Assembly (NCBI GenBank): GCA_045586185.1
Contig: JAZMZV010000246.1
Coordinates: 10,945 to 74,944, forward strand
Length of the DNA: 64,000 nt
Source of the DNA: Thermoguttaceae bacterium
Lineage (GTDB): Bacteria > Planctomycetota > Planctomycetia > Pirellulales > Thermoguttaceae
Reading direction: 5' to 3'
A program made the translations under genes and the position numbers. The notes under the pieces are model-generated. The model was not told where the DNA came from and made no database searches. It saw nothing but the letters and a program-made list of their open reading frames with translations. Shown here piece after piece: positions 1-64,000 of this stretch. Numbering within the stretch: the first letter of the stretch is position 1; every line of letters starts with the position of its first letter.

Positions 1-2
1 GC

Positions 3-50
3 AGGTCTGATTCCAATCGATCCCAAATCGTAATTCCCATTGCTGAGTAA
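3..50 (+). CDS. possible 3' terminal fragment of a CDS starting upstream of the window (product unknown)
   Basis: Frame 3 is open from the window edge to TAA 48-50. It is followed by the 58-99 hairpin that separates it from convergent rng. Only 15 codons are visible. Confidence 0.2.
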   Translation, partial: RSDSNRSQIVIPIAE

Positions 51-57
51 CAAAAAC

Positions 58-99
58 AGGGAGCGGCTTTTTACCCTTTTAGATGAAAAGCCGCTCCCT
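58..99. terminator. bidirectional intrinsic-terminator-like hairpin
   Basis: 14-bp perfect stem AGGGAGCGGCTTTT/AAAAGCCGCTCCCT with a 14-nt loop. T-rich runs flank it on both strands (plus TTATTGTTTGTT, minus GTTTTTGTT). It lies just downstream of the rng stop at 126. Confidence 0.6.
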
Positions 100-125
100 T
101 ATTGTTTGTTAATCCGATTGTCGCT

Positions 126-1676
126 TTAGTTGTTCTTGATAAACACTTCCTGACCGGCGTCGTTGAAGTAACGGATGTCGGCGTATTCCGGCGAGACGCC
201 GAATCGGGAGCGAATCTGAACCTGAATGTCTCCGGTCTTTTCCAGCTCGATAATCTTGTCGCGCATCTTGTTGTTGAGGCAGTCCGCGACGGCGGTTTCC
301 ACTTCAACTTCGACGCTGCGAATGGCGTCCGCTTCGCTTGCCAGAATGAGCGTGCGGAGAACGTCCAGAGCCATGTTGTCTACCGACTTGACAGACCCGG
401 TGCCGTGACAGTACGGACATTCCTGGAACGTGGATCGACCGACGCTGGGGCGAATGCGCTGGCGCGTCATTTCAATCAAGCCGAAGGGGCTGGTGCGAAG
501 AATCTTCGTTTTCGCTCTGTCGCGTTTGACGGCGTCGCGCAAGGCGCGTTCGACGTCCCGGCGGTGCTTGTCTTTTCGCATGTCGATAAAGTCGTTGACA
601 ATGACGCCGCCCAAGTCGCGCAGACGAAGCTGTCGGGCGATTTCCTTCGCCGCCTGCAGGTTCATGCGGTACGCGGTTTCCTCAGCGTTGTCGTCCGCCC
701 GGAAGTTGCCGCTGTTGACGTCGATGGCAACCAACGCTTCCGCCTGATCGATTACAATCGACCCGCCTTGCGGCAGCGGAACGATGCGCTTTTGAATCTT
801 CTCGATCTCTTTATCGAGATTGAACTTGTGGAAAATCGGCTCTTTGCCTTCGTAAAGCTGAATTCGGTCGGCGCATTTCGGCATGACCTGCTGAACGAAA
901 TCGCGCGCCCGTTCGAACGCAGCGGGATCGTCAATAAGAACCGTGTCGAATTCCGTTGAGAAGATGTCGCGAATGGTGCGGATAATCATGTCCGACTCTT
1001 CGTAGATGGCGACGGGGCCGGGAATGCGTTTGACGCGTTTGGCGATGTTCTTCCACAGACGCATTAAATACGTCATGTCGCGCGCCAGCTCTTTTTTCAT
1101 GCGGTCTGCGCCAGCGGTGCGGACGATAAATCCAAGCCCCTTGGGCGGGTTGAGTTCCAGCATGACGTCGCGCAGTTTGCGGCGAACTTCTTCGTCTTCG
1201 ATTTTTCGGGAAACGCCGACGCGTTCCATGGCGGGCATGAGAACCAGGTATCGACCCGGGATGCTGATGTACGTTGACAGCGTCGGGCCTTTGGAGCCGA
1301 GACCTTCTTTGATAACCTGAACGAGAATCTCGTCGCCGCGGTGTAACACGTCCTGAATCGGCGGTTTAACGCGCGGTCTGGCGCCGGGGCGCTGATGTCT
1401 GCCGGGGCGTTCTTCTTCGTACGGCGTCGATCCCTGTTTGAAATACGACGGTTCCAGGTCGCTGATGTGCAAAAAGCCGTTGCGTCCGACGCCGAAGTCG
1501 ATAAATGCCGCCTGAATGCTCGGTTCGAGATTGACGACGACGCCTTTGTAGATGTTTCCGACGTAGTTGTCTGCGCCGGTGTGTTCGATGTAAAGCTCTT
1601 CCAGAGTCCCGTCCTCGACAATCGCGATACGGCTTTCTTCCGGCTGAGAAACGTTGATAAGCATTTCCTGCTTCAT
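126..1676 (-). CDS. rng: ribonuclease E/G family endoribonuclease (RNase G-like, 516 aa)
   Basis: N-terminal S1 domain (INVSQPEESRIAIVEDGTLEELYIE, GNIYKGVVVNLEPSIQAAFIDFG), catalytic core (GGSIVIDQAEALVAIDVNSG) and zinc-link CPYCHGTG. Confidence 0.9.
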   Translation of the reverse strand: MKQEMLINVSQPEESRIAIVEDGTLEELYIEHTGADNYVGNIYKGVVVNLEPSIQAAFIDFGVGRNGFLHISDLEPSYFKQGSTPYEEERPGRHQRPGARPRVKPPIQDVLHRGDEILVQVIKEGLGSKGPTLSTYISIPGRYLVLMPAMERVGVSRKIEDEEVRRKLRDVMLELNPPKGLGFIVRTAGADRMKKELARDMTYLMRLWKNIAKRVKRIPGPVAIYEESDMIIRTIRDIFSTEFDTVLIDDPAAFERARDFVQQVMPKCADRIQLYEGKEPIFHKFNLDKEIEKIQKRIVPLPQGGSIVIDQAEALVAIDVNSGNFRADDNAEETAYRMNLQAAKEIARQLRLRDLGGVIVNDFIDMRKDKHRRDVERALRDAVKRDRAKTKILRTSPFGLIEMTRQRIRPSVGRSTFQECPYCHGTGSVKSVDNMALDVLRTLILASEADAIRSVEVEVETAVADCLNNKMRDKIIELEKTGDIQVQIRSRFGVSPEYADIRYFNDAGQEVFIKNN

Positions 1677-1776
1677 GATAATATAACCCCTTTCATTGGG
1701 AATAGTCGGCGAAAAGATCGACCCGAAAGAAACAATGCTTCAAAAGACCTGACGCCTTACCGTCAGTGAGATGAAC

Positions 1777-1875
1777 GAGGCAGTAGGCAAGAGGCAGTAG
1801 GCAGTAGTTTTCGCTTCGCGACTTCTCGCAACTCGCAACTCGCAACTCGCAACTCGCTACTCGCAACTCTCAACT
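1777..1875. repeat. heptamer-array element (GGCAGTA arm / CTCGCAA arm)
   Basis: GGCAGTA/GGCAAGA x4 (1777-1807), centre TTTTCGCTTCGCGACTT, CTCGCAA x7 (1825-1875). The last 7 codons and the TAG stop of the 1857-2717 CDS lie inside the array. Confidence 0.9.
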
Positions 1876-2717
1876 TCCAACGTAATCTCTTCCCTTGTTC
1901 CGCGAAGCAGAGGAGTCAGACCGGCGGCGGGACCGCTCGTTTCCGGAACTGGCGTCAAACCGGTTAAATTCAGGATGTCTTTGTACGTAACCGCGCCCTG
2001 AGTTTCGTCCGCCTTGAGTGTAAAGCGAAGGAAATCCTCTTTGAGCAGCGGGGCGTCTTCGGAATCGTCGTCTTGCTCTGATTCTGAAACGCTGAACTGC
2101 GTTACAACGCTCATGTCCAAAACTGCGGCCTGAACGTTTTTGTTTTCGCAGGTCAACTGACCCGACAAGGTCGGTTCCTGATTGGACGTGGGTAGCGCCG
2201 AAACTGGCTTTTTCGGAGGCATAACCTTGTCCTCCTGCCCGTGCGGCACGCACCCAGTCTGAATTTGAGTTACTTTTCCCTGAACGTCCGACCGCATGCC
2301 AGCCGGTATAGGGAATCGCCAGGTATAGGAAACGGGGCGGGCTTTTTTCCGTCCTGTTTCGGGAATCGTCTGAGCGGAGTGGAACCGCAACCCACTTGCG
2401 GAACAGGCATTTAAGGCATCCTGCAATTCGACCGGATTGTACTCAATCGCGGTTTCCAATTCCATGATTTCGTTCAGACCTTCCACGCCCAGCGGCAGCG
2501 CGCTGGGAAAACTGACTTTCGGCTTCGGATGAAATCCCTGACTCATGGCGACTTGAACTTTGGCGACTTTAAGCAGACGCAGCATATAGTTCATCAAATC
2601 GCGATGACCCAGAAATCGCAAATCTCCGTCTTTTTGAAATCTCAATCGAATTCGATGACGAGTCTCGGGCGCTGAGGAATCGTTGTTCTGCCAGCTTTTC
2701 TTCTTTTTGTTTCCCAT
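1857..2717 (-). CDS. TIGR03936/DUF2344-family protein (radical-SAM-associated family)
   Basis: N-terminal RIRLRFQKDGDLRFLGHRDLMNYMLRLLKVAKVQVAMSQGFHPKPKVSFPSALPLGVEG matches my recollection of DUF2344. The family is commonly found next to Rne/Rng genes. The C-terminal half is low complexity. Confidence 0.7.
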   Translation of the reverse strand: MGNKKKKSWQNNDSSAPETRHRIRLRFQKDGDLRFLGHRDLMNYMLRLLKVAKVQVAMSQGFHPKPKVSFPSALPLGVEGLNEIMELETAIEYNPVELQDALNACSASGLRFHSAQTIPETGRKKARPVSYTWRFPIPAGMRSDVQGKVTQIQTGCVPHGQEDKVMPPKKPVSALPTSNQEPTLSGQLTCENKNVQAAVLDMSVVTQFSVSESEQDDDSEDAPLLKEDFLRFTLKADETQGAVTYKDILNLTGLTPVPETSGPAAGLTPLLRGTREEITLEVESCE

Positions 2718-3240
2718 AGACTTCGTCCTGACGCCTGCGCCGTGCAGACGTCAGCTTGAAAAATGTGATTTATGTCAAGTTCAAGACGATAAAAGGCTAT
2801 CGGCTTTTCCCCGTCCTGAACGGATACGTCTTTTTATTACAGTATATTATATATAAAGTTGCAATTTTGTAAATAGGGATATTAAAAGAAGTTTATGCGG
2901 GGGGCTCCCAATTTGAGTTGAAAAAAACATACAAGACGGTATTTTAATTATTACCAGAAAAACCGTTATCATTCTTACATTCGGTTTATTTTAATCGCTA
3001 AATTACGCTCTTTTCTCATTCCGAAAAAAATTTTTTGAACGGGCGCTTGTATTTTTTTTGAAATCTATTAAAATTTAGCCAATTAATATTGACAGAAGCA
3101 GAAAATGAAGCAAACAGCAAATCAATTCGTAAATGTTAATTGAGAAAAATAATATTTCCTAATTAATATAATCGATACTTTCCTGTTGTTTGATTTTTCC
3201 CACCTCGAGTTCCCCGCCTTTAATCCTACCTGCCTTTGAG

Positions 3241-3627
3241 ATGAACAGATTCCAACGTAAAACGCCAGCAATGGCTCGATTGATTGTAATCCGCGGATCC
3301 GCTACAACGGACAGCGTTACCATTCCTTTGCCCTGTCTTATCGGTCGCGGTCGAGAAGTGGATTTATGCGTCGACAGCTTAATCGTAAGCCGAAATCATT
3401 GTCGTCTGGATTTACAGGATGGAAAAATCTTTCTTACCGATTTGGGATCTCGAAATGGCACTATTGTCAATGGTCAGTTCATTCCAGAAAACGTTCCTGT
3501 AGAGTTAAGCAATCAGAGCGCGTTTTCTATCGGACCGTTAACGTTTCAGCTTGAATTTCAGCCGACGGAAATCATTCATCGCGACAATCAAAGCGCCGCC
3601 AGCCACGAATTGCACGTTGCCAGTTAG
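3241..3627 (+). CDS. small FHA-domain protein
   Basis: Start moved to ATG 3241. FHA signature CLIGRGREVDLCVDSLIVSRNHCRLDLQDGKIFLTDLGSRNGTIVNG. Confidence 0.8.
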   Translation: MNRFQRKTPAMARLIVIRGSATTDSVTIPLPCLIGRGREVDLCVDSLIVSRNHCRLDLQDGKIFLTDLGSRNGTIVNGQFIPENVPVELSNQSAFSIGPLTFQLEFQPTEIIHRDNQSAASHELHVAS

Positions 3628-3634
3628 AAGGCGC

Positions 3635-3660
3635 TAGGCAGTAGGCAATAGACCGTAGGG
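3635..3660. repeat. short heptamer array (GGCAGTA type)
   Basis: TAGGCAG TAGGCAA TAGACCG TAGGG, 8 nt after the FHA gene stop. Confidence 0.7.
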
Positions 3661-3759
3661 ATGTTTAACTACAGCCTCTTTTCTTTGACGTTTTCTGTAT
3701 TTTTCGAAGTTCTTATAAATTCCTCTAGCATAAAATTGTAAAATTGGATATAATATATA

Positions 3760-3798
3760 GAGTTGCGAGTTGAGAAAAGTTCGGACGGCTCTCAACTC
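3760..3798. repeat. GCGAGTT-type repeat plus hairpin in the glgP leader
   Basis: GAGTTGCGAGTTGAG followed by a 9-bp hairpin GAGTTGAGA/TCTCAACTC (3767-3798, 14-nt loop). The track ORF start at 3770 (TTG) is inside it. Confidence 0.75.
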
Positions 3799-3838
3799 AA
3801 TGGCTATTTATCCACTATTACTTTCATTTTCCATTATC

Positions 3839-6049
3839 ATGAGTCAGACAGACCCTAACATCAGTAAACAGCTTAAAGATAAACTTGATAGCCTTGGTTT
3901 GAATGCAGAAACGCTTTACGACAAGTGCAAAGCCATGGCGAATAACCTTTGGTGGTCGTGGCATCCGGAAATCATCAACGTCTTTCGCGATCTCGACCCG
4001 GATTTGTGGCGCAAACTGGATCACAATCCAATTGCTCTGCTTCGCACTTACGAAAACGATCAGGAAAAGTTTTACGATCGAGTGTTTGAGTTGACAATGG
4101 AAGGGCGAATCAATTACGCGTTCCGCAAGCTCAAGCAGTACATGACCGACCGTCCGATTTGGGCAAAGACAAACATCGGCGTTTTGGGCGCTCGTCCGGT
4201 AGCGTACTTTTCTTTGGAGTTCGGCATTCACGAATCCGTTCCGATTTATTCCGGCGGTTTGGGCGTCCTGGCTGGCGACCACGTCAAGTCCGCCAGCGGC
4301 ATGGGCGTTCCGCTGATTGCTGTCGGTCTGTTCTACGACGAAGGATACTTCAAACAGCATCTGGATTCCAACGGGAATCAGCAGGAAGAGTACATCAACA
4401 CCAAGATTGAAGATCTGCCCATGCAGCAGGTTCTCGACAAGGACGGCAAACCGTTACGCATTCGTATTGAAACGCGAGACGGGGCAATTTTCGCCCGCGT
4501 CTGGAAGATTCAGGTCGGGCGCGTTGAGCTTTATCTGCTCGATACCGACGTCGAAGAAAACGAACAGTGCAATCGCAAGCTGACTTCTCGACTCTACGGC
4601 GGCACAAACGAAGACCGCATTCGCCAGGAGCTAATCGTTGGCGTCGGCGGCGTTCGCGCGCTGCGAGCTGTTGGAATCAATCCCGGCGTATTCCATCTGA
4701 ATGAAGGACACTGCGCTTTTGCGACGCTGGAAGTCATGCGCGACTACATTCACGAAGACGGCATGTCGTTCGACGAAGCCCAGCACACCGTCAATCGTCA
4801 AACCTGCTTTACAACGCATACGCCTGTTCCCGCCGGGCATGACCGATTCAATCAGCAGCTGATGGAAAAGTATCTCGAACCGATGAGCCGTTCGCTGGGA
4901 ATCAGCATTGATCAGCTCATGGCGTTGGGACGCGTTCATCCGGAAGACCACAACGAAACGTTCTGCATGACCGTTTTGGGCATGAAAATGGCGCGATACG
5001 TCAACGGCGTAAGCAACCTTCACGGCGTTGTTTCCCGCCGCATGTGGAAAGACCTCTGGCCGGATCGCGACGAAAACAGCGCGCCGATTGGTCACATTAC
5101 CAACGGCGTCCATCTTCCCAGCTGGCTGGCGGGTCCGCTTTGGAACCTGTACAACAGAACGTTCGTTCCGGACTGGTACGATCAGATGTACCTGTACGAG
5201 GTTTGGAGCGACATCTACAAGATCGAACCGGGCGAACTGTGGGAAACGCACCAGCTTCTCAAAAATCAGCTCATTGAATTCGTTCGCCGACGCGTTACCC
5301 GTCAGTGCGTTCGCAGAAACGAAAGCGAGTTCAGCGTCAAAGCCGCTCAAAACGTGCTCGATCCCAACGCGCTGTTGATTGGTTTTGCCAGACGTTTCGC
5401 TACGTACAAGCGCGCAACGCTGTTCATGGACGACCTCGACTGGATGCGGCGCATTTGCTCCAATCCGGAAAAGCCGGTTCAGTTTGTCTTTGCCGGCAAA
5501 GCGCACCCGGCGGACGAACCCGGTAAAGCTCTGATCAAGAAAATTGCCGAGCTTCGCAAAGACCCGGTTTTGGGAAAGAACATCGTCTTCGTTGAAGATT
5601 ACGACATCAACGTCGCCCGACATCTGGTTCAGGGCGTTGACGTCTGGATGAACAACCCGCGCCGACCTCTGGAAGCGTCGGGCACGTCCGGACAAAAAGC
5701 CGTACTTAACGGCGTTCTCAACTTCTCCGTTTTAGACGGCTGGTGGGCGGAAGCCTACAACGGCGTCAACGGATTCGCTATCGGCAACGGTCGAGCGCAC
5801 CGAACGGACGACAGCATTACAGACGCCCGCGACGCGGCTTCCCTTCGCAAGACGCTGGAAGAGGAGATTATTCCTCTGTTCTACGACCGCGACGAAGACG
5901 GCGTTCCGCTGGCGTGGGTGGAACGCATGAAGAACTCCATCGCCTCGTTGGCATGGCGATTCAGCGCTCACCGCATGGTTGTCGACTACGTTACAAAATG
6001 CTATCTTCCCGCCGCCGGAAACGTTACCTGCGACATGAACAGAAGATAA
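3839..6049 (+). CDS. glgP: alpha-glucan (glycogen/maltodextrin) phosphorylase, GT35
   Basis: Start moved to ATG 3839 (MSQTDPN). Motifs GGLGVLAGDHVKSASGMGVP, HLNEGHCAF, FVFAGKAHPADEPGK and EASGTSGQKAVLNG (PLP lysine region). Confidence 0.9.
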   Translation: MSQTDPNISKQLKDKLDSLGLNAETLYDKCKAMANNLWWSWHPEIINVFRDLDPDLWRKLDHNPIALLRTYENDQEKFYDRVFELTMEGRINYAFRKLKQYMTDRPIWAKTNIGVLGARPVAYFSLEFGIHESVPIYSGGLGVLAGDHVKSASGMGVPLIAVGLFYDEGYFKQHLDSNGNQQEEYINTKIEDLPMQQVLDKDGKPLRIRIETRDGAIFARVWKIQVGRVELYLLDTDVEENEQCNRKLTSRLYGGTNEDRIRQELIVGVGGVRALRAVGINPGVFHLNEGHCAFATLEVMRDYIHEDGMSFDEAQHTVNRQTCFTTHTPVPAGHDRFNQQLMEKYLEPMSRSLGISIDQLMALGRVHPEDHNETFCMTVLGMKMARYVNGVSNLHGVVSRRMWKDLWPDRDENSAPIGHITNGVHLPSWLAGPLWNLYNRTFVPDWYDQMYLYEVWSDIYKIEPGELWETHQLLKNQLIEFVRRRVTRQCVRRNESEFSVKAAQNVLDPNALLIGFARRFATYKRATLFMDDLDWMRRICSNPEKPVQFVFAGKAHPADEPGKALIKKIAELRKDPVLGKNIVFVEDYDINVARHLVQGVDVWMNNPRRPLEASGTSGQKAVLNGVLNFSVLDGWWAEAYNGVNGFAIGNGRAHRTDDSITDARDAASLRKTLEEEIIPLFYDRDEDGVPLAWVERMKNSIASLAWRFSAHRMVVDYVTKCYLPAAGNVTCDMNRR

Positions 6050-6075
6050 AACAAGACAACTCTGAGAACAGAAAA

Positions 6076-6115
6076 AAGGCGCGAAGCATTGATTTGCTTT
6101 GCGCCTTTTGTGTTT
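6076..6115. terminator. bidirectional intrinsic terminator between glgP and the convergent FAD oxidoreductase gene
   Basis: 12-bp stem AAGGCGCGAAGC/GCTTTGCGCCTT (one G-U) with an 8-nt loop. TTTTGTGTTT follows on plus and TTTTTTCTGTT on minus. Confidence 0.6.
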
Positions 6116-6149
6116 CAATTGCTAATTGACAATTGCTAATTGCAAATTA
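6116..6149. repeat. GCTAATT-type heptamer array
   Basis: CAATTGCTAATTGACAATTGCTAATTGCAAATTA. It overlaps the TAA stop (6147-6149, minus) of the FAD oxidoreductase gene. Confidence 0.8.
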
Positions 6150-7517
6150 TCCCAAGTACGCCTTTTGCGTTCGGAGCAGATCGCGGACGGCGGGGATGTC
6201 AACGTTGCGAATGTAGTCGACGTTGGTTTTGACCGCAACGGCGGCGGCGCATCCGGCGGCGTGTCCGCTGACCCAGCAGGTCGGAATGACGCGGATGTCG
6301 TCTGACATGCGGTGTTCGCCGGAAAGGCTTCGTCCAGCAGTGATAATATTCTCGACGTTCTGCGGCAGCATCGCGCCAAAGGGAATCTGCCATCGCTGAT
6401 GGTTGGCGTTCCAGGAACCGGAATAGGCGAGGAAGTCGTCAAAATGTTGATTTGTTTCCATGCCGTGGTAAGTTACGGTTTCGACGCCGTCGATAACGCG
6501 AGTGATTCTCACGCCCATCTGAGGAGCGGTTTGAGCCAAAAAGACGTTGTCCGTTCCCGGCTGTTTTTTGAGGTTGAGGTAATTCTGCCAGATGTGCTTT
6601 CGGTGCGCCAGTTCCAGACGAGTCAGCTCTTTGACGTCAACGCCGTTGGACTGCGGTCCGGACATGTTGACCCAGTTCAGACCGGGAACGGGCGTAACGC
6701 TGCCTAAGCCTCGCAGGGGCGGCTGACCCTGCCGTTTGCTGTTGTCAATTTGATTCAAACCGCCCAGAGTATGAACCAGTCCGGCGGCGAATTTTCTAAC
6801 CTGATGTTTCGCTCCGGCGGCTGCGAAAATGTCGCCGTCTCCGGTCGTGTCGATAACCTGTTTAGCAAGAATCGCCTGCGGTCCGGACTTGCATTCAAAG
6901 ATCGCGCCTTTGCAGACGTTGCCGGACATAATCGCGTCCGTCGCCCAGGAATGAAGCAGAATCTCGACGTTCGCTTCTGTCAGCATTTCCTGTAACAGAT
7001 ACTTGTACGCTTCCGCGTCGATGGTGGGATTGACGCCGTGCCTGCGGTTGACGATTCCCAACGGCATCGCTTCCAGACGCTGCATGTATTCCTCGCCAAT
7101 TCCCTGACAGCAGGAGAACGGCTGCTCTCCTTTGCTTTGCCGCGCCCAATGTCCCAAAATAACCAGAACCAGCCCGCCTGTCGCCAAACCGCCGAAATGG
7201 TTGTAACGTTCTACAAGCGTTACTTTGACGCCCGCTCTTGCCGCGGCAATTGCAGCTGTACAGCCCGCCGGGCCGGCGCCGACGACCAGAACGTCGGTTT
7301 CGCTGATAGTTGGAATCGTTCTCGCCGGTCGGACGACAGCGCCGTTTTCAACGCGGCACGGATTGACCTCGTCTGCGACCTCGACGAAATTCAGTTTCCC
7401 TCCCAAAGAGGACTCGTCCGCCTTGGCGCTTTGAGGGGATAAAAACATGCCAGCTGCCGCGCCTGCGGCTGTCGTCAGCGTGGACTTAAGCAAATCTCTG
7501 CGGGAAATGGAAGTCAT
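6147..7517 (-). CDS. Tat-exported FAD-dependent oxidoreductase
   Basis: Twin-arginine signal MTSISRRDLLKSTLTTAAGAAAG...AKA. Dinucleotide-binding motif DVLVVGAGPAGCTAAIAAARAGVKVTLVER. Confidence 0.8.
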   Translation of the reverse strand: MTSISRRDLLKSTLTTAAGAAAGMFLSPQSAKADESSLGGKLNFVEVADEVNPCRVENGAVVRPARTIPTISETDVLVVGAGPAGCTAAIAAARAGVKVTLVERYNHFGGLATGGLVLVILGHWARQSKGEQPFSCCQGIGEEYMQRLEAMPLGIVNRRHGVNPTIDAEAYKYLLQEMLTEANVEILLHSWATDAIMSGNVCKGAIFECKSGPQAILAKQVIDTTGDGDIFAAAGAKHQVRKFAAGLVHTLGGLNQIDNSKRQGQPPLRGLGSVTPVPGLNWVNMSGPQSNGVDVKELTRLELAHRKHIWQNYLNLKKQPGTDNVFLAQTAPQMGVRITRVIDGVETVTYHGMETNQHFDDFLAYSGSWNANHQRWQIPFGAMLPQNVENIITAGRSLSGEHRMSDDIRVIPTCWVSGHAAGCAAAVAVKTNVDYIRNVDIPAVRDLLRTQKAYLG

Positions 7518-7582
7518 GATAACGGAATATGAGTAAAGGGTTATGAAATAACTAAACCTGCGAATTTCGCAAACGTACTATA

Positions 7583-7611
7583 AATATAATTTCTCTTTGA
7601 GGCGATGTCAA
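7583..7611 (-). promoter_or_regulatory. sigma70-like promoter for the FAD oxidoreductase gene
   Basis: On the minus strand: TTGACA (7606-7611), 17-nt spacer, TATATT (7583-7588). About 60 nt upstream of ATG 7517. Confidence 0.5.
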
Positions 7612-7657
7612 GCGGTTGAGGGGATTATTTGAAAAATTTTCGTAAAAGAGGGAATAT

Positions 7658-7680
7658 GGAGTGCGACGGCTTGACGTCGC
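7658..7680. repeat. GGAGTGCGRCGG hairpin motif, copy 1
   Basis: GGAGTGCGACGGCTTGACGTCGC with stem GCGACG/CGTCGC. Near-identical copies at 16652 and 16783 (inverted). Confidence 0.75.
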
Positions 7681-7794
7681 TTTCGTATAATGCGGACTTC
7701 GTCCGCCTTGAAAAAACTTTCGGTCGCCAGCAAGCTGGCTCCCTTTTAGGGAAGTTTTTTCAAGGATGGGAAAAGAGGGTATTCGAAATAATAT

Positions 7795-7833
7795 GAGGGG
7801 AAAACCTTTTTTGAAAAAAAGGTTCTTCCCCTC
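7795..7833 (-). terminator. hairpin downstream of the 7869-11891 CDS (terminator candidate)
   Basis: GAGGGGAAAACC...GGTTCTTCCCCTC, 12 bp plus one bulge. The inner T6/A7 run also pairs. Only a weak U-run follows on the minus strand. Confidence 0.35.
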
Positions 7834-7868
7834 AAACTCCCCTTTCCAAAAAACTTTAGTAAGGGGCG

Positions 7869-10800
7869 TTAATTCGCAATATTTTTCAATATGACCCGGA
7901 ATCCGACGTCGTAGACCGGCTGGTTTTTCGGGTACGGGATTCGGGAATCGAACGCGCTCTCAGACGGACGGGAGTTAAACGAGCCGCCAGCCGCCAAAGC
8001 CGCGTCGCCGTCGCAGTTGAGCCATTCCGCCGCGTTGCCGTGAACGTCGTAAAGACCCCAGGCGTTGGGCTTGTACGTTGCAACGTTAGCCGTCGCGCGA
8101 ACGGAATCGTTAAACCGCTCGTCTGCCGGACGCCAGGGTTCAACCGCGTCTGACGGCAGACTCCACGGAGCGAACGTCGGCATGACGTAATTCGTTACGT
8201 CCGACAGGTTGGCAAAGGAACTGAAATCGTCGTCAATTTTACCGTAGTAAAATTTCGGATTAGTCGAACCCGCTCTGGCGGCATACGTCCACTGCACGTC
8301 CGTCGGGAGAGAGCAGTCAGTGCCGTCTTTTCCCAGTTGCTGAGAAAGCCACTGACAAAACTGTTCCGCCTCCTGACACGATACGCGAACGACCGGCTGA
8401 TCGGGACCGTCAGTCTGAAAACCGCGGTCAAGCAGGCTGAATACAAGGAAATCTCCAAACTCGTATCGGCTGTCGTGTTTCGGGTCAAAGGCGTGGAATT
8501 GAGCGTTGGTTATTTCCGTTTTGCTAATCCAGAACCCGCCTGTCGGCTGACCGTTGAGAGTCCCTTTAGGTACATAGACGAATTCGATTGTCTCGCCGTT
8601 GGGCAGCGTTACCGTTTTGATTTTCTGACTGTCAAACGGTTCCTGAATCGCAATCGTCGGCGCGGAGTTTCGATTGGAATTGCGCGCTTTGAGTCCAGCG
8701 TCGATTTTGTCTTTTGGAGGAAGAACAGGCTTAACGGCTCCAGGAACGTACGGATTGAAAATTCCCTCCTGATCTTGAACCAGGTCGCTGTACATTTCCC
8801 GAAGTTCTTCTCTCAACTGCGCCTGACGGTCAGTTCGCTGATGACCGCTGACTTCAATCCACGTCCCGTGGAAAGGCGTATTCATATCGACCCAGGTCGT
8901 CAAAACGTCCCAATCTTGAGGGGAAAGCATATCTGTTACGCCGTAATGCCCGGCGGAGTCGTTTCTCAACGTCTGGAACAGACGCGTTGTTGAAACGTGA
9001 AACTCCCGGGGCGAAAGCAGATGAGCGTCCGACTCTATCGTATGCCCGCGGACGAATCGACGTAAATTCATATACGACTTTGAAAATCGCCCGCCGTTGT
9101 TGTACATGGCGTTTCCTGCTACGAGAGGGATGTCGTCCGTATTCTCCAGAGAGAACGTTTCCGGAACCACCGCTAAAACGGGGTTGGTTTTATCGCGGTT
9201 GTCCGTGTGACATCCAACGCAGTATTTATCCAGAACGGGCTGGACTTCCCGCCGGAACGAGAAGCCGCGATCCGGTCCATAAAACGACGTGATTTTAGAT
9301 GCTGGACGGTTCCCGGCAATCGTCCTTTGTCGAACGGGAGCGAGGTTGTTGTTTTGATGGCACCCGACGCACGACACGACTTCGCCCGGCATGGCGGTGA
9401 ACCACGACCGCATGAGTTGTAACGCCGCCCCGTTTTCGTCCAGCGGCTGAAGCGCTATGGGCGTGTTGGCGGGAACGGTAAAATGCGCTGATCCGTCCTC
9501 TTCCACCGGAACGGTTCCCAAAACCGAGCGAACGTCCCACGGACCGTCCAGCCCAACGCGGTCGTACTGCCCTCCCATGCCGTGATACGAATAATTATAG
9601 GTGAATACTCTCAGCTGCTTGACTTCCCCGCGGCGAATTCCTTTCAGCCCCGGACCCGTATAGATGTCAGCCAGAAACACGGTCGCCGTCTTGCTTTCCG
9701 GATTGGTTCTGTCGACAATAGCCGGCGGAATCGGGGTCTTTTGCAGCGGAATGGGTTCTAAAATCGCGTAGCCGGGCTGTTCGTAGAGCAAAACGAAGTT
9801 GTCGAAAACGTCAACCAGATAGACGCCCCATTTTGACAACGGCGACGGCTTGCACGATACAATAACGTATTTATCCGACAACGGCGATGGGTGCAGAAAC
9901 TTCGGCCAGGACGCGCCGGTCAAACCGTCTTTGATAATCGGTTCCACCTTTTTCCCTCGCTGACCGATTTTCTGAACTGCGCCGTCCGCCTCAAAATCGC
10001 TTATCGACGTATCGAACAGAACCAGCTCCCCGGAGCGGTTGACGTCGTGATGTCCAACGACAATCGCGTAGAATCGGTTAGCGTTTCCCGGCGTCGGCTT
10101 GGCGTTAAACATGCTGTTGGGCCAGTACGAGTTGCTCCCGTAATAGCTGACCTGGTTTGTCCCGTCCGGATTCATGGTAAACATAAGCCGATAAAACGCG
10201 TGCGGGGTGTCGGTGTATTCCCAGCGCAGATACATAATCCGCCCGTTGGGCATGACAGTCGGGTTCCAGTTGTGTTCCTGATCAAAGGTCAGCTGACGAA
10301 CCCGCCCGTCTTGATAGCGAACGTACGTATTTGTAACATGAGACGACCCACGAACGCACGGAACGCCAATCATCGGCGCGGTTGACGTAAAGATGATTCT
10401 CCCGTCGGGAAGATAGCAGGCGTCGTAATTGTCAACGTCTGAATGGTCAATCGTCTGGATTTTTCGAGCTTCCACGGTTCCCTGTCCGGAAAGCGCATCG
10501 TCTGTCAACGGGATTTCAAACAGCTGCCAGCGATCGTTCCCTCCGTCTTTGAGCAAGTGCGGTTTGGAGAACATCAAGCGGTCAGCGTTGAAATGCAAGT
10601 CGAGTTCGCCCACGTATTCATTGCTCTGTGGGCGATAAACCGTTTTAACGTCTTCCGGCTTGGGGACGGCTTGCGGGGAAAGCGGAATGGAGACGATGTC
10701 GTTATCGTATCCAGTGTGACGGAGGCTGGAATTGCTCGCCCAGTTGGATGGCAGCCCCAAATTCCCGGCAGTGCGTCGAATCGCCAGAATGGACTTGACG

Positions 10801-11891
10801 TTTTTCAATAGCGGGTTTTCCAGCAGAGCCTGACGTTTCAGCGCGTCCAGACGCTCAAACAGCACGTCCGGCGCGACCGTTGCAGCGTCCTTTTCCAATG
10901 CCGCCAGTTGGTCAAGATACTTCTGACCGTTGACGTAATCCTGCGGGTGCGAAGCCGCACGGGCAGAAGGACAAGGTTTTGCCTCCGAAAAAGCCGGTTT
11001 TGGCGCTACCCACTTCCAATCAGGAACCGACCTTGTCGGGAACGATTCCATCAAGTCGTTAATCGCCAGTTTGAGCGATTCGACTTCATGTTCAAAGTCG
11101 CGTTCCATAGCCGCAATTTGACGTTCGTTTAACGTCGCGTTGGGATTGTACGGCGTCAATTCAATCCACGTTGACGGCGTTTGAAGATAGTTCAAAACGT
11201 TTGACGTGAATTTCGTCAAATTGTCGTAAAAGGCGTTGTTTTTATCGGAATAACACGTCAAACGCCAGCCGGATGTAATAATTCTGCCCTTCCCCAGCGA
11301 GTATTCCCAAATCGGCTTTTCGTCGCCAAAGGCGGACGCCGCCAACAGCGTCCCGCCCCGGGGCTGAATCGCGTGGAAGTCTGAAAAAGCAGAATAGCCG
11401 CCGTCGGAAAAATAGATCGCCGCCCGATTCTGACCCTGCTCGTTCCCACGCTTCAGCCCGTTAAAAACAGGCGACTGTGCGCCATTTTTAATTATAAATG
11501 GAATCGCCGCGCCCGGGTTCCGGTCGTGATTTCCCGCCAGCTGACGAGGCGTAACGGTTTCCAAACCAAACTGATTCAATATCCGCCACGACGCCCCGGT
11601 CAGAAAAAGCCCGCCGCCCTGTTCGACAAATGCTTTGATCTTCGCCGCGTCCGCGTCAGAGACAGCGTACTTCTCGCTATCGCCCAGGTGAATCCATAAA
11701 ACGGACGTCTCCGACAGACGATCTGCCGTTACTTCCAGAAAATCCGGGAACAGAGTTTTCCCCAACGCCAAGGCGGACTCGTACTCTGCGCCCGTTACAG
11801 ACGGCTTGAGAATCGCCGGGCTTTTCGCCCAGACGTCAGCCGAAATCAGGACGCTAACAACAACTGTAATCAACAGGAACGTTCTTTTCAT
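7869..11891 (-). CDS. large exported multidomain protein with C-terminal FGE/SUMF1-type (formylglycine-generating enzyme-like) domain and two CXXCH motifs
   Basis: Start moved to ATG 11891 (signal peptide MKRTFLLITVVVSVLISADVWA). C-terminal motifs WISKTEITNAQF, RVSCQEAEQFCQWL, LPTDVQWTYAARAG, NAWGLYDVHGNAAEW and GGSF. CVGCH occurs twice (nt ~9356-9370 and ~9206-9220). The central region looks like a TolB/PD40-type propeller. Confidence 0.85.
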   Translation of the reverse strand: MKRTFLLITVVVSVLISADVWAKSPAILKPSVTGAEYESALALGKTLFPDFLEVTADRLSETSVLWIHLGDSEKYAVSDADAAKIKAFVEQGGGLFLTGASWRILNQFGLETVTPRQLAGNHDRNPGAAIPFIIKNGAQSPVFNGLKRGNEQGQNRAAIYFSDGGYSAFSDFHAIQPRGGTLLAASAFGDEKPIWEYSLGKGRIITSGWRLTCYSDKNNAFYDNLTKFTSNVLNYLQTPSTWIELTPYNPNATLNERQIAAMERDFEHEVESLKLAINDLMESFPTRSVPDWKWVAPKPAFSEAKPCPSARAASHPQDYVNGQKYLDQLAALEKDAATVAPDVLFERLDALKRQALLENPLLKNVKSILAIRRTAGNLGLPSNWASNSSLRHTGYDNDIVSIPLSPQAVPKPEDVKTVYRPQSNEYVGELDLHFNADRLMFSKPHLLKDGGNDRWQLFEIPLTDDALSGQGTVEARKIQTIDHSDVDNYDACYLPDGRIIFTSTAPMIGVPCVRGSSHVTNTYVRYQDGRVRQLTFDQEHNWNPTVMPNGRIMYLRWEYTDTPHAFYRLMFTMNPDGTNQVSYYGSNSYWPNSMFNAKPTPGNANRFYAIVVGHHDVNRSGELVLFDTSISDFEADGAVQKIGQRGKKVEPIIKDGLTGASWPKFLHPSPLSDKYVIVSCKPSPLSKWGVYLVDVFDNFVLLYEQPGYAILEPIPLQKTPIPPAIVDRTNPESKTATVFLADIYTGPGLKGIRRGEVKQLRVFTYNYSYHGMGGQYDRVGLDGPWDVRSVLGTVPVEEDGSAHFTVPANTPIALQPLDENGAALQLMRSWFTAMPGEVVSCVGCHQNNNLAPVRQRTIAGNRPASKITSFYGPDRGFSFRREVQPVLDKYCVGCHTDNRDKTNPVLAVVPETFSLENTDDIPLVAGNAMYNNGGRFSKSYMNLRRFVRGHTIESDAHLLSPREFHVSTTRLFQTLRNDSAGHYGVTDMLSPQDWDVLTTWVDMNTPFHGTWIEVSGHQRTDRQAQLREELREMYSDLVQDQEGIFNPYVPGAVKPVLPPKDKIDAGLKARNSNRNSAPTIAIQEPFDSQKIKTVTLPNGETIEFVYVPKGTLNGQPTGGFWISKTEITNAQFHAFDPKHDSRYEFGDFLVFSLLDRGFQTDGPDQPVVRVSCQEAEQFCQWLSQQLGKDGTDCSLPTDVQWTYAARAGSTNPKFYYGKIDDDFSSFANLSDVTNYVMPTFAPWSLPSDAVEPWRPADERFNDSVRATANVATYKPNAWGLYDVHGNAAEWLNCDGDAALAAGGSFNSRPSESAFDSRIPYPKNQPVYDVGFRVILKNIAN

Positions 11892-12128
11892 TGCGGTATT
11901 GGAAAGCTGAACTTTCAGGGAATATTTATTATTCAAAATATATACGCTATTATAAGATAATAAAAAGAAAAAAACAAGAGGGCGGCGAGGCGCCGCATCC
12001 CTTTTTCCTTTTGGGTGCGTTCAAATCTGGGGGGCGCCAGAAAAAGGAAAGGAATTTGGAACTCTTTCGTAGCCCCCAGATTTATCTGGGGGACTAAATA
12101 AAACGCTCCTCCCCAAAACGCTTCCCTT

Positions 12129-12170
12129 CCCCTCCCTTCCCCGCTCCATTCGGAGCGGAGAAGGGAGGGG
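12129..12170. other. 19-bp GC-rich hairpin in a divergent spacer
   Basis: CCCCTCCCTTCCCCGCTCC ATTC GGAGCGGAGAAGGGAGGGG (one C/A mismatch). Smaller hairpins lie at 11982-11996, 12073-12092 and 12211-12230. Confidence 0.7.
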
Positions 12171-12311
12171 AATTCGTGCGTTATAATATTATTTGGCGTT
12201 GTATTTGCACCCCACACCTAAAGGTGTGGGCTACGTTTTAGATACCCATCTCACCTATTTTCGCAACTCAAAATTTATCGCACCCTCCCTTTTCAAAAAA
12301 TCTCTCATCTC

Positions 12312-12339
12312 TTGACTTTTATCTCACATTCTATACAAT
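12312..12339 (+). promoter_or_regulatory. sigma70-like promoter for ankyrin gene 1
   Basis: TTGACT (12312-12317), 16-nt spacer, TACAAT (12334-12339). 35 nt upstream of ATG 12374. Confidence 0.5.
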
Positions 12340-12373
12340 TAGATTTATACCCTATTTTCAAAGGAACGCCGAA

Positions 12374-13969
12374 ATGCTAAACGGAAAGAGTTTGACTTTT
12401 GTTTTTATACTGACGCTGATTGCATCCATAACCCTCAACGCGGCTGAGAATGCGTCGTCGAAAAAAAGCGTTGATGACGCTCAACAGCGCTTTGGCAAAC
12501 CGGCAGTAAATCGTTTTGAACAGATGATTCAGTCCGGCAATTTCGATTTAACTCCGCAAGGGTATAACGAATTTACCGTTCTGCATTATGCTGTGTTTAT
12601 GGACAATTTGGATCTCGCCAAACAATTGGTCGAAAAGGGCGCAGACGTCAGCGCTAAAAACAGGCACAATATAGAGCCCTTATTCTTTGCTGCTGATAAT
12701 GACAATTTGGAAATGGTAAAACTGCTTGTTGAGAATGGAGTAGACGTCAACAATCGAGACTATAACGGCGGCAATCCAGCGCTGCTCGTTGCAGCGTTAA
12801 AAGGCAATTGGGAAATGTTTCAATATCTTGTTGAAAACGGCGCCGATATATTCATCAAAAATTCGCATGGCTGTTCTACTATACACGCAGCCGCGGAAGG
12901 CGGCAATTTGGAAATTGTTAAATGGCTCATCGAGAACGGATTGGACGTCAACACAAAAGTGGCATGTGAATGTACATGTCTGCATCATGCAGCTAAAAGC
13001 GGCAATATCGAATTGATTAAATGGTTCATTGATAAAGGATTGGACATAAACGCCAAAGATATCGAAGAACGCACCGTTTTACATTATGCCGCTGAAGGAG
13101 GCAGCGTGGAAGCGGTTCAGTGGCTTGTCGAACAGGGATTAGACATTAATGCCGTAATTGCTAATCCGAATCGTCGGACTCGTTACATCGGCGGAAACCT
13201 TCATATAGATCTTGATAACGATGGGGTCGATTTATTATCCATCGCGGCGCTGACTGGCAATTTGAAACTGGTTCAATGGCTGGTTGAGCAAGGAATGGAC
13301 GCCGTCGTCGACAATGATATTTTAAGACCGGCGGTTAAAAGCGGCAATATTGAACTCGTTGAATGGCTTGTCGAACAAGGCGCCAATATAAATCAAAACA
13401 AAAATCTGTTATTCTATGCAGCTCTAAATGGCAATTTGAAGCTGGTTCAGTACCTTGTAAAGCAGGGCGCTGACATTAAAAAATCAAATAATGTTTTACA
13501 AGGGGCGGCATGCAGCGGCAATATGGAACTGATTCAATGGCTTATTGAACAGGGCGCTGATGACAACAGCAATGAGGATTCATCAATTTTGGCATACGCT
13601 ATCGACAGTCACGATGTCAACGTATTGCGTTTTTTTGTTGAAGAGAAAAAAATAAACGTTAATGCGTCTATCTCTTCTGCTCGTTACCGTTCACCTTTAG
13701 AACATGCTGTAAATACTGACGATTTTGAAATGGTGAAATTTCTTGTTGAACATGGAGCTGACGCCAATCCAAACAGATGGTCTCGTATAATTCCATATTG
13801 GTATTACTTACATCAACAGGGTCATAACCCTGAGACCGTCAACTACCTTCGAGAACATGACAATACGCTGATAATTTGGAGCGGCGTTTTATCGCTGATA
13901 GTTATATCAATTACTTCATATATAATTTATAGAAATCTTCGATCTAAAAAACCCGTCGAGACGGAGTAA
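12374..13969 (+). CDS. exported, C-terminally membrane-anchored ankyrin-repeat protein (paralogue 1)
   Basis: Signal peptide MLNGKSLTFVFILTLIASITLNA, at least 10 ANK repeats (TVLHYAV..G..E.V.WL.E.G.D.N) and a C-terminal TM helix IIWSGVLSLIVISITSYIIY followed by RNLRSKKP. Confidence 0.9.
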   Translation: MLNGKSLTFVFILTLIASITLNAAENASSKKSVDDAQQRFGKPAVNRFEQMIQSGNFDLTPQGYNEFTVLHYAVFMDNLDLAKQLVEKGADVSAKNRHNIEPLFFAADNDNLEMVKLLVENGVDVNNRDYNGGNPALLVAALKGNWEMFQYLVENGADIFIKNSHGCSTIHAAAEGGNLEIVKWLIENGLDVNTKVACECTCLHHAAKSGNIELIKWFIDKGLDINAKDIEERTVLHYAAEGGSVEAVQWLVEQGLDINAVIANPNRRTRYIGGNLHIDLDNDGVDLLSIAALTGNLKLVQWLVEQGMDAVVDNDILRPAVKSGNIELVEWLVEQGANINQNKNLLFYAALNGNLKLVQYLVKQGADIKKSNNVLQGAACSGNMELIQWLIEQGADDNSNEDSSILAYAIDSHDVNVLRFFVEEKKINVNASISSARYRSPLEHAVNTDDFEMVKFLVEHGADANPNRWSRIIPYWYYLHQQGHNPETVNYLREHDNTLIIWSGVLSLIVISITSYIIYRNLRSKKPVETE

Positions 13970-14092
13970 TCGTTCTCTACAAGCGTTCAAGAATTAAAAT
14001 GCGCAATTTGGAAGACGCATTTGCCAATTTCTGCGGCAAAATTCCGAAAAACTGCTCTGGTATTGCAGGGCGATTTGATATATAATGCCCAT

Positions 14093-14101
14093 TGGTATAA
14101 T
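14093..14101 (+). promoter_or_regulatory. extended -10 element (TGGTATAAT) upstream of aroC
   Basis: TGGTATAAT, followed by ATATAG. The 12-mer TATAATATATAG is shared with the glgP upstream region (3749-3760). 85 nt upstream of ATG 14186. Confidence 0.4.
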
Positions 14102-14185
14102 ATATAGTGGCGAAGTGTCGAATTGCGTTTTGCGGTTTAACCCGCCCCGGCTCGCCTAACACCCTTTCCCCCCTTATCCATAACC

Positions 14186-15337
14186 ATGGCATTGACATAT
14201 TTAACAGCTGGAGAATCGCATGGAAAAGGCATCCTGGCTTTGCTGGACGGTTTTCCCGCCGGACTGGAAATTGATACAGATAAAATCGACGCGCTGCTTC
14301 GTCTTCGTCAGGGCGGATACGGCCGCGGCGGACGTCAACAAATCGAAACCGATTCCGTCGACGTTCTGACCGGCGTAAAAGTCAACCGGACGCTGGGAAG
14401 CCCCGTCGCCCTTTGGGTGAAAAATCGAGACTATAAACTCCCACAAATGCCGGAACTGGAACGTCCGCGCCCGGGTCACGGCGACCTGTCCGGATCTCGC
14501 AAATATCAAGACGGGATTCGCGCCATTCTGGAACGCTCCAGCGCTCGAGAGACGGCGGCGAAAGTCGCGGCGGGCGCTCTGGCGGAACAGCTTTTGGAGA
14601 CGTGCGCCGGGATTCGCGTTCTGGCTTACGTTGTCCGAATTGGGGAAGCGGAATTGACGCCTGACGCAGCCCTGCTCTGCGATTTTGACGCTGCAATTGA
14701 AAAGCGAAACGCCAGCCCGGTGTATTCGCTGTCTTCTCCCAAAGCTGACAAACTCGCCTGCGATTTAATCGACAAAACCCGCCAGGCGGGCGACACGATC
14801 GGCGGAATCATCGAAATTCGCGCGACCGGTTTGCTGTTTGGGCTGGGAACGCACGCTCAATGGACGGACAAGCTCGACGGTCGTCTGGCGCAAGCCGTCA
14901 TGGCGGTTCAGGCGATCAAGGGCGTCGAAATCGGCTTGGGATTTCAGGCGGGATTCGTACCCGGTTCTCAGGCGCACGACGCTATCGGCTTCGACCCGAA
15001 ACTGGTCGATACAAAATGCCTGGGATTCGTCCGCCCAACCAATCGCGCTGGCGGTTTGGAAGCCGGCATGACAAACTCGCAGGACATTGTCGTCCGCGCT
15101 GCAATGAAGCCGATTCCGACAATGCTCAAACCGATGGCATCTGTCAGTCTGATAACAAAACAGCCCGAGGAGGCGACTTACGAACGTTCCGACGTCTGCG
15201 CCGTTCCCGCCGCCGCGATTGTTTTGGAATCGGTTGTCGCCATGACGCTTGCCACAGCGCTGACGGAAAAGTTCGGCTGTGACAACGTCGAGGAAATTCG
15301 GCAGAGAATTACGTTATTCAACAAATTAGCAAGATAG
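14186..15337 (+). CDS. aroC: chorismate synthase
   Basis: LTAGESHGKG, RPGHGDLSG and SARETAAKVAAGA motifs. Full length, 383 aa. Confidence 0.95.
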   Translation: MALTYLTAGESHGKGILALLDGFPAGLEIDTDKIDALLRLRQGGYGRGGRQQIETDSVDVLTGVKVNRTLGSPVALWVKNRDYKLPQMPELERPRPGHGDLSGSRKYQDGIRAILERSSARETAAKVAAGALAEQLLETCAGIRVLAYVVRIGEAELTPDAALLCDFDAAIEKRNASPVYSLSSPKADKLACDLIDKTRQAGDTIGGIIEIRATGLLFGLGTHAQWTDKLDGRLAQAVMAVQAIKGVEIGLGFQAGFVPGSQAHDAIGFDPKLVDTKCLGFVRPTNRAGGLEAGMTNSQDIVVRAAMKPIPTMLKPMASVSLITKQPEEATYERSDVCAVPAAAIVLESVVAMTLATALTEKFGCDNVEEIRQRITLFNKLAR

Positions 15338-15393
15338 GCAGTAGGCAATAGGCAGTAGGCAGTAGATATTACTCGCAACTCGTTACTCGCAAC
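15335..15393. repeat. heptamer-array element (GGCAGTA arm / CTCGCAA arm)
   Basis: TAGGCAG TAGGCAA TAGGCAG TAGGCAG TAG, then ATATTA, then CTCGCAA CTCGTTA CTCGCAA CC. The aroC TAG stop is the first unit. The array ends 4 nt before ATG 15398. Confidence 0.9.
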
Positions 15394-15397
15394 CAAC

Positions 15398-16648
15398 ATG
15401 AGATTACGCGATAAAATCCGACGACGCATAGCCCGTACCGTTTTGGCGGTTTTCGGCTGGATTCCTCTTGTCGCGTTGATCTTTATAGCGTTTTTTATTC
15501 GCAGTAAAACGTACGTGGAATGGTCGGAATCGTCGATAGCCAACGCGCTGGAAATGCAGGTCAATTTCGAGTCGTTTGAGCGCCCGCGGTGGGACACGTC
15601 CCGGTTTGAACGCGTAACGCTTAGCGACCCGGAAACGGGCGAGCCGGTTTTGAAATGCGCCTTGCTGGAAGTGGAGCATCAGCACACCAAAACGCCTATT
15701 CGGCTGCTGAGAATACGTCTCAGAGACTGCAAGATTTACATGGACAACTCTGTTTCCCTGTGGTCTTTTGTCCATCGATCGTTCGCGCATCGCCGGCTGT
15801 GGAAAAACATGCAGGTGGAGTTCTCGGCGGTCAACGTGTCTTTCGATTCCTGCAAGGAGCAGTCCATTCGATTCATGTCAGGAACGCTCAAAGACGTCAA
15901 AGACGGTTCAGAAGGCGTGTTTGCTCTCTACATAAACGACCTTCGCGAAGATACGAAAAAGGAAGAATCGAACGAACCCGCGCGCCTGAAAATTGCGCGT
16001 TTGACAAACACGTCTCCTGTAACAACGACAATTGCTCTGGACGCGTCCAACTGTCCGATTGTTTCTGGCATGCTCTCGCATTGGCACGCGCCTTTAAAGC
16101 GTCTTGGCTCCAATTCGCTCTTTCAGGGAACCGTTGTCGCCGCCAACGCCGGCGCTGGCTGGGACGGAACTCTTAAAGGGGAATTCAGCAACGTCGATTT
16201 AAGCAAGATGTTTATCAAAGCCGGGCGAGCGCAGATGATCGCCAACGCCAGAATTACAATCGAAAAAGGCGAGTTTATTGACCAACGGCTGGTAAGCGCT
16301 CGCGGGCGGGTGGACGCTCAAAACGGCGTTATTGACCGCGGTCTGCTCGATACGCTTGTATCGCAGCTTCGCCTCAGTGGAGGCGGCGGATTCAATCCCT
16401 ATTCAGACGCCACTCATTTCACACAGCTCGCTTTCGGGTTTGATATACAAAATGAAATGATTTCTCTTACTGGAAAGTGCAGTTCATGCCCGACGGGCAC
16501 GATTCTCAACAGCCAATGGTCGCTGGTTCGAGAACCGCTCAACCCGTCCGATAAATCCCCGCTTGCCGTCGCCATGAAAACCTTTTCCTACGCCGACAGC
16601 CAACAGTATATCCAAATCGCTCAGCCGGACGGGAATTCCACAAGATAA
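15398..16648 (+). CDS. hypothetical membrane-anchored protein (416 aa)
   Basis: N-terminal TM helix TVLAVFGWIPLVALIFIAFFI. No motif I can name. The coding potential is consistent with neighbouring genes. Confidence 0.7.
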   Translation: MRLRDKIRRRIARTVLAVFGWIPLVALIFIAFFIRSKTYVEWSESSIANALEMQVNFESFERPRWDTSRFERVTLSDPETGEPVLKCALLEVEHQHTKTPIRLLRIRLRDCKIYMDNSVSLWSFVHRSFAHRRLWKNMQVEFSAVNVSFDSCKEQSIRFMSGTLKDVKDGSEGVFALYINDLREDTKKEESNEPARLKIARLTNTSPVTTTIALDASNCPIVSGMLSHWHAPLKRLGSNSLFQGTVVAANAGAGWDGTLKGEFSNVDLSKMFIKAGRAQMIANARITIEKGEFIDQRLVSARGRVDAQNGVIDRGLLDTLVSQLRLSGGGGFNPYSDATHFTQLAFGFDIQNEMISLTGKCSSCPTGTILNSQWSLVREPLNPSDKSPLAVAMKTFSYADSQQYIQIAQPDGNSTR

Positions 16649-16651
16649 TAT

Positions 16652-16674
16652 GGAGTGCGGCGGCTTGACGCCGC
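16652..16674. repeat. GGAGTGCGRCGG hairpin motif, copy 2
   Basis: GGAGTGCGGCGGCTTGACGCCGC. The stem GCGGCG/CGCCGC differs from copy 1 by a compensatory A-T to G-C change. Confidence 0.75.
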
Positions 16675-16782
16675 TTTCATTACCATAACCGCCGAGAACA
16701 ACGAAAAACTTAATTCGCGCTAACAACGCAATGATAATATAGATTCATACAAATATTACAAAGCGTTGCGTTCCCTTTAACA

Positions 16783-16805
16783 GCGACGGCAAACCGTCGC
16801 ACTCC
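16783..16805. repeat. GGAGTGCGRCGG hairpin motif, copy 3 (inverted)
   Basis: GCGACGGCAAACCGTCGCACTCC is the reverse complement of GGAGTGCGACGGTTTGCCGTCGC. With copy 2 it forms an inverted pair around a 108-nt AT-rich segment. Confidence 0.75.
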
Positions 16806-16818
16806 AAAGTCCACCCAA

Positions 16819-18006
16819 ATGAAAAGAATCCTGCTCTCCCTGTTTGTCGCCGTTATCGCCTTTAGCGCCAATGCATCTTCAGCGCAATACCCTCAATTTA
16901 ACGCCCCGGACGACAGACCGATCGTCTGGTTTGTTCACGGCATGGTTACCGTTCAGGACAAGTTTGAAAGAGAGCTTGCCGAGCTTCGTGAAATCTATCC
17001 GAACGCGGAGTCGGTCGAACTGAAAAAATGGAACTCGCCCAAGTTGAACCTGGTTCAAATGGGTCCCGCCTGGAGCATTTCGCTGGAAAACGCGAAACAG
17101 TACGCTCCCGTTCTGGCAGACGAGATAATTCGCCTGCCCGCCCACCGACGCAACAGACTGATTTTGGTTGGACATTCGCTCGGCGGAAGAATCGTTATCA
17201 ACGCGGCGGCGCTCTGTCAGCAAAGAAACGTAACCGTAAGAAAAATCATCCTGGCAGGGTCGGCTATCAACAACGACGACCCCAACATTACCGCAACCTT
17301 TGCCGTTTCTCGGGAACCGGTTGTCAATCTGGTTAACGTCAACGACGCGATGCTGGCGGTTTACAAAGTCGGTGGGGAATTTGCGCCGGCGCTGGGAACC
17401 GGGTACTTGTACCCCGTCGACCCGATGCGTTTTATAGAACTGACCATGGACGGCACTGTCAATCACTTTGGATTTGAGTATCTGGAAAACTATAAAAAAC
17501 GACTCAAGACCGGGAACTTTACCAACAAGTACATTGTCGTTCCCCAGGATTTCAGCAACGTCGATTTCCCGACACTGGGCGGGACGGTGGCGTGGGACGC
17601 GTTGGACTCCTGCTCCGGCTGGATTCTGCAGCACAATCAGGTAACAGGGCATTGCCGGATTATCGACCCGGACGGCATCCGAAAAGCCTGGGGACGATTG
17701 GGAAAGATGCAAATCGCTTTTGAGAAAGTTAAGCAACAAATCGCGCTGCGTCAGCCAAACCAATTTAACGCCAAGACTGCAAAAGATATTGTTGTCATAC
17801 AGGATTTTTACAACTGGGACAGGTCAACCGCCGGGGGAGAAGTCTGGTGGAACAATATCGATCAGTTCCGCGGATGGAAACTGCAGCAGCATAAACTCAC
17901 CGGGCATTGTCGAATCCTGGACGAGTCCGACGTTCGCCGCGCCTGGGGAACAGAATCCAACATGCAAAAATCCTTCGACGACGTCAAGCGGCAGCTGGAA
18001 AGATAG
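16819..18006 (+). CDS. exported alpha/beta hydrolase (DUF900-like) with two C-terminal ~70-aa repeats of unknown function
   Basis: Signal peptide and GXSXG nucleophile elbow LILVGHSLGGRIV. Tandem repeats at ~17527-17745 and ~17782-18000 (W..L....GW.LQ.N..TGHCRI.D....R.AWG....MQ..F..VK.Q). Confidence 0.8.
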   Translation: MKRILLSLFVAVIAFSANASSAQYPQFNAPDDRPIVWFVHGMVTVQDKFERELAELREIYPNAESVELKKWNSPKLNLVQMGPAWSISLENAKQYAPVLADEIIRLPAHRRNRLILVGHSLGGRIVINAAALCQQRNVTVRKIILAGSAINNDDPNITATFAVSREPVVNLVNVNDAMLAVYKVGGEFAPALGTGYLYPVDPMRFIELTMDGTVNHFGFEYLENYKKRLKTGNFTNKYIVVPQDFSNVDFPTLGGTVAWDALDSCSGWILQHNQVTGHCRIIDPDGIRKAWGRLGKMQIAFEKVKQQIALRQPNQFNAKTAKDIVVIQDFYNWDRSTAGGEVWWNNIDQFRGWKLQQHKLTGHCRILDESDVRRAWGTESNMQKSFDDVKRQLER

Positions 18007-18084
18007 TTGGCAGGCGTCCAGCATACATTTTTCATTGCCATTTGAATTTACCGTCAATCATTTTCCCAAAAATAGCGCGGCATT

Positions 18085-19761
18085 ATGAAACTCGAAAAAG
18101 TTCTGTGCATTGTATTATTATTGACCCTGAGCGTTTCGGGAACGCTCAACGCGGAAGAAAATTCTACGACTAAAAGAAGCATTGAAGATGCCAAGTCCGC
18201 TTTGGGCAAATCGACCGTAGACCGTTTTGAACAGATGTTTCAATCTGGCGATTTTGATTTCAAGACGTATGGAAATCACGGCGTTACAGTTTTACACTAC
18301 GCTGTCTTTATGAACGATCAAGAACGCGTTAAACTGCTAATCGAAAAAGGAGCCGACGTCAATGCCAAGGATATTGACAGTACAACGCTGTTAATGGCTG
18401 CTACTGATAACAACAATCTGGAAATAACAAAATATCTTGTCGAGAACGGCGCTGACGTCAACGTCCCAGACGACGACGGCGATACAGCTGTATTCTTTGC
18501 AGCTCTAAACGGCAATTGGGAAATGGTTCAATATCTTGTCGAGAAAGGCGCAGATATTACAACTAAAAATAAAAATGATAACACAATTTTAAACTTTGCA
18601 GCTCAAAGCGGCAATTTGAAATTGGTACAATGGCTGGTCGATAAAGGAATAAACGTCAACGCTAAAAACGACAGAGAGTATACATGTCTTCACCATGCAG
18701 CTCAAAGCGGCGATCTGGAGCTGGTTCAATGGCTGGTTGAGAAAGGGCTGGACGTCAACGCTAAAACGGATGAAGACTACACATGCCTGTACCTTGCAGC
18801 TCAAAGCGGGAGTCTGGAGTTGGTCAAATGGCTAGTCGAGAAAGGACTGGACGTCAACGCTGTAAGCGAAGACGATTCAACGCCTCTGCACGCGGCAGCT
18901 CAAAGCGGCAAATTGGAACTGGTCAAATGGCTGGTCGAACAGGGCGCTGACATTCATGCCAAAACGTACAGTAGTCAGACTGTATTATGCTATGCAGCTC
19001 AAAGCGGCAATCTGGAACTGGTTCAATGGCTGGTCGAACAAGGGGCTGAAGGCGTCAAAGATTATGACGTTTTGTATGAAGCGGTTCACAGCAGAAATAT
19101 GGAGCTGATTCAATGGCTCATTGATCAGGGCGCAGACGTATCCACCAATTATTCGGTATTGACCAGCGCGGTTTATTATAACGATATGAAGCTGGCGCAA
19201 TATCTTGTTAAACATGGGGCTAACGTGCGAAAGTCTGTTAACGCATTAGATCAAGCGGTATGGTCCGGCAATATGGAAATGCTTGAATGGCTTATCGCTC
19301 ATGGAGCGGACGTCGACAGTAGAGACAGCGAGGGAAGGTCAGTTTTGTGGTACGCTGTCAACAGTAATAATAAGGACATACTGCATTATCTTATCGAGCA
19401 TGAAGGCGTTGACGTCAATTCATACATATATAAATCATCCATATATAATAATAGTTATTTCTCAGCCTTGGAGGAAGCGGTAAACAGAAACGATTTGGAA
19501 ACGGTCAAATACCTGGTGGAACACGGCGCATATATCAATCCGCATCACGGATTTAAATATTATCGCATTCCCGGCTGGTATAATATGGATCATGTTGATC
19601 AGGAAATTGTACAATATCTTAGAGAACGCGATACTGTTCTTAAAGGACTATCAATCGCGGTATGGCTGATAGTTCTGGCGGTTTTCCTGGCAATTGTCTA
19701 TTTTATCTACAGAATGACTCGACCTAAAAAGCCCGCGAAGACAGAATTATCGAGTTCGTGA
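18085..19761 (+). CDS. exported, C-terminally membrane-anchored ankyrin-repeat protein (paralogue 2)
   Basis: Same architecture as 12374-13969: signal peptide MKLEKVLCIVLLLTLSVSGTLNA, a conserved N-terminal segment (VDRFEQMFQSGDFD...TVLHYAVFMND), ANK repeats, and a C-terminal TM helix LSIAVWLIVLAVFLAIVYFIY followed by RMTRPKKP. Confidence 0.9.
   Translation: MKLEKVLCIVLLLTLSVSGTLNAEENSTTKRSIEDAKSALGKSTVDRFEQMFQSGDFDFKTYGNHGVTVLHYAVFMNDQERVKLLIEKGADVNAKDIDSTTLLMAATDNNNLEITKYLVENGADVNVPDDDGDTAVFFAALNGNWEMVQYLVEKGADITTKNKNDNTILNFAAQSGNLKLVQWLVDKGINVNAKNDREYTCLHHAAQSGDLELVQWLVEKGLDVNAKTDEDYTCLYLAAQSGSLELVKWLVEKGLDVNAVSEDDSTPLHAAAQSGKLELVKWLVEQGADIHAKTYSSQTVLCYAAQSGNLELVQWLVEQGAEGVKDYDVLYEAVHSRNMELIQWLIDQGADVSTNYSVLTSAVYYNDMKLAQYLVKHGANVRKSVNALDQAVWSGNMEMLEWLIAHGADVDSRDSEGRSVLWYAVNSNNKDILHYLIEHEGVDVNSYIYKSSIYNNSYFSALEEAVNRNDLETVKYLVEHGAYINPHHGFKYYRIPGWYNMDHVDQEIVQYLRERDTVLKGLSIAVWLIVLAVFLAIVYFIYRMTRPKKPAKTELSSS
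18598..19092 (+). repeat. five tandem 99-bp units (ANK repeats with high nucleotide identity) inside ankyrin gene 2
   Basis: GCAGCTCAAAGCGG...CTGGTTCAATGGCTGGTCGA recurs at 18598, 18697, 18796, 18895 and 18994, an exact 99-nt period. Confidence 0.85.
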
Positions 19762-19823
19762 GAACGGATGCCTGCCCGTCGCGAAGAATAGCAGTTTGGT
19801 CAGAAAAACAAAACCAGAAAACA

Positions 19824-19857
19824 AAAATCGCCGTCGGATTACTCTGACGGCGATTTT
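19824..19857. terminator. hairpin between convergent ankyrin gene 2 and rplU
   Basis: 12-bp stem AAAATCGCCGTC/GACGGCGATTTT with a 10-nt loop. The A/T runs are part of the stem on both strands. Confidence 0.5.
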
Positions 19858-19883
19858 GATGTATCTGTAAAACAGAGGGCGAA

Positions 19884-20198
19884 TTAGCCGAGAATCTGTT
19901 CGACAACGACCTTGGTATACTTCTGACGATGTCCGTTGCGGCGTTTGGAGTCCTTGCGGCGACGGAATTTCTGGACGACCAGTTTGGGTCCTTTTTCAAC
20001 GTTGAGAACCTTAACGACGACTTTCGCGCCTTCCAGAGCCGGTTTGCCGATCTTCAGTCCTTCGTCTGTGCGGATAGCCAAAACGTTGGTCAGATCGATT
20101 TTGTCGTCGGGATTGACGTTATCACGGTAATCAATGCAAAAGCGCAAACCTTCTTCAACTTTAAATTGACGTCCGCCGTCTTCAATAATTGCGTACAT
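19884..20198 (-). CDS. rplU: 50S ribosomal protein L21
   Basis: MYAIIEDGGRQFKVEEG...VLAIR...KFRRRKDSKRRNGHRQKYTKV is typical of L21. Confidence 0.95.
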   Translation of the reverse strand: MYAIIEDGGRQFKVEEGLRFCIDYRDNVNPDDKIDLTNVLAIRTDEGLKIGKPALEGAKVVVKVLNVEKGPKLVVQKFRRRKDSKRRNGHRQKYTKVVVEQILG

Positions 20199-20332
20199 TG
20201 CGTTTTCCTCAAAAAACTTTATGGCGTTAAGCTTCGGCGCCCGATATTACTTGGGAGAAAATAACGTCCGACGCCCCAAATTATTAAAATTACATTGGCT
20301 GAAAACGGAGGGAATCGCTTTCAGTTCTGCAT

Positions 20333-20360
20333 AATATAGCAGTTTTATCATAAATTACAA
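20333..20360 (-). promoter_or_regulatory. sigma70-like promoter for rplU
   Basis: On the minus strand: TTGTAA (20355-20360), 16-nt spacer, TATATT (20333-20338). Leader about 125 nt. Confidence 0.45.
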
Positions 20361-20403
20361 GGGAGTACAGGGGCGATTTCCCCAAAAATAATTCATTTTG
20401 ACG

Positions 20404-20431
20404 TTGACTTTTCTCAAATAGATACTAAAAT
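20404..20431 (+). promoter_or_regulatory. sigma70-like promoter placing the transcription start a few nt before ATG 20442
   Basis: TTGACT (20404-20409), 16-nt spacer, TAAAAT (20426-20431). Only 10 nt separate it from ATG 20442, giving a near-leaderless mRNA. Confidence 0.45.
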
Positions 20432-20441
20432 TACTGTCGAA

Positions 20442-22139
<1,698 letters not shown>

Positions 22140-22207
22140 GTTGCGAGTTGCGAGTTGCGAGTTGCGAGAATCGCCGCTTGCGTACTACTGCCTACTGCCT
22201 ACTGCCT
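22140..22207. repeat. heptamer-array element (GCGAGTT arm / CTACTGC arm)
   Basis: GTTGCGA x4, centre AATCGCCGCTTGCGTA, CTACTGC x3. It fills the spacer between convergent genes (stops at 22139 and 22211). Confidence 0.9.
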
Positions 22208-22210
22208 CCG

Positions 22211-23434
22211 TTACTCTTTCAATTCTTCCCCTTCTGAGCGCGCAATATAGACGGCGCAGCAGGTGTCGCCGTAGATGTTGACGGTGGTTCTGGTCATGTC
22301 GAGAATGCGGTCAATGGCGAGGATGACGCCCAAGCCTTCCAACGGCAGCCCAACGGCGCGTAAGGCAATAGCAGTCATGACAAAACTTGCCATCGGGATT
22401 CCCGCTGTGCCGGCGGCTGCAAGCATGACAAGCGTGACCATAATTATCTGGTCTGAAAGTGAAAGCGGAAGTCCGTACGCCTGAGACAGGAATATAACAA
22501 TAACGCATTCATACAGAGCCGTGCCGTTCATGTTGAGCGTTGCACCCAAAGGAATAACAAATCCCGACGTCTGACGAGAAACGCCGCTGTTCTTTTCCAG
22601 ACATTCCATCGAAAGAGGAATGGTCGCGTTGGACGTGGCTGTCGAAAACGCCGTCAGCAGGCTTGGAAGCATGTTCACCATGTGACGAATCGGATTGACT
22701 TTGGCGAAGACAATCAAAACAATCGACAGCGTTATAAAGAAGTGGAATCCCATCCCTAAAAAGCTGGTCAGCATAAACATGCCCAGAGAACTGGCGGCTT
22801 GCACCAGTTTGTCGGAATCGCCGGCGTATTTGGCGCACTGAACGGCTATAAGCCCAAAGACGCCAATGGGCGCCAGTCGAACGACCAGCAGCGTCATCTG
22901 CATCATCAGTTCAAAGCACGAGCGGAAAAAATTCTTGAGCGTTTGCGCGTTCGACGACGGTATTGAGTGAATGAGCGTCCCCGCCAGAAAAGCGAAAAAG
23001 ATTACAGGAAGCATGTTTCCCTTGGACATATCCTCAACGACGTTGTTGGGAATCATGTTCATCAACAGTTCGACAAAAGACTTTTGCTGCGCCTGAATCG
23101 CCTGAATATCTTCGAGGTTTGTCGGCATTTCCAGCCCAACGCCCGGACGAAGAATTGTAACAAAAACCATGCCGGTCAGAATCGCCAGCAGCGTCGTGCA
23201 GGCGTAAAAGCCGATGGTTTTGAATCCCATTCGTTTAAGCGCTTCTCCGTCTGGAAGGTTGCCGATTGCGGAAATAATCGAACAAAATATCAACGGCAAA
23301 ACCAGCATGTTAAGCAGCCGCAGGAACAGCGTCCCCATCCAGCCAACGTATCCGATATACGGATAAAACCAGATGCCGAAAACAATTCCGAGGACGATTG
23401 CAATCAAAATCTGCCAATGCAGAGCAAGTTTCAT
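22211..23434 (-). CDS. dicarboxylate/amino acid:cation symporter (DAACS family)
   Basis: 407 aa, polytopic. Family-typical segments SSLGMFMLTSFLG, ATSNATIPLSMEC, VIPLGATLNMNGTALYE and DRILDMTRTTVNIYGD. Confidence 0.9.
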   Translation of the reverse strand: MKLALHWQILIAIVLGIVFGIWFYPYIGYVGWMGTLFLRLLNMLVLPLIFCSIISAIGNLPDGEALKRMGFKTIGFYACTTLLAILTGMVFVTILRPGVGLEMPTNLEDIQAIQAQQKSFVELLMNMIPNNVVEDMSKGNMLPVIFFAFLAGTLIHSIPSSNAQTLKNFFRSCFELMMQMTLLVVRLAPIGVFGLIAVQCAKYAGDSDKLVQAASSLGMFMLTSFLGMGFHFFITLSIVLIVFAKVNPIRHMVNMLPSLLTAFSTATSNATIPLSMECLEKNSGVSRQTSGFVIPLGATLNMNGTALYECVIVIFLSQAYGLPLSLSDQIIMVTLVMLAAAGTAGIPMASFVMTAIALRAVGLPLEGLGVILAIDRILDMTRTTVNIYGDTCCAVYIARSEGEELKE

Positions 23435-23609
23435 AATAGTTTAGGGGGTAGGGAATGGAAGGTTGTCAATCAGCAAACCGCCGACAATAAACATTAGTTC
23501 TATTGTATCCAAATTTCAATAAAAGTAAAGACGGAGAAAATCGATTAAACGGATAAAATTTTCTTTTCGATTATCGACGTTTTTTTGACGATTTCTGACG
23601 TTTAAGCCC

Positions 23610-23638
23610 TTGTAAGAACGCCCTGAAAGCCATATAAT
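23610..23638 (+). promoter_or_regulatory. sigma70-like promoter for the 23793 gene
   Basis: TTGTAA (23610-23615), 17-nt spacer, TATAAT (23633-23638). The ~150-nt leader is almost entirely a heptamer-array element. Confidence 0.5.
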
Positions 23639-23640
23639 AA

Positions 23641-23777
23641 GTGGTAATTAGTAATGAGTAATTGACGCGAAGCGTTCCGCTAGAACCGCGCTAGCGGTTC
23701 AATATTAGGAGTAAGTAATTAGTTCGCAAGCGCTACTCATACCTACTACTTACTACTAACCACTAACCACTAATCAC
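23641..23777. repeat. heptamer-array element (GTAATKA/GGAGTAA arms, ACCACTA arm) with inner hairpin
   Basis: GTGGTAATTAGTAATGAGTAATTGA, hairpin GAACCGC GCTA GCGGTTC (23683-23700), GGAGTAAGTAATTAGTT, CGCAAGCG, CTACTCATACCTACTACTTACTACTAACCACTAACCACTAATCAC. Confidence 0.85.
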
Positions 23778-23792
23778 TTAAAATACGCTCAA

Positions 23793-25706
23793 ATGCGAAT
23801 TACAATATCAATATTCCTGGCGACGTTTTTTATTTACGGCTTTGCTTTGGCGCAAGAGGAGCAAACTCCTTTCCCGATTCTGCCGGAAGAATTGGAAGCG
23901 GCAGAGCCTTTAGACGATACTGCCGTAGCGGAGACGCCCAATCTGGCGGAAGACGTTCAACCGTTAACAAATGACGCCGAAGAAGCCGTTCCGGAAGAAA
24001 CGCCGTCGGATCCGCCGGAACAGGAAACGGATCAACCGGAACAAACAATGCTGCCTGAAGGCATTTCCGAAGAAGAAGCCCGCTGGGCGAACTGGTCGGA
24101 CTGGGATAACGTGGGCGCGAAAAACGACAATTCCAACGTCGCGCCTCAACAGCAGGAACTGATCGCTCCGCAAACGGAAGAAGACGCTCTTGTTGACCAG
24201 TCGCACGCCATGGACAAGTCGGCAGTTCCAGAAATTAACGAGAATCTCGACGCGACGCGTCAGATAAGCGCGGAACCGGAAATGACAGACCCGTTTGAAC
24301 AGGCGCTTGATCAAAACAAAGAAGACATTCAAAAGCCAGACAATAACCAGGAAGAAAACGTTACAGAAAACAACGATTTCCAGACAACGGAAAACGCTCA
24401 AAGCGACAATCCGTCTTCGTCCAATAACTCGCAAAAGTCTGTTACAGATTTAATAGATAACGCAACCGCTGAACCCAAATCCGCTTTGCCGCAGGAAACT
24501 CGCTATATGGAGTCGTTTTCATTGCGTCAGGACAAGCCGGCGAAGATAAACAACCGCATTTCCAGCGTCATTGATAAGATCAAAGTCGTTCGACGCCAGT
24601 ATTTTGACAAGCAGCTCAACACGCAAGACAATTCTCCCTTTGAAGCCATGATGTCCGTTTGCGCTTTTGGCTGTTACACGTCGATTCTCTATACCCCTCA
24701 AAACGAGAAATTCAATACGGCTGGGGCGCTGTGCTGGAACTACCCCATGTGCGAGACTTCCATTTTAGCAATCAACCAAAATTCCAAATCGGTAAACAGC
24801 GAGGAGTTTTCCAAAAATCGAACGGGAAAACCTCTCTTTATGACGCGCTATCCTCACGGACGTCTGACCTCCGTTCCGATGAACGAGTCAGGAACAGTTT
24901 TCCCATACATCGGCTACTGCCAGCAGGAGCGAAGCGGCGAGTTCCTGTCCATGCTGGCAATTGCCCGAGTTGCGGTTGATTACGAGTTTACGCCCCGCAT
25001 GCCGATGGATATAGACGTTCTTATCGCCAGCGCGGATGATTCTCCAGACGCGTTACCGCCAGCCGTTCGATCTTCCGGACTGACGTTTACCGTTGCCGAT
25101 CTGGCGTCAGACGCCATGCTCAACTGCCGCGGCGGAGACATGTCCGCACTGTTGACCTGCTTGTCCTATTACGCTCCGCGGGAGAGTTGGAAAAACGCCT
25201 GGGGAGAAGAATGGTCGGTATTGAAGATTCTGGATCATGAACTCAAACGAACTGTCAACCTGTCCGACTCGGACTCAACAGATCGTCTTTACGGTTTAAC
25301 GTATGCGCTTAGGCGCCGGTTGGCGTTTGACGACAAGCGTCTGGAAATTCAGTACGCCATCGTAGACGAATATCTGGAACGGATGAAAGACTTTGCTCTT
25401 TCGATTCAAAATGAAGACGGTTCTTTTAACGGCGCTTTCTTTACCAGAAAAGGCAAAAGCCGGAACCCGGACGACGATTTCGCCGCTACGGCGCATTTCG
25501 CCCGATGGCTGACAATTCTCTATCACAGCAGCGCATTGGACGACCCTCAACTGACGAAAATGATTGAGTTTCTCGTTTCTGAACTCGAACAGCGGCTGGA
25601 AAGCTGGAACCCGTCGGAGATGTCACAAAAAGACGTCCGCGCCGTTGCCTACGCTCTGCAGGCGATTGCGATTTATCAGCAGCGCTGGGCGGCGAAGAGC
25701 AATTAA
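23793..25706 (+). CDS. exported hypothetical protein with long acidic linker (637 aa)
   Basis: Signal peptide MRITISIFLATFFIYGFALAQE, ~200 aa rich in E/P/D/Q/N, then a ~380-aa globular C-terminal region without motifs I can name. Confidence 0.75.
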   Translation: MRITISIFLATFFIYGFALAQEEQTPFPILPEELEAAEPLDDTAVAETPNLAEDVQPLTNDAEEAVPEETPSDPPEQETDQPEQTMLPEGISEEEARWANWSDWDNVGAKNDNSNVAPQQQELIAPQTEEDALVDQSHAMDKSAVPEINENLDATRQISAEPEMTDPFEQALDQNKEDIQKPDNNQEENVTENNDFQTTENAQSDNPSSSNNSQKSVTDLIDNATAEPKSALPQETRYMESFSLRQDKPAKINNRISSVIDKIKVVRRQYFDKQLNTQDNSPFEAMMSVCAFGCYTSILYTPQNEKFNTAGALCWNYPMCETSILAINQNSKSVNSEEFSKNRTGKPLFMTRYPHGRLTSVPMNESGTVFPYIGYCQQERSGEFLSMLAIARVAVDYEFTPRMPMDIDVLIASADDSPDALPPAVRSSGLTFTVADLASDAMLNCRGGDMSALLTCLSYYAPRESWKNAWGEEWSVLKILDHELKRTVNLSDSDSTDRLYGLTYALRRRLAFDDKRLEIQYAIVDEYLERMKDFALSIQNEDGSFNGAFFTRKGKSRNPDDDFAATAHFARWLTILYHSSALDDPQLTKMIEFLVSELEQRLESWNPSEMSQKDVRAVAYALQAIAIYQQRWAAKSN

Positions 25707-25838
25707 GCTACTAGCCGCTAGCTACTAGCTTCTAGCTTGGTTATTTTAGTTTCTGGCTTTAAAAATTAACGCCGAGAACTAAAAATGAACAAGCTAATGG
25801 CTAGTAGCTAATAGCTAACAGCTATCTACTGTCTAACC
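25707..25838. repeat. ~130-nt GCTAG-family long-hairpin element, copy 1
   Basis: 33-nt arms at 25707-25739 and 25790-25822 (25/33 Watson-Crick; 7 of 8 mismatches are transitions). An inner pair TTAGTTTCTGGC/GCCGAGAACTAA is also present. Homologous to 56909-57030. It fills the spacer between convergent stops at 25706 and 25839. Confidence 0.85.
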
Positions 25839-28518
<2,680 letters not shown>

Positions 28519-28636
28519 GGGCAGACCCGCCCTTTTTTCCCGGATTTTCAACGGATTTTTCAAGGTTTTTTTGAGGTTTTCAGCCCCCAATCTTCAGATG
28601 GTAAAATCGATAAAATAGCCTGTCGATTCTCTCCCG

Positions 28637-28664
28637 TTGACAAATCGTTTCAAATGGGTATGAT
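28637..28664 (+). promoter_or_regulatory. sigma70-like promoter for pyrE
   Basis: TTGACA (28637-28642), 16-nt spacer, TATGAT (28659-28664). The leader then runs through the 28677-28735 array. Confidence 0.5.
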
Positions 28665-28676
28665 ATAGATTATTAA

Positions 28677-28735
28677 GTTGCGAGTTGCGAGTAGCGAGTT
28701 GCGAGAATTATCAGTTTATTTAACCACTAACCAAC
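28677..28735. repeat. heptamer-array element (GCGAGTT arm / ACCACTA arm)
   Basis: GTTGCGAGTTGCGAGTAGCGAGTTGCGAG, then AATTATCAGTTTATT, then TAACCACTAACCAAC. The 31-nt left arm is identical to 47013-47043. The track ORF start at 28678 is an artefact. Confidence 0.9.
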
Positions 28736-28746
28736 ATATATTGGTC

Positions 28747-29310
28747 ATGAACTACGACCCGATTGCATTAAAGCAGTTAATTAAAGACAACGCGTTGAAG
28801 TTTGGCGACTTCGTTCTCGCCAGCGGCAAGAAAGCCAAGTACTATTGCGACAGCAAACAGGTAACTCTCGATTCCGAGGGTCTGCGGCTGGTCGGAGAGG
28901 GCATGCTGGAAATTGTCAACTCTCTGCCGTTCCCGATTCAGGCGGTTGGCGGCATGGCAATCGGAGCTGATCCGATTACTGCGTCCGTCTTGTGCGCCGC
29001 CGCCGGGCAGAAAAAACCGCTTAAAGGGTTTATGGTTAGAAAAGAAGCCAAAGACCACGGCACCCAGAAATTTCTCGAAGGCCCCGTCAAGCCGGGCGAC
29101 GAAGTCGTGATTGTAGAAGACGTCGTTACGACGGGCGGTTCGTCCCTCAAAGCGATTGAACGCTGCAACGAGTTCGGGCTCAAAGTCAAGGCGGTTATCG
29201 CTATTCTCGACCGCATGGAAGGCGGACGCGAAAACTTTGAAGCCGCCGGATACCCGCTTTACAGCCTGTTTACGATTCTCGACTTCGGTCTGACGCCGCC
29301 CAAAGAGTAA
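28747..29310 (+). CDS. pyrE: orotate phosphoribosyltransferase
   Basis: Start moved to ATG 28747 (MNYDPIALKQLI). FGDFVLASGKKAKYYCD and the PRPP motif VVIVEDVVTTGGS. Confidence 0.9.
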   Translation: MNYDPIALKQLIKDNALKFGDFVLASGKKAKYYCDSKQVTLDSEGLRLVGEGMLEIVNSLPFPIQAVGGMAIGADPITASVLCAAAGQKKPLKGFMVRKEAKDHGTQKFLEGPVKPGDEVVIVEDVVTTGGSSLKAIERCNEFGLKVKAVIAILDRMEGGRENFEAAGYPLYSLFTILDFGLTPPKE

Positions 29311-29315
29311 TTTGG

Positions 29316-29396
29316 AAATAGGGAATAGGGAATAGTAATTCGGCCTTCGGCGAATTTAAAAACTACTCCCTACTCCCTACTCCCCATTCCCTACTC
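29316..29396. repeat. heptamer-array element (GGGAATA arm / AATTCGGCC hairpin / CTACTCC arm)
   Basis: GAAATAGGGAATAGGGAATAGT, AATTCGGCCTTCGGCGAATT (29337-29356), CTACTCCCTACTCCCTACTCCCCATTCCCTACTC. The TAG stop of the minus-strand hydrolase gene (29391-29393) lies in the right arm. Confidence 0.9.
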
Positions 29397-30287
29397 AGCA
29401 GCAAAGACAGTTAAGACGCCTGTTGATCCGAGATAGTCCGCCAAAGCGTGCGTTGCGCCCACCTGATTGACTACGTTGTAAATCGTAACTTTTTCTTTTT
29501 GAGAAGCGGGAACGCCAGCAACGCCGTCTCGTCCCATGGCTTCCGTCTGTCTGTCCGGCGTAACGAACCGATACCATTTCAAACCGGTGTCTGCACAATT
29601 AACCGTTAAATAACATCGAGTCTGACATTCCAGAGCTTTCTCTCTGCCGCAAACAAACGCGTAAGTCGGAACCGCCGGCGCGATAAGCAGAGATTGAATC
29701 TTTCCCGACGTTCCCGGTTGAGTTCTGCCGTAGACTTTTCCTCCTGAGAGGAGCTGACAAGCTCCCAAAACCGTATTGGCGCCAAAGCTGTAGCCAATCA
29801 GACGAATCTCGGCGCTTTCCGGCGCGGATTCCAGGAATCTCGTCAGATAAAAGCTCTCCCACTGACTTCGCCGTTCGGCATTGGTCGCGTCTTGACGTAT
29901 CGGCGCGCCAGTTCGAGCGGAATTCCAGAACCAGACAACGAGCTTATAATTCTTATCGGCAATAACCCTGTTGAGATACTGACGAATCAGATAACCGTCG
30001 CTGATTGCAGAACATCTGTCCGCCTGATTTCCATGAATGTAAATAAACGTCTTGCATCCTTCGGAATCCTTCCAGATCGCGTCCTTGTCCGCCGCTGTCC
30101 AACCAGTCGAGGTCTCAACAACGGCTTTAAAGCCTGCGTCCATCTGTTCCGGATCGAGACTGCCGCCGTGTCCACAAGAATCTACGACATAAAATTCTTC
30201 CGCCTGCGCTGCACAGAACGCAAAAAGAACTGTCATCAACGCGGCAGCGCAAAACAGACGCTTGGCAAAGGCAATATAATATTGCAT
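29391..30287 (-). CDS. exported alpha/beta hydrolase, DUF900-like
   Basis: Start moved to ATG 30287 (signal peptide MQYYIAFAKRLFCAAALMTVLFAFCAAQA). FIYIHGNQ and the nucleophile-elbow-like IRLIGYSFGANTV. Confidence 0.75.
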   Translation of the reverse strand: MQYYIAFAKRLFCAAALMTVLFAFCAAQAEEFYVVDSCGHGGSLDPEQMDAGFKAVVETSTGWTAADKDAIWKDSEGCKTFIYIHGNQADRCSAISDGYLIRQYLNRVIADKNYKLVVWFWNSARTGAPIRQDATNAERRSQWESFYLTRFLESAPESAEIRLIGYSFGANTVLGACQLLSGGKVYGRTQPGTSGKIQSLLIAPAVPTYAFVCGREKALECQTRCYLTVNCADTGLKWYRFVTPDRQTEAMGRDGVAGVPASQKEKVTIYNVVNQVGATHALADYLGSTGVLTVFAAE

Positions 30288-30646
30288 GATTATTCCTTTC
30301 GATTGGTTTAAATTTGTTGTATGAATTATTGAACTACAGAGTATTATACTCATTTCGACAATCAAATCAACGCCGATTCATTATAAATTTAACGAATTTA
30401 GCGATTGTAACGGCGAATTTTATCAACTGATTTTGATTAATTTAGCCTCATGAGAATCATGGGGTAAAAAAATTTGTTTTTTTTCGAAAAATCGGACGTT
30501 TTTTTCCACCGTTTCAAATTTGTAAGCTATAGATTAGTTGTAACGCTTGAGCGGGTAAAAGCCCCCAGGCATAAATAAAAATACTTTTGGTTCTGGCGCA
30601 GTTCGTTTACCGACTGACGCTGTACGTGAATAAGGAGTGTACCCCA

Positions 30647-30973
30647 ATGAAAAAAGCCTTTTTACTTTCGTTTGTCGTTTTGACAGTCGCCTTGTCGGTT
30701 GGCTGCTCTAACGGTCTGCCGCGCAATTGCCTGCTGAGAAAATGGTTCTGCGGCAAAGAATGCTATCAGGAGTCTTGCTATACTCCTGATACCTGTACAA
30801 CGTGCCCAACGTGCCCAACATGTTCAACATGTCCGTCCTATTCGACAGGCGTAGTTGTTGGCGATCCTGTTATTTCAGACAGCGGCTGCAGCACATGCAA
30901 TGCGCCGTCCCTTCCGGCTGCTGCGCCCACAATTACGACGCCCTCTCCGGCTCCGTATACCTACAACAACTAG
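30647..30973 (+). CDS. small Cys/Thr/Pro-rich lipoprotein (108 aa)
   Basis: AAGGAG lies 9 nt upstream of ATG 30647. Lipobox LSVGC after MKKAFLLSFVVLTVA. The mature part contains CTTCPTCPTCSTCPS and 14 Cys residues. Confidence 0.6.
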   Translation: MKKAFLLSFVVLTVALSVGCSNGLPRNCLLRKWFCGKECYQESCYTPDTCTTCPTCPTCSTCPSYSTGVVVGDPVISDSGCSTCNAPSLPAAAPTITTPSPAPYTYNN

Positions 30974-31009
30974 ATCCATCAGATTTCCAACATCAGGGTA
31001 GATGTTGTC

Positions 31010-31087
31010 GACGTCAGTTTTCAGACGACCACCGTCAGCAACGCGAATGTTGCATATGTCTGATATAATTCTGACGTCTTTTTTTTA
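31010..31087 (+). terminator. possible intrinsic terminator after the lipoprotein gene
   Basis: 8-bp closing stem GACGTCAG/CTGACGTC around a 53-nt interior that contains the sub-hairpin GCAAC GCGAAT GTTGC, followed by T8 (31079-31086). Confidence 0.35.
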
Positions 31088-31104
31088 TTTCATGACGCCC
31101 GTTA

Positions 31105-31968
31105 TTATCCTAACAGGGCTTTTAATAGCAGTCTGAATTTACTCCATCGAGAAATCGTCGGGCGGTTCGACCAGACGTTATAGTCAACGCGTCGAATCGC
31201 CTCGACGATTTTTTGTCCGCCCATAATAAAGAGCTTTATATCCGTTTGGAAACTGCGGGGAACGCGATTGACCAACGGACTCCCTTCTGTAAAAAACGAG
31301 TCCGCCCAGTCGCAAAGCCGTGACATCGTTTCGACAAAAGCCGGGTTGTAAACTTCGTTCTGGAAATCTTCCAAAGAGTACTCGCAAGAGAGCATATCGC
31401 TAAGAGGAACGTATCGTCTGGAATCGGATTGACCGCTTGACGTTGTCCGGCGCTTGTCTCTGGCGACGTCTTGCCAATGGTTTGCCAGCTGCAATCCCGT
31501 ACATATTTTATCAGACAGAACCAGGCTTTCTTCGTCTGTCGTTTTAGCCAAATGAAGAACGATTCTTCCCACCGGATTGGCAGAGAGCTTACAGTATTCC
31601 AGCAACTCTTCTCTGGAATCGTAATCTTTTTTGGTTTGATCCAGACGAAAGGCGGAAATCAAGTCAGCAAAGAGGGATTTCGGAATGGAATACTCGTCTA
31701 CAATCGGTTTCAGGGCAATAAAAATCGGGTGTTCCGCCCTGCCCTGATAACAGGCGTCGAGCTGAGAATTCCAGTCGTCCAGCGCCGCCAAAGCCGTTTG
31801 ATTGTCAGGCGATTCGTCTCCTAAATCGTCCGCCCAACGGCAGAAAGAATAAACGGGATAGAACGCCTGTCTGATCTGTCGAGGAAGCAGAAAACTGGCG
31901 ACAGTAAAATTCTCGTAATGCTGACGAGTGTATTGTCGGCAGAATTCCTGAGCGTCAGACAGGTTCAT
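31105..31968 (-). CDS. hpnC: squalene/phytoene synthase family protein, HpnC-like
   Basis: Start moved to ATG 31968 (MNLSDAQEF). YENFTVASFLLPRQIRQAFYPVYSFCRWADDLGDE and LQLANHWQDVARD are typical of the HpnC-type trans-isoprenyl diphosphate synthase fold. Confidence 0.7.
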   Translation of the reverse strand: MNLSDAQEFCRQYTRQHYENFTVASFLLPRQIRQAFYPVYSFCRWADDLGDESPDNQTALAALDDWNSQLDACYQGRAEHPIFIALKPIVDEYSIPKSLFADLISAFRLDQTKKDYDSREELLEYCKLSANPVGRIVLHLAKTTDEESLVLSDKICTGLQLANHWQDVARDKRRTTSSGQSDSRRYVPLSDMLSCEYSLEDFQNEVYNPAFVETMSRLCDWADSFFTEGSPLVNRVPRSFQTDIKLFIMGGQKIVEAIRRVDYNVWSNRPTISRWSKFRLLLKALLG

Positions 31969-31986
31969 GATAATTATTAAAGACAA

Positions 31987-32079
31987 AAGGGAGTAGGGAG
32001 TAGTTTTTAAATTCGCCGTAGGCGAATTACTATTCCCCATTCCCTATTCCCTATTTCCTTCTATTCCCCATTCCCTCAC
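31987..32079. repeat. heptamer-array element (GGGAGTA arm / AATTCGCC hairpin / CCCTATT arm)
   Basis: AAGGGAGTAGGGAGTAG, AATTCGCCGTAGGCGAATT (32010-32028), CTATTCCCCATTCCCTATTCCCTATTTCCTTCTATTCCCCATTCCCTCAC. The track ORF start at 32040 is an artefact. Confidence 0.9.
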
Positions 32080-32105
32080 ATTTTCGTGTTGTTTCGAACT
32101 TTATT

Positions 32106-33158
32106 TTACTCGTTCTGATTCTTTTTATCAGCGCTCTCTTTTTCCAACTTTTTGAGCCGATTGTCGGCGTCGCGAATCTGCTTTTTGAATTCCGGCAATT
32201 TGGAAATCAGAGCGAATTTGAGCAGCTGTTCCCGTTCCGGACAGGCGGGCGCGCCGAGCATTTTCGCTCCCGGTTCGATATTGTTCATAACGCCGCACTT
32301 GGCGCCTAAAATCGCGCAATCGCCAATATGGACGTGATCTCTAACGCCGACCTGCCCTGCCATGACGACGTAATCTCCGGTTGTAACGCTGCCGGCAATT
32401 CCCACCTGAGCGCAAAGGAGATTGTGTTTTCCGATCTGGCAGTTGTGACCAACCATCACCTGATTGTCGATCTTCGTACCGTCGCCAATTCGCGTCGAGC
32501 CATATGCGCCGCGGTCAATGGTACTGTTGGCGCCAACGTCAACGTCGTCTCCCAAAATGACGTTGCCCAGCTGAGCCGCCAACGCATGTTTGCCGTCAAC
32601 GAGTTTGTATCCAAAGCCGTTTGCTCCAATCGACGCCCCCGCGCTGAGAATGCAGCGTTTTCCGACAACGCAGTCTTCATGAACCACGACGCCGGGATAG
32701 AGGACAGAATTCTCGCCGATTTTCGCTCCCGCCATGACGCAGGAATGAGGATGAAGGACGACGTTGTCGCCGATTTCCGCCTCCGGACCGACGTAAACAA
32801 ACGGATAAATTGTTACATTCACACCGATTTTTGCCGATGGATCTATACTCGCCTGCAGGCTGACAAACGGCTCAGGCGCAACTCGCTGAGGACGAAACAG
32901 TTTCACGATTTTCGTAAAGGCGTCGTGAACGTCGTCGACCATCAACGCCGGGATTCCAACGGACAAATCTGATTTCGGCATGACAACCGCAGACGCCTGC
33001 GTATTAAACAGCGTATCGAGTCTGCCTACGTTGTCGATGAGCGTAATGTCGCCCGGCCCGGCCTCCGAAAGGATAGCGGCGTTTTCGATTACCGTAGAAC
33101 CGTCTCCTACGATGGTCGCGTTAACCAGTTTTGCCAGTTGGGAAAGTGTTTGTGCCAT
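32106..33158 (-). CDS. lpxD: UDP-3-O-(3-hydroxyacyl)glucosamine N-acyltransferase
   Basis: N-terminal LpxD domain (LSQLAKLVNATIVGDGSTVIENAAILSEAGPGDITLIDN), a long left-handed beta-helix of hexapeptide repeats, and a C-terminal helix. Confidence 0.9.
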   Translation of the reverse strand: MAQTLSQLAKLVNATIVGDGSTVIENAAILSEAGPGDITLIDNVGRLDTLFNTQASAVVMPKSDLSVGIPALMVDDVHDAFTKIVKLFRPQRVAPEPFVSLQASIDPSAKIGVNVTIYPFVYVGPEAEIGDNVVLHPHSCVMAGAKIGENSVLYPGVVVHEDCVVGKRCILSAGASIGANGFGYKLVDGKHALAAQLGNVILGDDVDVGANSTIDRGAYGSTRIGDGTKIDNQVMVGHNCQIGKHNLLCAQVGIAGSVTTGDYVVMAGQVGVRDHVHIGDCAILGAKCGVMNNIEPGAKMLGAPACPEREQLLKFALISKLPEFKKQIRDADNRLKKLEKESADKKNQNE

Positions 33159-33165
33159 ATTGAGT

Positions 33166-33267
33166 GAGGGAATAGGGAGTAGGGAATAGGGAGTAGAGGC
33201 AATAGGCAGTAGGCAGTAGGCAGTAGGAAAATTTTACTACTGCCTCTTGCCTACTCCCTACTGCCTA
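33166..33267. repeat. heptamer-array hairpin (GGGAATA/GGCAGTA arm, CTACTGC arm) between aspS and lpxD
   Basis: GGGAATA/GGGAGTA x4 and GGCAATA/GGCAGTA x4, loop AAAATTTTA, CTACTGCCTCTTGCCTACTCCCTACTGCCTAA. The arms are largely complementary. The aspS TAG stop (33265-33267) lies in the right arm. Confidence 0.9.
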
Positions 33268-35040
33268 ATTCTCCTCTTTTCTCGTATTCTGAATGGACAG
33301 TTCGTCAAGCTGTTTGTCGTCGACAACGCCGGGGGCGCCGGTCATGAGGTCTGTTGCTCGGGCGGTCTTCGGGAACGCAATGACGTCGCGAATGTTGTCG
33401 TACCCGCCAAAGAGCATGACAAGACGGTCAACGCCCAACGCAATGCCAGCGTGCGGCGGAGCGCCGAACTTCAACGCGTCGAGAAGGAACCCGAACCGTT
33501 CGTGAGCCGTTTGGTCATCGATGTTGAGCAGCTTGAAAATCTTCGCCTGAAGGTTGGTGTCGTGAATACGAACCGTGCCGCCGCCCGCTTCAAAGCCGTT
33601 GATTACCAGGTCGTACGCAACCGCGTGAACCTTTTCCGGGGCGGTGTCCAGCAAATCCAGTTCCGCCGGCTGAGGCATGGTGAACGGGTGATGCTTGGCG
33701 TCCCATTTGTTGTCCTCTTCGTTCCATTCGAACATCGGGAAGGAGACGATCCAGGAAAAGCTCATCGACTTCGGGTCGTAAAGCTTGAGTTCCTTCGCCA
33801 ACCGTCGGCGCAAACCGTCCAACGCGGCGCAGGTGATGTCGAACGTGTCCGCGACAACCAGAATCATATCGCCGTCTTTCGCGCCGGTGATTTCCAGAAT
33901 CTTTTTGTGTTCCTCGTCCGTGAACTTTTTCGCCGTCGGAGACGCGATGTCGCCGTTTTCCACCTTGAACCAGACAAGTCCTTTCGCCTTGAAATCTTCC
34001 TTGACGTAAGTCGTCAGCTCGTCAATCGCCTTGCGTGAATACTTGTCGGCGCACTGCGGAACGACGATCGCCCGAACCCGATTGCCCGCTTCCGCAGGAC
34101 CGCGAAAGACCTGGAAATCAACGGTTTTGGCGAACTCGGTCAGGTCGATAATTTCCATGCCGAAACGAAGATCCGGCTTGTCAGAGCCATAGCGTTCCAT
34201 GGCTTCGTCATAGTCCATTCGTGACAGCGGCAGCTGGAGGTCAAGACCAAGTATCTTCTTCGCCAGGTCAGCGATCATGCCGTCCATGAACGTGAGTACG
34301 TCTTCCATCTCGACAAACGACATTTCAATATCGAGTTGAGTGAATTCAGGTTGACGATCTGCCCGTAGGTCTTCGTCACGGAAGCAGCGCGCCAGCTGAA
34401 CGTAACGGTCGTACCCGGCAATCATCAGCAGCTGCTTGTACAGCTGCGGGGACTGCGGCAGGGCGTAGTATTTGCCTGGATGAACGCGGCTGGGGACCAG
34501 GTAGTCTCTCGCGCCTTCGGGAGTGGATCGACCCAGCATCGGGGTTTCGACTTCGATAAATCCGTGAGCATCGGTATAATCGCGCAGCGTCTTAATCATG
34601 CGATGGCGAAGAATCAACGCTTCCTGCATAGCGGTTCGGCGCAAGTCCAAATATCGATATTGCAGACGAACGTCTTCGCTGGGCAATTCCGGAATGCTCG
34701 GATAAACCGGCGGCTGATTGCATTTGTTCAGAAGCGTCATTTGAGTAGGACGGACCTCGATTTCCCCTGTCGCCATGTCGGGATTCGCCTGACCAACCGG
34801 TCGAGCGCAGACCTTGCCCGTTACCTGAACGACGTACTCCATTTTCAGCCCTCGAGCCTGTTCGAGAAGCTCTTCGCCCGCCTCGGGAGCAAACGCCGTT
34901 TGAGTAATTCCGTATCTGTCTCGCAGGTTAACAAAAACCAATCCGCCCTGATTGCGAATTCGGTCGACCCAACCGCAAATCGTTACTTCCTGTCCAATAT
35001 GTTCCGCCCTCAGGGCGCCGCACGTGTGTGTTCTGTACAT
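33265..35040 (-). CDS. aspS: aspartate--tRNA ligase
   Basis: MYRTHTCGALRAEHIGQEVTICGWVDRIRNQGGLVFVNLRDRYG. Class II motifs FRDEDLRADRQPEFTQLD, GGTVRIH and GIALGVDRLVM. Confidence 0.95.
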   Translation of the reverse strand: MYRTHTCGALRAEHIGQEVTICGWVDRIRNQGGLVFVNLRDRYGITQTAFAPEAGEELLEQARGLKMEYVVQVTGKVCARPVGQANPDMATGEIEVRPTQMTLLNKCNQPPVYPSIPELPSEDVRLQYRYLDLRRTAMQEALILRHRMIKTLRDYTDAHGFIEVETPMLGRSTPEGARDYLVPSRVHPGKYYALPQSPQLYKQLLMIAGYDRYVQLARCFRDEDLRADRQPEFTQLDIEMSFVEMEDVLTFMDGMIADLAKKILGLDLQLPLSRMDYDEAMERYGSDKPDLRFGMEIIDLTEFAKTVDFQVFRGPAEAGNRVRAIVVPQCADKYSRKAIDELTTYVKEDFKAKGLVWFKVENGDIASPTAKKFTDEEHKKILEITGAKDGDMILVVADTFDITCAALDGLRRRLAKELKLYDPKSMSFSWIVSFPMFEWNEEDNKWDAKHHPFTMPQPAELDLLDTAPEKVHAVAYDLVINGFEAGGGTVRIHDTNLQAKIFKLLNIDDQTAHERFGFLLDALKFGAPPHAGIALGVDRLVMLFGGYDNIRDVIAFPKTARATDLMTGAPGVVDDKQLDELSIQNTRKEEN

Positions 35041-35188
35041 GATAGCTTATATAATCCTGTAATTCTTAACCCAAAGCCGACGCATAGATGACGCCGCTTC
35101 TTCCTTTATATTATATGATACTATAAACGCCGATTATAGCAAGGGGGAAGGGGGAGAAGATAATTAGAAGCGAGGAACAAGGAGCGAT

Positions 35189-35308
35189 ATGTTGGCAGAA
35201 GCGATCAACATTGTTTACAGATTGACCATCCCGCCGCTGAAGCGTGTGCGACAAAAGTCAGAAAAAACAATTACTCCCGCTGCAAACAAATATGTTTTCA
35301 CTCAATAA
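35189..35308 (+). CDS. candidate small ORF (39 aa), unverified
   Basis: ATG 35189 is preceded by AAGGAG at 5-nt spacing. Product MLAEAINIVYRLTIPPLKRVRQKSEKTITPAANKYVFTQ. It lies upstream of the top6A promoter. No homology evidence is available. Confidence 0.2.
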   Translation: MLAEAINIVYRLTIPPLKRVRQKSEKTITPAANKYVFTQ

Positions 35309-35329
35309 AAATGGCGTCTCGCCTCTCCC

Positions 35330-35357
35330 TTGAACTAAACAATAATTCCGGTATAAT
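35330..35357 (+). promoter_or_regulatory. sigma70-like promoter for the top6A-like gene
   Basis: TTGAAC (35330-35335), 16-nt spacer, TATAAT (35352-35357). About 90-nt leader containing the hairpin CGAGGA...TCCTCG. Confidence 0.5.
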
Positions 35358-35453
35358 CAAATAAAAAATAGCGAGCGAGGAATTGGAGTCCTCCTCGTCT
35401 CTGATTTCAAAGTCAGAATCAAGAGCATATAATTAATACTGTCAGATAATTCC

Positions 35454-36623
35454 ATGGCAAAGAAGAAAACCAATCCGTCAGAATCGGTCGAACCAACCCC
35501 CAAAACCCGCAAGCGCGCCGTCAAGCTCAACGAAAAGGATACGCGAACGCTCGAGGCGCTTAATCGTTTGGCTCAGAGCGTTATTAACGCCGCTAACGGC
35601 GCTGGCGAGCCGGAAATGTATATCCCGTCCAGAAGTTTGTCAAACGTTTGGTTTGACGAGAAAAAGCGAATCATCCAGATGGGCGACCGCACGACAACGC
35701 GGCAGCTGTTCAATCTGTCGCAAGCCAAGGCGTTTATGCAAACCATGCTCGTCGCGTCGGGAACGTCTGAACTGATTCGTCAAGGCAAAACGACTTCTAT
35801 TCGAGGTCTGTACTATTTGATGAAGCATACCATCGAACACGCCAAGGAAGAGACGTTCAACGATCAGGGCGAGTCCGACCCGATTATCGAAGACTGCGAG
35901 GTCTTGCTGGAATGTTTGCGCGAAGAGATGCACCTGTACGCTCAAACCCGCGGCGCCATGGTCGGCATGATTCAGATTGTCGATAAAGGCGACACGATCG
36001 ACTGCGCTCGAATGGGGTCAGGCGGATACGCAGTGCCGTCGATTGTCGAGCCGGACGTGATTCAGTTCAAAAACTGCAAGGCTGACTTTATTCTCCATGT
36101 TGAAAAAGACACCGTCTGGCAGCGATTCAACGAAGACAAGTTCTGGAAGAAGCACAACTGCATTTTGACTCACGGTTCCGGTCAGCCGCCGCGAGGCATG
36201 AGACGGCTGCTCTACCGCATGAACAAGGAACTCAAACTGCCGGTTATTTGTCTGTTAGATAACGACCCGTGGGGATACTATATTTATTCTGTTATCAAAC
36301 AGGGATCAATCAATCTGGCTTTTGAGTCCAAACGAATGGCAATTCCCAGCGCCAAGTTTTTGGGCTTGCGCTCCAAAGACTTTGAAGCGTGCGGACTGTC
36401 GAAAAGCGCCAGAATCAACCTCAACGATTCGGACCGCAAACGCGCCAAACAGATTGCTGAATATCCATGGTTCAAAAACAACAAACCGTGGCAGCAGGAA
36501 ATAAAACTGATGCTCGAAAACGGATTCAAGCTGGAAGTCGAATCGCTCATCAGCAAAGACATCAGCTACGTTACGGAGATTTACACGCCGCAGCGACTGG
36601 CGGCTAAAGACTGGCTGGACTGA
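35454..36623 (+). CDS. top6A: DNA topoisomerase VI subunit A / Spo11 family protein
   Basis: 389 aa. Catalytic-Tyr region TSIRGLYYLMKH (5Y-CAP), Toprim Glu ILHVEKDTVWQRF and Toprim DxD CLLDNDPWGYYIY. Confidence 0.85.
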   Translation: MAKKKTNPSESVEPTPKTRKRAVKLNEKDTRTLEALNRLAQSVINAANGAGEPEMYIPSRSLSNVWFDEKKRIIQMGDRTTTRQLFNLSQAKAFMQTMLVASGTSELIRQGKTTSIRGLYYLMKHTIEHAKEETFNDQGESDPIIEDCEVLLECLREEMHLYAQTRGAMVGMIQIVDKGDTIDCARMGSGGYAVPSIVEPDVIQFKNCKADFILHVEKDTVWQRFNEDKFWKKHNCILTHGSGQPPRGMRRLLYRMNKELKLPVICLLDNDPWGYYIYSVIKQGSINLAFESKRMAIPSAKFLGLRSKDFEACGLSKSARINLNDSDRKRAKQIAEYPWFKNNKPWQQEIKLMLENGFKLEVESLISKDISYVTEIYTPQRLAAKDWLD

Positions 36624-36692
36624 CGGCGAGGCGCCGCTCCCAATCCGCGCTACCGCGCGAAACGTGTTATAATCACTCCCGTTGGTCGCTTG
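36624..36692 (-). repeat. ~67-nt GC-rich dispersed element, copy 1 (inverted relative to 48519-48585)
   Basis: The reverse complement reads CAAGCGACCAACGGGAGTG..(15 nt variable)..GCGCGGTAGCGCGGATTGGGAGCGGCGCCTCGCCG. 19 + 36 nt match copy 2 with one mismatch. Confidence 0.85.
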
Positions 36693-36697
36693 CGTCT

Positions 36698-36728
36698 CTC
36701 TCGCCACTCGCCACTCGCAACTCGCAAC
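36698..36728. repeat. CTCGCCA/CTCGCAA heptamer arm in the leader of the 1389-aa gene
   Basis: CTCTCTCGCCACTCGCCACTCGCAACTCGCAAC ends 12 nt before ATG 36741. The track ORF start at 36690 is an artefact. Confidence 0.9.
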
Positions 36729-36740
36729 TATTCATTTGAC

Positions 36741-39700
36741 ATGAAATTCACATCATTATCGCCGGAAAACCGTAAACAAGCTGAAAGAGTTCTTGGCTAT
36801 CTTAACTTTTCGACAGGAAGTTTTGATCCGAAGTTTTTCCGTGATTTGGACGATTTATTTTACGATTTGGACATTCTCAATCGGGCGCAGCAGGATCGTG
36901 AAGCCACGTTTATCAAGCAGGATTCTTCTTTATCCGGGGAGAGCAAACAGGCGGTCGCCGATTTGTCAGAGTCATCACAAACCGTTCCGACCTATCAGCT
37001 TCTTTACAATGTTCTCAAAGACGGTCTGAACTATCTTCAACAGGAAACGACAACGTTCAAAAACAACGCTCAGGCTCTCGGCGCTCTCTGCTTTACCTTC
37101 GACCACGTCTTACCGGCATACAAGGAATTTCATAAAGATTTACTGTACCATCAAACGGAAGACTCTCTGTTTACATCGTTTTTTATAGCGCGAACGCTGC
37201 AGTACGTTCTTCAGACGGAAGCGCCGTGGGACGACTTCAAACAGGCGGACATTATTCATCGTCTTAACGACTACGTCGGCTACCGTCCTACGGCGGTTTT
37301 ACACAACCGCCAAAAGATGCAGCCGTACTCTCACGAATTCTTTCAGCCCATTCCTTTATATATAGAAGGCGTTGGCATCTGGAAAGGACCGTATTACGAC
37401 GTCTGCAAAATAGCGTTGGAGATTCTGCACAAAACAGACGACTCCATTTTAACCAGAGCGTACTTCGATCCAGACAAGATGCGTGAATTGGCTATCGACG
37501 TCCGCACGATGGATTTCGATCATCCTGTCAACCGCAGACTCAACTATCCATTTGGTTCCTGGGACGCTTCCAGCGTAGACAACAAAGGCTTTTTCCGTCG
37601 ATATATCATTCATCAAACAACGCTGGACGCCATCTGCAGCCGAACGCTTGGTTCGAATCTGCCTTATGAAGAACTCGTTTATGAAGCAGGCGCCGTTCTG
37701 GCGGGAACCATGCTCATGGGCGCGTCCATTAACGGCTCCAGTCCGGATTCGCATGATAGTTCCGTTACTCTTTCCAAACTGCTGTTGATTGTCGCTCAGT
37801 ATCGAGACGAATTCTACGAATCTCTGATGGAGAAATCCCCGGAGCCAATTCGCTCTCGACTCATTGACGACATCAAAACATACCGACAGCCCTTTGGAGC
37901 GGCGAGACAATATTTTAATCACATCTTGTCCAAACTGCGGGCAGAGCAGCTGCAAAACGTTCAGCTGGCGCGGCTGTACGCCTGGATGGGATATCCGGAA
38001 GCGGCTCAAGACAGAGCCGGTCTGGTTAAAAGCATTTCCGCCCGAATGAGATGTCAGATTGATTGTCTCATTACCAACGCTCATTCTCTTCTCGACGACG
38101 ACTGCGTAGACGAAGTTGTTCCGTTGATTAAACAAGTCGAAACGATTCTGGACGACGGCATTCAGTGCGGAGCCTTTGCCGACCCATGGAATATTCTCGG
38201 TTTTGAAGGACAATTCCCGCTGTTTCATTCCGCAGAAGACACTACGCCAGACCAGCGAATTGACGAACTGATCAATCTCATGGGAGCGATTTTCAATCTC
38301 TATTCCAGAGCGATGCGTCAAGCCGCCGTGTTTAATAAAACGTCGTTAAATGAAAAGTTCTCTGCTAACATGCATCGATTGGCGAACTGGTGGGATCAAT
38401 TCGCCTCAAGCGAGCTCAGTTCCATCGAAAGCATTTCCGGAGAAGAAAGCTGGGAATCCGCCAACCAGGTTGCAGACGCGTTATCCGTTTGGAAAAAAGC
38501 CGGCGCCGCAGCAGGCGACATCAAATTCTGGCGTCCTCAAGTAGAAAACTTCGATTCGACAAAAGCGTACGCGCTGCTAATCGAAGAACTCATGGATCAA
38601 AACGATTACGTTGCCGCGATGGCTCTGCTGATGAACTGGCTTAGCGCGTCAGACGAAATCCTCCTGGACGACGGAGACTATACAATTCATCCGCTAATTC
38701 TTCGATGGATGGAAGAGCAATGGTTTAACTCCACAAAAATTGATCGCATTGAAGGACGGCGCGGCAAAGAGACAAAAGACGGCTGGTCGGCAGCGAAAAA
38801 GTTTATCGATTTCCTCGAAGCCAACGCCGGCGCATACTGGGAAATTCCTCATCTGGAAGTTTCTCAAAACAAGTTCCCGTCTTTTGACGAATTTAAACAG
38901 GGGCTTAAAGACGACTCCGTCGACAGCGACAGCATCGACGATCTGTTTCTCAATTTTATGGGAATGCCCAAGCCCCCTGCCAAGGACGCCAATCCCGACG
39001 ACTTCATTCCTCTTGATGAAAATGAGGAAGATGAAGACTTTGACGAAGACGACGAAGACGAGGACAATCTCTTTCGCAGCGCTTACGAAAACGTAATTTA
39101 TCACGATACAACAGACGACGGAATCGACAGCGACATGATGGACGACAAGTCCGCCGATCCGCTTGGCGATTTCGAACTGACGGATGAAATGGAAAGAATC
39201 AGCGATCGTCTGTTGTTTTGGGTTACGGTCGCTCGACTGTGGAAAATGTCCGCCGTCTTTTCTCTTAACTATGCCGGCGAACATCCTGACAGAGACGAAA
39301 CGCTGCAATCGTGGGCAAAAATCGGGCGAGAAAAACTCTATCAGCTACTTTATCTGGCAAACGAAGTGGAACGGTTCAAGATTTCTGCGCCGTCAGACTC
39401 TCGCCAGTCCATGATCGAATATGAACAGCGCCGTTCAATTAAAGACGCTCTTTTGGAACGGCTCATGTCAACCATTGTCGAAATGGAAGACGTTTGCCGA
39501 ATTCTTGCCGCAACGCAAACAGAACCAATTCCCGCAAAAGACAACTCGTGGGAAACGCTCAATCAACGGATTCTTCAGGCAGTTCTCCATTCAGACGTCG
39601 ATCTGATTCACAAACTATGGCAGCCGTTTTTGGAAGTTCTAAGCGAACAAACGCTGCTGTATCGTCCGATCTCTCGCGGAGGAAGCGTTCAAAAAATTGC

Positions 39701-40910
39701 GAAGTCAAAAGGCGTTCAGACAGTTATCCAACGTCTGCTCAATACGCTCCCCAAACTGGGTCTGATGTTATTGTCCGTAGATCTGATCAAGATCAGTCAA
39801 AAGATTGAACAGATTCATCCAATAGGCATGGGCGCCATTACCCGTTTTGACAAAATATTTGAAGTCGCCTGTTTTGGGATGGTTCGCAACATTATCGAAA
39901 ACAGTTCTCATCGACGTCCAAACTGGTCTGTTAAATCTCTGACTGAAACATTGGAAAAACTTGCAGAAGCCCTCTTATTAACCTGGCTGCCTCACGCTAA
40001 CGGAATTCGCGTTTCCTCAATTGAACCGGTTCTCGGTCAAGATCAGTGGGCTCGCTGTCAAGCGTTTATCAAAAAATATGGGAAAGACCTGTTCTCGCCT
40101 ATTCACATGGGCTATGGAGAACTTCAGGCGATTCTTCATCAGACCGTTCCTGTATGGCTGAAAAACCTTATGGAATCCGAAGAGCCTGAGATGGGTGAAA
40201 AACTGCTGGAAGATTTAGATAACGATAAAATCTCTTTTGAGGAAGCGTGTCACTGGCTTGAGCTTATCTACGACACCATTATGGAGTATTTCGGTCAATA
40301 CATTGATTACAACTCAACCACAACGCAGTCCGATAAAGGAGAAATGCTCTATACGTTACTGGATTTTCTGCGTATTCAAGCTGGTTACGACCGCATCGTC
40401 TGGAAGCTCATGCCTGTTTCAACCATTCATTCCGTCCTGGTTCACGAAGGAAAAATGGAAGCGGCAGATTTCTGGCTTCAAGCGATTGCGCATCGTCTTA
40501 ACGAAGAAGCGGATTCTCAATGGGAACGTTACGTTCAACTTCAAAAACAATACGGCATGCTCATGTCTGCCATCGGCGACAGAATTGAAGAACGCTTTGT
40601 CAGACCGCTGGAAGTTGAACAGCTGTGTTCACTGATTGAACCCGCCATCAACGAAAAGCGGGAAAAGAAGCCTCTTGTTTCGTTTAAAGCGTTTAGCGAC
40701 GGCGTTGATCAATTTGCTCAAACGCCAAAAGGCAACGGATTCGAACTGCCTGCCTGGCTGGAATCCATCGAAAAAGAAGCTCAGAGAATTCGAAACCGTT
40801 CGGAAGAAGAAGACGAAATGCTCGATTTGTCTGCATATATCAAACCTGTTATGCAAACAAAAGAAAGGCTTCTCAAGATAATATCAGAAATGAAAAAGCA
40901 GGTTCCCTGA
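36741..40910 (+). CDS. very large hypothetical protein (1389 aa) co-directional with top6A; no recognisable catalytic motifs
   Basis: Start moved to ATG 36741 (MKFTSLSPENRK). Uninterrupted ORF with a helix-favouring composition and an acidic tract DENEEDEDFDEDDEDEDN (~39013-39069). No GHKL N-box, G1 or G2 motifs seen. An intrinsic terminator follows at 41022. Confidence 0.85.
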   Translation: MKFTSLSPENRKQAERVLGYLNFSTGSFDPKFFRDLDDLFYDLDILNRAQQDREATFIKQDSSLSGESKQAVADLSESSQTVPTYQLLYNVLKDGLNYLQQETTTFKNNAQALGALCFTFDHVLPAYKEFHKDLLYHQTEDSLFTSFFIARTLQYVLQTEAPWDDFKQADIIHRLNDYVGYRPTAVLHNRQKMQPYSHEFFQPIPLYIEGVGIWKGPYYDVCKIALEILHKTDDSILTRAYFDPDKMRELAIDVRTMDFDHPVNRRLNYPFGSWDASSVDNKGFFRRYIIHQTTLDAICSRTLGSNLPYEELVYEAGAVLAGTMLMGASINGSSPDSHDSSVTLSKLLLIVAQYRDEFYESLMEKSPEPIRSRLIDDIKTYRQPFGAARQYFNHILSKLRAEQLQNVQLARLYAWMGYPEAAQDRAGLVKSISARMRCQIDCLITNAHSLLDDDCVDEVVPLIKQVETILDDGIQCGAFADPWNILGFEGQFPLFHSAEDTTPDQRIDELINLMGAIFNLYSRAMRQAAVFNKTSLNEKFSANMHRLANWWDQFASSELSSIESISGEESWESANQVADALSVWKKAGAAAGDIKFWRPQVENFDSTKAYALLIEELMDQNDYVAAMALLMNWLSASDEILLDDGDYTIHPLILRWMEEQWFNSTKIDRIEGRRGKETKDGWSAAKKFIDFLEANAGAYWEIPHLEVSQNKFPSFDEFKQGLKDDSVDSDSIDDLFLNFMGMPKPPAKDANPDDFIPLDENEEDEDFDEDDEDEDNLFRSAYENVIYHDTTDDGIDSDMMDDKSADPLGDFELTDEMERISDRLLFWVTVARLWKMSAVFSLNYAGEHPDRDETLQSWAKIGREKLYQLLYLANEVERFKISAPSDSRQSMIEYEQRRSIKDALLERLMSTIVEMEDVCRILAATQTEPIPAKDNSWETLNQRILQAVLHSDVDLIHKLWQPFLEVLSEQTLLYRPISRGGSVQKIAKSKGVQTVIQRLLNTLPKLGLMLLSVDLIKISQKIEQIHPIGMGAITRFDKIFEVACFGMVRNIIENSSHRRPNWSVKSLTETLEKLAEALLLTWLPHANGIRVSSIEPVLGQDQWARCQAFIKKYGKDLFSPIHMGYGELQAILHQTVPVWLKNLMESEEPEMGEKLLEDLDNDKISFEEACHWLELIYDTIMEYFGQYIDYNSTTTQSDKGEMLYTLLDFLRIQAGYDRIVWKLMPVSTIHSVLVHEGKMEAADFWLQAIAHRLNEEADSQWERYVQLQKQYGMLMSAIGDRIEERFVRPLEVEQLCSLIEPAINEKREKKPLVSFKAFSDGVDQFAQTPKGNGFELPAWLESIEKEAQRIRNRSEEEDEMLDLSAYIKPVMQTKERLLKIISEMKKQVP

Positions 40911-41021
40911 GTTAACCAATAAATAACGACTCAACGCATCATTCGTTAAAATGCGCTAATTATCAGGGTCTGGGCTAAATCATCTCATACAAGAATGACT
41001 CTAACTCTCGAAAGAAAAAGC

Positions 41022-41057
41022 AAGGCGTTAATCGTCATTAGCGTCTTGTTTTTTTTC
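41022..41057 (+). terminator. intrinsic terminator after the 1389-aa gene
   Basis: 11-bp stem AAGGCGTTAAT/ATTAGCGTCTT (two G-U pairs), loop CGTC, then GTTTTTTTTT. Confidence 0.6.
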
Positions 41058-41485
41058 TCAATGAACATTTAACGCTTGCGGTTATTAATTCGTTCAAGTT
41101 CATGATTGACAAATGAACCAAAAGAATTCTTTTTAGCGCTTCGCAGTCTAAAAACATTTGACGATCATTAATTCATCAACATAAAAATGCGTTTGATTCA
41201 ATTGCGTTATACTGTTTCATTCATAACTACAAATCCTCAAATAATGCGTATTTTCAGGGCTTTTCAGCAATTATCATCACTGTTCAATCAAACAACAAAA
41301 ACATCTCAACAGATTTTAAAATTGTTATTAAAAAAGTTCAGATAAAAAATTAATCATCATGTTTGTTTAACAAATACATTGATGTCATTTCTCAAAATTA
41401 TGGTCTGTCGATAGCATTATTAAAACTTTTTCAAAACTTTTTCAAGTATTTTTTATTTTTTTTATGATTTTTTATGAAAGACGTC

Positions 41486-41512
41486 TTGCATAATTCTGAT
41501 TTATGGTATATT
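41486..41512 (+). promoter_or_regulatory. promoter with extended -10 for the H1-like gene
   Basis: TTGCAT (41486-41491), 15-nt spacer ending in TGG, TATATT (41507-41512). About 190-nt leader. Confidence 0.4.
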
Positions 41513-41532
41513 GTTTTATTAATAACACACGC

Positions 41533-41544
41533 GTTCAATTGAAC
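41533..41544. promoter_or_regulatory. perfect 12-nt palindrome GTTCAATTGAAC (operator candidate)
   Basis: It lies ~20 nt downstream of the putative -10. A related imperfect site GTTCAAATTGATCAAC is at 41574-41589, and GTTCA...TGAAC is at ~41093-41125. Confidence 0.35.
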
Positions 41545-41704
41545 AAACTTTTTTCAAATTCAAAACAAGATTCGTTCAAATTGATCAACGTTTTTTAGGT
41601 TCAAGGGAATACGCCTCACCAGTTAAATTCCGACAGACGCGGATCGTCTTCGGTCATCGAATTGAGTCGATGTCACGTTCGTTTACAAGAGGCTTCCCCA
41701 AACT

Positions 41705-41941
41705 ATGGATGGAGGATTTACTGTGGCTACTGAAACCAAGAAGACTGCTGCAAAGAAGACCGTTGCCAAGAAGGCTGCCCCGGCTGCTAAGAAAACTGCT
41801 GCCAAGAAGACCGTTGCCAAGAAGGCTACGACCAAAGCCGCTCCGGCTGCAAAGAAGACCGTTGCCAAGAAAGCTGCTCCGGCTGCCAAGAAGGCTTGCG
41901 GTTGCAAGAAAGGCGCTTGCAAGAAAGCTGAAACCAAATAA
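41705..41941 (+). CDS. histone H1-like lysine/alanine-rich DNA-binding protein (78 aa)
   Basis: AAKKTVAKKAAPAAKKT repeats, flanked by a promoter-like element and a strong terminator. The alternative frames (41670-42062 and antisense 41683-41937) are by-products of the repeat. Confidence 0.6.
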   Translation: MDGGFTVATETKKTAAKKTVAKKAAPAAKKTAAKKTVAKKATTKAAPAAKKTVAKKAAPAAKKACGCKKGACKKAETK

Positions 41942-42017
41942 GCTTTGTGTCTTAATCTGGCAGCGTTACAGACAATCCTCGTTAATGCTGTCAGATTTCA
42001 GAGAAAATCGCATTTTC

Positions 42018-42058
42018 AAAACAGGATTGCAATTAACCAATTGCAATCCTGTTTTTTT
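42018..42058 (+). terminator. intrinsic terminator after the H1-like gene
   Basis: 17-bp perfect stem AAAACAGGATTGCAATT/AATTGCAATCCTGTTTT, loop AACC, then a T-run. Confidence 0.8.
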
Positions 42059-42209
42059 GTAAACCTCTATATGATTAGCTGTGGAATACTTTTATAATCA
42101 AAGGTTACAGTTTCTTCTGTCCGTCCACCTTCCATTTTCTTTGGAATTGAATATAATACATCTATTATTATCATCTAACAAATAATTTGATTATTCAAAC
42201 GATACAAAT

Positions 42210-44210
42210 ATGGGTTTAAATCCTCAACAGCAAGAAGCTGTCGACACGTTATCCGGGCCGCTGCTGGTTTTAGCGGGAGCGGGATCAGGCAAGACGCGAG
42301 TTGTAACAATGCGAATCGCCAATCTGATAAAGCACGGCGTCGCGCCGCAGAGAATCCTGGCGGTTACGTTTACCAACAAGGCGGCAAAGGAAATGAAAGA
42401 CCGCATTATGCAAACGCTCGGTTTAACCGGTTCGCATCAGCGCGGCGTCGCCGTTCCGGAGATTTCAACGTTCCATTCCCTTTGCGTTCGAATCCTGAAA
42501 CGCAACATTCATCATTTGGGATATCCAAACGAGTTCGCCATTCGCGACCGCGGAGATCAGGAAAGCCTCGCCCGTCAGGTTCTCAAGGAGATACATTGTT
42601 CAGAAGCCGCTCTTAAACCGTCGGATTTGGTTAACCAGATTGGCGCGTGGAAAACGCAGGGCATTCGACCCCGCGACGCCGGACGCTATGCGGAAAACGA
42701 CAAACAGCATCTTGCCGCCGTTGCGTATCGACATTATCAGGATGGGCTCAAAGCGGCAGGCGCCGTTGACTTCGACGACCTGCTGTTGCTCACCGACGAT
42801 TTGTTTACTCAGTTCCCGGAAGTCGCGCAGGCGGAATCGGAACGCTTTGATCACATTCTCGTTGACGAGTATCAGGACACAAACCAGTCGCAGTACAAGA
42901 TTGTCAAAACGCTGGCGCAACGACACCGCAATCTGTGCGTCGTTGGCGACGACGACCAGTCCATTTACGCCTGGCGAGGCGCCGAGGTTACGCATATTCT
43001 TCGATTCCAAAACGACTGGCCAGAAGCGAAAGTCATTCAGCTGGTAACCAACTACCGGTCAACCAACGAGATTATCGAATGGTCAAACCGACTCATTGCA
43101 TTCAACCGCGTTCGACATCCCAAAGTTCTGGAAGCGACGCGGTCTGGGGAACGTCCGCGCATTCTCCAAATGGACGACGGGGAAACGGAAGCCCTTCGCG
43201 TTGTGCGAGAAATCAAACTGCAAATCGACAACGGCAGACGTCCGTCGGACTTCGCGATTCTCTTTCGCACCAACGAACAGCCTCGCGCGTTTGAAACCGA
43301 GTTCCGGCGTCAGCGCGTGCCCTACGTTTTAGTAGGCGGGCAATCGTTCTTCGACCGGAAAGAAGTGCGAGACATTCTGGCGTACCTGCGAACTGTCGTT
43401 ACAAATAAAGACGAAATCTCTTTGCTGAGAATTATCAACACGCCTGCCCGCGGCATCGGTCAGACGACGGTAACGCAAATCATGGAACACGCCGTTACCA
43501 ATCACATTCCCATCGGTGAGTTTCTGCCCCGCTGTTCGGAAGCGCTCAACTTCAAGCCGCAAACCGCCAAAGCCGTCGCGGGATTTCACGAACTCATTGC
43601 CGACCTGCGCCGCAAATCGCGCCAAATGCCGCTGGTCGAGTTTATTCAGTATTTGCTGGACAAGATTCAGTATCGGTCGGAAATCGCGCGTCTGTACGAA
43701 AAGCCGGCGGATCAGGACGAACGCTGGAACATGGTTCAGGACCTGGTCAACGCGGCGGGCGAGTTCGTCAAACGTCAGCAGGAATCCGGAGAAAAGCCGA
43801 CGCTCTACAACTTCGTCCAGGAGCTGACGCTTTCAGACTGGTCGTCCTCGCCAGATGATAAAGAGGAAAAACTGGCGGGCAACAACGTTACGCTCATGAC
43901 GCTTCACGCCGCCAAAGGATTGGAGTTCCCGGAAGTGTACATGGTCGGGATGGAAGAAGGGCTTTTGCCGCACAAAAAGTCGATTGAATCGTACGAAGAA
44001 AAAGACATCGACGAAGAGCGCCGCTTGTGTTACGTCGGATTTACCAGAGCGAAACAAAAGCTGACGCTCACGTTCGCTTTGACGAGAATGAAATGGGGCA
44101 AACAGCGCGAAACGATTCCCAGTCGGTTCCTGTACGAAGCGACGGGACAGTCCGAGAACCCCAACTATTACGCAGCGATCAGCGGCCGCCCGCCAAAGAA
44201 AAGCCGTTGA
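42210..44210 (+). CDS. pcrA: UvrD/PcrA/Rep-family ATP-dependent DNA helicase
   Basis: Walker A AGAGSGKTRV, motif II ILVDEYQDTNQSQY, TLMTLHAAKGLEFP and RLCYVGFTRAK. Confidence 0.9.
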   Translation: MGLNPQQQEAVDTLSGPLLVLAGAGSGKTRVVTMRIANLIKHGVAPQRILAVTFTNKAAKEMKDRIMQTLGLTGSHQRGVAVPEISTFHSLCVRILKRNIHHLGYPNEFAIRDRGDQESLARQVLKEIHCSEAALKPSDLVNQIGAWKTQGIRPRDAGRYAENDKQHLAAVAYRHYQDGLKAAGAVDFDDLLLLTDDLFTQFPEVAQAESERFDHILVDEYQDTNQSQYKIVKTLAQRHRNLCVVGDDDQSIYAWRGAEVTHILRFQNDWPEAKVIQLVTNYRSTNEIIEWSNRLIAFNRVRHPKVLEATRSGERPRILQMDDGETEALRVVREIKLQIDNGRRPSDFAILFRTNEQPRAFETEFRRQRVPYVLVGGQSFFDRKEVRDILAYLRTVVTNKDEISLLRIINTPARGIGQTTVTQIMEHAVTNHIPIGEFLPRCSEALNFKPQTAKAVAGFHELIADLRRKSRQMPLVEFIQYLLDKIQYRSEIARLYEKPADQDERWNMVQDLVNAAGEFVKRQQESGEKPTLYNFVQELTLSDWSSSPDDKEEKLAGNNVTLMTLHAAKGLEFPEVYMVGMEEGLLPHKKSIESYEEKDIDEERRLCYVGFTRAKQKLTLTFALTRMKWGKQRETIPSRFLYEATGQSENPNYYAAISGRPPKKSR

Positions 44211-44224
44211 TAAAACCTGCTTCG

Positions 44225-44920
44225 CTATTCAAAGTATTTTTCCCAGAGGCTTTCCGTCCAGAGGCAAATGGCGGACTGTTTGCCGTCGTCTGCAATAACC
44301 GGGTCAACGGCGACAGCGTCATAAAGCGATTTCCAGATGCGGAAAATTTCTGTCATTTGAGCGTGGTTTTCGACCTTCTCAACTGTCAAACCGAGGATGT
44401 TAGACTTTTTCAAGAACTCGTCGGCAATCGCGCTTGAAGAAAACAGAACGACGGCGGAAATCGGTTTGCCGTCTGGCATTTGCGTGTTGATAACAACGTA
44501 TTTCTTTTCAACTCCCTTTTCTGACATGACGTAAGCAGGATACTGCCACGGGGCGGCGCGGTCTTCGCCTTCCTGTTTGGATACGGGCGGAAGCTGCTCC
44601 AGAATGTTGTCGATGGAATCAATCCACTCCGTTTTGACAGCGCCGTCTTCCGTAACTTGCGGATTCCACGCCAGATGAGTATACGGTTTGTTAAACAGCG
44701 TCAGGAAAAAGACGAGGTCTTTGTACGTGAACACCGTTCGCACTTCCGCGCCGAGAATGGCGGCTTTTTCGACGAACTTCTCCGCCGCGCGTTCTTCCTG
44801 AAACAGAGCAATAGCGAATTCCGGATTCTCTTCCGTATGCGCGTCCGTCGACAGGCAGACGAATCCGTTTTCAATCAAAACAACGTGAAGCGGCAATCGA
44901 AGTTGAAAGATTTTTTCCAT
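44225..44920 (-). CDS. hypothetical protein with internal duplication (231 aa)
   Basis: Two similar halves (AIALFQEERAAEKFVEKAAILGAEV... and AVVLFSSSAIADEFLKKSNILGLTV...). No family that I can name with confidence. Confidence 0.7.
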   Translation of the reverse strand: MEKIFQLRLPLHVVLIENGFVCLSTDAHTEENPEFAIALFQEERAAEKFVEKAAILGAEVRTVFTYKDLVFFLTLFNKPYTHLAWNPQVTEDGAVKTEWIDSIDNILEQLPPVSKQEGEDRAAPWQYPAYVMSEKGVEKKYVVINTQMPDGKPISAVVLFSSSAIADEFLKKSNILGLTVEKVENHAQMTEIFRIWKSLYDAVAVDPVIADDGKQSAICLWTESLWEKYFE

Positions 44921-44930
44921 AGCGTGAGCA

Positions 44931-45020
44931 GGGAATAGGGAATAGGGAATGGGGAATAGGGAATGGGGAATAGGGAGTAGGCGAGGCGCTAACGCTCTCT
45001 CGCAACTCGTCGCTACTCAA
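44931..45020. repeat. heptamer-array element (GGGAATA/GGGAATG arm / CTCGCAA arm)
   Basis: GGGAATA/GGGAATG/GGGAGTA x8, GGCGAGGCGCTAACGC, TCTCTCGCAACTCGTCGCTACTCAA. It starts 11 nt from the minus-strand ATG at 44920. Confidence 0.9.
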
Positions 45021-45133
45021 TATCTAACTACTAATTATACCGAGTACATCTCAATCGTCAAGACGGCGCTGTTTTTTTCCTGCGCCCTCTTTTATTCTAA
45101 TTGAAATTCTATTATAATAAGGAATATATTATT

Positions 45134-45182
45134 GAGGCGTTTGCGTTTTCTCGCAACTCGCAACTCGTAACTCGCAACTCAA
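45134..45182. repeat. GAGGCGTTTGCG centre plus CTCGCAA arm in the leader of the GH43-like gene
   Basis: GAGGCGTTTGCGTTTT followed by CTCGCAACTCGCAACTCGTAACTCGCAACTCAA. It ends 15 nt before ATG 45198. Confidence 0.9.
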
Positions 45183-45197
45183 TTTCAAATTGCCATC

Positions 45198-46229
45198 ATG
45201 AAACACACTGTTTTAATCATTTTATCGACGCTGGCGCTTTTGCTGTCAACGTCCAGCTTTGCAGACGAGTATAAACCCGGCGATGCGATTACGCCTGCCG
45301 ACTATCCCAGCTTGAAAAATCCGGAGATGAAATTCGGACTGATCAATAAGCACGGAAAGCCTTTTGCCAAAGACCCGACTGTCGTCCGATTCAAGGGAAA
45401 GTACTGGATGTATTTTTCGCTTTTCTCACTTGACCCTCAAAAAACCGGTTACGATCTCTATATTGGCATAGCAAACAGCGACGACCTGACCAACTGGACT
45501 TATGTCGGGGCTGTTACACCGTTGTGCGAAGGCGACAAAAAGGGATTGGGCGCGCCCTGTGCGAAAGTCTGGGACGGAAAAGTTCATTTGTTTTACCAGT
45601 CCTACGGCAACGGACCCAAAGACGCTATTTATTACGCAGCGTCAGAAGACGGTCTGAATTTCAAGAGCGTTTATCCAACGGCGATTTTCTCGCCCAAAGG
45701 CGACTGGACAAACGGTCGGGCGATTGACGCTGACTTTATCGAGTTCAAGGGAAAATGTTTCCTCTACGCGGCGACTCGAGATCCGGAAGGAAAGATTCAA
45801 AAACAGGTTGTTGCCGTAGCGGAGAATCGGGACAACCTCGCCCCGGATCAGTGGAAGCAATGCGATCATTCCATTCTCGAACCGACTCTGCCGTGGGAAA
45901 CGCGCTGTATAGAAGCGGCGTCCGTTTGCGAACGCGACGGCAAGCTGTTCATGTTCTACGCGGGCGGATACAATAACGACCCGCAGCACATCGGGCTGGC
46001 TCAGTCTGAAGACGGAATCCACTGGACGCGCGTCTGGAACGTTCCGTTTATTACCAACGGACCCAAAGGACAATGGAACTTCAGCGAATCCGGACATCCC
46101 GGAATCTTTATTGACCCGGAAACCGGCAAAACCTGGCTGTTCTTCCAAGGCAACGATGAACACGGGAAATCCTGGTTTCTGTCTCGCGTTGAACTGGAAT
46201 GGGTTGACGGCTTGCCGAAAGTTAAATAA
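45198..46229 (+). CDS. exported glycoside hydrolase of the GH43/32/62/68 five-bladed beta-propeller superfamily
   Basis: Signal peptide. KDPTVVRFKGKYWMYFS, GAPCAKVWDGKVHLFYQS and IEAASVCERDGKLFMFYAG resemble the Asp/Asp/Glu blades of GH43-like enzymes. Confidence 0.7.
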   Translation: MKHTVLIILSTLALLLSTSSFADEYKPGDAITPADYPSLKNPEMKFGLINKHGKPFAKDPTVVRFKGKYWMYFSLFSLDPQKTGYDLYIGIANSDDLTNWTYVGAVTPLCEGDKKGLGAPCAKVWDGKVHLFYQSYGNGPKDAIYYAASEDGLNFKSVYPTAIFSPKGDWTNGRAIDADFIEFKGKCFLYAATRDPEGKIQKQVVAVAENRDNLAPDQWKQCDHSILEPTLPWETRCIEAASVCERDGKLFMFYAGGYNNDPQHIGLAQSEDGIHWTRVWNVPFITNGPKGQWNFSESGHPGIFIDPETGKTWLFFQGNDEHGKSWFLSRVELEWVDGLPKVK

Positions 46230-46242
46230 GGGTTTCTACATT

Positions 46243-46270
46243 GAATAGGGGCGCCGCCGCGTCCCTATTC
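46243..46270. other. small hairpin between convergent stops (GAATAGGG / CCCTATTC)
   Basis: 8-bp stem made of one GGGAATA-type unit per arm, with a 12-nt GC-rich loop GCGCCGCCGCGT. It overlaps the stop at 46265-46267. Confidence 0.5.
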
Positions 46271-46864
46271 TCCCTGCTTCTCCGCTTCTACAATGGCAAT
46301 GCGACCGTCGATAATCTCTTTGATAACTACCGTAACGCCGGACGGCAAAGCAGGACCGGGCGTCATGGCTTCCATTTCGTCGATTCGTCCTTGAATGGTC
46401 AGTTGAATTTTGCCGGTATTGGTTTTATGTTCAGGAATGCGAATGTAGACCGTCGCGGTTTTTCCAACGGCGGATTCAATCTTCACGTTTCCGCTGGACT
46501 GCAGCTTGTTGATTAATCCCATAATAAACGCAACCGCAGCGCCGGCAACCCAGCCGCCAATGAGAGCGCATGCAAAACTGACAATCGGATGAAGCTTGGC
46601 GCTGTCCGCCCATAAACCGATTACGCCGAAAAAGGCGCTTGCAGCAACAATAACCCGAAAGCTCAAAAAGCGCGCCAGGGAAATCACGCTTCCGCTGCCA
46701 ACGTCGGTATCGCCGCTGTCGAGATCTCCGCCGTCCATGTCTACGTCGGGAGCGTCGACGTCGTTGAAGTCGCCAAATCCCAGAATCATCATCAGGAACT
46801 GGATTACCATAATCAACCCGCCGACAACGGCGCAAATCAGAAACAGGGTATGAAGCATTGTCAT
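46265..46864 (-). CDS. NfeD-like membrane protein (YqiJ/DUF1449-like)
   Basis: N-terminal TM helices, an acidic loop DVDAPDVDMDGGDLDSGDTD, further TM helices, and a C-terminal OB-like segment GKTATVYIRIPEHKTNTGKIQLTIQGRIDEMEA. Confidence 0.65.
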   Translation of the reverse strand: MTMLHTLFLICAVVGGLIMVIQFLMMILGFGDFNDVDAPDVDMDGGDLDSGDTDVGSGSVISLARFLSFRVIVAASAFFGVIGLWADSAKLHPIVSFACALIGGWVAGAAVAFIMGLINKLQSSGNVKIESAVGKTATVYIRIPEHKTNTGKIQLTIQGRIDEMEAMTPGPALPSGVTVVIKEIIDGRIAIVEAEKQGE

Positions 46865-47012
46865 GGCATTAAATTGGGGGTTAGAAGTAAACGTTTGGAA
46901 AGAGTCCCTCGCTATTCCTATTTATAATATACGATTTATTTAAGAAAAAGAAACCGGGAGACAGAAAAATACTGGAAAATTCTTGATTTTTATTTTTGGT
47001 TGGTTTATAATT

Positions 47013-47098
47013 AGTTGCGAGTTGCGAGTAGCGAGTTGCGAGAAAAGTTATTGAGGCTCTTGCGTCAATTGCTAATTGCTAATTGACAATTGCTAATT
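47013..47098. repeat. heptamer-array element (GCGAGTT arm / GCTAATT-type arm)
   Basis: AGTTGCGAGTTGCGAGTAGCGAGTTGCGAG, AAAAGTTATTGAGGCTCTTGCGTC, AATTGCTAATTGCTAATTGACAATTGCTAATT. The track ORF start at 47090 is an artefact. Confidence 0.9.
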
Positions 47099-47119
47099 CC
47101 CTTTCCCCTCCCCCCTATC

Positions 47120-48490
47120 ATGAAACATTTATTATTAATTATCGTCGCCGCGCTGATTAGCGCGTTTTGTCAAACCGAAATCGAGGCGGCTGATCCCGCG
47201 CCGTGGAAAATCGTTTCCAGAGAGAACGTTGCGTCGGTCTGGTCGGGAAATCCCGTTCAGTTTGCGTTCGTTCAAAAAGAAGGCCATCTGTTTATCGGAT
47301 TCTATTCCGGCGAGGACAAGAGCATGGTTATCGGTCAGAAGCAGTTGCCGGACGGCTCTTGGAAGTTCAAAAAACTGGATACGAAAATCGGCTGGGATTC
47401 TCACAATTATATTACCATCGCCTTTGACCGGGACAATTGTCTTCACGTCTGCGGGAACATGCATTGCGTTCCAATGATTTATTATCGATCGGAAAAGCCG
47501 CTGGATATAGATTCTCTTGAACCGATAAATCGCATGACGGCGGCGGGAACGACGATGGAAGAGCTTCGTCAGGCGCAGGAAAACAGAGTTACGTATCCAA
47601 CGTTTATGAGTTCTGTCGACGGAGCTTTGATTTTCACGTATCGCGACGGGGCGTCTGGAAACGGAAGCCAGCTGTGGAATGTTTATGACCCGGATTCTAA
47701 AATCTGGAAGCGGTTTTTGGACGTCCCCATGTTTGACGGCTTGGGGAAATGCAACGCTTATTTTAAAGGTCCGGTTAAGGGTCCCGACGGCTGGTATCAT
47801 ATTGCGTGGGTTTGGCGGGACACTCCGGACTGCGCCACGAATCACGATTTGTCATACATGCGAAGCCGGGACTTGATTCATTGGGAAACCAGCCAGGGCG
47901 CGCCGCTGACACTGCCTGTTACACAGCAGACGGGCGAGGTCGTCGCCCCGCTGAAAAACGGCGAGGGGCTTCTCAATTCGCTGGTTCAAATCGGGTTTGA
48001 TACGCAAAATCGCGTTGTGATAACGTACACGCGATACGACGAAAACAAAAACAACCAAATCATGCAGGCGCGTCTGGAAAACGGCGTCTGGAAATACTAT
48101 CAAACGACGGACTGGACGCATAGCTGGGTCTTCTCCGGCGGCGGGTGCATTCCAGGGGAGTTGTCTTTTTCTGCCGTTCGATCCGAAAACGGGAAGCTGT
48201 ATCAGTCGTGGAATCGGAAATATGAGAAGTCCGGGGACTTTGAACTGGACGGCGAAACGCTCAAGCCCATCGGCGCCGCGCCGCCAAAGTCGAAAATCCC
48301 GGCGGAGTGTTACAAAGTCGAGAATACGCAGGAGAATCAAGGTCGGAAAGTCGCCACGGTAACAGACGCGTCCAATCCAAATCGATTGTACTTTTTCGTT
48401 TGGGAAACGCTGCCGATAAACCGGGATCGACCGCATAACGTCGTCCCGCAGCCCAGCCAGCTGAGAATGTTTGTATTGGAAAGAGAGTAG
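47120..48490 (+). CDS. exported BNR_4-like (BNR repeat-containing family member) protein, probable polysaccharide-active enzyme
   Basis: Start moved to ATG 47120 (signal peptide MKHLLLIIVAALISAFCQTEIEA). HNYITIAFDRDNCLHVCGNMH, FTYRDGASGNG and WVWRDTPDCATNHDLSYMRSRD resemble PF15892 from memory. Confidence 0.6.
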   Translation: MKHLLLIIVAALISAFCQTEIEAADPAPWKIVSRENVASVWSGNPVQFAFVQKEGHLFIGFYSGEDKSMVIGQKQLPDGSWKFKKLDTKIGWDSHNYITIAFDRDNCLHVCGNMHCVPMIYYRSEKPLDIDSLEPINRMTAAGTTMEELRQAQENRVTYPTFMSSVDGALIFTYRDGASGNGSQLWNVYDPDSKIWKRFLDVPMFDGLGKCNAYFKGPVKGPDGWYHIAWVWRDTPDCATNHDLSYMRSRDLIHWETSQGAPLTLPVTQQTGEVVAPLKNGEGLLNSLVQIGFDTQNRVVITYTRYDENKNNQIMQARLENGVWKYYQTTDWTHSWVFSGGGCIPGELSFSAVRSENGKLYQSWNRKYEKSGDFELDGETLKPIGAAPPKSKIPAECYKVENTQENQGRKVATVTDASNPNRLYFFVWETLPINRDRPHNVVPQPSQLRMFVLERE

Positions 48491-48511
48491 TTAGGCAGTA
48501 GGCAGTAGTAA
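48488..48511. repeat. GGCAGTA heptamer arm
   Basis: TAGTTAGGCAGTAGGCAGTAGTAAG begins with the TAG stop of the 47120-48490 CDS. Confidence 0.85.
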
Positions 48512-48518
48512 GAATATA

Positions 48519-48585
48519 CAAGCGACCAACGGGAGTGGTTGTTGGCAAACGCGCGGCAGCGCGGATTGGGAGCGGCGCCTCGCCG
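48519..48585 (+). repeat. ~67-nt GC-rich dispersed element, copy 2
   Basis: CAAGCGACCAACGGGAGTGGTTGTTGGCAAACGCGCGGCAGCGCGGATTGGGAGCGGCGCCTCGCCG. See 36624-36692. A 14-nt fragment CGGCGAGGCGCCGC also occurs at ~11983. Confidence 0.85.
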
Positions 48586-48616
48586 TCTCGCAACTCGCCA
48601 CTCGCCACTCGCAACT
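48586..48616. repeat. CTCGCAA/CTCGCCA heptamer arm
   Basis: TCTCGCAACTCGCCACTCGCCACTCGCAACT ends 16 nt before ATG 48633. Confidence 0.9.
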
Positions 48617-48632
48617 AAGAGAGGGTAATACA

Positions 48633-51104
48633 ATGATAAAAAAGTTATTTATTGTCGCGTTCGCGCTTTTGATGAATGTAACAGTCGCTGACGAGGTGCA
48701 AAAACCGTCCGCATCTTTGGAAGAGAACTTTCAGGCAGCGCCGATGATCCTGCCGGGCGACAAGATTTCTCTCAAGCCGCTGCCGTTGTGGCATACAAAC
48801 GGACTCCTGACGGAAGAACTGATTGACGAGTTCTTTGAAAAGGGAACGGAAAACGGGTTCGGCGGGTTTACGTTTTTACCGCTCGGTCGGACGCAGCCCA
48901 AGTACCTGTCGGAAGAGTATTTCAAGCTCTTTGGGAAGGTTCTCGAATCCGCCAAAGCGCGGGGCGAGAAAATCGTTTTCTATGACGACGTCGATTTCCC
49001 GTCCGGTTCTGCCGGCGGGGCGATGCAAGCGCAGTTCCCGGACTACTGCGTCAAACGTCTGGATATGGAATCGTGGACTCAAACCGGACCGAAACTCAAC
49101 GCTGAGTTCGTCTTCTCGCGCAAGCTGAATCAGAACTGGTATAACGGCTACACGCAGGCGGCGGTAGCGATGAACCTCAAAACGTGGGAGCGAATCGACC
49201 TGACGCAAACCAAAGACGCGGCTGTTACAGATGAGAAAATCGTCTGGACGGTTCCGGAAGGCGAATGGAAGGTCATGATTTTCTATTGCCTGACCGATAA
49301 CCGCAAGGTCGACAACATGGATCAGGAAGCGATGAGAAAGTTCCTCACGCTGACGTACGATCAATTCTACAAACGTTTTCCGGAGCATTTTGGAACGACG
49401 ATTCCCATCTGCTTTTTCGACGATGTAACAATAACGCAGACTCAGGGCGGGCGTAACTGGACGCCGGGGTTCAACGCCAAGTACCGGCAGATATACGGTC
49501 GAAGCCCTGCGCTGGATTACCCTGCGGCGTTCATGTCGATTGGTCCGGAAACAGCGGTCGCCCGGGTTCGGCTCTGGACGGTCAGAAACGAACTCTTTTC
49601 CGACGGCTACCCGAAAGTCGTTCACGAATGGTGCGCCGAACACGGCATCATGTCCAGCGGTCATCCGCAAGGTCCGTACGTAATTCAGCCGTGCAACATG
49701 TGCGGAGACGAAATGCTCTTTCATCGATCCAGCGACGCCCCGCTGTTCGACTCGATTCATTACTACGGGCACGGCCGCGACGGATTCAAGGTTCCGACGT
49801 CGTCCGCCAACAATCTGGATAAACCGCTGGTTCTGGTTGAAATCTACGGGAACTATCGTGACGGCGTTCGGAACGGGAAACCGGAGTTTGACGACAAGAT
49901 GCTTTATCGCAGCGCGATGGAAATTTTCTGCCGCGGCGGAAACGTTCTCCTGCCGCACGGCATTTGGTCTGACCCGGCGACGATGTACATTCCCCCGGAT
50001 ATTTCGTGGCGAAACCCGAACCTCAACGGAACGCTGCCGCAGTACGGCGACTGGGTCAGCCGAATCAGCCTCATCATGCGTTACAGCCGTCACGTTGCCG
50101 ACGTCGGAATCGTCTATCCGATTGACAACCTCAAATCGTACTTCTATTTTCATGACAAATACGTTCAGGGCGAACACCCGTACGGGTACTACATTCCGCC
50201 GGAAACGGACTACATGGAAGTCGGAAAAGTTCTGACGTCCGGCATTTATCGGGACTATACGTATCTGCACCCGGATGTGATGTTGTCACGATGTTCGATT
50301 GGGAAAAACGGCGCAGGACAGACGGTCTATAAGCTCAATAACGTTCAAAACTTCGAGCAGTATCAGGTTCTCGTTCTGACGGGTTCAGAGATTATTTCCT
50401 GGAAAACGCTGGAACAGGTTTACGAATTCTGGAAGCAGGGCGGGAAAGTCTTGGCGACAACGCGTCTGCCCAATCGGGCGGCGGAGGGCGCGGAATTCGA
50501 CGCCAAAGTCGTTCAGTGGATTGACGAAATGTTCGGCGTCGACCCGCGCGTTCAGGGCGAAGTCGAAGCGGCGTCCTGCGGTCAAAACGACATCGTTCTG
50601 GCAGAGCATTATCGCGAAATGCGACAGTTGAATCAGAAGGCTCAGTTCCCCATGACGTATCCAGGCATTGAACGCCAGACGCTGACGGAGATTCATCGTC
50701 CGCGCGCCGTTTTTTTGCCGCAGCCGACGCCTGCAGCTCTGCAAAAAGCGTTGGACGAGCTGATTGCCGTTCCCGACGTGAAAATCGTTTCCCATGACGG
50801 CTCAGCGCTGCCGGAAAACAAAATTACTCCGCGGTGGGACTACGATTACGACGGCATGATTCAGTACATTCATAAAGTCAAAGACGGACGCGATTTTTAC
50901 CTCGTTGCCAATTCGTCCAATTCAGACGTCGCGCTGAATGTAACAATTCGCGGAACGTTCAAGACGCTGGAAATCTGGAATCCGCTTACTGGAGAAAGAA
51001 CCCCAATTGATGAATCCCAACTGACGCGAACGCCCAACGCTGTTACAATCAACAACTTGTCGCTACTATCTGTTACCGCCTTGTTTATTATGGGACAAGA
51101 CTAG
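48633..51104 (+). CDS. exported putative glycoside hydrolase (823 aa; family uncertain, possibly GH106-like)
   Basis: Signal peptide. The N-terminal segment GFGGFTFLPLG...KIVFYDDVDFPSGSAGG is reminiscent of uncharacterised glycosyl hydrolases. It sits in a cluster with GH5, GH43-like and beta-helix genes. Confidence 0.6.
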   Translation: MIKKLFIVAFALLMNVTVADEVQKPSASLEENFQAAPMILPGDKISLKPLPLWHTNGLLTEELIDEFFEKGTENGFGGFTFLPLGRTQPKYLSEEYFKLFGKVLESAKARGEKIVFYDDVDFPSGSAGGAMQAQFPDYCVKRLDMESWTQTGPKLNAEFVFSRKLNQNWYNGYTQAAVAMNLKTWERIDLTQTKDAAVTDEKIVWTVPEGEWKVMIFYCLTDNRKVDNMDQEAMRKFLTLTYDQFYKRFPEHFGTTIPICFFDDVTITQTQGGRNWTPGFNAKYRQIYGRSPALDYPAAFMSIGPETAVARVRLWTVRNELFSDGYPKVVHEWCAEHGIMSSGHPQGPYVIQPCNMCGDEMLFHRSSDAPLFDSIHYYGHGRDGFKVPTSSANNLDKPLVLVEIYGNYRDGVRNGKPEFDDKMLYRSAMEIFCRGGNVLLPHGIWSDPATMYIPPDISWRNPNLNGTLPQYGDWVSRISLIMRYSRHVADVGIVYPIDNLKSYFYFHDKYVQGEHPYGYYIPPETDYMEVGKVLTSGIYRDYTYLHPDVMLSRCSIGKNGAGQTVYKLNNVQNFEQYQVLVLTGSEIISWKTLEQVYEFWKQGGKVLATTRLPNRAAEGAEFDAKVVQWIDEMFGVDPRVQGEVEAASCGQNDIVLAEHYREMRQLNQKAQFPMTYPGIERQTLTEIHRPRAVFLPQPTPAALQKALDELIAVPDVKIVSHDGSALPENKITPRWDYDYDGMIQYIHKVKDGRDFYLVANSSNSDVALNVTIRGTFKTLEIWNPLTGERTPIDESQLTRTPNAVTINNLSLLSVTALFIMGQD

Positions 51105-51158
51105 ACGGCGATATTGTATATTTGTTTTTTGATTATTAGAACCTGTGGAGATTATCCC

Positions 51159-52214
51159 ATGAAATGCTTAAACTTTTTATTGATTGTTCTGCTTGCCTCG
51201 ACAGTCTACGGCAAAACGCTTCAAGTTGGACCGGTTCAGGCGTATTCCCGAATTGAAGACGCCGTTGCGGCGGCAAACGCCGGCGATAAGATTATCGTTC
51301 ATCCCTTACCAAACAACGCCGCATACAAAGAAGTCAAACTGATGATAAAAAAGCCGAATCTGACAATTCAGGCGGTCAATCCGAATCAGCCCGTCGTTCT
51401 TGACGGGTCTGGCGTCAACTATACCGGCGCCGGTTCCACGCCCAGAGCGATTGTTCAGTTTTGCGCTGAAGGTTCCGGCGGGACGCTCGACGGTTTTGTT
51501 CTTCGCAACGCTCGCAACGACAGCTATAACGCCGCCGGCGTGAGAATCTCTCAGGCGAACGACGTAACAATTTCCCGCTGCGATATTCACGACAACGACA
51601 TGGGAATTATGAGTGACGGGCGCGCCGGTCAGCAGGGCGTTGAGCCGCTGGGCGCAAACCAGCTTATTACTCATTGCCGAATTACGGACAACGGTTCAGA
51701 CAAACACCCCGGATACAACCACAATCTGTATTTGGGCGGGGATAGCGTTACGATTCAGTATTCTGAAATCGCCCGGGCGACGACGGGACACAACGTCAAA
51801 TGCCGGGTTCATCGGGTTACAATTTACAACTGCTCAATTCACGACGCTGCCAACCGGGAGATTGACCTTGTTGACGGCAAAGACTGTACCGACGTTCCCG
51901 GCAGCGCCGCTCTGATTTCCAACTGCTCGATTAAAAAAGACGCTTTGTGCCAAGGGAACCACGGTTGTATTCATTTTGGAAAAGACGGCGGCGTGGATCA
52001 CGATGGAGCTGTCGTTCTGAAAAACAACGCGATTGAAACGCCGTTTTCAACTCCCGTTATAGAACTGTCAGACGGCAAAGGCGTCGCTTTGTATGACAAC
52101 GTCTTTTCCGATGCCGGAACGGGAACTCGTACCATTCTGATAAAGACCCACGGAAATCAAGTTGTTAAACAGACCGGAAATAGGATACCACAACGGTGGA
52201 AAGTTGGGGATTGA
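51159..52214 (+). CDS. exported right-handed parallel beta-helix repeat protein (pectate-lyase-fold)
   Basis: Start moved to ATG 51159 (GGAG 8 nt upstream; signal peptide MKCLNFLLIVLLASTVYG). Repeats RCDIHDNDMGIMSDG, CRITDNGSDKHPGYNHNLY and IYNCSIHDAANREIDL. Confidence 0.8.
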   Translation: MKCLNFLLIVLLASTVYGKTLQVGPVQAYSRIEDAVAAANAGDKIIVHPLPNNAAYKEVKLMIKKPNLTIQAVNPNQPVVLDGSGVNYTGAGSTPRAIVQFCAEGSGGTLDGFVLRNARNDSYNAAGVRISQANDVTISRCDIHDNDMGIMSDGRAGQQGVEPLGANQLITHCRITDNGSDKHPGYNHNLYLGGDSVTIQYSEIARATTGHNVKCRVHRVTIYNCSIHDAANREIDLVDGKDCTDVPGSAALISNCSIKKDALCQGNHGCIHFGKDGGVDHDGAVVLKNNAIETPFSTPVIELSDGKGVALYDNVFSDAGTGTRTILIKTHGNQVVKQTGNRIPQRWKVGD

Positions 52215-52228
52215 GATTTGCTTTCAAT

Positions 52229-52258
52229 CTATTTCCTATTCCCTACTCCCTATTCCCT
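52229..52258. repeat. CCCTATT/CCCTACT heptamer arm (single arm)
   Basis: CTATTTCCTATTCCCTACTCCCTATTCCCT ends 8 nt before ATG 52267. The track ORF start at 52162 reads through it. Confidence 0.85.
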
Positions 52259-52266
52259 GCAATATC

Positions 52267-53829
52267 ATGTTACAATCTCGATTCTTTCCCATCCTGACGG
52301 TTTTATTATTGACGATTCCCGCTTACGGACAGGTGGAACTGTCCAACGGCGATTTCTCCAAAACGACAGCGGCGCAGCTGGCGTCGGACTGGGGCGTGAA
52401 CGGCGATACGACGTCCGTTCAAACGGTGAATATCGACGGGAAAGACGTCCCGGTTTTGCGTCTGACGGTTAAACAGCCGCGGTCGAACGTAATGGTCTAT
52501 CGACGTATGTATCTGCCGAAGAATCCGCCAAAGGCGCTTAAAGTTCAGCTGAAAGTTCGATACGAGAACGTTCAGTCCGGGGCGCAGAACTGGAACGACG
52601 GGCGGTTTATTATGAACTTCAAGTCGTCCGACGGCAAAACGCTTTCGCCGACGCCGCACGTTCCAACGTTCAAGGGAACGTCCAACGGCTGGAAAGACGT
52701 CGAGTACGTTGTTGCCGTTCCGGAAGGAGCGCAGTTTGTCGAATTGATGCCGTACTTCCTGCAAGCGCAGTCCGGGACAATGGAATTTGCCGCGATTCAG
52801 GTCAGCGCAACCGATCAGGCTCCGCCCGAGAAGAAAGAACGTCCCCGCGTTCAGGCGAAGCCGTCAGCCGTCCAGACGCCGCGAGATGTAACAGGATTGT
52901 CGGAACCGATTCGCGTAGAAGGGAATCGAATTGTCAATCGACAGGGAAAAGAGGTTTGGCTGCAGGGCGTCTGCATTGACTCTTTGGAATGGAGCGCTGG
53001 CGGCGAGCATATTGAGCAAAGCGTTGCGGTTGCTCTCAACGACTGGAAGGCAAACGTCGTTCGGCTTCCGGTCAAAGAAGAATTCTGGTTTGGTCAGAAC
53101 AAATGGCAAAACGACGGCGGGGAAAAGTACCGTCAGCTGGTTGACCGAGTTGTCGCGATGTGCGCTGAAAAGAAGGCGTATCTGGTTCTTGACCTGCACC
53201 GGTTCGGTAAGCCGAAAGACGAACACCGAAAATTCTGGTCAGACGCTGCCGTTCGATACAAGAATCATCCCACCGTTATTTTTGAGCTGTTTAACGAGCC
53301 GCACGACATCAATTGGACAACGTGGCGCGCGTCCATGCAGACGCTTCTCGACGCCGTTCGTCAAACCGGGGCGAACAACCCTGTTATTGTCGGCGGTTTG
53401 GACTGGAGCTACGATTTGTCCGCCGTTGCCAGCGGCGAGTTTGTCCTGACCGATACAAAACCCGGTCGAGGGATTATTTATTCGTCACATATTTATCCGT
53501 GGAAGACGGGGTGGCAGAAAGCGTTTATCGACGCGGCGAAGAAATATCCGATTTTTATCGGCGAGGTCGGAAATCTGCGTTCGTGGGACGATTTCAGCTT
53601 CATTCCCAAAAGCGCGCAGAATGAAGTCGTTGGAGTAGACAGCCCATGGCCGGCGGATATGCTGGGCGTAATTCAGCATTACCGGCTCAACTGGACGGCG
53701 TTTAGTTTTCACCCGAAATGCGGACCCAACGTCATTAAAGATTGGGACTATACGCCCACGGAATTTTGGGGCGTATACGTCAAACAGGCGTTGGCGGGGA
53801 AACAGTTCAAGACTAAAAGATTGCGATGA
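52267..53829 (+). CDS. exported glycoside hydrolase family 5 (cellulase/mannanase-type) with N-terminal CBM-like domain
   Basis: Start moved to ATG 52267. NVVRLPV, LVLDLHRFG, the acid/base motif VIFELFNEPH and the nucleophile motif IFIGEVG. Confidence 0.85.
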   Translation: MLQSRFFPILTVLLLTIPAYGQVELSNGDFSKTTAAQLASDWGVNGDTTSVQTVNIDGKDVPVLRLTVKQPRSNVMVYRRMYLPKNPPKALKVQLKVRYENVQSGAQNWNDGRFIMNFKSSDGKTLSPTPHVPTFKGTSNGWKDVEYVVAVPEGAQFVELMPYFLQAQSGTMEFAAIQVSATDQAPPEKKERPRVQAKPSAVQTPRDVTGLSEPIRVEGNRIVNRQGKEVWLQGVCIDSLEWSAGGEHIEQSVAVALNDWKANVVRLPVKEEFWFGQNKWQNDGGEKYRQLVDRVVAMCAEKKAYLVLDLHRFGKPKDEHRKFWSDAAVRYKNHPTVIFELFNEPHDINWTTWRASMQTLLDAVRQTGANNPVIVGGLDWSYDLSAVASGEFVLTDTKPGRGIIYSSHIYPWKTGWQKAFIDAAKKYPIFIGEVGNLRSWDDFSFIPKSAQNEVVGVDSPWPADMLGVIQHYRLNWTAFSFHPKCGPNVIKDWDYTPTEFWGVYVKQALAGKQFKTKRLR

Positions 53830-53833
53830 AATA

Positions 53834-54010
53834 AGGCAATAGGCAGTAGGCAGTAGGCAGTAGGCAATAGTGATTCGCCTTCGGCGAATTTAAAACACAT
53901 AATATTCCCAATAGTCTAAATTAATGACTTCCGTGGGGTTGATGGTTAAAGAAGACAGTATGCAGTAGTAAAGATTTCCCTACTGCCTACTGCCTCTTGC
54001 CTACTGCCTA
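53834..54010. repeat. heptamer-array element (GGCAGTA arm / ATTCGCC hairpin / 85-nt insert / CTACTGC arm)
   Basis: GGCAATA/GGCAGTA x5 (53834-53870), ATTCGCCTTCGGCGAAT (53873-53889), unrelated AT-rich DNA, then CCCTACTGCCTACTGCCTCTTGCCTACTGCCTA (53978-54010). It lies between convergent stops. Confidence 0.9.
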
Positions 54011-54018
54011 ACTCTTTT

Positions 54019-56745
54019 TTACTCATCTTTATTCGACAGGGTAACCTGAACGGACTTGGTCAGGTATTTCTTCGCGACGGCTTTGACCTGGTCAAGCGTT
54101 ACGGCGTTGATTCGGGCGGCGGAACCCTTTTGGTATTCCGGCCCCAGTCCGAGGATCGTATCGACCGCCGCCTGAGTCGCCTGATCGCTGGCGGTCGTGT
54201 TGTCCTGGGCTTCCATGGCGATAATCATTTCCTTGGCTTTTTCGAATTCTTCTTCGGTAATCGTTCCCGCCTTCGCCTTTTCGATGTTCTTGCGAATTCG
54301 TTCAACGACTTCGTCAACGGCGTCCGGGCGAGTTTGGGCGATAATCGTGAAGTATCCGGGGCTGATTCCCGCCATGCGGATTCCGTGAACGCTGTAAACC
54401 AGCCCAGCGCCGCGCAGTTCCGGGAACAGCCAGCCGCCGGGGTATCCGCAGCCGGTAACAATTCCGTTGAGAACGTACATCGCGTTGTAATCTTCGACGT
54501 TGAGCATGGACGGGCACTCGTACCCGATAAGAATCATGGCAGTCGTCTTTTCCGTCTTGACGCGTTTGACAACCGACTGTTCAATCGTGTTGACGCTGTC
54601 AAAGGAAACGACAGGTCGAGCGGTTTGCTTGAGATTTCCAAAGAGCTTTTTCGCCTGAGCGACGGCGTCTTCGGTGGAGACGTCTCCGAAAATGGCGACG
54701 ACCATGCCGTCCGGCTGAACGTACGTCTGATGGTACTTTCTGACGTCGTCGAGCGTCAAGCTGGAAACGGATTCAATAGTACCGCCGACGATGTGGCTAA
54801 ACACGCTGGTTTTGGGCAGCGCGCCGAAGAACGCGTCTCGAGCCTCGGAACGCGGGTCGGCTTTCTTCTTTTGAAGGAGGCCGATTGTCTGAATTTTCAG
54901 TTTGGCGAATTCCTCTTCCGGGAGCGTCGGACGGAGGAAACATTCCGCCAGAATTTCCGACGCCTTGGGGAAGTCCTCTTTGAGAGTCAGGATGGATCCG
55001 GAAGTGGTGTTGCGAGCGGCTGTAAAGCCAATCGACCCGCCGATAAGGTCGAAGTACTCGGCAATTTGAGCGGCTGTCATGTCTTGGCAGCCCCTTTCAA
55101 ACATGTTGGCTGACAGCAGACTCACCCCGGCGTTTTCCGGCGTTTCGACAACCGCGCCGCCTTTAACGTAGACCTGCATCGAAACCAGCGGCAGGTTGGG
55201 AATCCGCTTTGTCAAAATGGTTACGCCGTTTTCCAGCGTCAGCTGTTGAATTGGGAAATCGGTCGCTTCAGCGGCGCTTTGAGTCGCTTTTTGCGATTTG
55301 CCCAACGGGGTAATAACGACTTTATTGAATCGTTCCGGAACAAGGTATTTTCGGGCAACGCGCTGAACGTCCTGCGCTGTCACCTTTTTAATCTGTTCAA
55401 CGTAGGTGTTGTCAAACAGCGGATCGCCGGTGGCAATGTAGGACTGCGCCAGATTGTCCGCCTGCGCCTGAATCGTCTGAAGACCAAAAATCTGCTCGGC
55501 AACTTTTTGCTTTTTAGCTTTCTCGAGCAGTTCTTCCGGAATGAGGACGTCGCGCATCTTGTAGATGTCGGCAACAACCTGGTCAACTACGGCAGGATAG
55601 TTTTCTTCCGTCAGAGACATCTGAACGGCGAACATGCCCGGCGCATAGTTGGGCGTTGAGCTGGACGCGCCAATCGACAGAGCCAGAGGGTTGTCCATGC
55701 AGTATTTTTTGACCAGAAGGGAACTTGCGCCTTCAGCCAAAACGTAGTCGAGAATATCCAGCGGGTACATGTCGGGGGAATCGATGCTGACCGTCGGCCA
55801 GAAGACGGCAACGTCAAAAGTCGCGCCGTCCATCTCTCTGACCGCAAAGCGAGGCGACGCCTGCAGCGGTTCCTGAGGAACGACAATGTCGTTCATCTTG
55901 CCGCGGGGCGTTCCCTCGTAATTCTTGCGAACGCGTTCGAGAATCTCGTCTGTTTTGACGTCGCCCACAACGACGAAAATCTGGTTGTTGGGAATGTATC
56001 GCTGTTTATAGAAAGAAATAATGTCGTCGTTGGAAGCTCGCTGCAAGACGTCCAAATATCCAATAACGGGCAGTCGGGCAGGATGCTTCAGATAGCGGGT
56101 TTCAGAAATCAGCTTCCACATAACCCGAGCGCGGCTGGCTTCGCCGTCTCGAAGTTCCTGCTGAACGACTTGCAGTTCCCGGTTGAATTCTTTGGGAACA
56201 AAGGCGATATGCTGCATTTCGTCCGCGATGATGTCAACCGCCTTGATGACGTCTTTGGACGGGCAGTCGATAAAGTACGCAGTAACGTTGATAGACGTAA
56301 AGGCATTGGTAACGCCGCCCATGCGGTCAACCATATCTTCCGTTTCCGCCTCGGTTCGAGTTGCTGTAGACCCGCCGGAAACGACGTGTTCCAGAACGTG
56401 GCTCAAGCCGGCGCCCAGATGTCCGGTTTCGTTCATGCTGCCGGTGTTTTTAACAAAGCAGCGAACCGTCGCGTTGGGAGCGGTATGGTTTTCCTGAATA
56501 AGAATCGTCAAACCGTTGGACAGTTTCGCCATCGTCAAACCTGGTTGAAGCGTTTCTCGGCTGAGAACTGTCAATGGTTCGGTTGTCGGCGTGGAAGAGG
56601 AAGATGAATTCATAGCAGAAGTCGCAGCGGGGGAAAGTGGTGAAGTTTGAGCAAACGCGTCGCTGGACGCAAACGCCATCAACGCTCCGAGCGCCAGCAC
56701 GGCAAGCCGGGACGTCCGGACGTTGGAAAGGAATTGAACGGACAT
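54019..56745 (-). CDS. exported M16-family (pitrilysin/insulinase-like) zinc peptidase, double-length
   Basis: Start moved to ATG 56745 (signal peptide MSVQFLSNVRTSRLAVLALGALMAFASSDAFA). Inverted zinc motif GLSHVLEHVV (HxxEH). A second, inactive M16 unit is present. Confidence 0.9.
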   Translation of the reverse strand: MSVQFLSNVRTSRLAVLALGALMAFASSDAFAQTSPLSPAATSAMNSSSSSTPTTEPLTVLSRETLQPGLTMAKLSNGLTILIQENHTAPNATVRCFVKNTGSMNETGHLGAGLSHVLEHVVSGGSTATRTEAETEDMVDRMGGVTNAFTSINVTAYFIDCPSKDVIKAVDIIADEMQHIAFVPKEFNRELQVVQQELRDGEASRARVMWKLISETRYLKHPARLPVIGYLDVLQRASNDDIISFYKQRYIPNNQIFVVVGDVKTDEILERVRKNYEGTPRGKMNDIVVPQEPLQASPRFAVREMDGATFDVAVFWPTVSIDSPDMYPLDILDYVLAEGASSLLVKKYCMDNPLALSIGASSSTPNYAPGMFAVQMSLTEENYPAVVDQVVADIYKMRDVLIPEELLEKAKKQKVAEQIFGLQTIQAQADNLAQSYIATGDPLFDNTYVEQIKKVTAQDVQRVARKYLVPERFNKVVITPLGKSQKATQSAAEATDFPIQQLTLENGVTILTKRIPNLPLVSMQVYVKGGAVVETPENAGVSLLSANMFERGCQDMTAAQIAEYFDLIGGSIGFTAARNTTSGSILTLKEDFPKASEILAECFLRPTLPEEEFAKLKIQTIGLLQKKKADPRSEARDAFFGALPKTSVFSHIVGGTIESVSSLTLDDVRKYHQTYVQPDGMVVAIFGDVSTEDAVAQAKKLFGNLKQTARPVVSFDSVNTIEQSVVKRVKTEKTTAMILIGYECPSMLNVEDYNAMYVLNGIVTGCGYPGGWLFPELRGAGLVYSVHGIRMAGISPGYFTIIAQTRPDAVDEVVERIRKNIEKAKAGTITEEEFEKAKEMIIAMEAQDNTTASDQATQAAVDTILGLGPEYQKGSAARINAVTLDQVKAVAKKYLTKSVQVTLSNKDE

Positions 56746-56908
56746 AAGTTTTTCTCTTAAAGGGGTTAAAATTGAAACAACATTATATTTTAAACTATAT
56801 AATAATATTATACACGAAAACAATATTTAATGATACGTCAAAAGTCCCCTATTTGTTCTTTTTTATCTAAAATAGAGGGGAAAAGTTAGAAAAAGAGACA
56901 GTATTAAA

Positions 56909-57030
56909 TAGCTTTTAGCCTCTAGCTTCTAGTTATTAGCTTTGTGATTTTAGCTTCCTGCTTTAATGAATAAACCTGAGAACCACAAAAAACAAGCTAA
57001 CAGCTAGCGGCTAGCAGCTAATAGCTTATC
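56909..57030. repeat. ~120-nt GCTAG-family long-hairpin element, copy 2
   Basis: ATAGCTTTTAGCCTCTAGCTTCTAGTTATTAGCTTTGTGATTTTAGCTTCCTGCTTTAATGAATAAACCTGAGAACCACAAAAAACAAGCTAACAGCTAGCGGCTAGCAGCTAATAGCTTATC aligns along its length with 25707-25838. Confidence 0.85.
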
Positions 57031-57149
57031 TCCCCCCCTATTCCATTTTAAAATTGGTTTTGATATAATAAAGGATAATTTATAATTCGAGCGTTGTTTA
57101 GATTTTTTCATCGAACGCTTTCCCTTCCTTTAACCCTGTAAAAAAGATC

Positions 57150-58625
57150 ATGACTGTCAAAAGAAAGATTTCCAGACGAGATTTCGTTAAAGCCAGCGTC
57201 GTCGTTACCGGCGCGGCGGTTTGCCCTTTGTTTGTTTCGTCCGAAGCATTTGGAGCGAACGACCGTCTGCGCGGCGCCGTGTTGGGCGTTGGAAGTCGAG
57301 GAAATCATCACGTTCAGGCGTTTTCCGGCATTAACGACGTGGAAATCGTCGGAACGGCTGACGCTGATTTGAATCGCGCCAACAGCGCTGCAAAATGGGT
57401 CAAAGATAAAAAGGGAAACGACTGTGCAGCCGTTCAGGACGCCCGCCAGCTCTTTGACGACAAGGACATCGATTTCGTTTCTATCGCGTCCTGCAACCAT
57501 TGGCATTCGCTTCTGGGAATTTGGGCGGCGCAGGCGGGAAAACACGTCTACGTTGAAAAACCCTGTTCGCAAAACCTCTTTGAGGGCTGTCAGCTGGCGG
57601 CGGCGATGAGAAAGTACAACGTCTGCATTCAGCACGGAACGCAGCGACGCTGCGACTTTGGAACAAAAAAAGGCGCAGTCGCCTGGGCAAAGGGAATGTT
57701 CGGGAAACCGATTGCCGTCAAGGCGTTTGCCAATCGACCGCGCAACCCCATGCCGTTTCTTCCAGACGCGCCTGCCCCGCAAAACATCGATTGGGATTTG
57801 TGGGTCGGTCCGGCGGCGAAGGTTCCCTTTAGCGAACGATACGTCCCGTACAACTGGCACTGGTACTGGAATTTCGGAAACGGGGAAATCGGCAACAACG
57901 GCGTCCATTACTTTGACGTCTGCCGAATCGGTTTGACGCAGTTTTTCCCCGATCTCAAGTTCCCGCAAAACGTCGTTTTTTTCGGAACGCGAACTGTTAT
58001 CGACAAAGAACATAATTATAAGGACGCCGCTGAGACCCCAACCGTCATGCTGGGGATTTGCGACTTTAACGGGATCCCGCTTGTTTTCCAGTCCTGCAAT
58101 TTGAGAAATCGCAACAACGAAAAATGGAATCCGCGCGAAGTCGGCTGGTTTGTAACAGAAGACGGATACATTCAAGGCTCGACGTTCCATTCCAACAGCG
58201 GAAAGACGGAACAAATCAATATTGACTGCGACGCGCTCAATCCCGGCGACATCTTCCAGAACTTTATCAACTGCGTTCGCGACAATACGCCGGACAAGCT
58301 CAACGCGCCGATTACCGAAGGGCATTTCAGCGCCGGCATTTGTCACTTGGGCAACGTCTCCTATCGTTCCGGGTCAACCGCCGCGCTAAGAGGCTGCCGC
58401 GACGCCGTCGGGAACAATCCGATTATGCAGCAGACGATTGACGAAACGCTCGACAACGTCCAGTTCTGTCTGCCGGAACTTGACCTCAACAAAGACGTTT
58501 CCTGGACGCTGGGCAAAAAGATTTCCATCAACAACGACACGTTCCAGATTGACGGCATGCCGGACGCTAACGCTCTGCTAACTCGTCCGCAGCGCGCGCC
58601 GTACATCGTTCCAACAATTGAATAA
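57150..58625 (+). CDS. Tat-exported Gfo/Idh/MocA-family oxidoreductase
   Basis: Tat signal KISRRDFVKASVVVTGAAV, Rossmann motif RGAVLGVGSRGNHHVQAF and VYVEKP. Confidence 0.9.
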   Translation: MTVKRKISRRDFVKASVVVTGAAVCPLFVSSEAFGANDRLRGAVLGVGSRGNHHVQAFSGINDVEIVGTADADLNRANSAAKWVKDKKGNDCAAVQDARQLFDDKDIDFVSIASCNHWHSLLGIWAAQAGKHVYVEKPCSQNLFEGCQLAAAMRKYNVCIQHGTQRRCDFGTKKGAVAWAKGMFGKPIAVKAFANRPRNPMPFLPDAPAPQNIDWDLWVGPAAKVPFSERYVPYNWHWYWNFGNGEIGNNGVHYFDVCRIGLTQFFPDLKFPQNVVFFGTRTVIDKEHNYKDAAETPTVMLGICDFNGIPLVFQSCNLRNRNNEKWNPREVGWFVTEDGYIQGSTFHSNSGKTEQINIDCDALNPGDIFQNFINCVRDNTPDKLNAPITEGHFSAGICHLGNVSYRSGSTAALRGCRDAVGNNPIMQQTIDETLDNVQFCLPELDLNKDVSWTLGKKISINNDTFQIDGMPDANALLTRPQRAPYIVPTIE

Positions 58626-58630
58626 CTTAA

Positions 58631-58762
58631 GACAGTAGGCAATAGTGGAATGTGGTTAGTGGTAAGTGGTTAGTGAGATGAGCGCTTGCGTCCTAACCAC
58701 TAACCACTAATAACTTACTACTATTCCCTACTCCCTACCCCTCACCTACTAACCCCTTCCCT
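58631..58762. repeat. heptamer-array element (GGCAATA/GGTTAGT arm, ACCACTA/CCCTACT arm) containing the 65-nt element 58644-58708
   Basis: GACAGTAGGCAAT AGTGGAATGTGGTTAGTGGTAAGTGGTTAGTGAGATGAGCGCTTGCGTCCTAACCACTAACCACT AATAACTTACTACTATTCCCTACTCCCTACCCCTCACCTACTAACCCC. Confidence 0.9.
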
Positions 58763-58765
58763 ACC

Positions 58766-60163
58766 ATGACTCGTTACATCACAACTATCGTTTTTGCTTT
58801 GTTTATCTCGCTGACGTCGGCGCTGTTGGCCGACGAGATGATTCAAGTCGTTAACTTTACCGACGGGACGGAAATTGATTACCCGGTCGCGCTGCTGCGA
58901 GGGCGTCTTTCCGATGAAACCGCAACGGAAATCGTCTGTACGAATTTGTCGTCGCAGAAAGCGTCTCGACAGATTCACGGCGACGCCTGGAAAGGTCAGT
59001 TTAAAGTTCTTGCTGAACTCGTTCCCGGTGAAAACGAACTCGAACTGACAAGCGGAGACAATAAAACAACGCTGAAGCTGAACTACAAAAAGAACTCCAA
59101 TCCGCTGGTCGTCCGCATGATTTACATGACGGATTCCACCGGCGACACGACGTTCCAAACGCCGTATGAAAACGACCCTCAGAACTTCAAGGGCAAGCTG
59201 GACACGGCTCTTAAATTGATGCAGTGTTTTACCGCTGAAACCATGAATGACGCCGGGCTTGGCAGAAAGACGTTCAATCTGGAACTGGACGAAAACGGCA
59301 ACGTCATTGTTCACGTCTTCAAAGGGGAGAAGACGATGGAAGAATACGCCGCTCTTTCTGATAACGAATGGTATTCAACGGTCTATCGGGAAATTTCAAA
59401 TGACTTCCCGTGGTACAATGGGAAGAACCTCGTCATTCCCGCTTACACGCGTTTTGATCCTGAAACCAAACGGGCGAAATGTCACACAGCCCTGGGCGGC
59501 GGAAGTCTGGCTCTGTTTGGATCGGGCTGCATGTACACGTGGCCGGACTCGCTCGACGGCGTTGTCAAGGCGTTTACAGATTCCACGCCCGTTGATAAAG
59601 AACGTTTCCATGACGACACCGCTTTCCGTTCCGTCTATTGGGCAGCGGCGTCAACGACAATCGGCGCGGCTCTGCACGAGTTGGGACACACCTTCGGTCT
59701 GCCTCACTCCAACCAGCCGCGCGACATCATGACCCGTGGAATCGACCAGTTCAACCGCTTTTTCGTTATGCGTGAAGCCCCCAGCCGATACAACCGAGAT
59801 TGGCGGGAAAATTTGGATGACAGAGCCGCCAACTGGTCGCTCATTTCCGCCGCGGCGCTGAACGTCAGCCCGTTCTTCCAGGACGAAGCGCCGGCTGAGA
59901 ATCAAGGAAGAGTTAGTCTGCAGATTGTCGACGACGGGAAAGCTGTTGAGGTCGAGGCGGAAAACGGCATCGCCTATTTCGGCGTTATGTCTGACGGACA
60001 TCGCCAGTATTTCGTTGCCCCTCAACCAGGTCAGGAGCTGCCTAAGCAGATGCGATTCTCCGTTCAGGAACTCAAAGACAACGTCAAAAATATCAAAGGC
60101 AGTTTGGAAATTCACGCCATTGACCGCTACGGAAAGACGAGAAGCGTTCATGTTAGGCCGTAG
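58766..60163 (+). CDS. exported metzincin-type zinc metalloprotease (paralogue 1)
   Basis: Signal peptide MTRYITTIVFALFISLTSALLA. HELGHTFGLPHS (HExxHxxGxxH). 465 aa. Confidence 0.85.
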   Translation: MTRYITTIVFALFISLTSALLADEMIQVVNFTDGTEIDYPVALLRGRLSDETATEIVCTNLSSQKASRQIHGDAWKGQFKVLAELVPGENELELTSGDNKTTLKLNYKKNSNPLVVRMIYMTDSTGDTTFQTPYENDPQNFKGKLDTALKLMQCFTAETMNDAGLGRKTFNLELDENGNVIVHVFKGEKTMEEYAALSDNEWYSTVYREISNDFPWYNGKNLVIPAYTRFDPETKRAKCHTALGGGSLALFGSGCMYTWPDSLDGVVKAFTDSTPVDKERFHDDTAFRSVYWAAASTTIGAALHELGHTFGLPHSNQPRDIMTRGIDQFNRFFVMREAPSRYNRDWRENLDDRAANWSLISAAALNVSPFFQDEAPAENQGRVSLQIVDDGKAVEVEAENGIAYFGVMSDGHRQYFVAPQPGQELPKQMRFSVQELKDNVKNIKGSLEIHAIDRYGKTRSVHVRP

Positions 60164-60238
60164 GGAATAGACAGTAGGCAGTAGTAGTTCGCCTTCGGCG
60201 AATTTCGCTCCTCACTCCTCACTCCTAATTCCTGACTC
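60161..60238. repeat. heptamer-array element (GGGAATA/GGCAGTA arm / TTCGCC hairpin / CTCCTCA arm)
   Basis: TAGGGAATAGACAGTAGGCAGTAGTAG, TTCGCCTTCGGCGAA (60188-60202), CGCTCCTCACTCCTCACTCCTAATTCCTGACTC. The TAG stop of paralogue 1 is the first unit. Confidence 0.9.
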
Positions 60239-60276
60239 AAAACGTTCTATGTATTTCAATTAATCCCCTTTTTACC

Positions 60277-61680
60277 ATGACTCGTTACATTACAACTTTT
60301 GTTTTTGCTTTATTTATTTCGTTGACGTCGGCGCTGTTTGCCGACGAGGAAATTCAAGTCGTCAATTTTACCGACGGGACGGAAATCGACTACCCGGTCG
60401 CGTTGCTGCGCGGGCGTCTTTATGACGAATCCGCAACGGAAATCGTCTGTACGAATTTGTCGTCGCAAAAAGCCTCTCGACAGATTCACGGCGACGCCTG
60501 GAAAGGTCAGTTCAAAGTCCTTGCTGAACTCGTTCCGGGTGAAAATGAACTTGAACTGACAAGTGGGGATTATAAAACAACGCTGAAACTGAACTACAAA
60601 AAGAACTCTAATCCGCTGGTTATCCGCATGATTTACATGACGGATTCGACTGGCGACACGACTTTTCAAACGCCGTATAAAAATGACCCGCAAAATTTCA
60701 AGGGCAAGCTTGACACGGCTCTTAAATTGATGCAGTGCTTTACAGCAGAAACCATGAACGACGCCGGGCTTGGCAGAAAGACGTTCAATCTGGAACTGGA
60801 CGAAAACGGCGACGTCGTCGTTCACGTTATAAAAGGGAAGAAGACGGCGAAGGAATACGGCTCGGTTTCCGATGAAGACTGGTACGACATGGTTTATGAT
60901 GAAATTACGCCCCAGTTCCCGGAAGATTCCGGACGCAACCTCGTCATTCCGTCTTACACGCGTTTTGATCCCAAAACCAAAGAGGCGAAATGTCACACCG
61001 CGCTGGGCGGCGGCTGTCAGGCGCTGTTCGGCTCTGGCTGCATGTATACGTGGCCGGATTCGCTCGATAGCGTTGTCAAGGCGTTTACGGACTTCACCCC
61101 CGTTGACGGCAAACATTTCCATGACGATTCCGCTTACCGTTCCGTTTACTGGGCGTCGGCGTCAACGACAATCGGCGCGTCACTGCACGAGTTGGGACAC
61201 ACTTTCGATTTGCCCCATTCCACCGAACCGCGCGACATCATGACCCGAGGAATCGACCAGTTCAACCGCTTTTTCGTCATGCGGGAAGCCCCAAGTAAAG
61301 AAAACGACGATTGGCTGGAAAACATCGACAACGAAGCCGCCAACTGGTCGCCCATTTCCGCCGCGGCGCTTAACGTCAACCGGTTCTTCCAGGATGAACC
61401 GCCGAAAGACGACGAAGGGAACGTCGACATTGAGCTTATTGACGACAATCAGACCGTTAAACTCGAAGCGGAAAACGGCATCGCCTTTTTCGGCGTCGCG
61501 TCCGGTGAAGATCGTCAGCTGTACGTTGCGCCTCTACCCGGTCAGCCGCTGCCAAAACAGATGCGATTCTCCGTTGATGAACTCAAAGACGGCTGCGAGG
61601 AATTCAAAGGCGACTTGGAACTTCACGTCATGGACCGGTACGGGAAGACGGAGAGTATTCATATTAAAATAAGGGAATAG
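60277..61680 (+). CDS. exported metzincin-type zinc metalloprotease (paralogue 2)
   Basis: Signal peptide MTRYITTFVFALFISLTSALFA. HELGHTFDLPHS. 467 aa. The first ~185 aa are nearly identical to paralogue 1. Confidence 0.85.
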   Translation: MTRYITTFVFALFISLTSALFADEEIQVVNFTDGTEIDYPVALLRGRLYDESATEIVCTNLSSQKASRQIHGDAWKGQFKVLAELVPGENELELTSGDYKTTLKLNYKKNSNPLVIRMIYMTDSTGDTTFQTPYKNDPQNFKGKLDTALKLMQCFTAETMNDAGLGRKTFNLELDENGDVVVHVIKGKKTAKEYGSVSDEDWYDMVYDEITPQFPEDSGRNLVIPSYTRFDPKTKEAKCHTALGGGCQALFGSGCMYTWPDSLDSVVKAFTDFTPVDGKHFHDDSAYRSVYWASASTTIGASLHELGHTFDLPHSTEPRDIMTRGIDQFNRFFVMREAPSKENDDWLENIDNEAANWSPISAAALNVNRFFQDEPPKDDEGNVDIELIDDNQTVKLEAENGIAFFGVASGEDRQLYVAPLPGQPLPKQMRFSVDELKDGCEEFKGDLELHVMDRYGKTESIHIKIRE

Positions 61681-61800
61681 GGAATGGGGAGTAGGGAGTA
61701 GTGGAAAGTGGTTAGTGGTAAGTGGTTAGTGAGATGAACGCCTGCGTCCTTACCACTTACCACTCAAAACTTACCACTCAAAACATACCACTTAGAACTT
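61673..61800. repeat. heptamer-array element (GGGAATA/GGTTAGT arm, CTTACCA arm) containing the 65-nt element 61700-61764
   Basis: GGGAATAGGGAATGGGGAGTAGGGAGT AGTGGAAAGTGGTTAGTGGTAAGTGGTTAGTGAGATGAACGCCTGCGTCCTTACCACTTACCACT CAAAACTTACCACTCAAAACATACCACTTAGAACTT. It ends 3 nt before the umuC ATG. Confidence 0.9.
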
Positions 61801-61803
61801 ACC

Positions 61804-63063
61804 ATGCTCTTCGCTCTGGCTGACTGTAACAGTTTTTACGCGTCGTGCGAGACGGCGTTCAAGCCGTTTCTGCGCGGACGCCCTGTTATTGTCCTGTCGA
61901 ACAACGACGGCTGCGTTGTCGCCAGAAGCCGGGAAGCGAAACAGCTTGGAATCGCCATGGGCGCGCCGTTTTTCCAGATTCGGGAATTTTGCCGCGCCAA
62001 TCGCGTTGCCGTTTTTTCTTCAAACTACGCTCTTTACGGCGACATGAGCCAGCGGGTCATGCAAACCCTGGCGTCTATGGTTCCGGAAATTGAACAGTAC
62101 TCCATCGACGAGGCGTTTTTGAATCTGACCGGAATGAGAAACGTTACAACGGCGTTTGCCGAGTCTATCGTTGACCGCGTCAAGCTCTGGACGGGAATTC
62201 CGATTTCCATTGGAATCGCCCCGACCCGAACGCTGGCAAAAGTCGCCAACCGTCAGGCGAAAATGGACGGCATCAAAACCTGTCTGCTGCTGGACGAATC
62301 CAAACGAATCGACGTTCTGAAACGCTTTCCGGTGGAAGAAGTCTGGGGCGTTGGACGTCAGCTGTCGGTCAAGCTGGAACGAATGGGAATCAGGTCTGCT
62401 TTCGACCTCGCTCAGCAAGACCCGGTTCAAATCCGTAAACGATTTACCGTCATTCAGGAGGCGATGGTTCGGGAACTCAACGGGGAATCCAGCCTGGGAA
62501 ATCAGCAGTCCCCGCCGACGGCGAAAAGCATTCAGACGTCCCGCTCGTTCGGCAAGCCGCGATACGAGTTTGACGCCCTTTCTTCTGCAATTTCGACGTT
62601 CGTTTCCCGCGCGGCGGAAAAGCTGAGGGAGCAGGGACAAGTCGCTCGCGCTGTTGACGTCTATATTCGCACCAGCCCGTTTAGACCGGTCGCGCAATAC
62701 ACTGCGTCAACCGTCGTTCCGCTTGGACGTCCCACCAGCGACACGCTTCTGCTGACGCAAGCGGCTCTTGACGGGCTTGCCAAAATCTTTCAGCCTAACT
62801 TCGCCTATCAGAAAGCGGGAATTATTCTTATTGACCTGTCCTCCGCCGCAGTCAACAGCGCCCAGCTGACCTTTTTCGACGACCCGGTAGAACTGGAACG
62901 CCGCGCCGGACTGATGAAAACCCTCGACCGGCTCAACGAAAAGTTCGGCCGCAGTTCTGTCATGACGGGAACTCAGCTTTTAGACGACTCTTGGAAATCC
63001 GTCCAACAAAACACGTCCCCCCGATACACAACTGAATGGGACGATCTGCCGGTGGCAAAATAG
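61804..63063 (+). CDS. umuC: Y-family translesion DNA polymerase, UmuC-like (Pol V catalytic subunit)
   Basis: MLFALADCNSFYASCETAFKPFLRGRPVIVLSNNDGCVVARSREAKQLGIAMGAPFF is collinear with E. coli UmuC. 419 aa. Confidence 0.9.
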   Translation: MLFALADCNSFYASCETAFKPFLRGRPVIVLSNNDGCVVARSREAKQLGIAMGAPFFQIREFCRANRVAVFSSNYALYGDMSQRVMQTLASMVPEIEQYSIDEAFLNLTGMRNVTTAFAESIVDRVKLWTGIPISIGIAPTRTLAKVANRQAKMDGIKTCLLLDESKRIDVLKRFPVEEVWGVGRQLSVKLERMGIRSAFDLAQQDPVQIRKRFTVIQEAMVRELNGESSLGNQQSPPTAKSIQTSRSFGKPRYEFDALSSAISTFVSRAAEKLREQGQVARAVDVYIRTSPFRPVAQYTASTVVPLGRPTSDTLLLTQAALDGLAKIFQPNFAYQKAGIILIDLSSAAVNSAQLTFFDDPVELERRAGLMKTLDRLNEKFGRSSVMTGTQLLDDSWKSVQQNTSPRYTTEWDDLPVAK

Positions 63064-63092
63064 GCAGTAGGCAATAGGCAGTAGGCAGTAGT
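63061..63092. repeat. GGCAGTA heptamer arm
   Basis: TAGGCAGTAGGCAATAGGCAGTAGGCAGTAGT begins with the umuC TAG stop. Confidence 0.9.
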
Positions 63093-63140
63093 TATATCGT
63101 ACGCAACTGGAAACGGGGTTCTCAATAGTCAAAATTCCTC

Positions 63141-63169
63141 TTGTCAAATTGAGTGTTTTCTGCTAATAT
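63141..63169 (+). promoter_or_regulatory. sigma70-like promoter for the 63289 gene
   Basis: TTGTCA (63141-63146), 17-nt spacer, TAATAT (63164-63169). The ~110-nt leader contains the next array. Confidence 0.45.
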
Positions 63170-63180
63170 ATAATAAATTA

Positions 63181-63259
63181 GCTATTGAGTAGCGAGAAAC
63201 GATAGAACGCAACGTCTCACACAATTCTTCTCGCAACTCGTTACTCGCAACTCGCAACT
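63181..63259. repeat. short GCGAGTA-type segment plus CTCGCAA arm in a leader
   Basis: GCTATTGAGTAGCGAG, AAACGATAGAACGCAACGTCTCACACAATTCTT, CTCGCAACTCGTTACTCGCAACTCGCAAC. Confidence 0.85.
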
Positions 63260-63288
63260 ATTCACCACACTGCCACAAGGAGAGAAAC

Positions 63289-64000
63289 ATGCGTTGTACA
63301 TTAATGAATATAGCCGCCTTTTTGGCTATGACCCTGTTCATGACGTCCTGCTTTGCTGACGACGCCCCTGCCCTGACCGACGACGCGCCTGCTGTTGAAA
63401 ACACAGAACAGACTGCGGATGCCGAGGCTCCAACACCCGTTGAAGATCCAATGCCCGCTGAAGAAACAGAAGCGGAAGAGAGCGTCGAAGAAGCTGTTGC
63501 AGAGGAAAGCGTCGAATCTGAAACGTATCCCGTCCCGGAAAACGGAACTCCGGCAGAATATCTGGCGTTTATCGGAAAACTCATGCTCATTGAACGTCCG
63601 CACGACCAGTCGCGGGAAGAAATGATCGCTCATTACACCGAACTGTGCAACGCTCAAGTCGCGGCGGCTGATAAAGTCATTGAACATAAAGACGCAACGC
63701 CAGAACAGATTCAGCGCGCTGTCGCCGTCAAAATCAAGAGTCTGCAGATTCTCATCAAGGCGGGAAACAAAGACGCAAAAGTTCAGCTGTACTCCATGCC
63801 CGGTCAGCTCGAAAAAGTCGGACAATCCCAAATTGCAGACGAAATTATCATGGGATTGATTACTTTGACGTTCCAGGACGCCAAAGCGACAAACAATTTT
63901 TCTGAAATCGAAAAGATTATCGAGCAAACAACTCAAACCATTAAAAAGACGCCTGCTGAAAACAAAGAAAAACTGCAGCGTCTGTACCTGATTAAACTTA
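63289..64000 (+). CDS. exported hypothetical protein, 5' partial (runs off the window)
   Basis: AAGGAGAG lies 4 nt upstream of ATG 63289. My translation: MRCTLMNIAAFLAMTLFMTSCFA (signal peptide), then an acidic linker and a helical region. It stays open to position 64000. Not in the ORF track because no stop is reached. Confidence 0.6.
   Translation, partial: MRCTLMNIAAFLAMTLFMTSCFADDAPALTDDAPAVENTEQTADAEAPTPVEDPMPAEETEAEESVEEAVAEESVESETYPVPENGTPAEYLAFIGKLMLIERPHDQSREEMIAHYTELCNAQVAAADKVIEHKDATPEQIQRAVAVKIKSLQILIKAGNKDAKVQLYSMPGQLEKVGQSQIADEIIMGLITLTFQDAKATNNFSEIEKIIEQTTQTIKKTPAENKEKLQRLYLIKL

Follow-up and report, generated by a model that had tools for sequence, protein, structure and literature searches.

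Why do so many intergenic spacers in this genome contain short tandem arrays with a unit of seven nucleotides, and how have these arrays arisen and been kept? In the window (the whole 64-kb stretch analysed here), 25 strict period-7 arrays were detected in our own scan, with 0-2 arrays for each of the periods 4-6 and 8-12. Across 100 second-order Markov simulations, strict period-7 arrays averaged 0.15 and never exceeded 1, indicating that the arrays are real and well above chance. TRF returned approximately 45 rows of period 7 or 14 at the coordinates given in the initial annotation, and relaxing the threshold to at least two copies gave 44 arrays. Although maximal ORFs make up 89% of the window, the arrays are essentially non-coding, as had been claimed. 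Two of the 44 relaxed arrays lie deep within ORFs (AGCCGCC at 7982 and AGCCGTC at 52859), and both are two-copy arrays of unrelated units. ORF 5' ends overlapped by arrays, other than at 20474-20562, belong to over-extended ORFs; orthologues place the true starts at 28747, 31968 and 52267.

Arrays were found in 22 of 39 spacers (~56%), a tally in which two degenerate arrays (3629-3680 and 3747-3775) are counted, so that the description "almost every spacer" was overstated. These spacers hold approximately 40 arrays. The density is one locus per ~2.8 kb, and the arrays are unevenly spread (sparse in 1-20 kb and near-continuous in 44-64 kb). The unit families are those named before, GGCAGTA/GGCAATA, GGGAATA/GGGAGTA, GCGAGTT (CTCGCAA on the other strand), GTGGTTA/GTGGTAA, GCTAATT and GCTAGNN, to which CTCCTCA at 60208 is added. 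The suggested skeleton G-N-N-A-R-T-W loosely describes most families; it accommodates GTGGTTA only as GTTAGTG and does not fit CTCCTCA (GGAGTGA on the other strand). Descent of the families from one unit, as had been suggested, is not demonstrated, and they act as separate, interchangeable modules. Most arrays are 30-33 nt long (~4 units), with a peak at 30-31 nt and no decay with length.

The planctomycete origin of the host is confirmed by its GyrB, which is 99% identical to that of a Thermoguttaceae bacterium MAG. The arrays are no local peculiarity, since further contigs of this bacterium and of its rumen Thermoguttaceae relatives carry these families at a density of 2-5 arrays per 10 kb, compared to a background of 0.16 per 10 kb (80 unrelated loci, 763 kb).

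Whichever strand is read, a full module has three parts in one order. The first is a G-rich heptamer array (~31 nt), the second is a hairpin, short and stable, or else a variable centre, and the third is a G-poor heptamer array. The second part is often a small tetraloop hairpin or a variable centre, after which the G-poor array reaches the next start codon. Modules range from ~30 to 180 nt. The loci are as follows.

1777-1875, unstranded: G-rich GGCAGTA/GGCAAGA x4.3 (1777-1807), 17-nt centre, G-poor CTCGCAA x7.3 (1825-1875), flanked by the start of RNase E/G and the stop of the DUF2344 gene, the final codons and stop of the latter lying inside the array; heterologous arms, hairpin not significant (z -0.3 and -1.0).
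3629-3660, + strand: degenerate GGCAGTA-type array, beginning 1 nt past the FHA-domain gene stop.
3747-3775, + strand: TATAAT-like box, then GAGTTGC x2, alpha-glucan phosphorylase leader (ATG 3800).
6117-6148, unstranded: AATTGCT/AATTGAC x4.6, convergent spacer.
15335-15393, + strand: (TAGGCAG) x4.4, 5 nt, (ACTCGCA) x3.3; a TAG of the array is the chorismate synthase stop codon, and the next ATG is 4 nt beyond the module end.
22138-22207, unstranded: GAGTTGC x4.4, centre AATCGCCGCTTGCGTA, CTACTGC x3.3, convergent spacer.
23644-23778, + strand: GTAATKA x2.7, GC-rich centre, CTACTTA/CTAACCA x5, 5' leader of gene 23793; folding z -2.7 and -3.8, promoter-like site at 23610-23638.
25706-25824, unstranded: GCTAG-type composite, (AGCTNNT) x4.6, 53-nt AT-rich centre, (AGCTAAN) x4.7; long hairpin (z -7.1 and -7.3) in the convergent spacer that follows gyrB, with relatives in L212, L213, L216 and L206.
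28676-28705, + strand: AGTTGCG x4.3, G-rich in sense, 5' leader of the gene with true start 28747, beginning ~12 nt past a strong promoter-like site (28637-28664).
29317-29396, unstranded: GGGAATA x2.7, small palindrome (UUCG loop), CTACTCC x4.9, convergent spacer; hairpin z -4.5 and -6.1.
31988-32076, - strand: in sense, GGGAATA/GGGAATG x6, small palindrome (UACG loop), CTACTCC x2, LpxD-to-squalene/phytoene synthase spacer; hairpin z -6.8 and -3.0.
33162-33267, - strand: in sense, GGCAGTA-type x4, loop AAAATTTT, CTACTGC x4, AspRS-to-LpxD spacer, plus a further G-free leader of CTAYTCC x4 that stops 3 nt short of the LpxD ATG; hairpin z -5.7 and -8.1.
36700-36729, + strand: CTCGCCA/CTCGCAA x4.3, leader of a 1406-aa ORF (probable ATG 36741).
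44930-45018, unstranded: GGGAATA/GGGAATG x7.4 (G-poor when read in the direction of gene 44225-44920, whose ATG is 9 nt away), centre, short CTCGCAA-type array; promoter-like site nearby on the - strand (45061-45034).
45150-45180, + strand: CTCGCAA x4.4, lying between a promoter-like site (45101-45130) and the ATG of the GH43 gene, 17 nt from the latter.
47013-47098, + strand: AGTTGCG x4.3, centre including GCTCTTGCGTC, AATTGCT x4.6, promoter-like site directly upstream (46983-47011).
48492-48508, + strand: TAGGCAG x2.4, beginning 1 nt past the BNR_4 gene stop.
48587-48616, + strand: CTCGCAA/CTCGCCA x4.3, 16 nt upstream of ATG 48633.
52229-52258, + strand: CTATTCC/CTACTCC x4.3 leader, ending 8 nt from the cellulase ATG (52267).
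53834-54010, unstranded: ~179-nt composite in the convergent cellulase/M16 peptidase spacer, with GGCAGTA x5 and a UUCG palindrome after the cellulase stop, and GGCAGTA-type x4.6 (- strand) and a degenerate partner arm after the M16 stop; hairpin z -8.5 and -7.9.
56907-57027, unstranded: GCTAG-type composite hairpin, ~121 nt (dG -38.8 and -44.9 kcal/mol), located upstream of the M16 peptidase gene's conserved promoter; absent from the corresponding place in L213 and L214.
58643-58742, + strand: GTGGTTA/GTGGTAA x3.4, centre GAGATGAGCGCTTGCGTC, CTAACCA x2.6, G-free CTAYTCC leader; z -5.4, 89% identity to 61690-61778.
60154-60238, + strand: mixed G-array x4.4, supplying the TAG on which gene 58766-60163 ends, UUCG palindrome, CTCCTCA x4.4.
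61672-61804, + strand: GGGAATA/GGGAGTA x4, containing the TAG stop codon of gene 60277-61680, GTGGTTA x4.6, centre, CTTACCA-type x8 into ATG 61804.
63061-63091, + strand: TAGGCAG x4.4, the first TAG being the stop codon of a DinB-like gene.
63230-63259, + strand: CTCGCAA x4.3, leader of ORF 63289, downstream of a promoter-like site (63141-63169).

Of the 17 spacers with two arrays, 16 have G-rich before G-poor on the + strand, the exception being the near-palindromic GCTAG type. Read on the sense strand, the array nearest a stop is G-rich in 16 cases, G-poor in 1 and neutral in 3, and the array nearest a start is G-poor in 14, G-rich in 2 and neutral in 1. Exceptions, which count against the reading preferred below, come from the GAGTTGC family upstream of three genes (3760, 28676 and 47013). 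Genes ending at 15335, 60161, 61678 and 63061 use the array's own TAG as their stop codon. The G-rich arm usually contains TAG, TAA or TGA once per 7 nt, and thus three units close all three frames. The G-poor arm, in which start codons are almost absent and Shine-Dalgarno-like runs are absent, is the only arm tolerated directly upstream of start codons. It matches the leaders found generally in this genome, which are depleted of G and lack a Shine-Dalgarno motif: Shine-Dalgarno motifs are scarce in the gene leaders of the window, and the G content at -30 to -1 is 13.7% in array-free genes and 7.7% in array genes, compared to 25% overall. Promoter-like sites sit just upstream of several arrays. 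Given this placement and their direct contact with start and stop codons, the arrays are probably part of transcripts, as 5' and 3' UTR sequence.

The one N-terminal exception proposed in the initial annotation could be confirmed.

20474-20562, + strand: GGGAATA x4.4, small palindrome AATTCGCC-GGA-GGCGAATT, CTACTGC x4.3, inside a CDS.

This composite is read in frame as residues ~12-40 of ORF 20442-22139. The N-terminus MPNFDFLT is shared with the L004 orthologue, which does not carry the module; the composite is therefore genuinely coding and not part of an over-extended ORF. TAGs occur in frames 1 and 2 only, and the frame-0 position is CAG (unit GGGAACA). This in-frame insertion, with its frame-0 TAG altered to CAG, counts in favour of the reading preferred below.

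Several modules share a dispersed small palindrome.

53871-53897, + strand: rrTTCGCC-N3/4-GGCGAATTTAAAA, representative copy.
20507-20531 (+), 29336-29362 (+), 32004-32029 (-) and 60185-60207 (+): the other copies.

There are four perfect copies and one variant, each between arrays, and all five come after a G-rich array in the upstream gene's sense. The predicted stability is -6 to -11 kcal/mol, the loops are UUCG (three), UACG (one) and GGA (one), i.e., UNCG-type in four of five, and both variants of the stem allow G-U pairing in sense. When array pairs were folded and compared with shuffles, 7 of 17 had z < -4 on at least one strand. Other observations count against the reading preferred below. 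Approximately half of the pairs are non-complementary (GGCAGTA with CTCGCAA) and fold no better than shuffles. In the long arms, asymmetry between G-U and A-C gave no consistent strand signal. Hairpins of the window have no U-tracts; relatives do have canonical terminators.

Copies of the same array are present at separate loci. The 31-nt G-array at 15335 is exactly identical to 63061-63091, including an internal GGCAATA variant, and the arrays at 28676-28705 and 47013-47042 are also identical. The variant unit GGCAAGA is found at three places in the window (1777, 33237 and 53979) and also in the genome L111. Orthologous spacers of relatives contain the repeat families of the window in different modules per spacer. 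In the AspRS-LpxD and LpxD-SQS spacers, families differ among the window, L206 (93% LpxD) and L207 (79%), and L210 (67%) has no arrays in these spacers, with a canonical terminator instead. In the M16/cellulase spacer, the window and L216b have a composite of GGCAGTA, L212 and L216a one of the GCTAG type; L212 has an additional ~120-nt GCTAG element upstream of the cellulase gene. The gyrB leader of L001 (gyrB 95.8% identical at the nucleotide level) carries a ~100-nt module that is absent from the window.

The composite at 53834-54010 is 98.3% identical to its L216 counterpart, whereas the coding flanks are 86% identical, and the two copies differ by one exact 7-nt unit indel. This contrast of 98% and 86% need not mean recent transfer, since a functional RNA under strong purifying selection could produce it as well. 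Neither a transposase nor a target-site duplication nor a parent element was found for the modules, and "filled" and "empty" sites differ by whole-spacer replacement and not by clean insertion; mobility in the strict sense is therefore not proven.

The reading preferred here, at a probability of roughly 0.55, is that the arrays are building blocks of dispersed, rapidly exchanged non-coding modules, made by slippage and copying and filtered by selection. Such modules would have spread through untranslated spacers in the genome of this rumen Thermoguttaceae bacterium. Two steps are shown: slipped-strand mispairing alters the copy number by one heptamer per step, and whole arrays and composites are copied or replaced across loci and genomes. 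The copying or replacement could proceed through transposition, template switching or gene conversion. The polarity itself is observed, and its putative cause would be purifying selection that retains only harmless polarity, with the G-rich arm tolerated right at gene 3' ends. Complementary arms would fold into long RNA hairpins capped by UNCG-type loops, possibly with an intercistronic role, and the G-poor arm possibly acts as an unstructured, Shine-Dalgarno-less leader.

A literature search found no paper on such arrays in Planctomycetota, in agreement with the earlier statement. The heptamer arrays are new for this lineage, yet they are no lineage-specific invention, given the heptamers of Rehm et al. 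2015 (PMC4692102) and the GGSARTA arrays found in many phyla and viral contigs. Among adjacent GGSARTA array pairs, the order was G-then-C in 43 and C-then-G in 0 at 119 genome loci, and 101 and 2 at 120 viral loci (144 and 2 in total). The hairpins of the window are plausibly REP/BIME-like, and as such would act as 3'-end stabilisers or terminator-like insulators. Heptamer repeats of this kind are already known from cyanobacteria and Xanthomonas. The STRR repeats proposed as precedent are the right kind of repeat and, together with the TAACTGA repeats, are related; the closest precedent is the GGGNATC heptamers of Xanthomonas and Nostoc, which prefer four units and non-coding DNA and follow the same orientation and position rule with respect to ORFs (Rehm et al. 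2015, PMC4692102).

The tandem heptamers listed for the window by the initial annotation are real: Tandem Repeats Finder (TRF) returns about 45 rows of period 7 or 14, which fall on these repeat loci, and a separate scan for periodicity detects 25 strict arrays of period 7, a density of 3.9 per 10 kb. In the same scan, periods 4-6, 8 and 12 give no arrays, and periods 9-11 give one or two each. The chance expectation from 100 second-order Markov simulations of the window is a mean of 0.15 arrays, with a maximum of 1. At a relaxed threshold of at least two copies, 44 arrays are counted. Although maximal ORFs make up 89% of the window, only two of these 44 lie deep in an ORF, both being weak two-copy arrays of unrelated units (AGCCGCC at 7982 and AGCCGTC at 52859), so the claimed confinement to non-coding DNA essentially stands, with one in-frame composite besides these two. 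The claim that almost every spacer is occupied was too broad, as arrays are present in 22 of the 39 spacers. TRF copy numbers bunch at 4.3-4.7 and the modal length is 30-31 nt; the length distribution is not geometric, and this includes the families without G-tracts. The arrays thus have the traits of heptanucleotide long simple-sequence repeats, namely a 7-nt unit, an excess, a non-coding bias, about four units and a strand rule.

The window is part of an ordinary chromosome, with genes for RNase E/G, glycogen phosphorylase, chorismate synthase, GyrB, AspRS, LpxD, UvrD, several glycoside hydrolases and a DinB-like polymerase. Within it, no transposase, tRNA or tmRNA genes are found, and Rfam 15 gives no match at gathering thresholds; the sub-threshold matches are to miRNA-precursor hairpin models only, with E up to 0.5. 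An exact-protein look-up of the chorismate synthase gave no match. GyrB is 99% identical to that of a MAG labelled Thermoguttaceae bacterium, and the identity ladder runs down to Thermogutta at 65%. The HIP1 octamer is typical of cyanobacteria, and a cyanobacterial origin is ruled out by the lack of HIP1 sites in the window together with the placement of GyrB in Thermoguttaceae. According to their record names, the related contigs derive from ruminant gut metagenomes (sheep rumen, goat omasum and water buffalo).

Several other genes of the window were also noticed. The 104-aa ORF at 19884-20198 (- strand) corresponds to ribosomal protein L21, judging by its 74% DNA similarity to the L21 gene (PF00829) at 14622-14936 of the related contig L004, and the overlapping + strand ORF 19929-20264 is probably spurious. 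Two ankyrin-repeat genes (12374-13969 and 18085-19761) contain 99-nt periodic repeats (TRF 18590-18938, 3.5 copies) and are about 60-70% related over the repeats. A small Lys/Ala-rich ORF at 41670-42062 has internal repeats of 15 and 45 nt (AAKKTVAKKA...) and no Pfam match, and calls to mind the nucleoid proteins of the histone H1-like type. At 35454-36623, this bacterial chromosome carries a gene of the topoisomerase VI subunit A / Spo11 type (TP6A_N plus Toprim).

The arrays are not a local oddity, since the same families occur at 2-5 arrays per 10 kb on other contigs of the same or related rumen Thermoguttaceae (L001-L004, L036, L062, L111, L116, L206, L207 and L210-L216). In 80 unrelated metagenomic loci around AspRS homologues (763 kb), the background is 0.16 arrays per 10 kb. 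With a best match of 64%, the AspRS scan of metagenomes was discarded as a source of close relatives, and its loci served as this background. In species-representative genomes, three tandem GGSARTA units are found at at least 119 loci. Among the genome matches listed, about half are cyanobacterial, and the others belong to Bacteroidota, Mesorhizobium and other Hyphomicrobiales, Acidobacteriota, several Planctomycetota and rumen MAGs; here and in the viral scan, taxon counts are samples among the matches listed and not a census. Genomes of 63-70% GC have the same layout of stop, G-rich array, centre, G-poor array and start. In viral contigs, the GGSARTA scan found at least 120 loci, with 5 arrays per 10 kb. 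Adjacent pairs are G-then-C in 43 cases and C-then-G in none among the genome matches listed, and 101 and 2, respectively, among the viral matches listed. As these scans were seeded with GGSARTA, they indicate that this kind of array is widespread and do not imply a universal preference for GGSARTA units.

Some contigs from soil metagenomes (about 59% GC) have a CTCGCCA array of four units within the coding sequence of HisRS, where it is read as HSPLATRHSPL. The arrays at HisRS in these contigs are located as follows:
L173, 2512-2543, array in HisRS
L194, 2143-2174, array in HisRS
L190, 6481-6514, array at HisRS
L190, 6781-6807, array at HisRS
In L190, an inverted GTGGCGA array also gives the HisRS stop codon via a TAG variant unit.

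The arrays of the window follow a strict polarity. In 16 of the 17 two-array spacers, the + strand reads G-rich array, centre, G-poor array, and the remaining spacer is of the near-palindromic GCTAG type. Of the arrays nearest to stop codons, 16 are G-rich on the sense strand, one is G-poor and three are neutral; of those nearest to start codons, 14 are G-poor, two G-rich and one neutral. The exceptions to this strand rule come from the GAGTTGC family. Most G-rich units contain TAG, TAA or TGA, and since a 7-nt period shifts the reading frame from unit to unit, a run of three gives a stop in every frame; at 15335, 60161, 61678 and 63061, the array's own TAG is the stop codon of the gene. ATG, GTG and TTG are nearly absent from the G-poor arrays, which reach to 0-40 nt from the ATG, usually without a Shine-Dalgarno motif. 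From -30 to -1, the G content is 13.7% in array-free genes and 7.7% in array genes, against 25% overall, and the G-poor leaders agree with a genome-general depletion of G before starts. Such G-depleted leaders, mostly without Shine-Dalgarno motifs, suggest that Shine-Dalgarno-independent initiation is the norm in this organism. Promoter-like -35/-10 pairs are found directly upstream of arrays at six positions:
23610-23638, promoter-like -35/-10 pair
28637-28664, promoter-like -35/-10 pair
45101-45130, promoter-like -35/-10 pair
45061-45034, - strand, promoter-like -35/-10 pair
46983-47011, promoter-like -35/-10 pair
63141-63169, promoter-like -35/-10 pair
The arrays upstream of genes therefore lie in 5' leaders. 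Divergent spacers carry arrays in five of eight cases in the window.

The arrays are joined into composites by different centres. A small palindrome, rrTTCGCC-N3/4-GGCGAATTTAAAA, has five copies in the window, all of them between arrays and all with the same polarity relative to the upstream gene. Its loops are UUCG (three copies), UACG (one) and GGA (one), and on the sense strand G-U pairing accommodates both stem variants. In the related contigs, TTCGCC-N3-GGCGAA is found at one other site, inside the orthologous composite of L216; its matches in the soil contigs were rejected, as they are HisRS coding sequence (GFAIGED) and not a palindrome. Other centres contain CGCTTGCGT / ACGCAAGCG, or 50-110 nt of unique sequence, the latter in three composites:
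25706-25824, composite with a unique-sequence centre
53834-54010, composite with a unique-sequence centre
56907-57027, composite with a unique-sequence centre
GCNYTTGCGTM was considered as a second centre family and set aside, with three matches versus 0.8 expected; it recurs among relatives as ACGCAAGCG, with no consistent structure or polarity definable.

The window also has, at 48520-48587 (+) and 36622-36691 (-), a dispersed element that is rich in GC and about 70 nt long (AAGCGACCAACGGGAG...CGCGCGGCAGCGCGGATTGGGAGCGGCGCCTCGCCG). It adjoins CTCGCCA/CTCCTCA arrays, can be folded as two or three short hairpins and matches no Rfam family. In relatives, it is found at:
L001, about 13170-13370, GC-rich element
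L001, 1573-1646, GC-rich element
L036, about 3510-3530, GC-rich element

The composite at 20474-20562, which had been described as an N-terminal exception, is a real coding insertion. It lies in frame within ORF 20442-22139, the N-terminus of which (M..P.F.FLT.P) is conserved in the L004 orthologue, where an unrelated linker of similar length occupies the module position. The G-rich array has five TAG positions, four of which are in frames 1 and 2, and the fifth, in frame 0, reads CAG. This is the footprint to be expected if a module got into coding sequence and could persist there only once its in-frame stop was gone, and it is a direct sign that the stops in all three frames matter.

Another element, of about 87 nt (CCGACAAGGTCGGTTCCTGATTGGA...CTGCCCGTGCGGC), is present at 2161-2247 and, inverted, at 10954-11040, with 94% complementarity. 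Both copies are in frame in long ORFs, in opposite orientation (a DUF2344 gene and a 1355-aa FGE-sulfatase-like gene), and a further copy is intergenic in L216 (3763-3854). The element resembles a second kind of small mobile sequence that can be translated without harm.

Comparison with the related contigs shows how the arrays change. Slippage alters the heptamer copy number, as an otherwise near-identical composite shows an indel of exactly one 7-nt unit between the window and L216. In addition, copying or replacement between loci affects arrays and composites as a whole. The arrays at 15335 and 63061 are identical across 31 nt, including an internal GGCAATA variant, the arrays at 28676 and 47013 are also identical, and the odd unit GGCAAGA occurs at 1777, 33237 and 53979 and in another genome (L111). 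In the AspRS-LpxD spacer, the window has a GGCAGTA hairpin and L206, with 93% identical LpxD, has a GCTAG-type module, while the start-proximal CTAYTCC leader and the flanks are conserved. In the LpxD-SQS spacer, GGGAATA with the palindrome is found in the window, a short GCTARAA array in L206, GGAGTTA/GGAGCGA in L207 (79%), and a canonical terminator without an array in L210 (67%). In the convergent spacer between the M16 peptidase and cellulase genes, a GGCAGTA composite is present in the window and in one L216 copy, and a GCTAG-type composite in L212 (93%) and the other L216 copy; upstream of the cellulase, L212 carries one more GCTAG element, about 120 nt long. The gyrB leader of L001 (gyrB DNA 95.8% identical) carries, downstream of a conserved -10 box, a GTGGTAA hairpin module of about 100 nt that the window does not have. 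Between the window and L216, one composite of 179 nt, about 110 nt of which form a non-repetitive centre, shows 98.3% identity, whereas the flanking coding DNA is 86% identical, a contrast that points either to recent transfer or conversion or else to unusually strong constraint. Module replacement and a composite much better conserved than its flanking genes point to copying or selection beyond slippage. Filled and empty sites differ by replacement, with no clean target-site duplication among those compared, and no mobilizing enzyme or parent element was found in the window or in the L001 and L213 material examined. The IS630-like transposase of L213 was rejected as a mobilizer, as its gene does not have heptamer ends.

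Some further observations concern gene copies, junctions and repeats. L216 contains tandem M16 peptidase copies (466-3492 and 4061-7449), 91% and 86% identical to the window gene and followed by different heptamer modules; the pair reflects a genuine duplication or else an assembly chimera in which two strains were joined at repeats. L001 and L002, with identical gyrB regions, diverge right after the S21 terminator (position about 13160), where repeat elements and a CTCCTCA array begin in L001, a possible rearrangement or assembly break at repeats. In the window, the tandem paralogous metallopeptidase genes (PF12044) at 58766-60163 and 60277-61680 share 85-89% DNA identity and have a different heptamer module in each flanking spacer. 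In the more distant relative L211, a period-10 array (GGACAACTGC)n of about nine copies (4730-4830) lies upstream of LpxD, and no heptamer module is found at that site.

The favored reading is that the modules are dispersed and quickly exchanged UTR elements, shaped by three components. Slippage shifts the copy number of the heptamers, and arrays and composites are copied or replaced from locus to locus. As the observed patterns and the TAG-to-CAG case suggest, purifying selection would then filter polarity: against gene 3' ends only the stop-rich arm would be tolerated, and against start codons only the G-poor, start-free arm. A palindromic module that presents a G-rich 5' arm on both strands suits either orientation, which would explain why C-then-G pairs are nearly absent in different phyla. 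Co-option is also plausible. REP hairpins stabilize upstream mRNA. The capped hairpins might work like REP/BIME elements, as 3'-end stabilizers or insulators, and the G-poor arrays could plausibly be unstructured leaders for Shine-Dalgarno-independent initiation.

A bolder proposal, put forward tentatively, is that the arrays are the arms of widespread, unnamed "orientation-proof" palindromic modules, common to many phyla and phages, that act as portable intercistronic insulators and spread by copying. If so, either orientation would give the upstream gene stops in three frames and a stable capped hairpin, and the downstream gene a leader free of G and of start codons. The length of about 31 nt (four units plus three bases), which families without G-tracts share, would in that case be due to the machinery of copying or to a bound protein, and not to G-quadruplexes.

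Folding and termination bear on the view that the modules are host-encoded functional RNAs fixed by selection, serving as terminators or 3'-end stabilizers and as translation leaders, with turnover by convergent replacement. On the better-folding strand, 7 of the 17 array pairs fold with z scores of -4.5 to -8.5 relative to shuffles. Heterologous pairs, such as GGCAGTA with CTCGCAA, fold no better than shuffles, and many pairs are unable to form hairpins, which argues against such a role. The G-U versus A-C asymmetry of the long arms was tried as a signal of the transcribed strand and dropped, being inconsistent across hairpins. The small palindrome supports this view, with UNCG-type loops in four of five copies, sense-strand G-U compatible variants and a single polarity. 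U-tract terminator-like sites are not enriched in the window (34 versus 26.6 expected, and 28 versus 29.9) and coincide with no module except one GCTAG array at 57015-56996. The modules lack the GC-rich stem-loop followed by a U-tract of an intrinsic terminator; the small palindrome is followed by UUU and then AAAA, and the lack of U-tracts speaks against this view. Canonical U-tract terminators are present in relatives, and it is in favor of a functional role that array spacers lack them while the array-free L210 has one in the same spacer, that G-poor leaders are general in the genome and that the 179-nt composite is 98% conserved. However, modules are present or absent between genomes with 96% identical gyrB DNA, and one lies inside a coding region. 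Fixed functional RNAs are considered unlikely.

Plain microsatellites, which arise by slippage in situ and survive where frameshifts are harmless, would require neither copying between loci nor a function. According to Mrazek 2007, as related in PMC4679880, no long simple repeats are more common than heptamers in many prokaryotes, and their proposed cause is slippage. The one-unit indel between the window and L216 and the strong non-coding bias are in line with this. Slippage in place does not account for identical arrays that share an internal variant unit at different loci, for the length peak at 30-31 nt or for the strict G-then-C polarity. Moreover, orthologous spacers hold different families and not length versions of one, and the 179-nt composite, with its long non-repetitive centre, is far better conserved than the flanking genes. 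A purely microsatellite origin is considered distinctly unlikely.

On another view, which the fixed preferred size of 4-5 triplets favors, an oligomeric protein that binds RNA or DNA would contact the arrays at several sites, one triplet per 7 nt, or the G-poor arrays would be Rho-loading sites. HutP binds UAG-N4-UAG-N4-UAG, and most G-rich arrays consist of (UAG-N4) or (GAG-N4) four times with a final UAG or GAG. The strict polarity relative to the direction of transcription would also suit this view. For Rho, the G-poor arrays would be rut-like sites that guard genes from antisense or read-through transcription, and on the antisense strand of the 3' flank the array is indeed C-rich and G-poor. 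No candidate protein is encoded within the window, and many unrelated unit sequences behave alike, and both a dedicated binding protein and Rho loading appear quite improbable.

G-quadruplex (and i-motif) regulatory repeats, a proposal made for GGGNATC arrays, would need four units to provide four G-tracts. Arrays of GGGAATA/GGGAGTA with at least four GGG tracts are present at 20476, 33167, 44930 and 61672, with complement arrays at 29363 and 32030, and GGGAATC-type oligonucleotides form quadruplexes in vitro, with the same positional rule reported for the repeats (Rehm 2015, PMC4692102). GGG tracts occur in the GGGAATA/GGGAGTA families only and are missing from most families of the window (GGCAGTA, GCGAGTT, GCTAATT, GCTAGNN, GTGGTTA and CTCCTCA). 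Of 30 arrays without GGG tracts, 22 are in the 30-33-nt length mode (TRF rows), and families without these tracts obey the same polarity. Quadruplexes are a very improbable basis for the system.

REPIN-like doublets mobilized by a RAYT or IS200-type Y1 transposase are suggested by the inverted-doublet arms, which form hairpins, and by a 153-aa Y1 transposase encoded in L001, but this gene is flanked by other palindrome clusters, CCGTGGGTTNAAACCCACGG plus AACCGCTAACGCGGTT, instead of heptamer arrays, this palindrome and any transposase gene are absent from the window, and such mobilization is hardly to be expected. The L001 enzyme matches the IS200 model with E = 2.7e-20 and the RAYT model with 27 bits versus a cut-off of 80. 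With 3-4 copies of CCGTGGGTTNAAACCCACGG plus AACCGCTAACGCGGTT on each side of the Y1 gene (4130-5200), the locus is, judging by its layout, a classic RAYT/REP-style arrangement in a close relative.

The closest description of the window arrays is that of the GGGNATC and GGGGA(C/T)T heptamers in Xanthomonas and Nostoc (Rehm et al. 2015, PMC4692102). Both are genome-wide tandem heptamers with a non-coding excess and a preference for about four units. In both, the coding strand is the G-rich one directly downstream of stops, and the non-coding strand is the G-rich one directly upstream of starts. A distance rule relative to ORFs, overlaps with stop codons, inverted pairs that can form stem-loops and wide variation in length and sequence between close relatives are also shared (PMC4692102). 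The under-representation between divergent ORFs reported there (PMC4692102) is not evident in the window. The host phylum differs, the units of the window are GGGAATA/GGGAGTA plus several families without G-tracts, and the arrays are joined with a small dispersed palindrome and variable centres into composites. In addition, the four-unit preference of the window extends to families that are unable to form quadruplexes; as these also follow the strand rule, the published quadruplex rationale is weakened.

The TAACTGA direct repeats of marine Beggiatoaceae, Cyanobacteria and Bacteroidetes, for which a translational role has been proposed (MacGregor 2015, PMC4679880), are likewise heptamers in 2-6 copies, mostly a few nt before starts in spacers without canonical ribosome-binding sites. 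A patchy spread across phyla and the proposal of a translational role are common to both (PMC4679880). The TAACTGA repeats have a single unit, whereas the window has many families, which are also found at 3' ends and in inverted pairs. The (GATAGRA)n heptamer repeats in Chloroflexus are another precedent. STRR heptanucleotides of heterocystous cyanobacteria, with units CCCCAGT, TTGGTCA and CAACAGT, were reportedly described by Mazel et al. in 1990. Like these, the window arrays are intergenic tandem heptanucleotides with many copies and several unit families per genome. They differ in that their units are unrelated in sequence, the HIP1 octamer is absent and the host belongs to another phylum, so that neither the STRR1-3 units nor a cyanobacterial host is found.

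The SDR elements of Nostoc punctiforme, which Elhai et al. are said to have found nested in tandem heptamers (2008, Genome Res 18:1484), are, by their description, similar hairpin elements of about 21-27 nt that are nested within heptamers and apparently mobile. The window has such a multi-copy hairpin inside heptamers (five of five copies between arrays), in another host phylum. The Rickettsia palindromic elements, attributed to Ogata et al. 2000, are said to be small palindromic repeats that are translated in frame in protein genes. The composite at 20474-20562 is alike in this respect, with one in-frame case seen in the window and arms that consist of tandem heptamers. The arms also resemble the terminal inverted repeats of MITEs around a variable centre, with no recognizable target-site duplication or parent insertion sequence identified. 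With the REP/BIME elements and REPINs of Proteobacteria (PMC3116915), the modules share short extragenic palindromes, inverted doublets, hairpins in transcribed spacers and many dispersed copies that vary between strains. Unlike REP, they are built from tandem heptamers. Inverted doublet hairpins are found (7 of 17 pairs with z < -4 on at least one strand), and, unlike for REPINs, no link to a cognate RAYT gene flanked by the same repeat is found in the window or L001.

The feature is real and striking, and its kind has already been described, with intergenic arrays of heptanucleotides on record from 1990 onwards (STRR). In the literature searched, no report of such arrays was found for Planctomycetota or Thermoguttaceae and none for the exact arrays, and the exact-string search gave only unrelated eukaryotic shRNA and G4 papers. 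Such arrays probably fragment short-read assemblies of these genomes, and they mislead ORF callers at gene starts. New in the window are the lineage, the multi-family composite architecture, the evidence that quadruplexes do not explain the four-unit preference, the module replacement at orthologous sites and the in-frame insertion. The phenomenon is hereby extended to Planctomycetota (rumen Thermoguttaceae), at about 4 arrays per 10 kb, and a case this dense and with this many families could help to address the function of the whole array class.

Follow-up and report, generated by a model that had tools for sequence, protein, structure and literature searches.

Heptamers are the most over-represented long simple sequence repeats (SSRs) in bacteria, and their role has been debated since the STRR sequences were described. 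The latter (CCCCAGT and others) are tandem heptamers in non-coding DNA that were defined in heterocystous cyanobacteria by specific units. REP/BIME/REPIN elements are intergenic and often located just past stops, carry a conserved 5′ GTAG, form inverted doublets with a fixed head-tail order and are mobilised by RAYT. The known cases of backup stop codons (tandem or out-of-frame) are single codons, not arrays. To our knowledge, the sole published rationale for a strand and position bias of heptamers is quadruplex formation.

Such a bias was described for intergenic tandem heptamers with the unit GGGAATC in Xanthomonas and GGGGA(C/T)T in Nostoc (Rehm et al. 2015, PMC4692102); the GGGGACT repeat of Nostoc is complementary to the cyanobacterial STRR1 (Rehm et al. 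2015, PMC4692102). The G-rich strand of these repeats lies 0–50 nt past stops on the coding strand or before starts on the non-coding strand, and some of the repeats overlap stop codons. The mean distance is 28 nt to the 5′ ORF and 160 nt to the 3′ ORF, each genome contains 70–75 convergent pairs, and the length and sequence of the repeats differ among close relatives (PMC4692102). TAACTGA direct repeats form a single family that was reported for marine Beggiatoaceae, cyanobacteria and Bacteroidetes (MacGregor 2015, PMC4679880). They are found in 'forward' orientation a few nucleotides before the start codons of genes without a Shine-Dalgarno (SD) motif, a translational role was proposed for them, and inverted pairs are nearly absent (one in 170; PMC4679880). 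The polarity analysed below is already known for GGGAATC/GGGGAYT and, since Rehm et al. (2015) reported the same polarity, the phenomenon presented here is a broader variant of a known one and is not genome-specific.

Order of array pairs in the window and in fetched loci

The window, i.e. the whole 64-kb stretch of planctomycete DNA that was analysed, was searched for arrays with TRF and with our own period-7 scan. The arrays are tandem 7-nt units located in the spacers between ORFs. Roughly half of the intergenic spacers of the window contain an array, at least six heptamer families coexist, and arms of different families are combined within one locus. The 16 loci listed in an earlier note on this DNA were all recovered (16/16), together with loci 3757 and 47013. 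The spacer downstream of aroC illustrates the arrangement: positions 15335–15397 of the + strand read TAG GCAG(TAGGCAA)(TAGGCAG)(TAGGCAG)TAG ATATT (ACTCGCA)(ACTCGTT)(ACTCGCA)ACC AAC ATG. The features of the window are as follows.

1778–1807, +: G-type arm, family A (GGCAGTA); TRF, scan
1822–1875, +: C-type arm, family B (CTCGCAA); TRF, scan; overlaps the 3′ end of minus-strand gene 1857–2717, with the TAG stop of this gene formed by a variant unit
3635–3662, +: solitary G-type array, family A, 8 nt past the stop of 3190–3627
3757–3799, +: hairpin (z -3.2) of a short B-type G-arm, a loop and a B-type C-arm, ending at ATG 3800; TATAAT box just 5′ of the hairpin
15335–15365, +: G-type arm, family A; aroC (chorismate synthase) ends at the first TAG of the arm
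15371–15394, +: C-type arm, family B, ending 4 nt before ATG 15398
20476–20506, +: G-type arm, family C (TAGGGAA); TRF, scan
20507–20527, +: centre hairpin TTCGCC-NNN-GGCGAA
20533–20562, +: C-type arm, family A (CTACTGC); TRF, scan
22138–22168, +: G-type arm, family B, in register with the TGA stop of the gene
22185–22207, +: C-type arm, family A, 3 nt off the stop of convergent gene 22211–23434
23435–23462, +: array that is G-type on the + strand, i.e. a C-type leader abutting the ATG of minus-strand gene 22211–23434
23638–23662, +: G-type arm (GTAATGA/GTGGTAA), immediately 3′ of a CATATAAT box
23736–23778, +: C-type arm (ACTAACC), ending 14 nt before ATG 23793
25706–25738, +: GCTAG-family arm, G/C-neutral, TAG on both strands
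25792–25824, +: GCTAG-family arm, complementary to 25706–25738; hairpin z -7
28676–28705, +: G-type arm, family B, immediately 3′ of a TATGATATAG box; 30-mer identical to 47013–47042
28721–28735, +: short C-type arm (AACCACT), 12 nt before ATG 28747
29314–29335, +: G-type arm, family C, 3 nt past a stop
29363–29396, +: C-type arm (CTACTCC), abutting the stop of convergent gene 29391–30365
31988–32003, +: G-type arm (AGGGAGT), i.e. C-type leader of the minus-strand gene starting at 31968
32009–32029, -: centre hairpin TTCGCCTACGGCGAATTT
32030–32076, +: C-type arm (CTATTCC), i.e. G-type trailer past the stop of minus-strand gene 32106–33158
33162–33227, +: composite G-type arm, family C then A, i.e. 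C-type leader of minus-strand gene 32106–33158
33237–33267, +: C-type arm with the TAG stop of minus-strand gene 33265–35040 in register
36698–36729, +: solitary C-type array, family B, 11 nt before ATG 36741
44926–44981, +: G-type arm, family C, 8 units; TRF, scan; for minus-strand gene 44225–44920 a C-type leader that stops 9 nt short of the ATG
45150–45180, +: C-type arm, family B, 17 nt before ATG 45198
47013–47042, +: G-type arm, family B, 2 nt past a promoter-like TTGATT-17-TATAAT (46983–47011)
47067–47098, +: AATTGCT-family arm, G/C-ambiguous; a C-rich tract then extends to ATG 47120
48492–48508, +: G-type arm, family A, 1 nt past a stop
48584–48616, +: C-type arm, family B, 16 nt before ATG 48633
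52229–52258, +: solitary C-type array, family C, 8 nt before ATG 52267
53831–53870, +: G-type arm, family A, 1 nt past a stop
53874–53891, +: centre hairpin TTCGCCTTCGGCGAATTT
53977–54010, +: C-type arm, family A, 8 nt off the stop of convergent gene 54019–56823
56909–57026, +: GCTAG-family arm pair (56909–56940 and 56995–57026) forming a hairpin (z -4.2)
58643–58675, +: G-type arm, family D (GTGGTTA); TRF
58693–58742, +: C-type arms, CTAACCA then CTACTCC, running into the C-rich leader of ATG 58766
60154–60184, +: G-type arm, family A, with the gene's TAG stop in register
60188–60205, +: centre hairpin TTCGCCTTCGGCGAATTT
60205–60238, +: C-type arm (CTCCTCA); TRF, scan
61672–61731, +: composite G-type arm, family C then D; ORF 60277–61680 ends at a TAG inside the array
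61749–61804, +: C-type arm, family D (CTTACCA), reaching ATG 61804
63059–63091, +: G-type arm, family A; first unit is the gene's TAG stop; variant pattern identical to 15335–15365
63230–63259, +: C-type arm, family B, 29 nt before ATG 63289, with AAGGAG between; carries the same CTCGTTA variant as 15371–15394

The two-armed heptamer loci of the window have the order G-type arm, centre, C-type arm in 14–16 cases, and none is reversed. When pairs were defined as arrays of opposite G/C type with a spacing of ≤250 nt, G-then-C order was observed for 7/7 pairs with strict thresholds and 14/14 pairs with lenient thresholds (C-then-G, 0), which is in agreement with the polarity claimed earlier for the listed families. 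If orientation were random, 14/14 in the same order would have p ∼6e-5. The same order was found in the fetched loci. Among 118 genome loci ascertained solely by (TAGGCAG)2.4 on either strand, G-then-C pairs outnumbered C-then-G pairs by 48 to 0, and the ratio was 36 to 3 when (GAGTTGC)3.4 was used to ascertain 120 metagenome loci. In the pooled set of 238 loci from many phyla, 84/87 adjacent opposite-type pairs are G-then-C. In two of the three exceptions (L235 and L142) the C-arm precedes the ATG and the G-arm follows the stop of a small ORF; one true C-then-G exception is left (L189). Two-armed loci occur in tandem, convergent and divergent gene contexts at background proportions (the gene calls of the fetched loci are crude ORF calls), and the absence of a context bias among the pairs agrees with the proposal that the order holds whatever the gene orientation. 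The GCTAG family had been described as having the opposite order. This holds in the weak sense that its arms are G/C-neutral, but they contain TAG on both strands.

Arrays at ORF ends

The position of solitary arrays relative to ORFs follows the same rule. In the fetched loci, stop-proximal solitary arrays are G-type on the sense strand in 77 cases versus 8, and start-proximal ones are C-type on the sense strand in 44 cases versus 13, whereas the polarity is absent from arrays located ≥60 nt from both ORFs (21 versus 26). For unpaired arrays, the neighbouring ORF is closer at the 5′ end of the G-rich strand (median 28 nt) than at its 3′ end (120 nt). Because solitary arrays comply and arrays far from ORFs do not, the polarity is a property of single arrays that are flush with ORF ends and not of the two-armed unit. 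The earlier concept of a two-armed locus as a polar unit is therefore retained for the order itself and abandoned for the unit, as solitary arrays obey the rule too.

After stop codons the rule is obeyed no less strictly than in leaders, and this half of it calls for a separate explanation. The earlier note had placed a sense G-type array directly after the stop codon, and the start of such arrays is indeed at a median distance of 0 nt from the gene end. The stop codon of the gene lies inside the G-type array in 39/90 cases and is in register with it in 44/90 (∼1/7 expected); the rare sense-C arrays after stops are at a median distance of 19 nt. TAG is the dominant stop codon of G-type units. 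In families that had not been used for ascertainment, stop-proximal units contain a sense stop codon in 59/82 cases (39.9 expected); for sense start codons the figure is 22/82 (34.8 expected). Stops in all three frames occur within ≤33 nt past the stop codon in 9/29 window genes, compared with 8% expected. However, units that are stop-free on both strands are still sense G after stops (33 versus 4), so stop content cannot fully account for the order seen after stops, and stop codons as its sole driver were ruled out. Known RNA families and tRNAs were not found in the window, and the fetched loci contain only nine tRNA genes, with one nearby array.

On the start side, an SD-like motif precedes only 4/29 curated window genes, in line with the weak SD usage suggested earlier. 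The G-poor and unstructured character predicted for the leaders was also confirmed: window leaders contain 11% G with a GC skew of -0.47, and the mean MFE of the region from -30 to +20 is -2.9 kcal/mol, versus -10.1 kcal/mol for internal coding windows. The C-type arms, with 0–1 G per 7-nt unit, end 0–24 nt before the ATG in approximately half of the 29 curated genes, i.e. close to start codons as had been noted. Since the leaders are SD-poor, G-poor and nearly unstructured, the C-type arms fit a leader constraint, and this constraint is visible with the arrays masked too (12% G, GC skew -0.40). The arms may be either tolerated in such leaders or active there as the standby or enhancer sites suggested earlier. 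In several loci a TATAAT-like box is located upstream of the G-arm, which places both arms within one 5′ UTR.

Proposed origin of the polarity

The reading that we prefer, with a probability of approximately 45%, is that the arrays are products of slippage that are oriented by what ORF boundaries tolerate. They would be fast-evolving heptanucleotide SSRs that arise and are renewed by slippage and are kept where they are harmless, between genes, and their orientation would be set by the ORF boundary against which the array lies flush. Before a start codon, the tolerated sense strand would be the G-depleted one alone, which offers no ATG, GTG or TTG and no SD-like purine runs and would stay unstructured; the organism would need such an unstructured, start-free leader strand because initiation uses SD-less, G-poor, unfolded leaders. 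Past the ORF, the sense strand would be C-depleted and G-rich, with stops in three frames or, as is presumably the case for stop-free units, codons one mutation from stops. TAG, TGA and TAA are without C, and every frame would be covered since 7 mod 3 = 1, so an array could abut or overlap the end of the CDS, with translation ending within a few codons. Two boundary arrays that meet in a short spacer would produce the arrangement of G-arm, centre and C-arm on either strand and for any gene orientation, and arms of the same family could also pair as a hairpin, often around a TTCGCC-NNN-GGCGAA stem. From the observed orientation rule, its independence of pairing, the stop register, the leader composition and the turnover of the arrays, we infer selection on translation start and stop as the cause. 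G-arms that follow TATAAT-like boxes in 5′ UTRs count against this reading, as the stop rationale is inapplicable to them. In addition, the recurring heptamers and identical variant patterns described below would be more easily explained by copying or by a sequence-specific factor than by free slippage.

In a bolder version, which we consider doubtful, the arrays would be pan-bacterial ORF-boundary elements, renewing themselves and recruited in many phyla as translation insulators, with a loading platform free of start codons upstream of the ORF and a cassette of stops in every frame downstream, or would be produced by an unrecognised directional repeat-adding process. Either possibility would explain why the same few heptamers are found across phyla.

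Pairing of the arms and centre hairpins

Twenty window loci were folded on both strands and compared with dinucleotide shuffles. Approximately 12/20 fold far better than the shuffles (z -3 to -9), as would be expected if arms and centre formed one structured element, such as an extended bidirectional terminator, an attenuator within the 5′ UTR or a mobile hairpin of the REPIN/MITE kind. The G-first order would then be built into the element and inherited by copying, and heterologous arms would result from later exchange between elements. A composite module of G-arm, TTCGCC-NNN-GGCGAA hairpin, TTTAAAA and C-arm at five loci, in which the small stem and then TTT follow the G-arm, is consistent with this, as are the identical variant patterns of loci 15335 and 63061 in both arms, the GC-rich terminator-like hairpins present in many centres in other phyla and the 70–75 convergent pairs per Xanthomonas genome (Rehm et al. 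2015, PMC4692102). We nevertheless regard a structured element as an unlikely source of the polarity. In the other ∼8/20 loci the arms are non-pairing and fold no better than shuffles, and the polarity is the same, so hairpins do not explain the order, as the earlier note had argued, and an explanation by hairpins only was ruled out. Arms of different families pair poorly, again as stated before, with a folding z of ∼0 at 1777, 15335, 22140, 44931 (+ strand) and 63061. The polarity is as strict in non-pairing arms and solitary arrays as elsewhere, it is lost away from ORF ends, and the pairs have no gene-orientation bias. Moreover, a consensus scan found 28 terminator-like sites versus 29.9 expected, a chance-level count that speaks against an enrichment of terminators, and Pfam detected no transposase or RAYT domain in the main ORFs of the window. 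Circularisation of mRNA was rejected as well, on the grounds that the families of the 5′ C-arm and 3′ G-arm of one gene are non-complementary (window arrays, by inspection).

Turnover and recurrence of the arrays

As the chorismate synthase of the window itself has no database record, the aroC spacer was compared among relatives at 96%, 92% and 73% protein identity. One unit is gained at 96% identity, and a different family is present at both 92% and 73%. One orthologous ORF ends with ..QLER*, ..QLGSRQ* or ..QLGR* in three strains; in versions L119 and L120 a different array provides its TAG, and in the window a degenerate array remnant alone follows the stop. TAGGCAG, TAGGGAA and GAGTTGC recur in Mesorhizobium, Acidobacteriota, Bacteroidota, cyanobacteria and Planctomycetota. 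A literature search for the exact arrays returned solely unrelated shRNA or primer matches.

The exchange of unrelated families at orthologous sites in close strains is a poor fit to a sequence-specific reader, and array-free leaders are equally G-poor. It is thus rather improbable that the arrays are sites for a putative single-strand binder of 7-nt periodic RNA that actively enhances or regulates translation; ribosomal protein S1 or a cold-shock protein could be candidates for the C-type leaders, and a UAG-N4-reading ring protein for the G-type trailers. Such a factor would be in line with the location of C-type arms shortly before the ATG of about half of the genes in an SD-poor genome, the occurrence of the same heptamers across phyla and the dominance of TAG in G-type units, and one was proposed for the TAACTGA repeats upstream of start codons (MacGregor 2015, PMC4679880).

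The arrays sit where synteny with close relatives breaks, and their copy number differs between near-identical strains. Both observations would also be compatible with a polarity that stems from the generation of the arrays, in which new units are joined in one direction to a G-rich 3′ end that faces away from the ORF, for example by slippage at stalled synthesis or by telomere-like break healing, and the arms grow toward the centre of the spacer regardless of function. The geometry, which is mirrored at the centre and does not depend on gene orientation, agrees with this, but arrays far from ORFs have no polarity, and the in-register own stop and the depletion of sense starts point to selection at the coding boundary. 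We therefore consider directional addition very unlikely; we know of no directional repeat-adding enzyme in bacteria.

The least probable explanation invokes C-rich, G-poor arms that act as Rho-loading (rut) pads guarding ORF entries, or G-quadruplexes/R-loops on the G-rich strand: the C-type arms are rut-like in composition, with 0–1 G per 7 nt, and rut pads would unify the start-side and stop-side rules, but cyanobacteria are without Rho, and cyanobacterial loci obey the rule, which speaks against Rho as the driver (stop-flush sense-G arrays are present in cyanobacterial fetched loci, and Nostoc can be added). As for quadruplexes, family C (GGGAATA) with ≥4 units fits the G3N4 motif, and G4 formation was shown for the near-identical GGGAATC (Rehm et al. 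2015, PMC4692102), whereas G-runs are limited to GG doublets in families A and D and are absent from family B, and all of these families obey the rule.

In summary, the bias holds for non-quadruplex families, non-pairing arms and Rho-less organisms, so that three candidate explanations fall away and the evidence points towards the boundary of the coding sequence. If selection at this boundary is the cause, the arrays would be a readable record of start- and stop-region requirements in SD-independent bacteria. There are also two consequences for annotation: ORFs are routinely over-extended through C-type arms, and genuine C-termini can be array-encoded and strain-variable.

Comparison with known systems

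Like STRR sequences, the window arrays are tandem heptamers in non-coding DNA; 0 window units match STRR units. The arms of families A and C read ..AGTAGG.., which resembles the 5′ GTAG of REP elements. However, a REP is a single imperfect palindrome of 20–40 nt, whereas the window arms are tandem 7-mers, ∼8/20 doublets are non-pairing, and solitary and non-pairing arrays are still polar; RAYT is also absent from the window ORFs by Pfam. With regard to backup stops, three copies of a stop-bearing heptamer provide a stop in every frame, as found within ≤33 nt for 9/29 window genes, but unlike in that system stop-free units follow the rule too. TAACTGA repeats are likewise sense heptamer repeats before SD-less starts, comparable to the C-type arms at around half of the 29 ATGs. 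They differ from the window arrays in that no stop-side partner was described and the unit is not G/C-skewed, and TRF output for the window contained no TAACTGA array.

The repeats of Rehm et al. share the strand and position rule (here 77 versus 8 after stops and 44 versus 13 before starts) and the convergent pairs (here 14 versus 0 in the window and 84 versus 3 in the fetched loci). The ORF distances are also similar, 28 and 160 nt in their study and 28 and 120 nt for the unpaired arrays here. The unit of window family C, GGGAATA, is one base off GGGAATC, and this family alone has the G3–4 tract with which four units can form a G-quadruplex; families A, B, D, GCTAG and AATTGCT are without GGG. 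Unlike in their systems, at least six families are present here, most of them unable to form three-tetrad quadruplexes and mixed within loci, the arrays occupy about half of the window spacers, in a planctomycete whose leaders are SD-less and G-poor, and the rule is shown over many phyla and for units without G-tracts.

Period-7 arrays and their order

The window is chromosomal DNA with a G+C content of ~50%, and its genes have housekeeping and glycan-degrading functions (RNase E/G, chorismate synthase, GyrB, AspRS, LpxD, UvrD, glycoside hydrolases and a UmuC-like polymerase). Its chorismate synthase has affinity to Planctomycetota near Thermoguttaceae/Pirellulales, the closest proteins (98–85% identity) being metagenomic. 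Tandem arrays with a period of 7 nt occupy roughly half of the intergenic spacers and belong to the following families:

Family A: G-form GGCAGTA, C-form TACTGCC
Family B: G-form GCGAGTT, C-form AACTCGC
Family C: G-form GGGAATA or GGGAGTA, C-form TATTCCC
Family D: G-form GTGGTTA, C-form TAACCAC
GCTAG family: G/C-neutral
AATTGCT family: a further heptamer family of the window

The locus at 15335–15397 illustrates the arrangement: the stop codon of chorismate synthase is the first TAG of (TAGGCAG)4.4, and (ACTCGCA)3 starts five bases past this array and ends 4 nt short of the next ATG. Other features of the window are:

35454–36623: bacterial chromosomal gene homologous to topoisomerase VI subunit A/Spo11
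12374–13969 and 18085–19761: genes for two large ankyrin-repeat proteins, the first missing from the syntenic spacer of L119 (a relative with 96% protein identity), in which the non-coding flanks join without a break
7705–7866 and 12067–12235: non-coding stretches, ~87% conserved with rumen Thermoguttaceae MAG contigs (L096, L060) and without a match in Rfam
63289–64000, plus strand: gene with a lipoprotein-like signal peptide (MRCTLMNIAAFLAMTLFMTSC), extending past the window end and among the few with a clear Shine-Dalgarno (SD) site (AAGGAG)
63301–63936, minus strand: ORF listed opposite the preceding gene, probably spurious

All 16 two-armed loci listed in the earlier note exist, and those at 3757 and 47013 can be added. 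With a pair defined as two neighboring arrays that differ in G/C type and are separated by at most 250 nt, the proposed order, G-type before C-type, was found in 7/7 pairs at the strict score and 14/14 at the lenient score, and C-then-G in none. The order also stood in a wider count in two independent samples, each ascertained through one array family, though on both strands, and with ORFs called by longest-ORF heuristics; together they contain only 9 tRNA genes. A (TAGGCAG)2.4 scan of genome collections on either strand gave 118 loci (from Mesorhizobium, Acidobacteriota, Bacteroidota, cyanobacteria, Chloroflexota, Armatimonadota and Planctomycetota) with 48 G-then-C pairs and 0 C-then-G pairs; among 120 metagenome loci from a (GAGTTGC)3.4 scan, the counts were 36 and 3. 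In two of the three C-then-G cases the arrays enclose a small ORF, whose ATG follows the C-arm and whose stop precedes the G-arm; the third, L189, is a genuine exception. The G-then-C order is identical on both strands and in any combination of gene orientations.

One metagenome locus (L142, contig Ga0082212_10002490, 9040–9420) contains nested inverted arrays, (GCGCAGA)n (ACTCGCA)n [small ORF] (GCGAGTT)n (CTCTGCG)n, with identical GAAGATGAAA linkers on either side. The entire arrangement falls within one long ORF call and resembles a cassette.

Polarity of single arrays

The polarity does not belong to the two-armed unit: solitary arrays are oriented alike relative to the neighboring gene. 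Within 40 nt of a stop codon, solitary arrays are G-type on the sense strand in 77 cases versus 8, and within 40 nt of a start codon they are sense C-type in 44 versus 13. Read along their G-rich strand, unpaired arrays lie a median 28 nt from the ORF on the 5′ side versus 120 nt from the one on the 3′ side, and arrays at least 60 nt from both ORFs showed no orientation preference (21 versus 26). The earlier argument against simple hairpin formation was borne out by folding analysis, in which the same order was present in foldable and non-foldable loci: at ~12 window loci the arms are complementary (z of −3 to −9 relative to shuffled sequence), and at ~8 the arms belong to different families and show no folding beyond that of shuffled sequence. 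The proportions of pairs in tandem, convergent and divergent gene contexts match the background. Taken together, these results indicate that the G-then-C order reflects two boundary-anchored arrays in one spacer.

Arrays at stop codons

The median distance between the ORF end and the start of a sense G-type array is 0 nt. The stop codon lies inside the array in 39/90 cases, and the array is in register with it in 44/90 (~1/7 expected). Sense C-type arrays after stops are few, at a median distance of 19 nt. Relative to permutation of the unit letters, and with the families used for ascertainment excluded, 59 of the 82 units contain a sense stop codon (39.9 expected) and 22 a sense start codon (34.8 expected). 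Since 7 mod 3 is 1, three units give a stop in all frames; all-frame stops no more than 33 nt past the stop codon were found for 9/29 window genes, versus 8% expected. In one orthologous gene from three strains, coding is conserved up to ..KRQL and the endings are ER*, GSRQ* and GR*; the TAG comes from a different array in the strains L119 and L120, and the window has no more than a degenerate remnant after the TAG. Stop content is not the whole story, as units that are stop-free on both strands still prefer sense G after stops (33 versus 4). GC skew after stops in the window falls from +0.19 to +0.06 when arrays are left out, which shows that the post-stop G-richness is specific to the arrays.

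The ORF at 20442–22139 continues across the two arms of the 20475 locus, as its (TAGGGAA) array has CAG in place of the single TAG that would be in frame. A hydrophobic stretch precedes the next in-frame ATG (20679), so either the arrays may be translated or the ORF start may be mis-set.

Arrays at start codons

For 29 curated genes, the 40 nt upstream of the ATG contain 11% G (12% with arrays masked) versus 26% in coding sequence, with a leader GC skew of −0.47 (−0.40 masked). Because leaders are G-poor even with arrays masked, C-type arrays fit a leader constraint that is independent of them. The region from −30 to +20 folds at a mean of −2.9 kcal/mol, versus −10.1 ± 3.5 kcal/mol for internal windows, and the suggested weak SD usage is apparent from SD-like motifs in only 4/29 genes.

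G-arms of family B repeatedly begin just past TATAAT-like boxes (3745, 28660 and 47000 on the plus strand, 45034 on the minus strand), so many mRNAs may begin with the repeat. Promoter-like matches from a scan are TTGATT-17-TATAAT at 46983–47011 and TTGACG-16-TATAAT at 45061–45034, and at loci with such a box both arms are predicted to lie within one 5′ UTR. These arrays have the form (GTTGCGAG)n, a few bases past the box, and one in L119 (~17130, minus strand) is placed likewise.

Turnover and shared variants

In the orthologous spacer of the chorismate synthase gene, the strain with 96% protein identity has one extra A unit, the 92% strain lacks the A array, and in the 73% strain (GCGGTTA/GCAGTTA)4 precedes a C-rich tract; all three retain the order. 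At 15335 and 63061 both arms share identical variant patterns (centers of 5 and 138 nt), and 28676 and 47013 are identical 30-mers. A small stem, TTCGCC-NNN-GGCGAA then TTT, directly follows the sense G-arm at five loci.

Tandem paralogues of a PF12044 metallopeptidase (58766–60163 and 60277–61680) have near-identical stretches and different array families before, between and after them, which indicates that the arrays changed after the duplication. A MITE-like element at 7658–7684 and 16652–16678 (element ~16650–16812) starts with GGAGTGCG[AG]CGGCTTGACG[CT]CGCTTTC, with an inverted end (..GCGACGGCAAACCGTCGCACTCC) in the 16650 copy; L119 has a spacer of just 18 nt at the orthologous position, which makes the element an insertion polymorphism. 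A dispersed element of ~70 nt (CGGCGAGGCGCCGCTCCCAATCCGCGC ... GTTATAATCACTCCCGTTGGTCGCTTG; 36622–36692, inverted at 48519–48587, also in L119 at ~20180) has a TATAAT box and occurs in either orientation beside a B-type C-arm of constant own orientation.

Explanations for the polarity

We favor, with a probability of roughly 45% and thus no more than moderate confidence in the mechanism, a model in which slippage repeats that renew themselves are under selection at ORF boundaries. The arrays would renew themselves by slippage, and selection would filter their orientation. A G-depleted sense strand leaves no room for start codons or SD-like runs and remains unfolded, and its complement is C-depleted and stop-prone. 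A structured or mobile bipartite element, for which one might point to the complementary arms, is an unlikely source of an orientation that solitary arrays share. An RNA-binding factor with a 7-nt periodicity is slightly less probable. Directional genesis of the repeats is slightly more doubtful again, given the lack of polarity far from ORFs. Least probable are G-quadruplex, R-loop or Rho effects: quadruplexes are not general, as families A, B and D have no G-tracts, and neither is Rho, as stop-flush sense-G arrays occur in cyanobacterial loci, and in Nostoc (PMC4692102).

Comparison with known heptameric repeats

Heptameric repeats with the units GGGAATC in Xanthomonas and GGGGA(C/T)T in Nostoc were studied by Rehm et al. 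(2015; PMC4692102), who counted 70–75 pairs per genome "with convergent orientation". The G-rich repeats lie 0–50 nt past stops on the coding strand or before starts on the non-coding strand, may overlap stop codons, and have a mean distance of 28 nt to the 5′ ORF versus 160 nt to the 3′ ORF; quadruplexes were favored and the function was left open. MacGregor (2015; PMC4679880) reported TAACTGA repeats immediately before start codons without an SD site and suggested that they act in translation. In light of these precedents, the arrays of the window extend a known phenomenon to a broader variant. New aspects are that many families, most of them incapable of forming quadruplexes, coexist and are mixed, that the polarity is demonstrated in many phyla, and that pairing, quadruplexes and Rho are eliminated as general causes.

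Follow-up and report, generated by a model that had tools for sequence, protein, structure and literature searches.

The spacer between a 637-aa ORF and gyrB holds a long imperfect hairpin with a counterpart between an M16 peptidase gene and a Gfo/Idh/MocA gene, and the locus raises the question of whether this segment is a structured RNA, a dispersed repeat or a piece of gene-boundary architecture. We addressed this question in the whole stretch of Thermoguttaceae DNA that was analysed (64,000 nt, hereafter the window) and in related genomes. The two segments, which a preliminary description had paired, indeed align over their full length, with a single gap column and 89 of 122 positions identical (73%). 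The core motifs lie far above chance: AACAAGCTAANNGCTAG has two exact matches against 0.03 expected, and ATTTTAGNTTCNNGCTTTAA also has two, where shuffled sequences average 0.36 even with up to three mismatches. The ORF reading likewise agrees with the genomic contexts described earlier, convergent stops for the first copy and divergent starts for the second. Both segments are present as described, with edges that move to 25706-25824 and 56910-57028. The final 14 nt originally included in the first segment (25825-25838, TCTACTGTCTAACC) fall outside the family consensus and consist of two degenerate TAG-type units, GGTTAGA and CAGTAGA on the gyrB (minus) strand, right behind the gyrB stop codon. 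The right flanks of the element copies show no conservation.

Copy 1 of this GCTAG element (25706-25824, core in the plus orientation, nhmmer score 122 bits) has three parts, all given here on the plus strand. A left arm of five heptamers (25706-25740; AGCTACT, AGCCGCT, AGCTACT, AGCTTCT and AGCTTGG) is followed by a core, delimited by alignment, that is an asymmetric imperfect palindrome (25741-25789; TTATTTTAGTTTCTGGCTTTAAAAATTAACGCCGAGAACTAAAAATGAA) with its motif exact in 26 other copies, and by a right arm of five units (25790-25824; CAAGCTA, ATGGCTA, GTAGCTA, ATAGCTA and ACAGCTA). The first A of the copy is the final base of the TAA stop (25704-25706) of the 637-aa ORF, and its right end lies 14 nt short of the gyrB stop (25839-25841, opposite strand). 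The 637-aa ORF has no Pfam match, and an exact-protein look-up returned no record for it. Copy 2 (56910-57028, plus strand, nhmmer score 98 bits) has arms of the same build, AGCTTTT, AGCCTCT, AGCTTCT, AGTTATT and AGCTTTG on the left (56910-56944) and CAAGCTA, ACAGCTA, GCGGCTA, GCAGCTA and ATAGCTT on the right (56993-57027). The Gfo/Idh/MocA gene beside it carries a TAT signal. By eye, copy 2 lies upstream of the candidate -10 boxes of both divergent genes, and a promoter scan around it found no consensus promoter. Promoter scanning in and beside the element was likewise negative. A terminator scan found none at copy 1 and one weak internal match within the right arm of copy 2, and the G+C-rich stem followed by a U-tract that marks an intrinsic terminator is absent from the element.

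Folding confirms a strong hairpin. Copy 1 folds at -53.1 and -54.2 kcal/mol on its two strands (z -7.2 and -7.5) and copy 2 at -38.4 and -44.2 kcal/mol (z -3.9 and -3.8). Across the family, z lies between -3 and -8 on both strands in 24 of 26 copies, the two weakest being copies with truncated left arms. The arms of copy 1 pair exactly as first counted, with 25 of 33 positions in Watson-Crick pairs and seven of the eight mismatches transitions: five are A-C (G-U on the minus strand), two are G-U on the plus strand and one is a transversion. This pattern had prompted the reading of the stem as a structured RNA, small or cis-regulatory, with selection acting at the RNA level on the gyrB-sense strand, and the strongly significant hairpin also speaks for it. 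The larger sample argues against this reading. Copy 2 already differs, with 25-26 of 33 positions paired, three or four transversions and two wobble-type mismatches on each strand, and across 25 copies the arm mismatches comprise 95 transversions, 73 G-U on the minus strand (A-C) and 66 G-U on the plus strand. The transition and G-U pattern of copy 1 is therefore an accident of a single copy. The two strands fold alike: mean free energy is -45.1 kcal/mol for the plus strand against -43.4 for the minus, and the latter is the better in only 12 of 26 copies. Covariation, by which the preliminary description would have judged the stem, scores 0.093, below the mean of 0.106 for shuffled versions of the 25-copy alignment, of which 497 in 500 reach the observed value; the RNAalifold covariation term for this alignment is 0.

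Orientation relative to genes is random as well. Where neighbouring genes are co-directional, the core is sense in five cases and antisense in five, and eight further copies are convergent and at least four divergent. No Rfam 15 family matches the window at the gathering threshold. A lenient scan of copy 1 gave only sub-threshold matches to miRNA-precursor hairpins, the best of them to a plant model at 36.5 bits (cut-off 74), which reflects generic hairpin shape. With the promoter scan also negative, we regard the structured-RNA reading as already largely refuted and very improbable. The stem has a simpler basis. In the full hairpin 83.7% of alignment cells are paired, and each heptamer has a variable middle base that stays unpaired in 16-20 of 25 copies, typically as any base opposite a pyrimidine. 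Because the TAGCT(A) blocks are invariant and palindromic and the variable base is unpaired, the stem is a series of 6-bp helices with one mismatch every 7 nt. The hairpin is thus a by-product of the palindromic block in every unit, and it forms equally well on either strand, as DNA or as RNA.

The element is widely dispersed within one lineage. The left-core motif was scanned in one genome per species across bacteria and archaea and occurs at 117 loci, 26 of them with a full element, all in five Thermoguttaceae MAGs (JAZUMX, JAZRTH, JAZQDP, JAFQXE and JAFZAL) that derive from goat, water buffalo and other gut samples. The other motif matches fall in unrelated taxa and have few or no flanking GCTA blocks. 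An nhmmer profile built from 25 copies recovers two more copies, in which the left core has diverged, and also a coreless, arm-only GCTAG hairpin (L148, 136-200). With the two copies of the window the family numbers 30, in 262 kb of Thermoguttaceae DNA from six genomes; the 14 motif matches in viral contigs include no element. Copies occur in convergent, divergent and both co-directional gene arrangements. These 28 further copies in five MAGs bear out the earlier proposal of a dispersed, context-independent module, and their presence in all four arrangements upholds its argument against a gene-specific terminator. A loosely worded literature search returned no report of such repeats in Thermoguttaceae.

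The 25-copy alignment gives the consensus [AGCTNNT]x4 AGCTTGGTTATTTTAGTTTCAGGCTTTAAATATTAACGCTGAGAACTACAAATGCACAAGCTAA [NNGCTAN]x4. A typical element of about 119 nt consists of AGCTNNT units (one to five, usually five), a core of about 50-55 nt and NNAGCTA units (usually five); since it is the left-arm unit number that varies from one to five, element length shifts in whole 7-nt steps. In type, the arms are STRR/LSSR heptanucleotide arrays. The two halves of the core, an imperfect palindrome, differ from each other identically in every copy, which indicates that the copies descend from one asymmetric master and not from independent local palindromes. The invariance of the left core half is partly by construction, because that half served as the search motif; the right half and the two profile-found copies form the unbiased part. 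In columns outside the search motif, cores share an identity of 0.82 within a genome and 0.80 across genomes, the nearest neighbour of a copy is usually in another genome, and the ACTAGTAACC subfamily is common to three MAGs, while orthologous proteins of the element-bearing genomes are 58-90% identical. The family is therefore older than the species splits and is held near its consensus, perhaps by copying from a master, as in REPIN populations (PMC3116915), or by selection on the sequence.

We consider the segment to be, probably, a copy of a lineage-specific, non-autonomous, palindromic repeat family of ruminant-gut Thermoguttaceae that resembles REPINs and STRRs. We infer both its mobilising mechanism and any host function. 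The family would persist as a population of copies kept near one master sequence, as REPINs are, and copying would fall to a putative enzyme acting in trans, or to recombination for which the arrays supply portable homology. Where transcribed, the element would form a generic hairpin at the end or in the leader of a gene, flanked on each side by TAG stops in all three frames, and would not behave as an RNA gene tied to one sense. A Pfam scan of 35 window ORFs showed no transposase or RAYT. No direct repeat recurs consistently in the flanks of 28 copies, and TA stands on both sides of the element at only three independent loci. The target-site duplication expected of a classic MITE, one of the identities first proposed, is therefore absent. 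The equal identity within and between genomes and the conserved core fit purifying selection for a host function just as well as they fit REPIN-like maintenance.

The GCTAG element is one of several families, each with an arm type and a core of its own, that fill most intergenic spacers here. The window has 3.1 period-7 arrays per 10 kb and gut Thermoguttaceae loci have 2.65, whereas the density is 0.04 for other Planctomycetota and 0.02 for other bacteria (the gyrB relatives, of which the best is 64% identical, supplied loci solely as array-density controls). Arrays of period 5, 6 or 8 are absent from the window and from the gut Thermoguttaceae loci. Period 7 alone is thus enriched, about 70-150-fold over other bacteria (TRF and period scan; four to five units per arm). 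By a hand count, about two-thirds of the intergenic spacers of the window, roughly 24 of 37, are made of heptamer arrays. The families are AGGCAGT, AGGGAAT, GAGTTGC, AATTGCT, GTGGTTA and AGCTNNT.

These arrays share a polarity: a G-rich, TAG-bearing arm comes first and a C-rich, ACT-type arm second in 22 adjacent pairs against two reversed. This polarity reads identically from either strand. The orientation of the core relative to the outer arms was rejected as uninformative because outer-arm polarity is strand-symmetric. Many genes end on the first or second TAG of an array, and ACT-type arms reach to within 5-30 nt of start codons. Stop codons in three frames were rejected as a universal rule, as the GAGTTGC family carries no stop. 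By eye, purine-rich arms start a few bases past conserved TATAAT boxes. Elements begin at a stop codon and extend to the next stop or start codon, leaving 0-46 nt between element and codon.

Each arm family also has its own centre. For example, a AATTCGCC-UUCG/UACG-GGCGAATT centre lies between AGGGAAT and ACTCCCT arms, and a GAGATGAGCGCTTGCGTCC centre between GTGGTTA and TAACCAC arms. The mini-hairpins of the sister families carry UUCG, UACG and CUUG loops, with UNCG in the sense of the upstream gene in all four decidable cases, and small hairpin modules are gained and lost inside the loops between genomes. Further examples include an element that runs from stop to stop with an AGGGAAT arm, AATTCGGCC-TTCG-GCGAATT and an ACTCCCT arm (29299-29398), and one between convergent stops in which an AGGCAGT arm and a GATTCGCC-TTCG-GGCGAATT hairpin precede an ACTGCCT arm (53834-54015). 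Another reaches from a stop to a start codon, with a GTGGTTA arm, a GAGATGAGCGCTTGCGTCC loop, a TAACCAC arm and ACTCCCT units (58634-58756), and has a paralogous copy at 61690-61804. The convergent spacer filled by GAGTTGC x4, a GCCGCTTGCG loop and ACTGCCT x3 (22136-22210) combines arms from different families that are not complementary.

One sister element lies inside a gene. At 20463-20570, AGGGAAT x4, a GAATTCGCC-GGAG-GGCGAATTC mini-hairpin and ACTGCCT x4 stand in frame within a conserved 565-codon ORF (20442-22139) that reads through them, with only the in-frame TAG removed. All four units of its right arm change in concert between genomes. This element behaves as a tolerated insertion of selfish palindromic DNA.

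Orthologous spacers turn over between related genomes. We compared the window spacers 22139-22211, 25706-25839 and 31980-32106 with those of L198, L200, L202, L203 and L095. At all three, the genes on either side are about 89-96% identical, but the spacers themselves are unalignable and hold different element families. The closest relative of the window in the genome collection is JAFZAL (90% amino acid and 91.5% nucleotide identity around the 637-aa gene). In the spacer between this gene and gyrB, the window has the GCTAG element and JAFZAL has AGTGCAT units, a loop and ACTGCCT units, and the native stop codons stand at matching positions in both. Similarly, spacer 22139-22211 differs in all five genomes compared, four having different heptamer elements and L198 an inserted gene. 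At spacer 31980-32106 the orthologue in MAG JAZRTH (L095, L161) carries a GCTAG element, where the window has a sister-family element of the AGGGAGT/UACG-hairpin type (31988-32076). The orthologous spacers in L199 and L200 contain no element. No clean empty site was found among the orthologous spacers compared; since these spacers are replaced and not simply filled or unfilled, an insertion event was not directly observed. For the copy 2 site, a metagenome scan with the Gfo/Idh/MocA protein gave a best match only 41% identical, which left no orthologous or empty site for comparison.

Three other explanations bear on the whole system of arrays. The elements might be host-maintained punctuation of gene boundaries that in transcripts would protect the 3' or 5' ends of mRNAs, keep cistrons apart and close the three reading frames, with the core as a docking site for a host factor. 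The gaps of 0-46 nt between elements and the bordering stop or start codons, the fixed arm polarity, the UUCG, UACG and CUUG loops with their UNCG sense, and a core conserved across genomes whose proteins are 58-90% identical are all consistent with this. So are the purine-rich arms, which would form leader 5' ends as they begin just after TATAAT boxes, and the proposal that 7-bp repeat hairpins in cyanobacteria act as transcript stabilisers or translation couplers (PMC2670836). However, copy 2 may escape transcription, given its apparent position upstream of both divergent promoters (seen by eye, where the scan found no consensus promoter), and a given gene does not depend on any one element, because orthologous spacers carry unrelated families or, in L199 and L200, none. 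Neither a U-tract terminator nor covariation is present. We therefore judge such punctuation unlikely as the account of the element. A bolder form, which we hold to be quite doubtful, makes the GCTAG element the visible tip of a genome-wide punctuation system in which an active process, as opposed to passive slippage, writes and rewrites (T/G)AG-N4 arrays and cores at gene boundaries, so that the cassettes would set transcript ends, leader structure and frame closure for most genes. Candidate writers are a nuclease or transposase dedicated to the task, or a ring-shaped protein of the HutP or TRAP kind that reads the 7-nt period.

A related explanation takes the arrays as binding sites of an oligomeric protein, either a HutP- or TRAP-like ring on RNA or a DNA-binding protein, with the core as a specific site. 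HutP binds XAG triplets with four-base spacers in two sites that flank a G-C stem (PMC2425495), and nearly every purine-rich arm family has the form (T/G)A(G/A) followed by N4 (TAGGCAG, TAGGGAA, TAGCTNN, TAGTGGT, TAATTGC and GAGTTGC). The enrichment at period 7 only, and conservation at the sequence level where covariation is lacking, would also be expected of such sites. In most families, though, the second arm reads CUA and not XAG, and TAGCTNN arrays occur in many unrelated phyla, which general slippage fits better than one dedicated protein, so that we find this explanation very unlikely. Pure local slippage, the expansion of simple sequence at each site with no copying between sites, has the frequency of heptamers in its favour, as these are the commonest long simple-sequence repeats in bacteria according to the account of Mrazek 2007 given in PMC4679880. 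TAGCTNN x4 appears, among the matches listed, in Acidobacteriota, Cyanobacteria, Gemmatimonadota, Bacteroidota, Selenomonadaceae, Alcanivorax and others, several of them with arrays to the left and right of a short loop, next to start or stop codons. In L198 the final 7 nt of the gene are duplicated at the start of the spacer (AGCAATT AGCAATT), as slippage would leave them. Slippage cannot, however, produce one and the same asymmetric core, non-repetitive and about 55 nt long, at 30 unrelated sites spread over six genomes. It is refuted, and extremely unlikely, for the whole element, and plausible for the growth and shrinkage of the arms. The part specific to Thermoguttaceae is the core and its dispersal together with the arms; the arms themselves are not lineage-specific.

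The favoured dispersed palindromic family can be set beside several known kinds of repeat. The STRR heptamers of heterocystous cyanobacteria form intergenic hairpins, for example between hupS and hupL, that have no established function and for which effects on transcript stability or translational coupling have been proposed (PMC2670836; PMC4679880), and regulatory effects are described for heptamer repeats in Nostoc (bioRxiv 10.1101/2022.06.06.494920). The element resembles them in its hairpin-capable tandem 7-nt intergenic units, at least three in number, and in copy-number change by 7-nt steps. In contrast to a purely repetitive STRR, it has a conserved asymmetric core of about 55 nt in 30 copies, so that the arrays are inverted arms round non-repetitive sequence. 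It also belongs to Planctomycetota, and the Thermoguttaceae arm families nest in one another with a fixed purine-first polarity.

REP units are imperfect palindromes of 20-40 bp tagged at one end by GTAG or CGTC (PMC3733652). Like REPs and REPINs, the element is extragenic, about 100 nt long and able to fold, through two inverted halves round a spacer, into a long hairpin, and its copies cluster round a master, mostly near gene ends, with no target-site duplications (PMC3116915; PMC3733652). The REPIN arrangement of two inverted units and a spacer is present. The halves, however, are tandem AGCTNNT units with AGCT at the outer ends and no terminal GTAG or CGTC, and the compensatory changes reported as common in REPINs are absent, so that the element departs from REPs on two counts, the tagged palindrome and the compensatory changes. 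GTAG within units was considered as a link to REPs and rejected, being present in some families only.

Direct repeats of the heptamer TAACTGA are found in marine Beggiatoaceae, Cyanobacteria and Bacteroidetes (MacGregor 2015, PMC4679880). They too consist of two to six or more tandem, stop-containing heptamers near start codons, in genomes that make little use of Shine-Dalgarno sequences and with a patchy distribution across phyla. They involve one heptamer, mostly forward and upstream of starts, whereas Thermoguttaceae have many heptamer families, inverted pairs round a centre and a core with no orientation bias. Rickettsia palindromic elements (RPEs) are read in frame inside ORFs, and the sister element at 20463-20570 is in frame in the same manner. 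With RPEs and MITEs the element shares a small, non-coding, scattered and palindromic nature; unlike MITEs it has no target-site duplication and no known parent insertion sequence, and its arms are tandem arrays and not unique terminal inverted repeats. The likeness to HutP sites (PMC2425495) is one of pattern only: at the sequence level, XAG triplets spaced by 4 nt, and hence recurring every 7 nt, can be read in both arms as two sets that flank the stem, and the Thermoguttaceae arrays are genome-wide where the HutP and TRAP sites belong to one leader. The element is a variant of known bacterial interspersed repeats, with heptamer-array arms round a conserved core.

The more interesting object is the lineage-wide set of polar, modular heptamer cassettes at gene boundaries. 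The heptanucleotide repeats of cyanobacteria have been known for decades and still lack an established mechanism or function. Thermoguttaceae offer a clean system for their study, with period 7 alone expanded about 100-fold, strict array polarity, hairpin cassettes that are modular and reach start and stop codons, and whole cassettes that differ where flanking genes are about 90% identical. These properties make the origin of the arrays, and the choice between selfish elements and punctuation, testable. The arrays also have practical consequences. They break short-read assemblies, as several contigs end inside an array, and they mislead gene callers, since ORFs begin within arrays and one genuine ORF continues through an element.

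Tandem arrays of 7-nt units, belonging to several families, make up about two-thirds of the intergenic spacers across the window. Examples of spacers built in this way lie at 1768-1883, 15325-15401, 33153-33273, 44923-45030, 47004-47098, 48475-48616, 60154-60238 and 63051-63259. The polarity of the arrays in the window is strict, the first arm being G-rich and TAG-bearing and the second C-rich, and in many cases the first TAG of the array is the stop codon of a gene.

One of these heptamer elements, in which two array arms flank a centre, lies within a coding region. The 565-codon ORF at 20442-22139 starts at a conserved ATG, after which the frame runs through a complete hairpin element, within 20442-20570; the counterparts of this ORF start in related Thermoguttaceae genomes begin at L200 675, L202 398 and L203 547. 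In all four genomes the sole unit that would place a TAG in frame carries CAG or AAG, and the out-of-frame TAGs are retained. Two genomes have ACTGCCT x4 as the right arm of the element and the remaining two have ACTCCCT x4, so that all units have changed in concert.

The centres of the elements carry small structures of their own. A recurring mini-hairpin of the form (A)AATTCGCC-loop-GGCGAATT(T), with UUCG, UACG or GGAG as the loop, is found at 20506-20527, 29337-29356, 32009-32028, 53870-53891 and 60185-60205. In every decidable case the UNCG loop is on the sense strand of the upstream gene, and these mini-hairpins may be short bidirectional terminators. In several element families a second recurring loop motif, GAG..GCGCTTGCGT, links the purine-rich arm to the pyrimidine-rich arm (22160-22185, 23726-23740, 47050-47064, 58675-58692 and 61731-61748 in the window, and 5225-5245 in L198); it is possibly a CUUG tetraloop atop a 3-bp stem.

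Element loops also contain two small palindromic modules, GAACCGCGCTAGCGGTTC and CCGTGGGTTTTAACCCACGG, whose presence or absence varies by genome and which are found again at an unrelated spacer. Their occurrences are at 23660-23720 in the window, in the leader of the 637-aa gene (the ORF convergent with gyrB) in L202 and L203, and in the L202 spacer 2075-2275. In this distribution the modules behave like tiny nested mobile repeats. At the orthologous spacer 22139-22211, where the window has a heptamer element, JAFZAL has an inserted gene (L198 360-1755) with 15-bp coding repeats of its own, of the GAAGCTGAAATCGCA type. By eye, the encoded protein is made of tandem repeats and is Sel1/TPR-like in appearance.

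Several MAG contigs terminate within heptamer arrays or within the GCTAG element, the dispersed hairpin repeat of about 119 nt (L204 1897-1939 and the contig ends of L093, L115, L134 and L161); these repeats therefore break up short-read assemblies.

The other window genes given here by coordinates are on the forward strand. The ORF at 35454-36623 has domains of Topo VI subunit A/Spo11 (TP6A_N and Toprim) that few bacteria carry, and the 1406-aa ORF that follows it has no Pfam match. The 760-nt AT-rich spacer at 40910-41670 lacks heptamer arrays and lies upstream of a lysine/alanine-rich, histone-H1-like ORF (41670-42062) with 15-nt coding repeats. Within 58766-63063 lie three ORFs in tandem (465, 467 and 419 aa), with a heptamer hairpin element between each and the next. 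The first has a Metallopep/M10-like domain and shares DNA stretches of 85-89% identity with the second. Two genes for large ankyrin-repeat proteins (12374-13969 and 18085-19761) have a DNA periodicity of 99 nt, with repeat-to-repeat identity of about 60-75% across the two.
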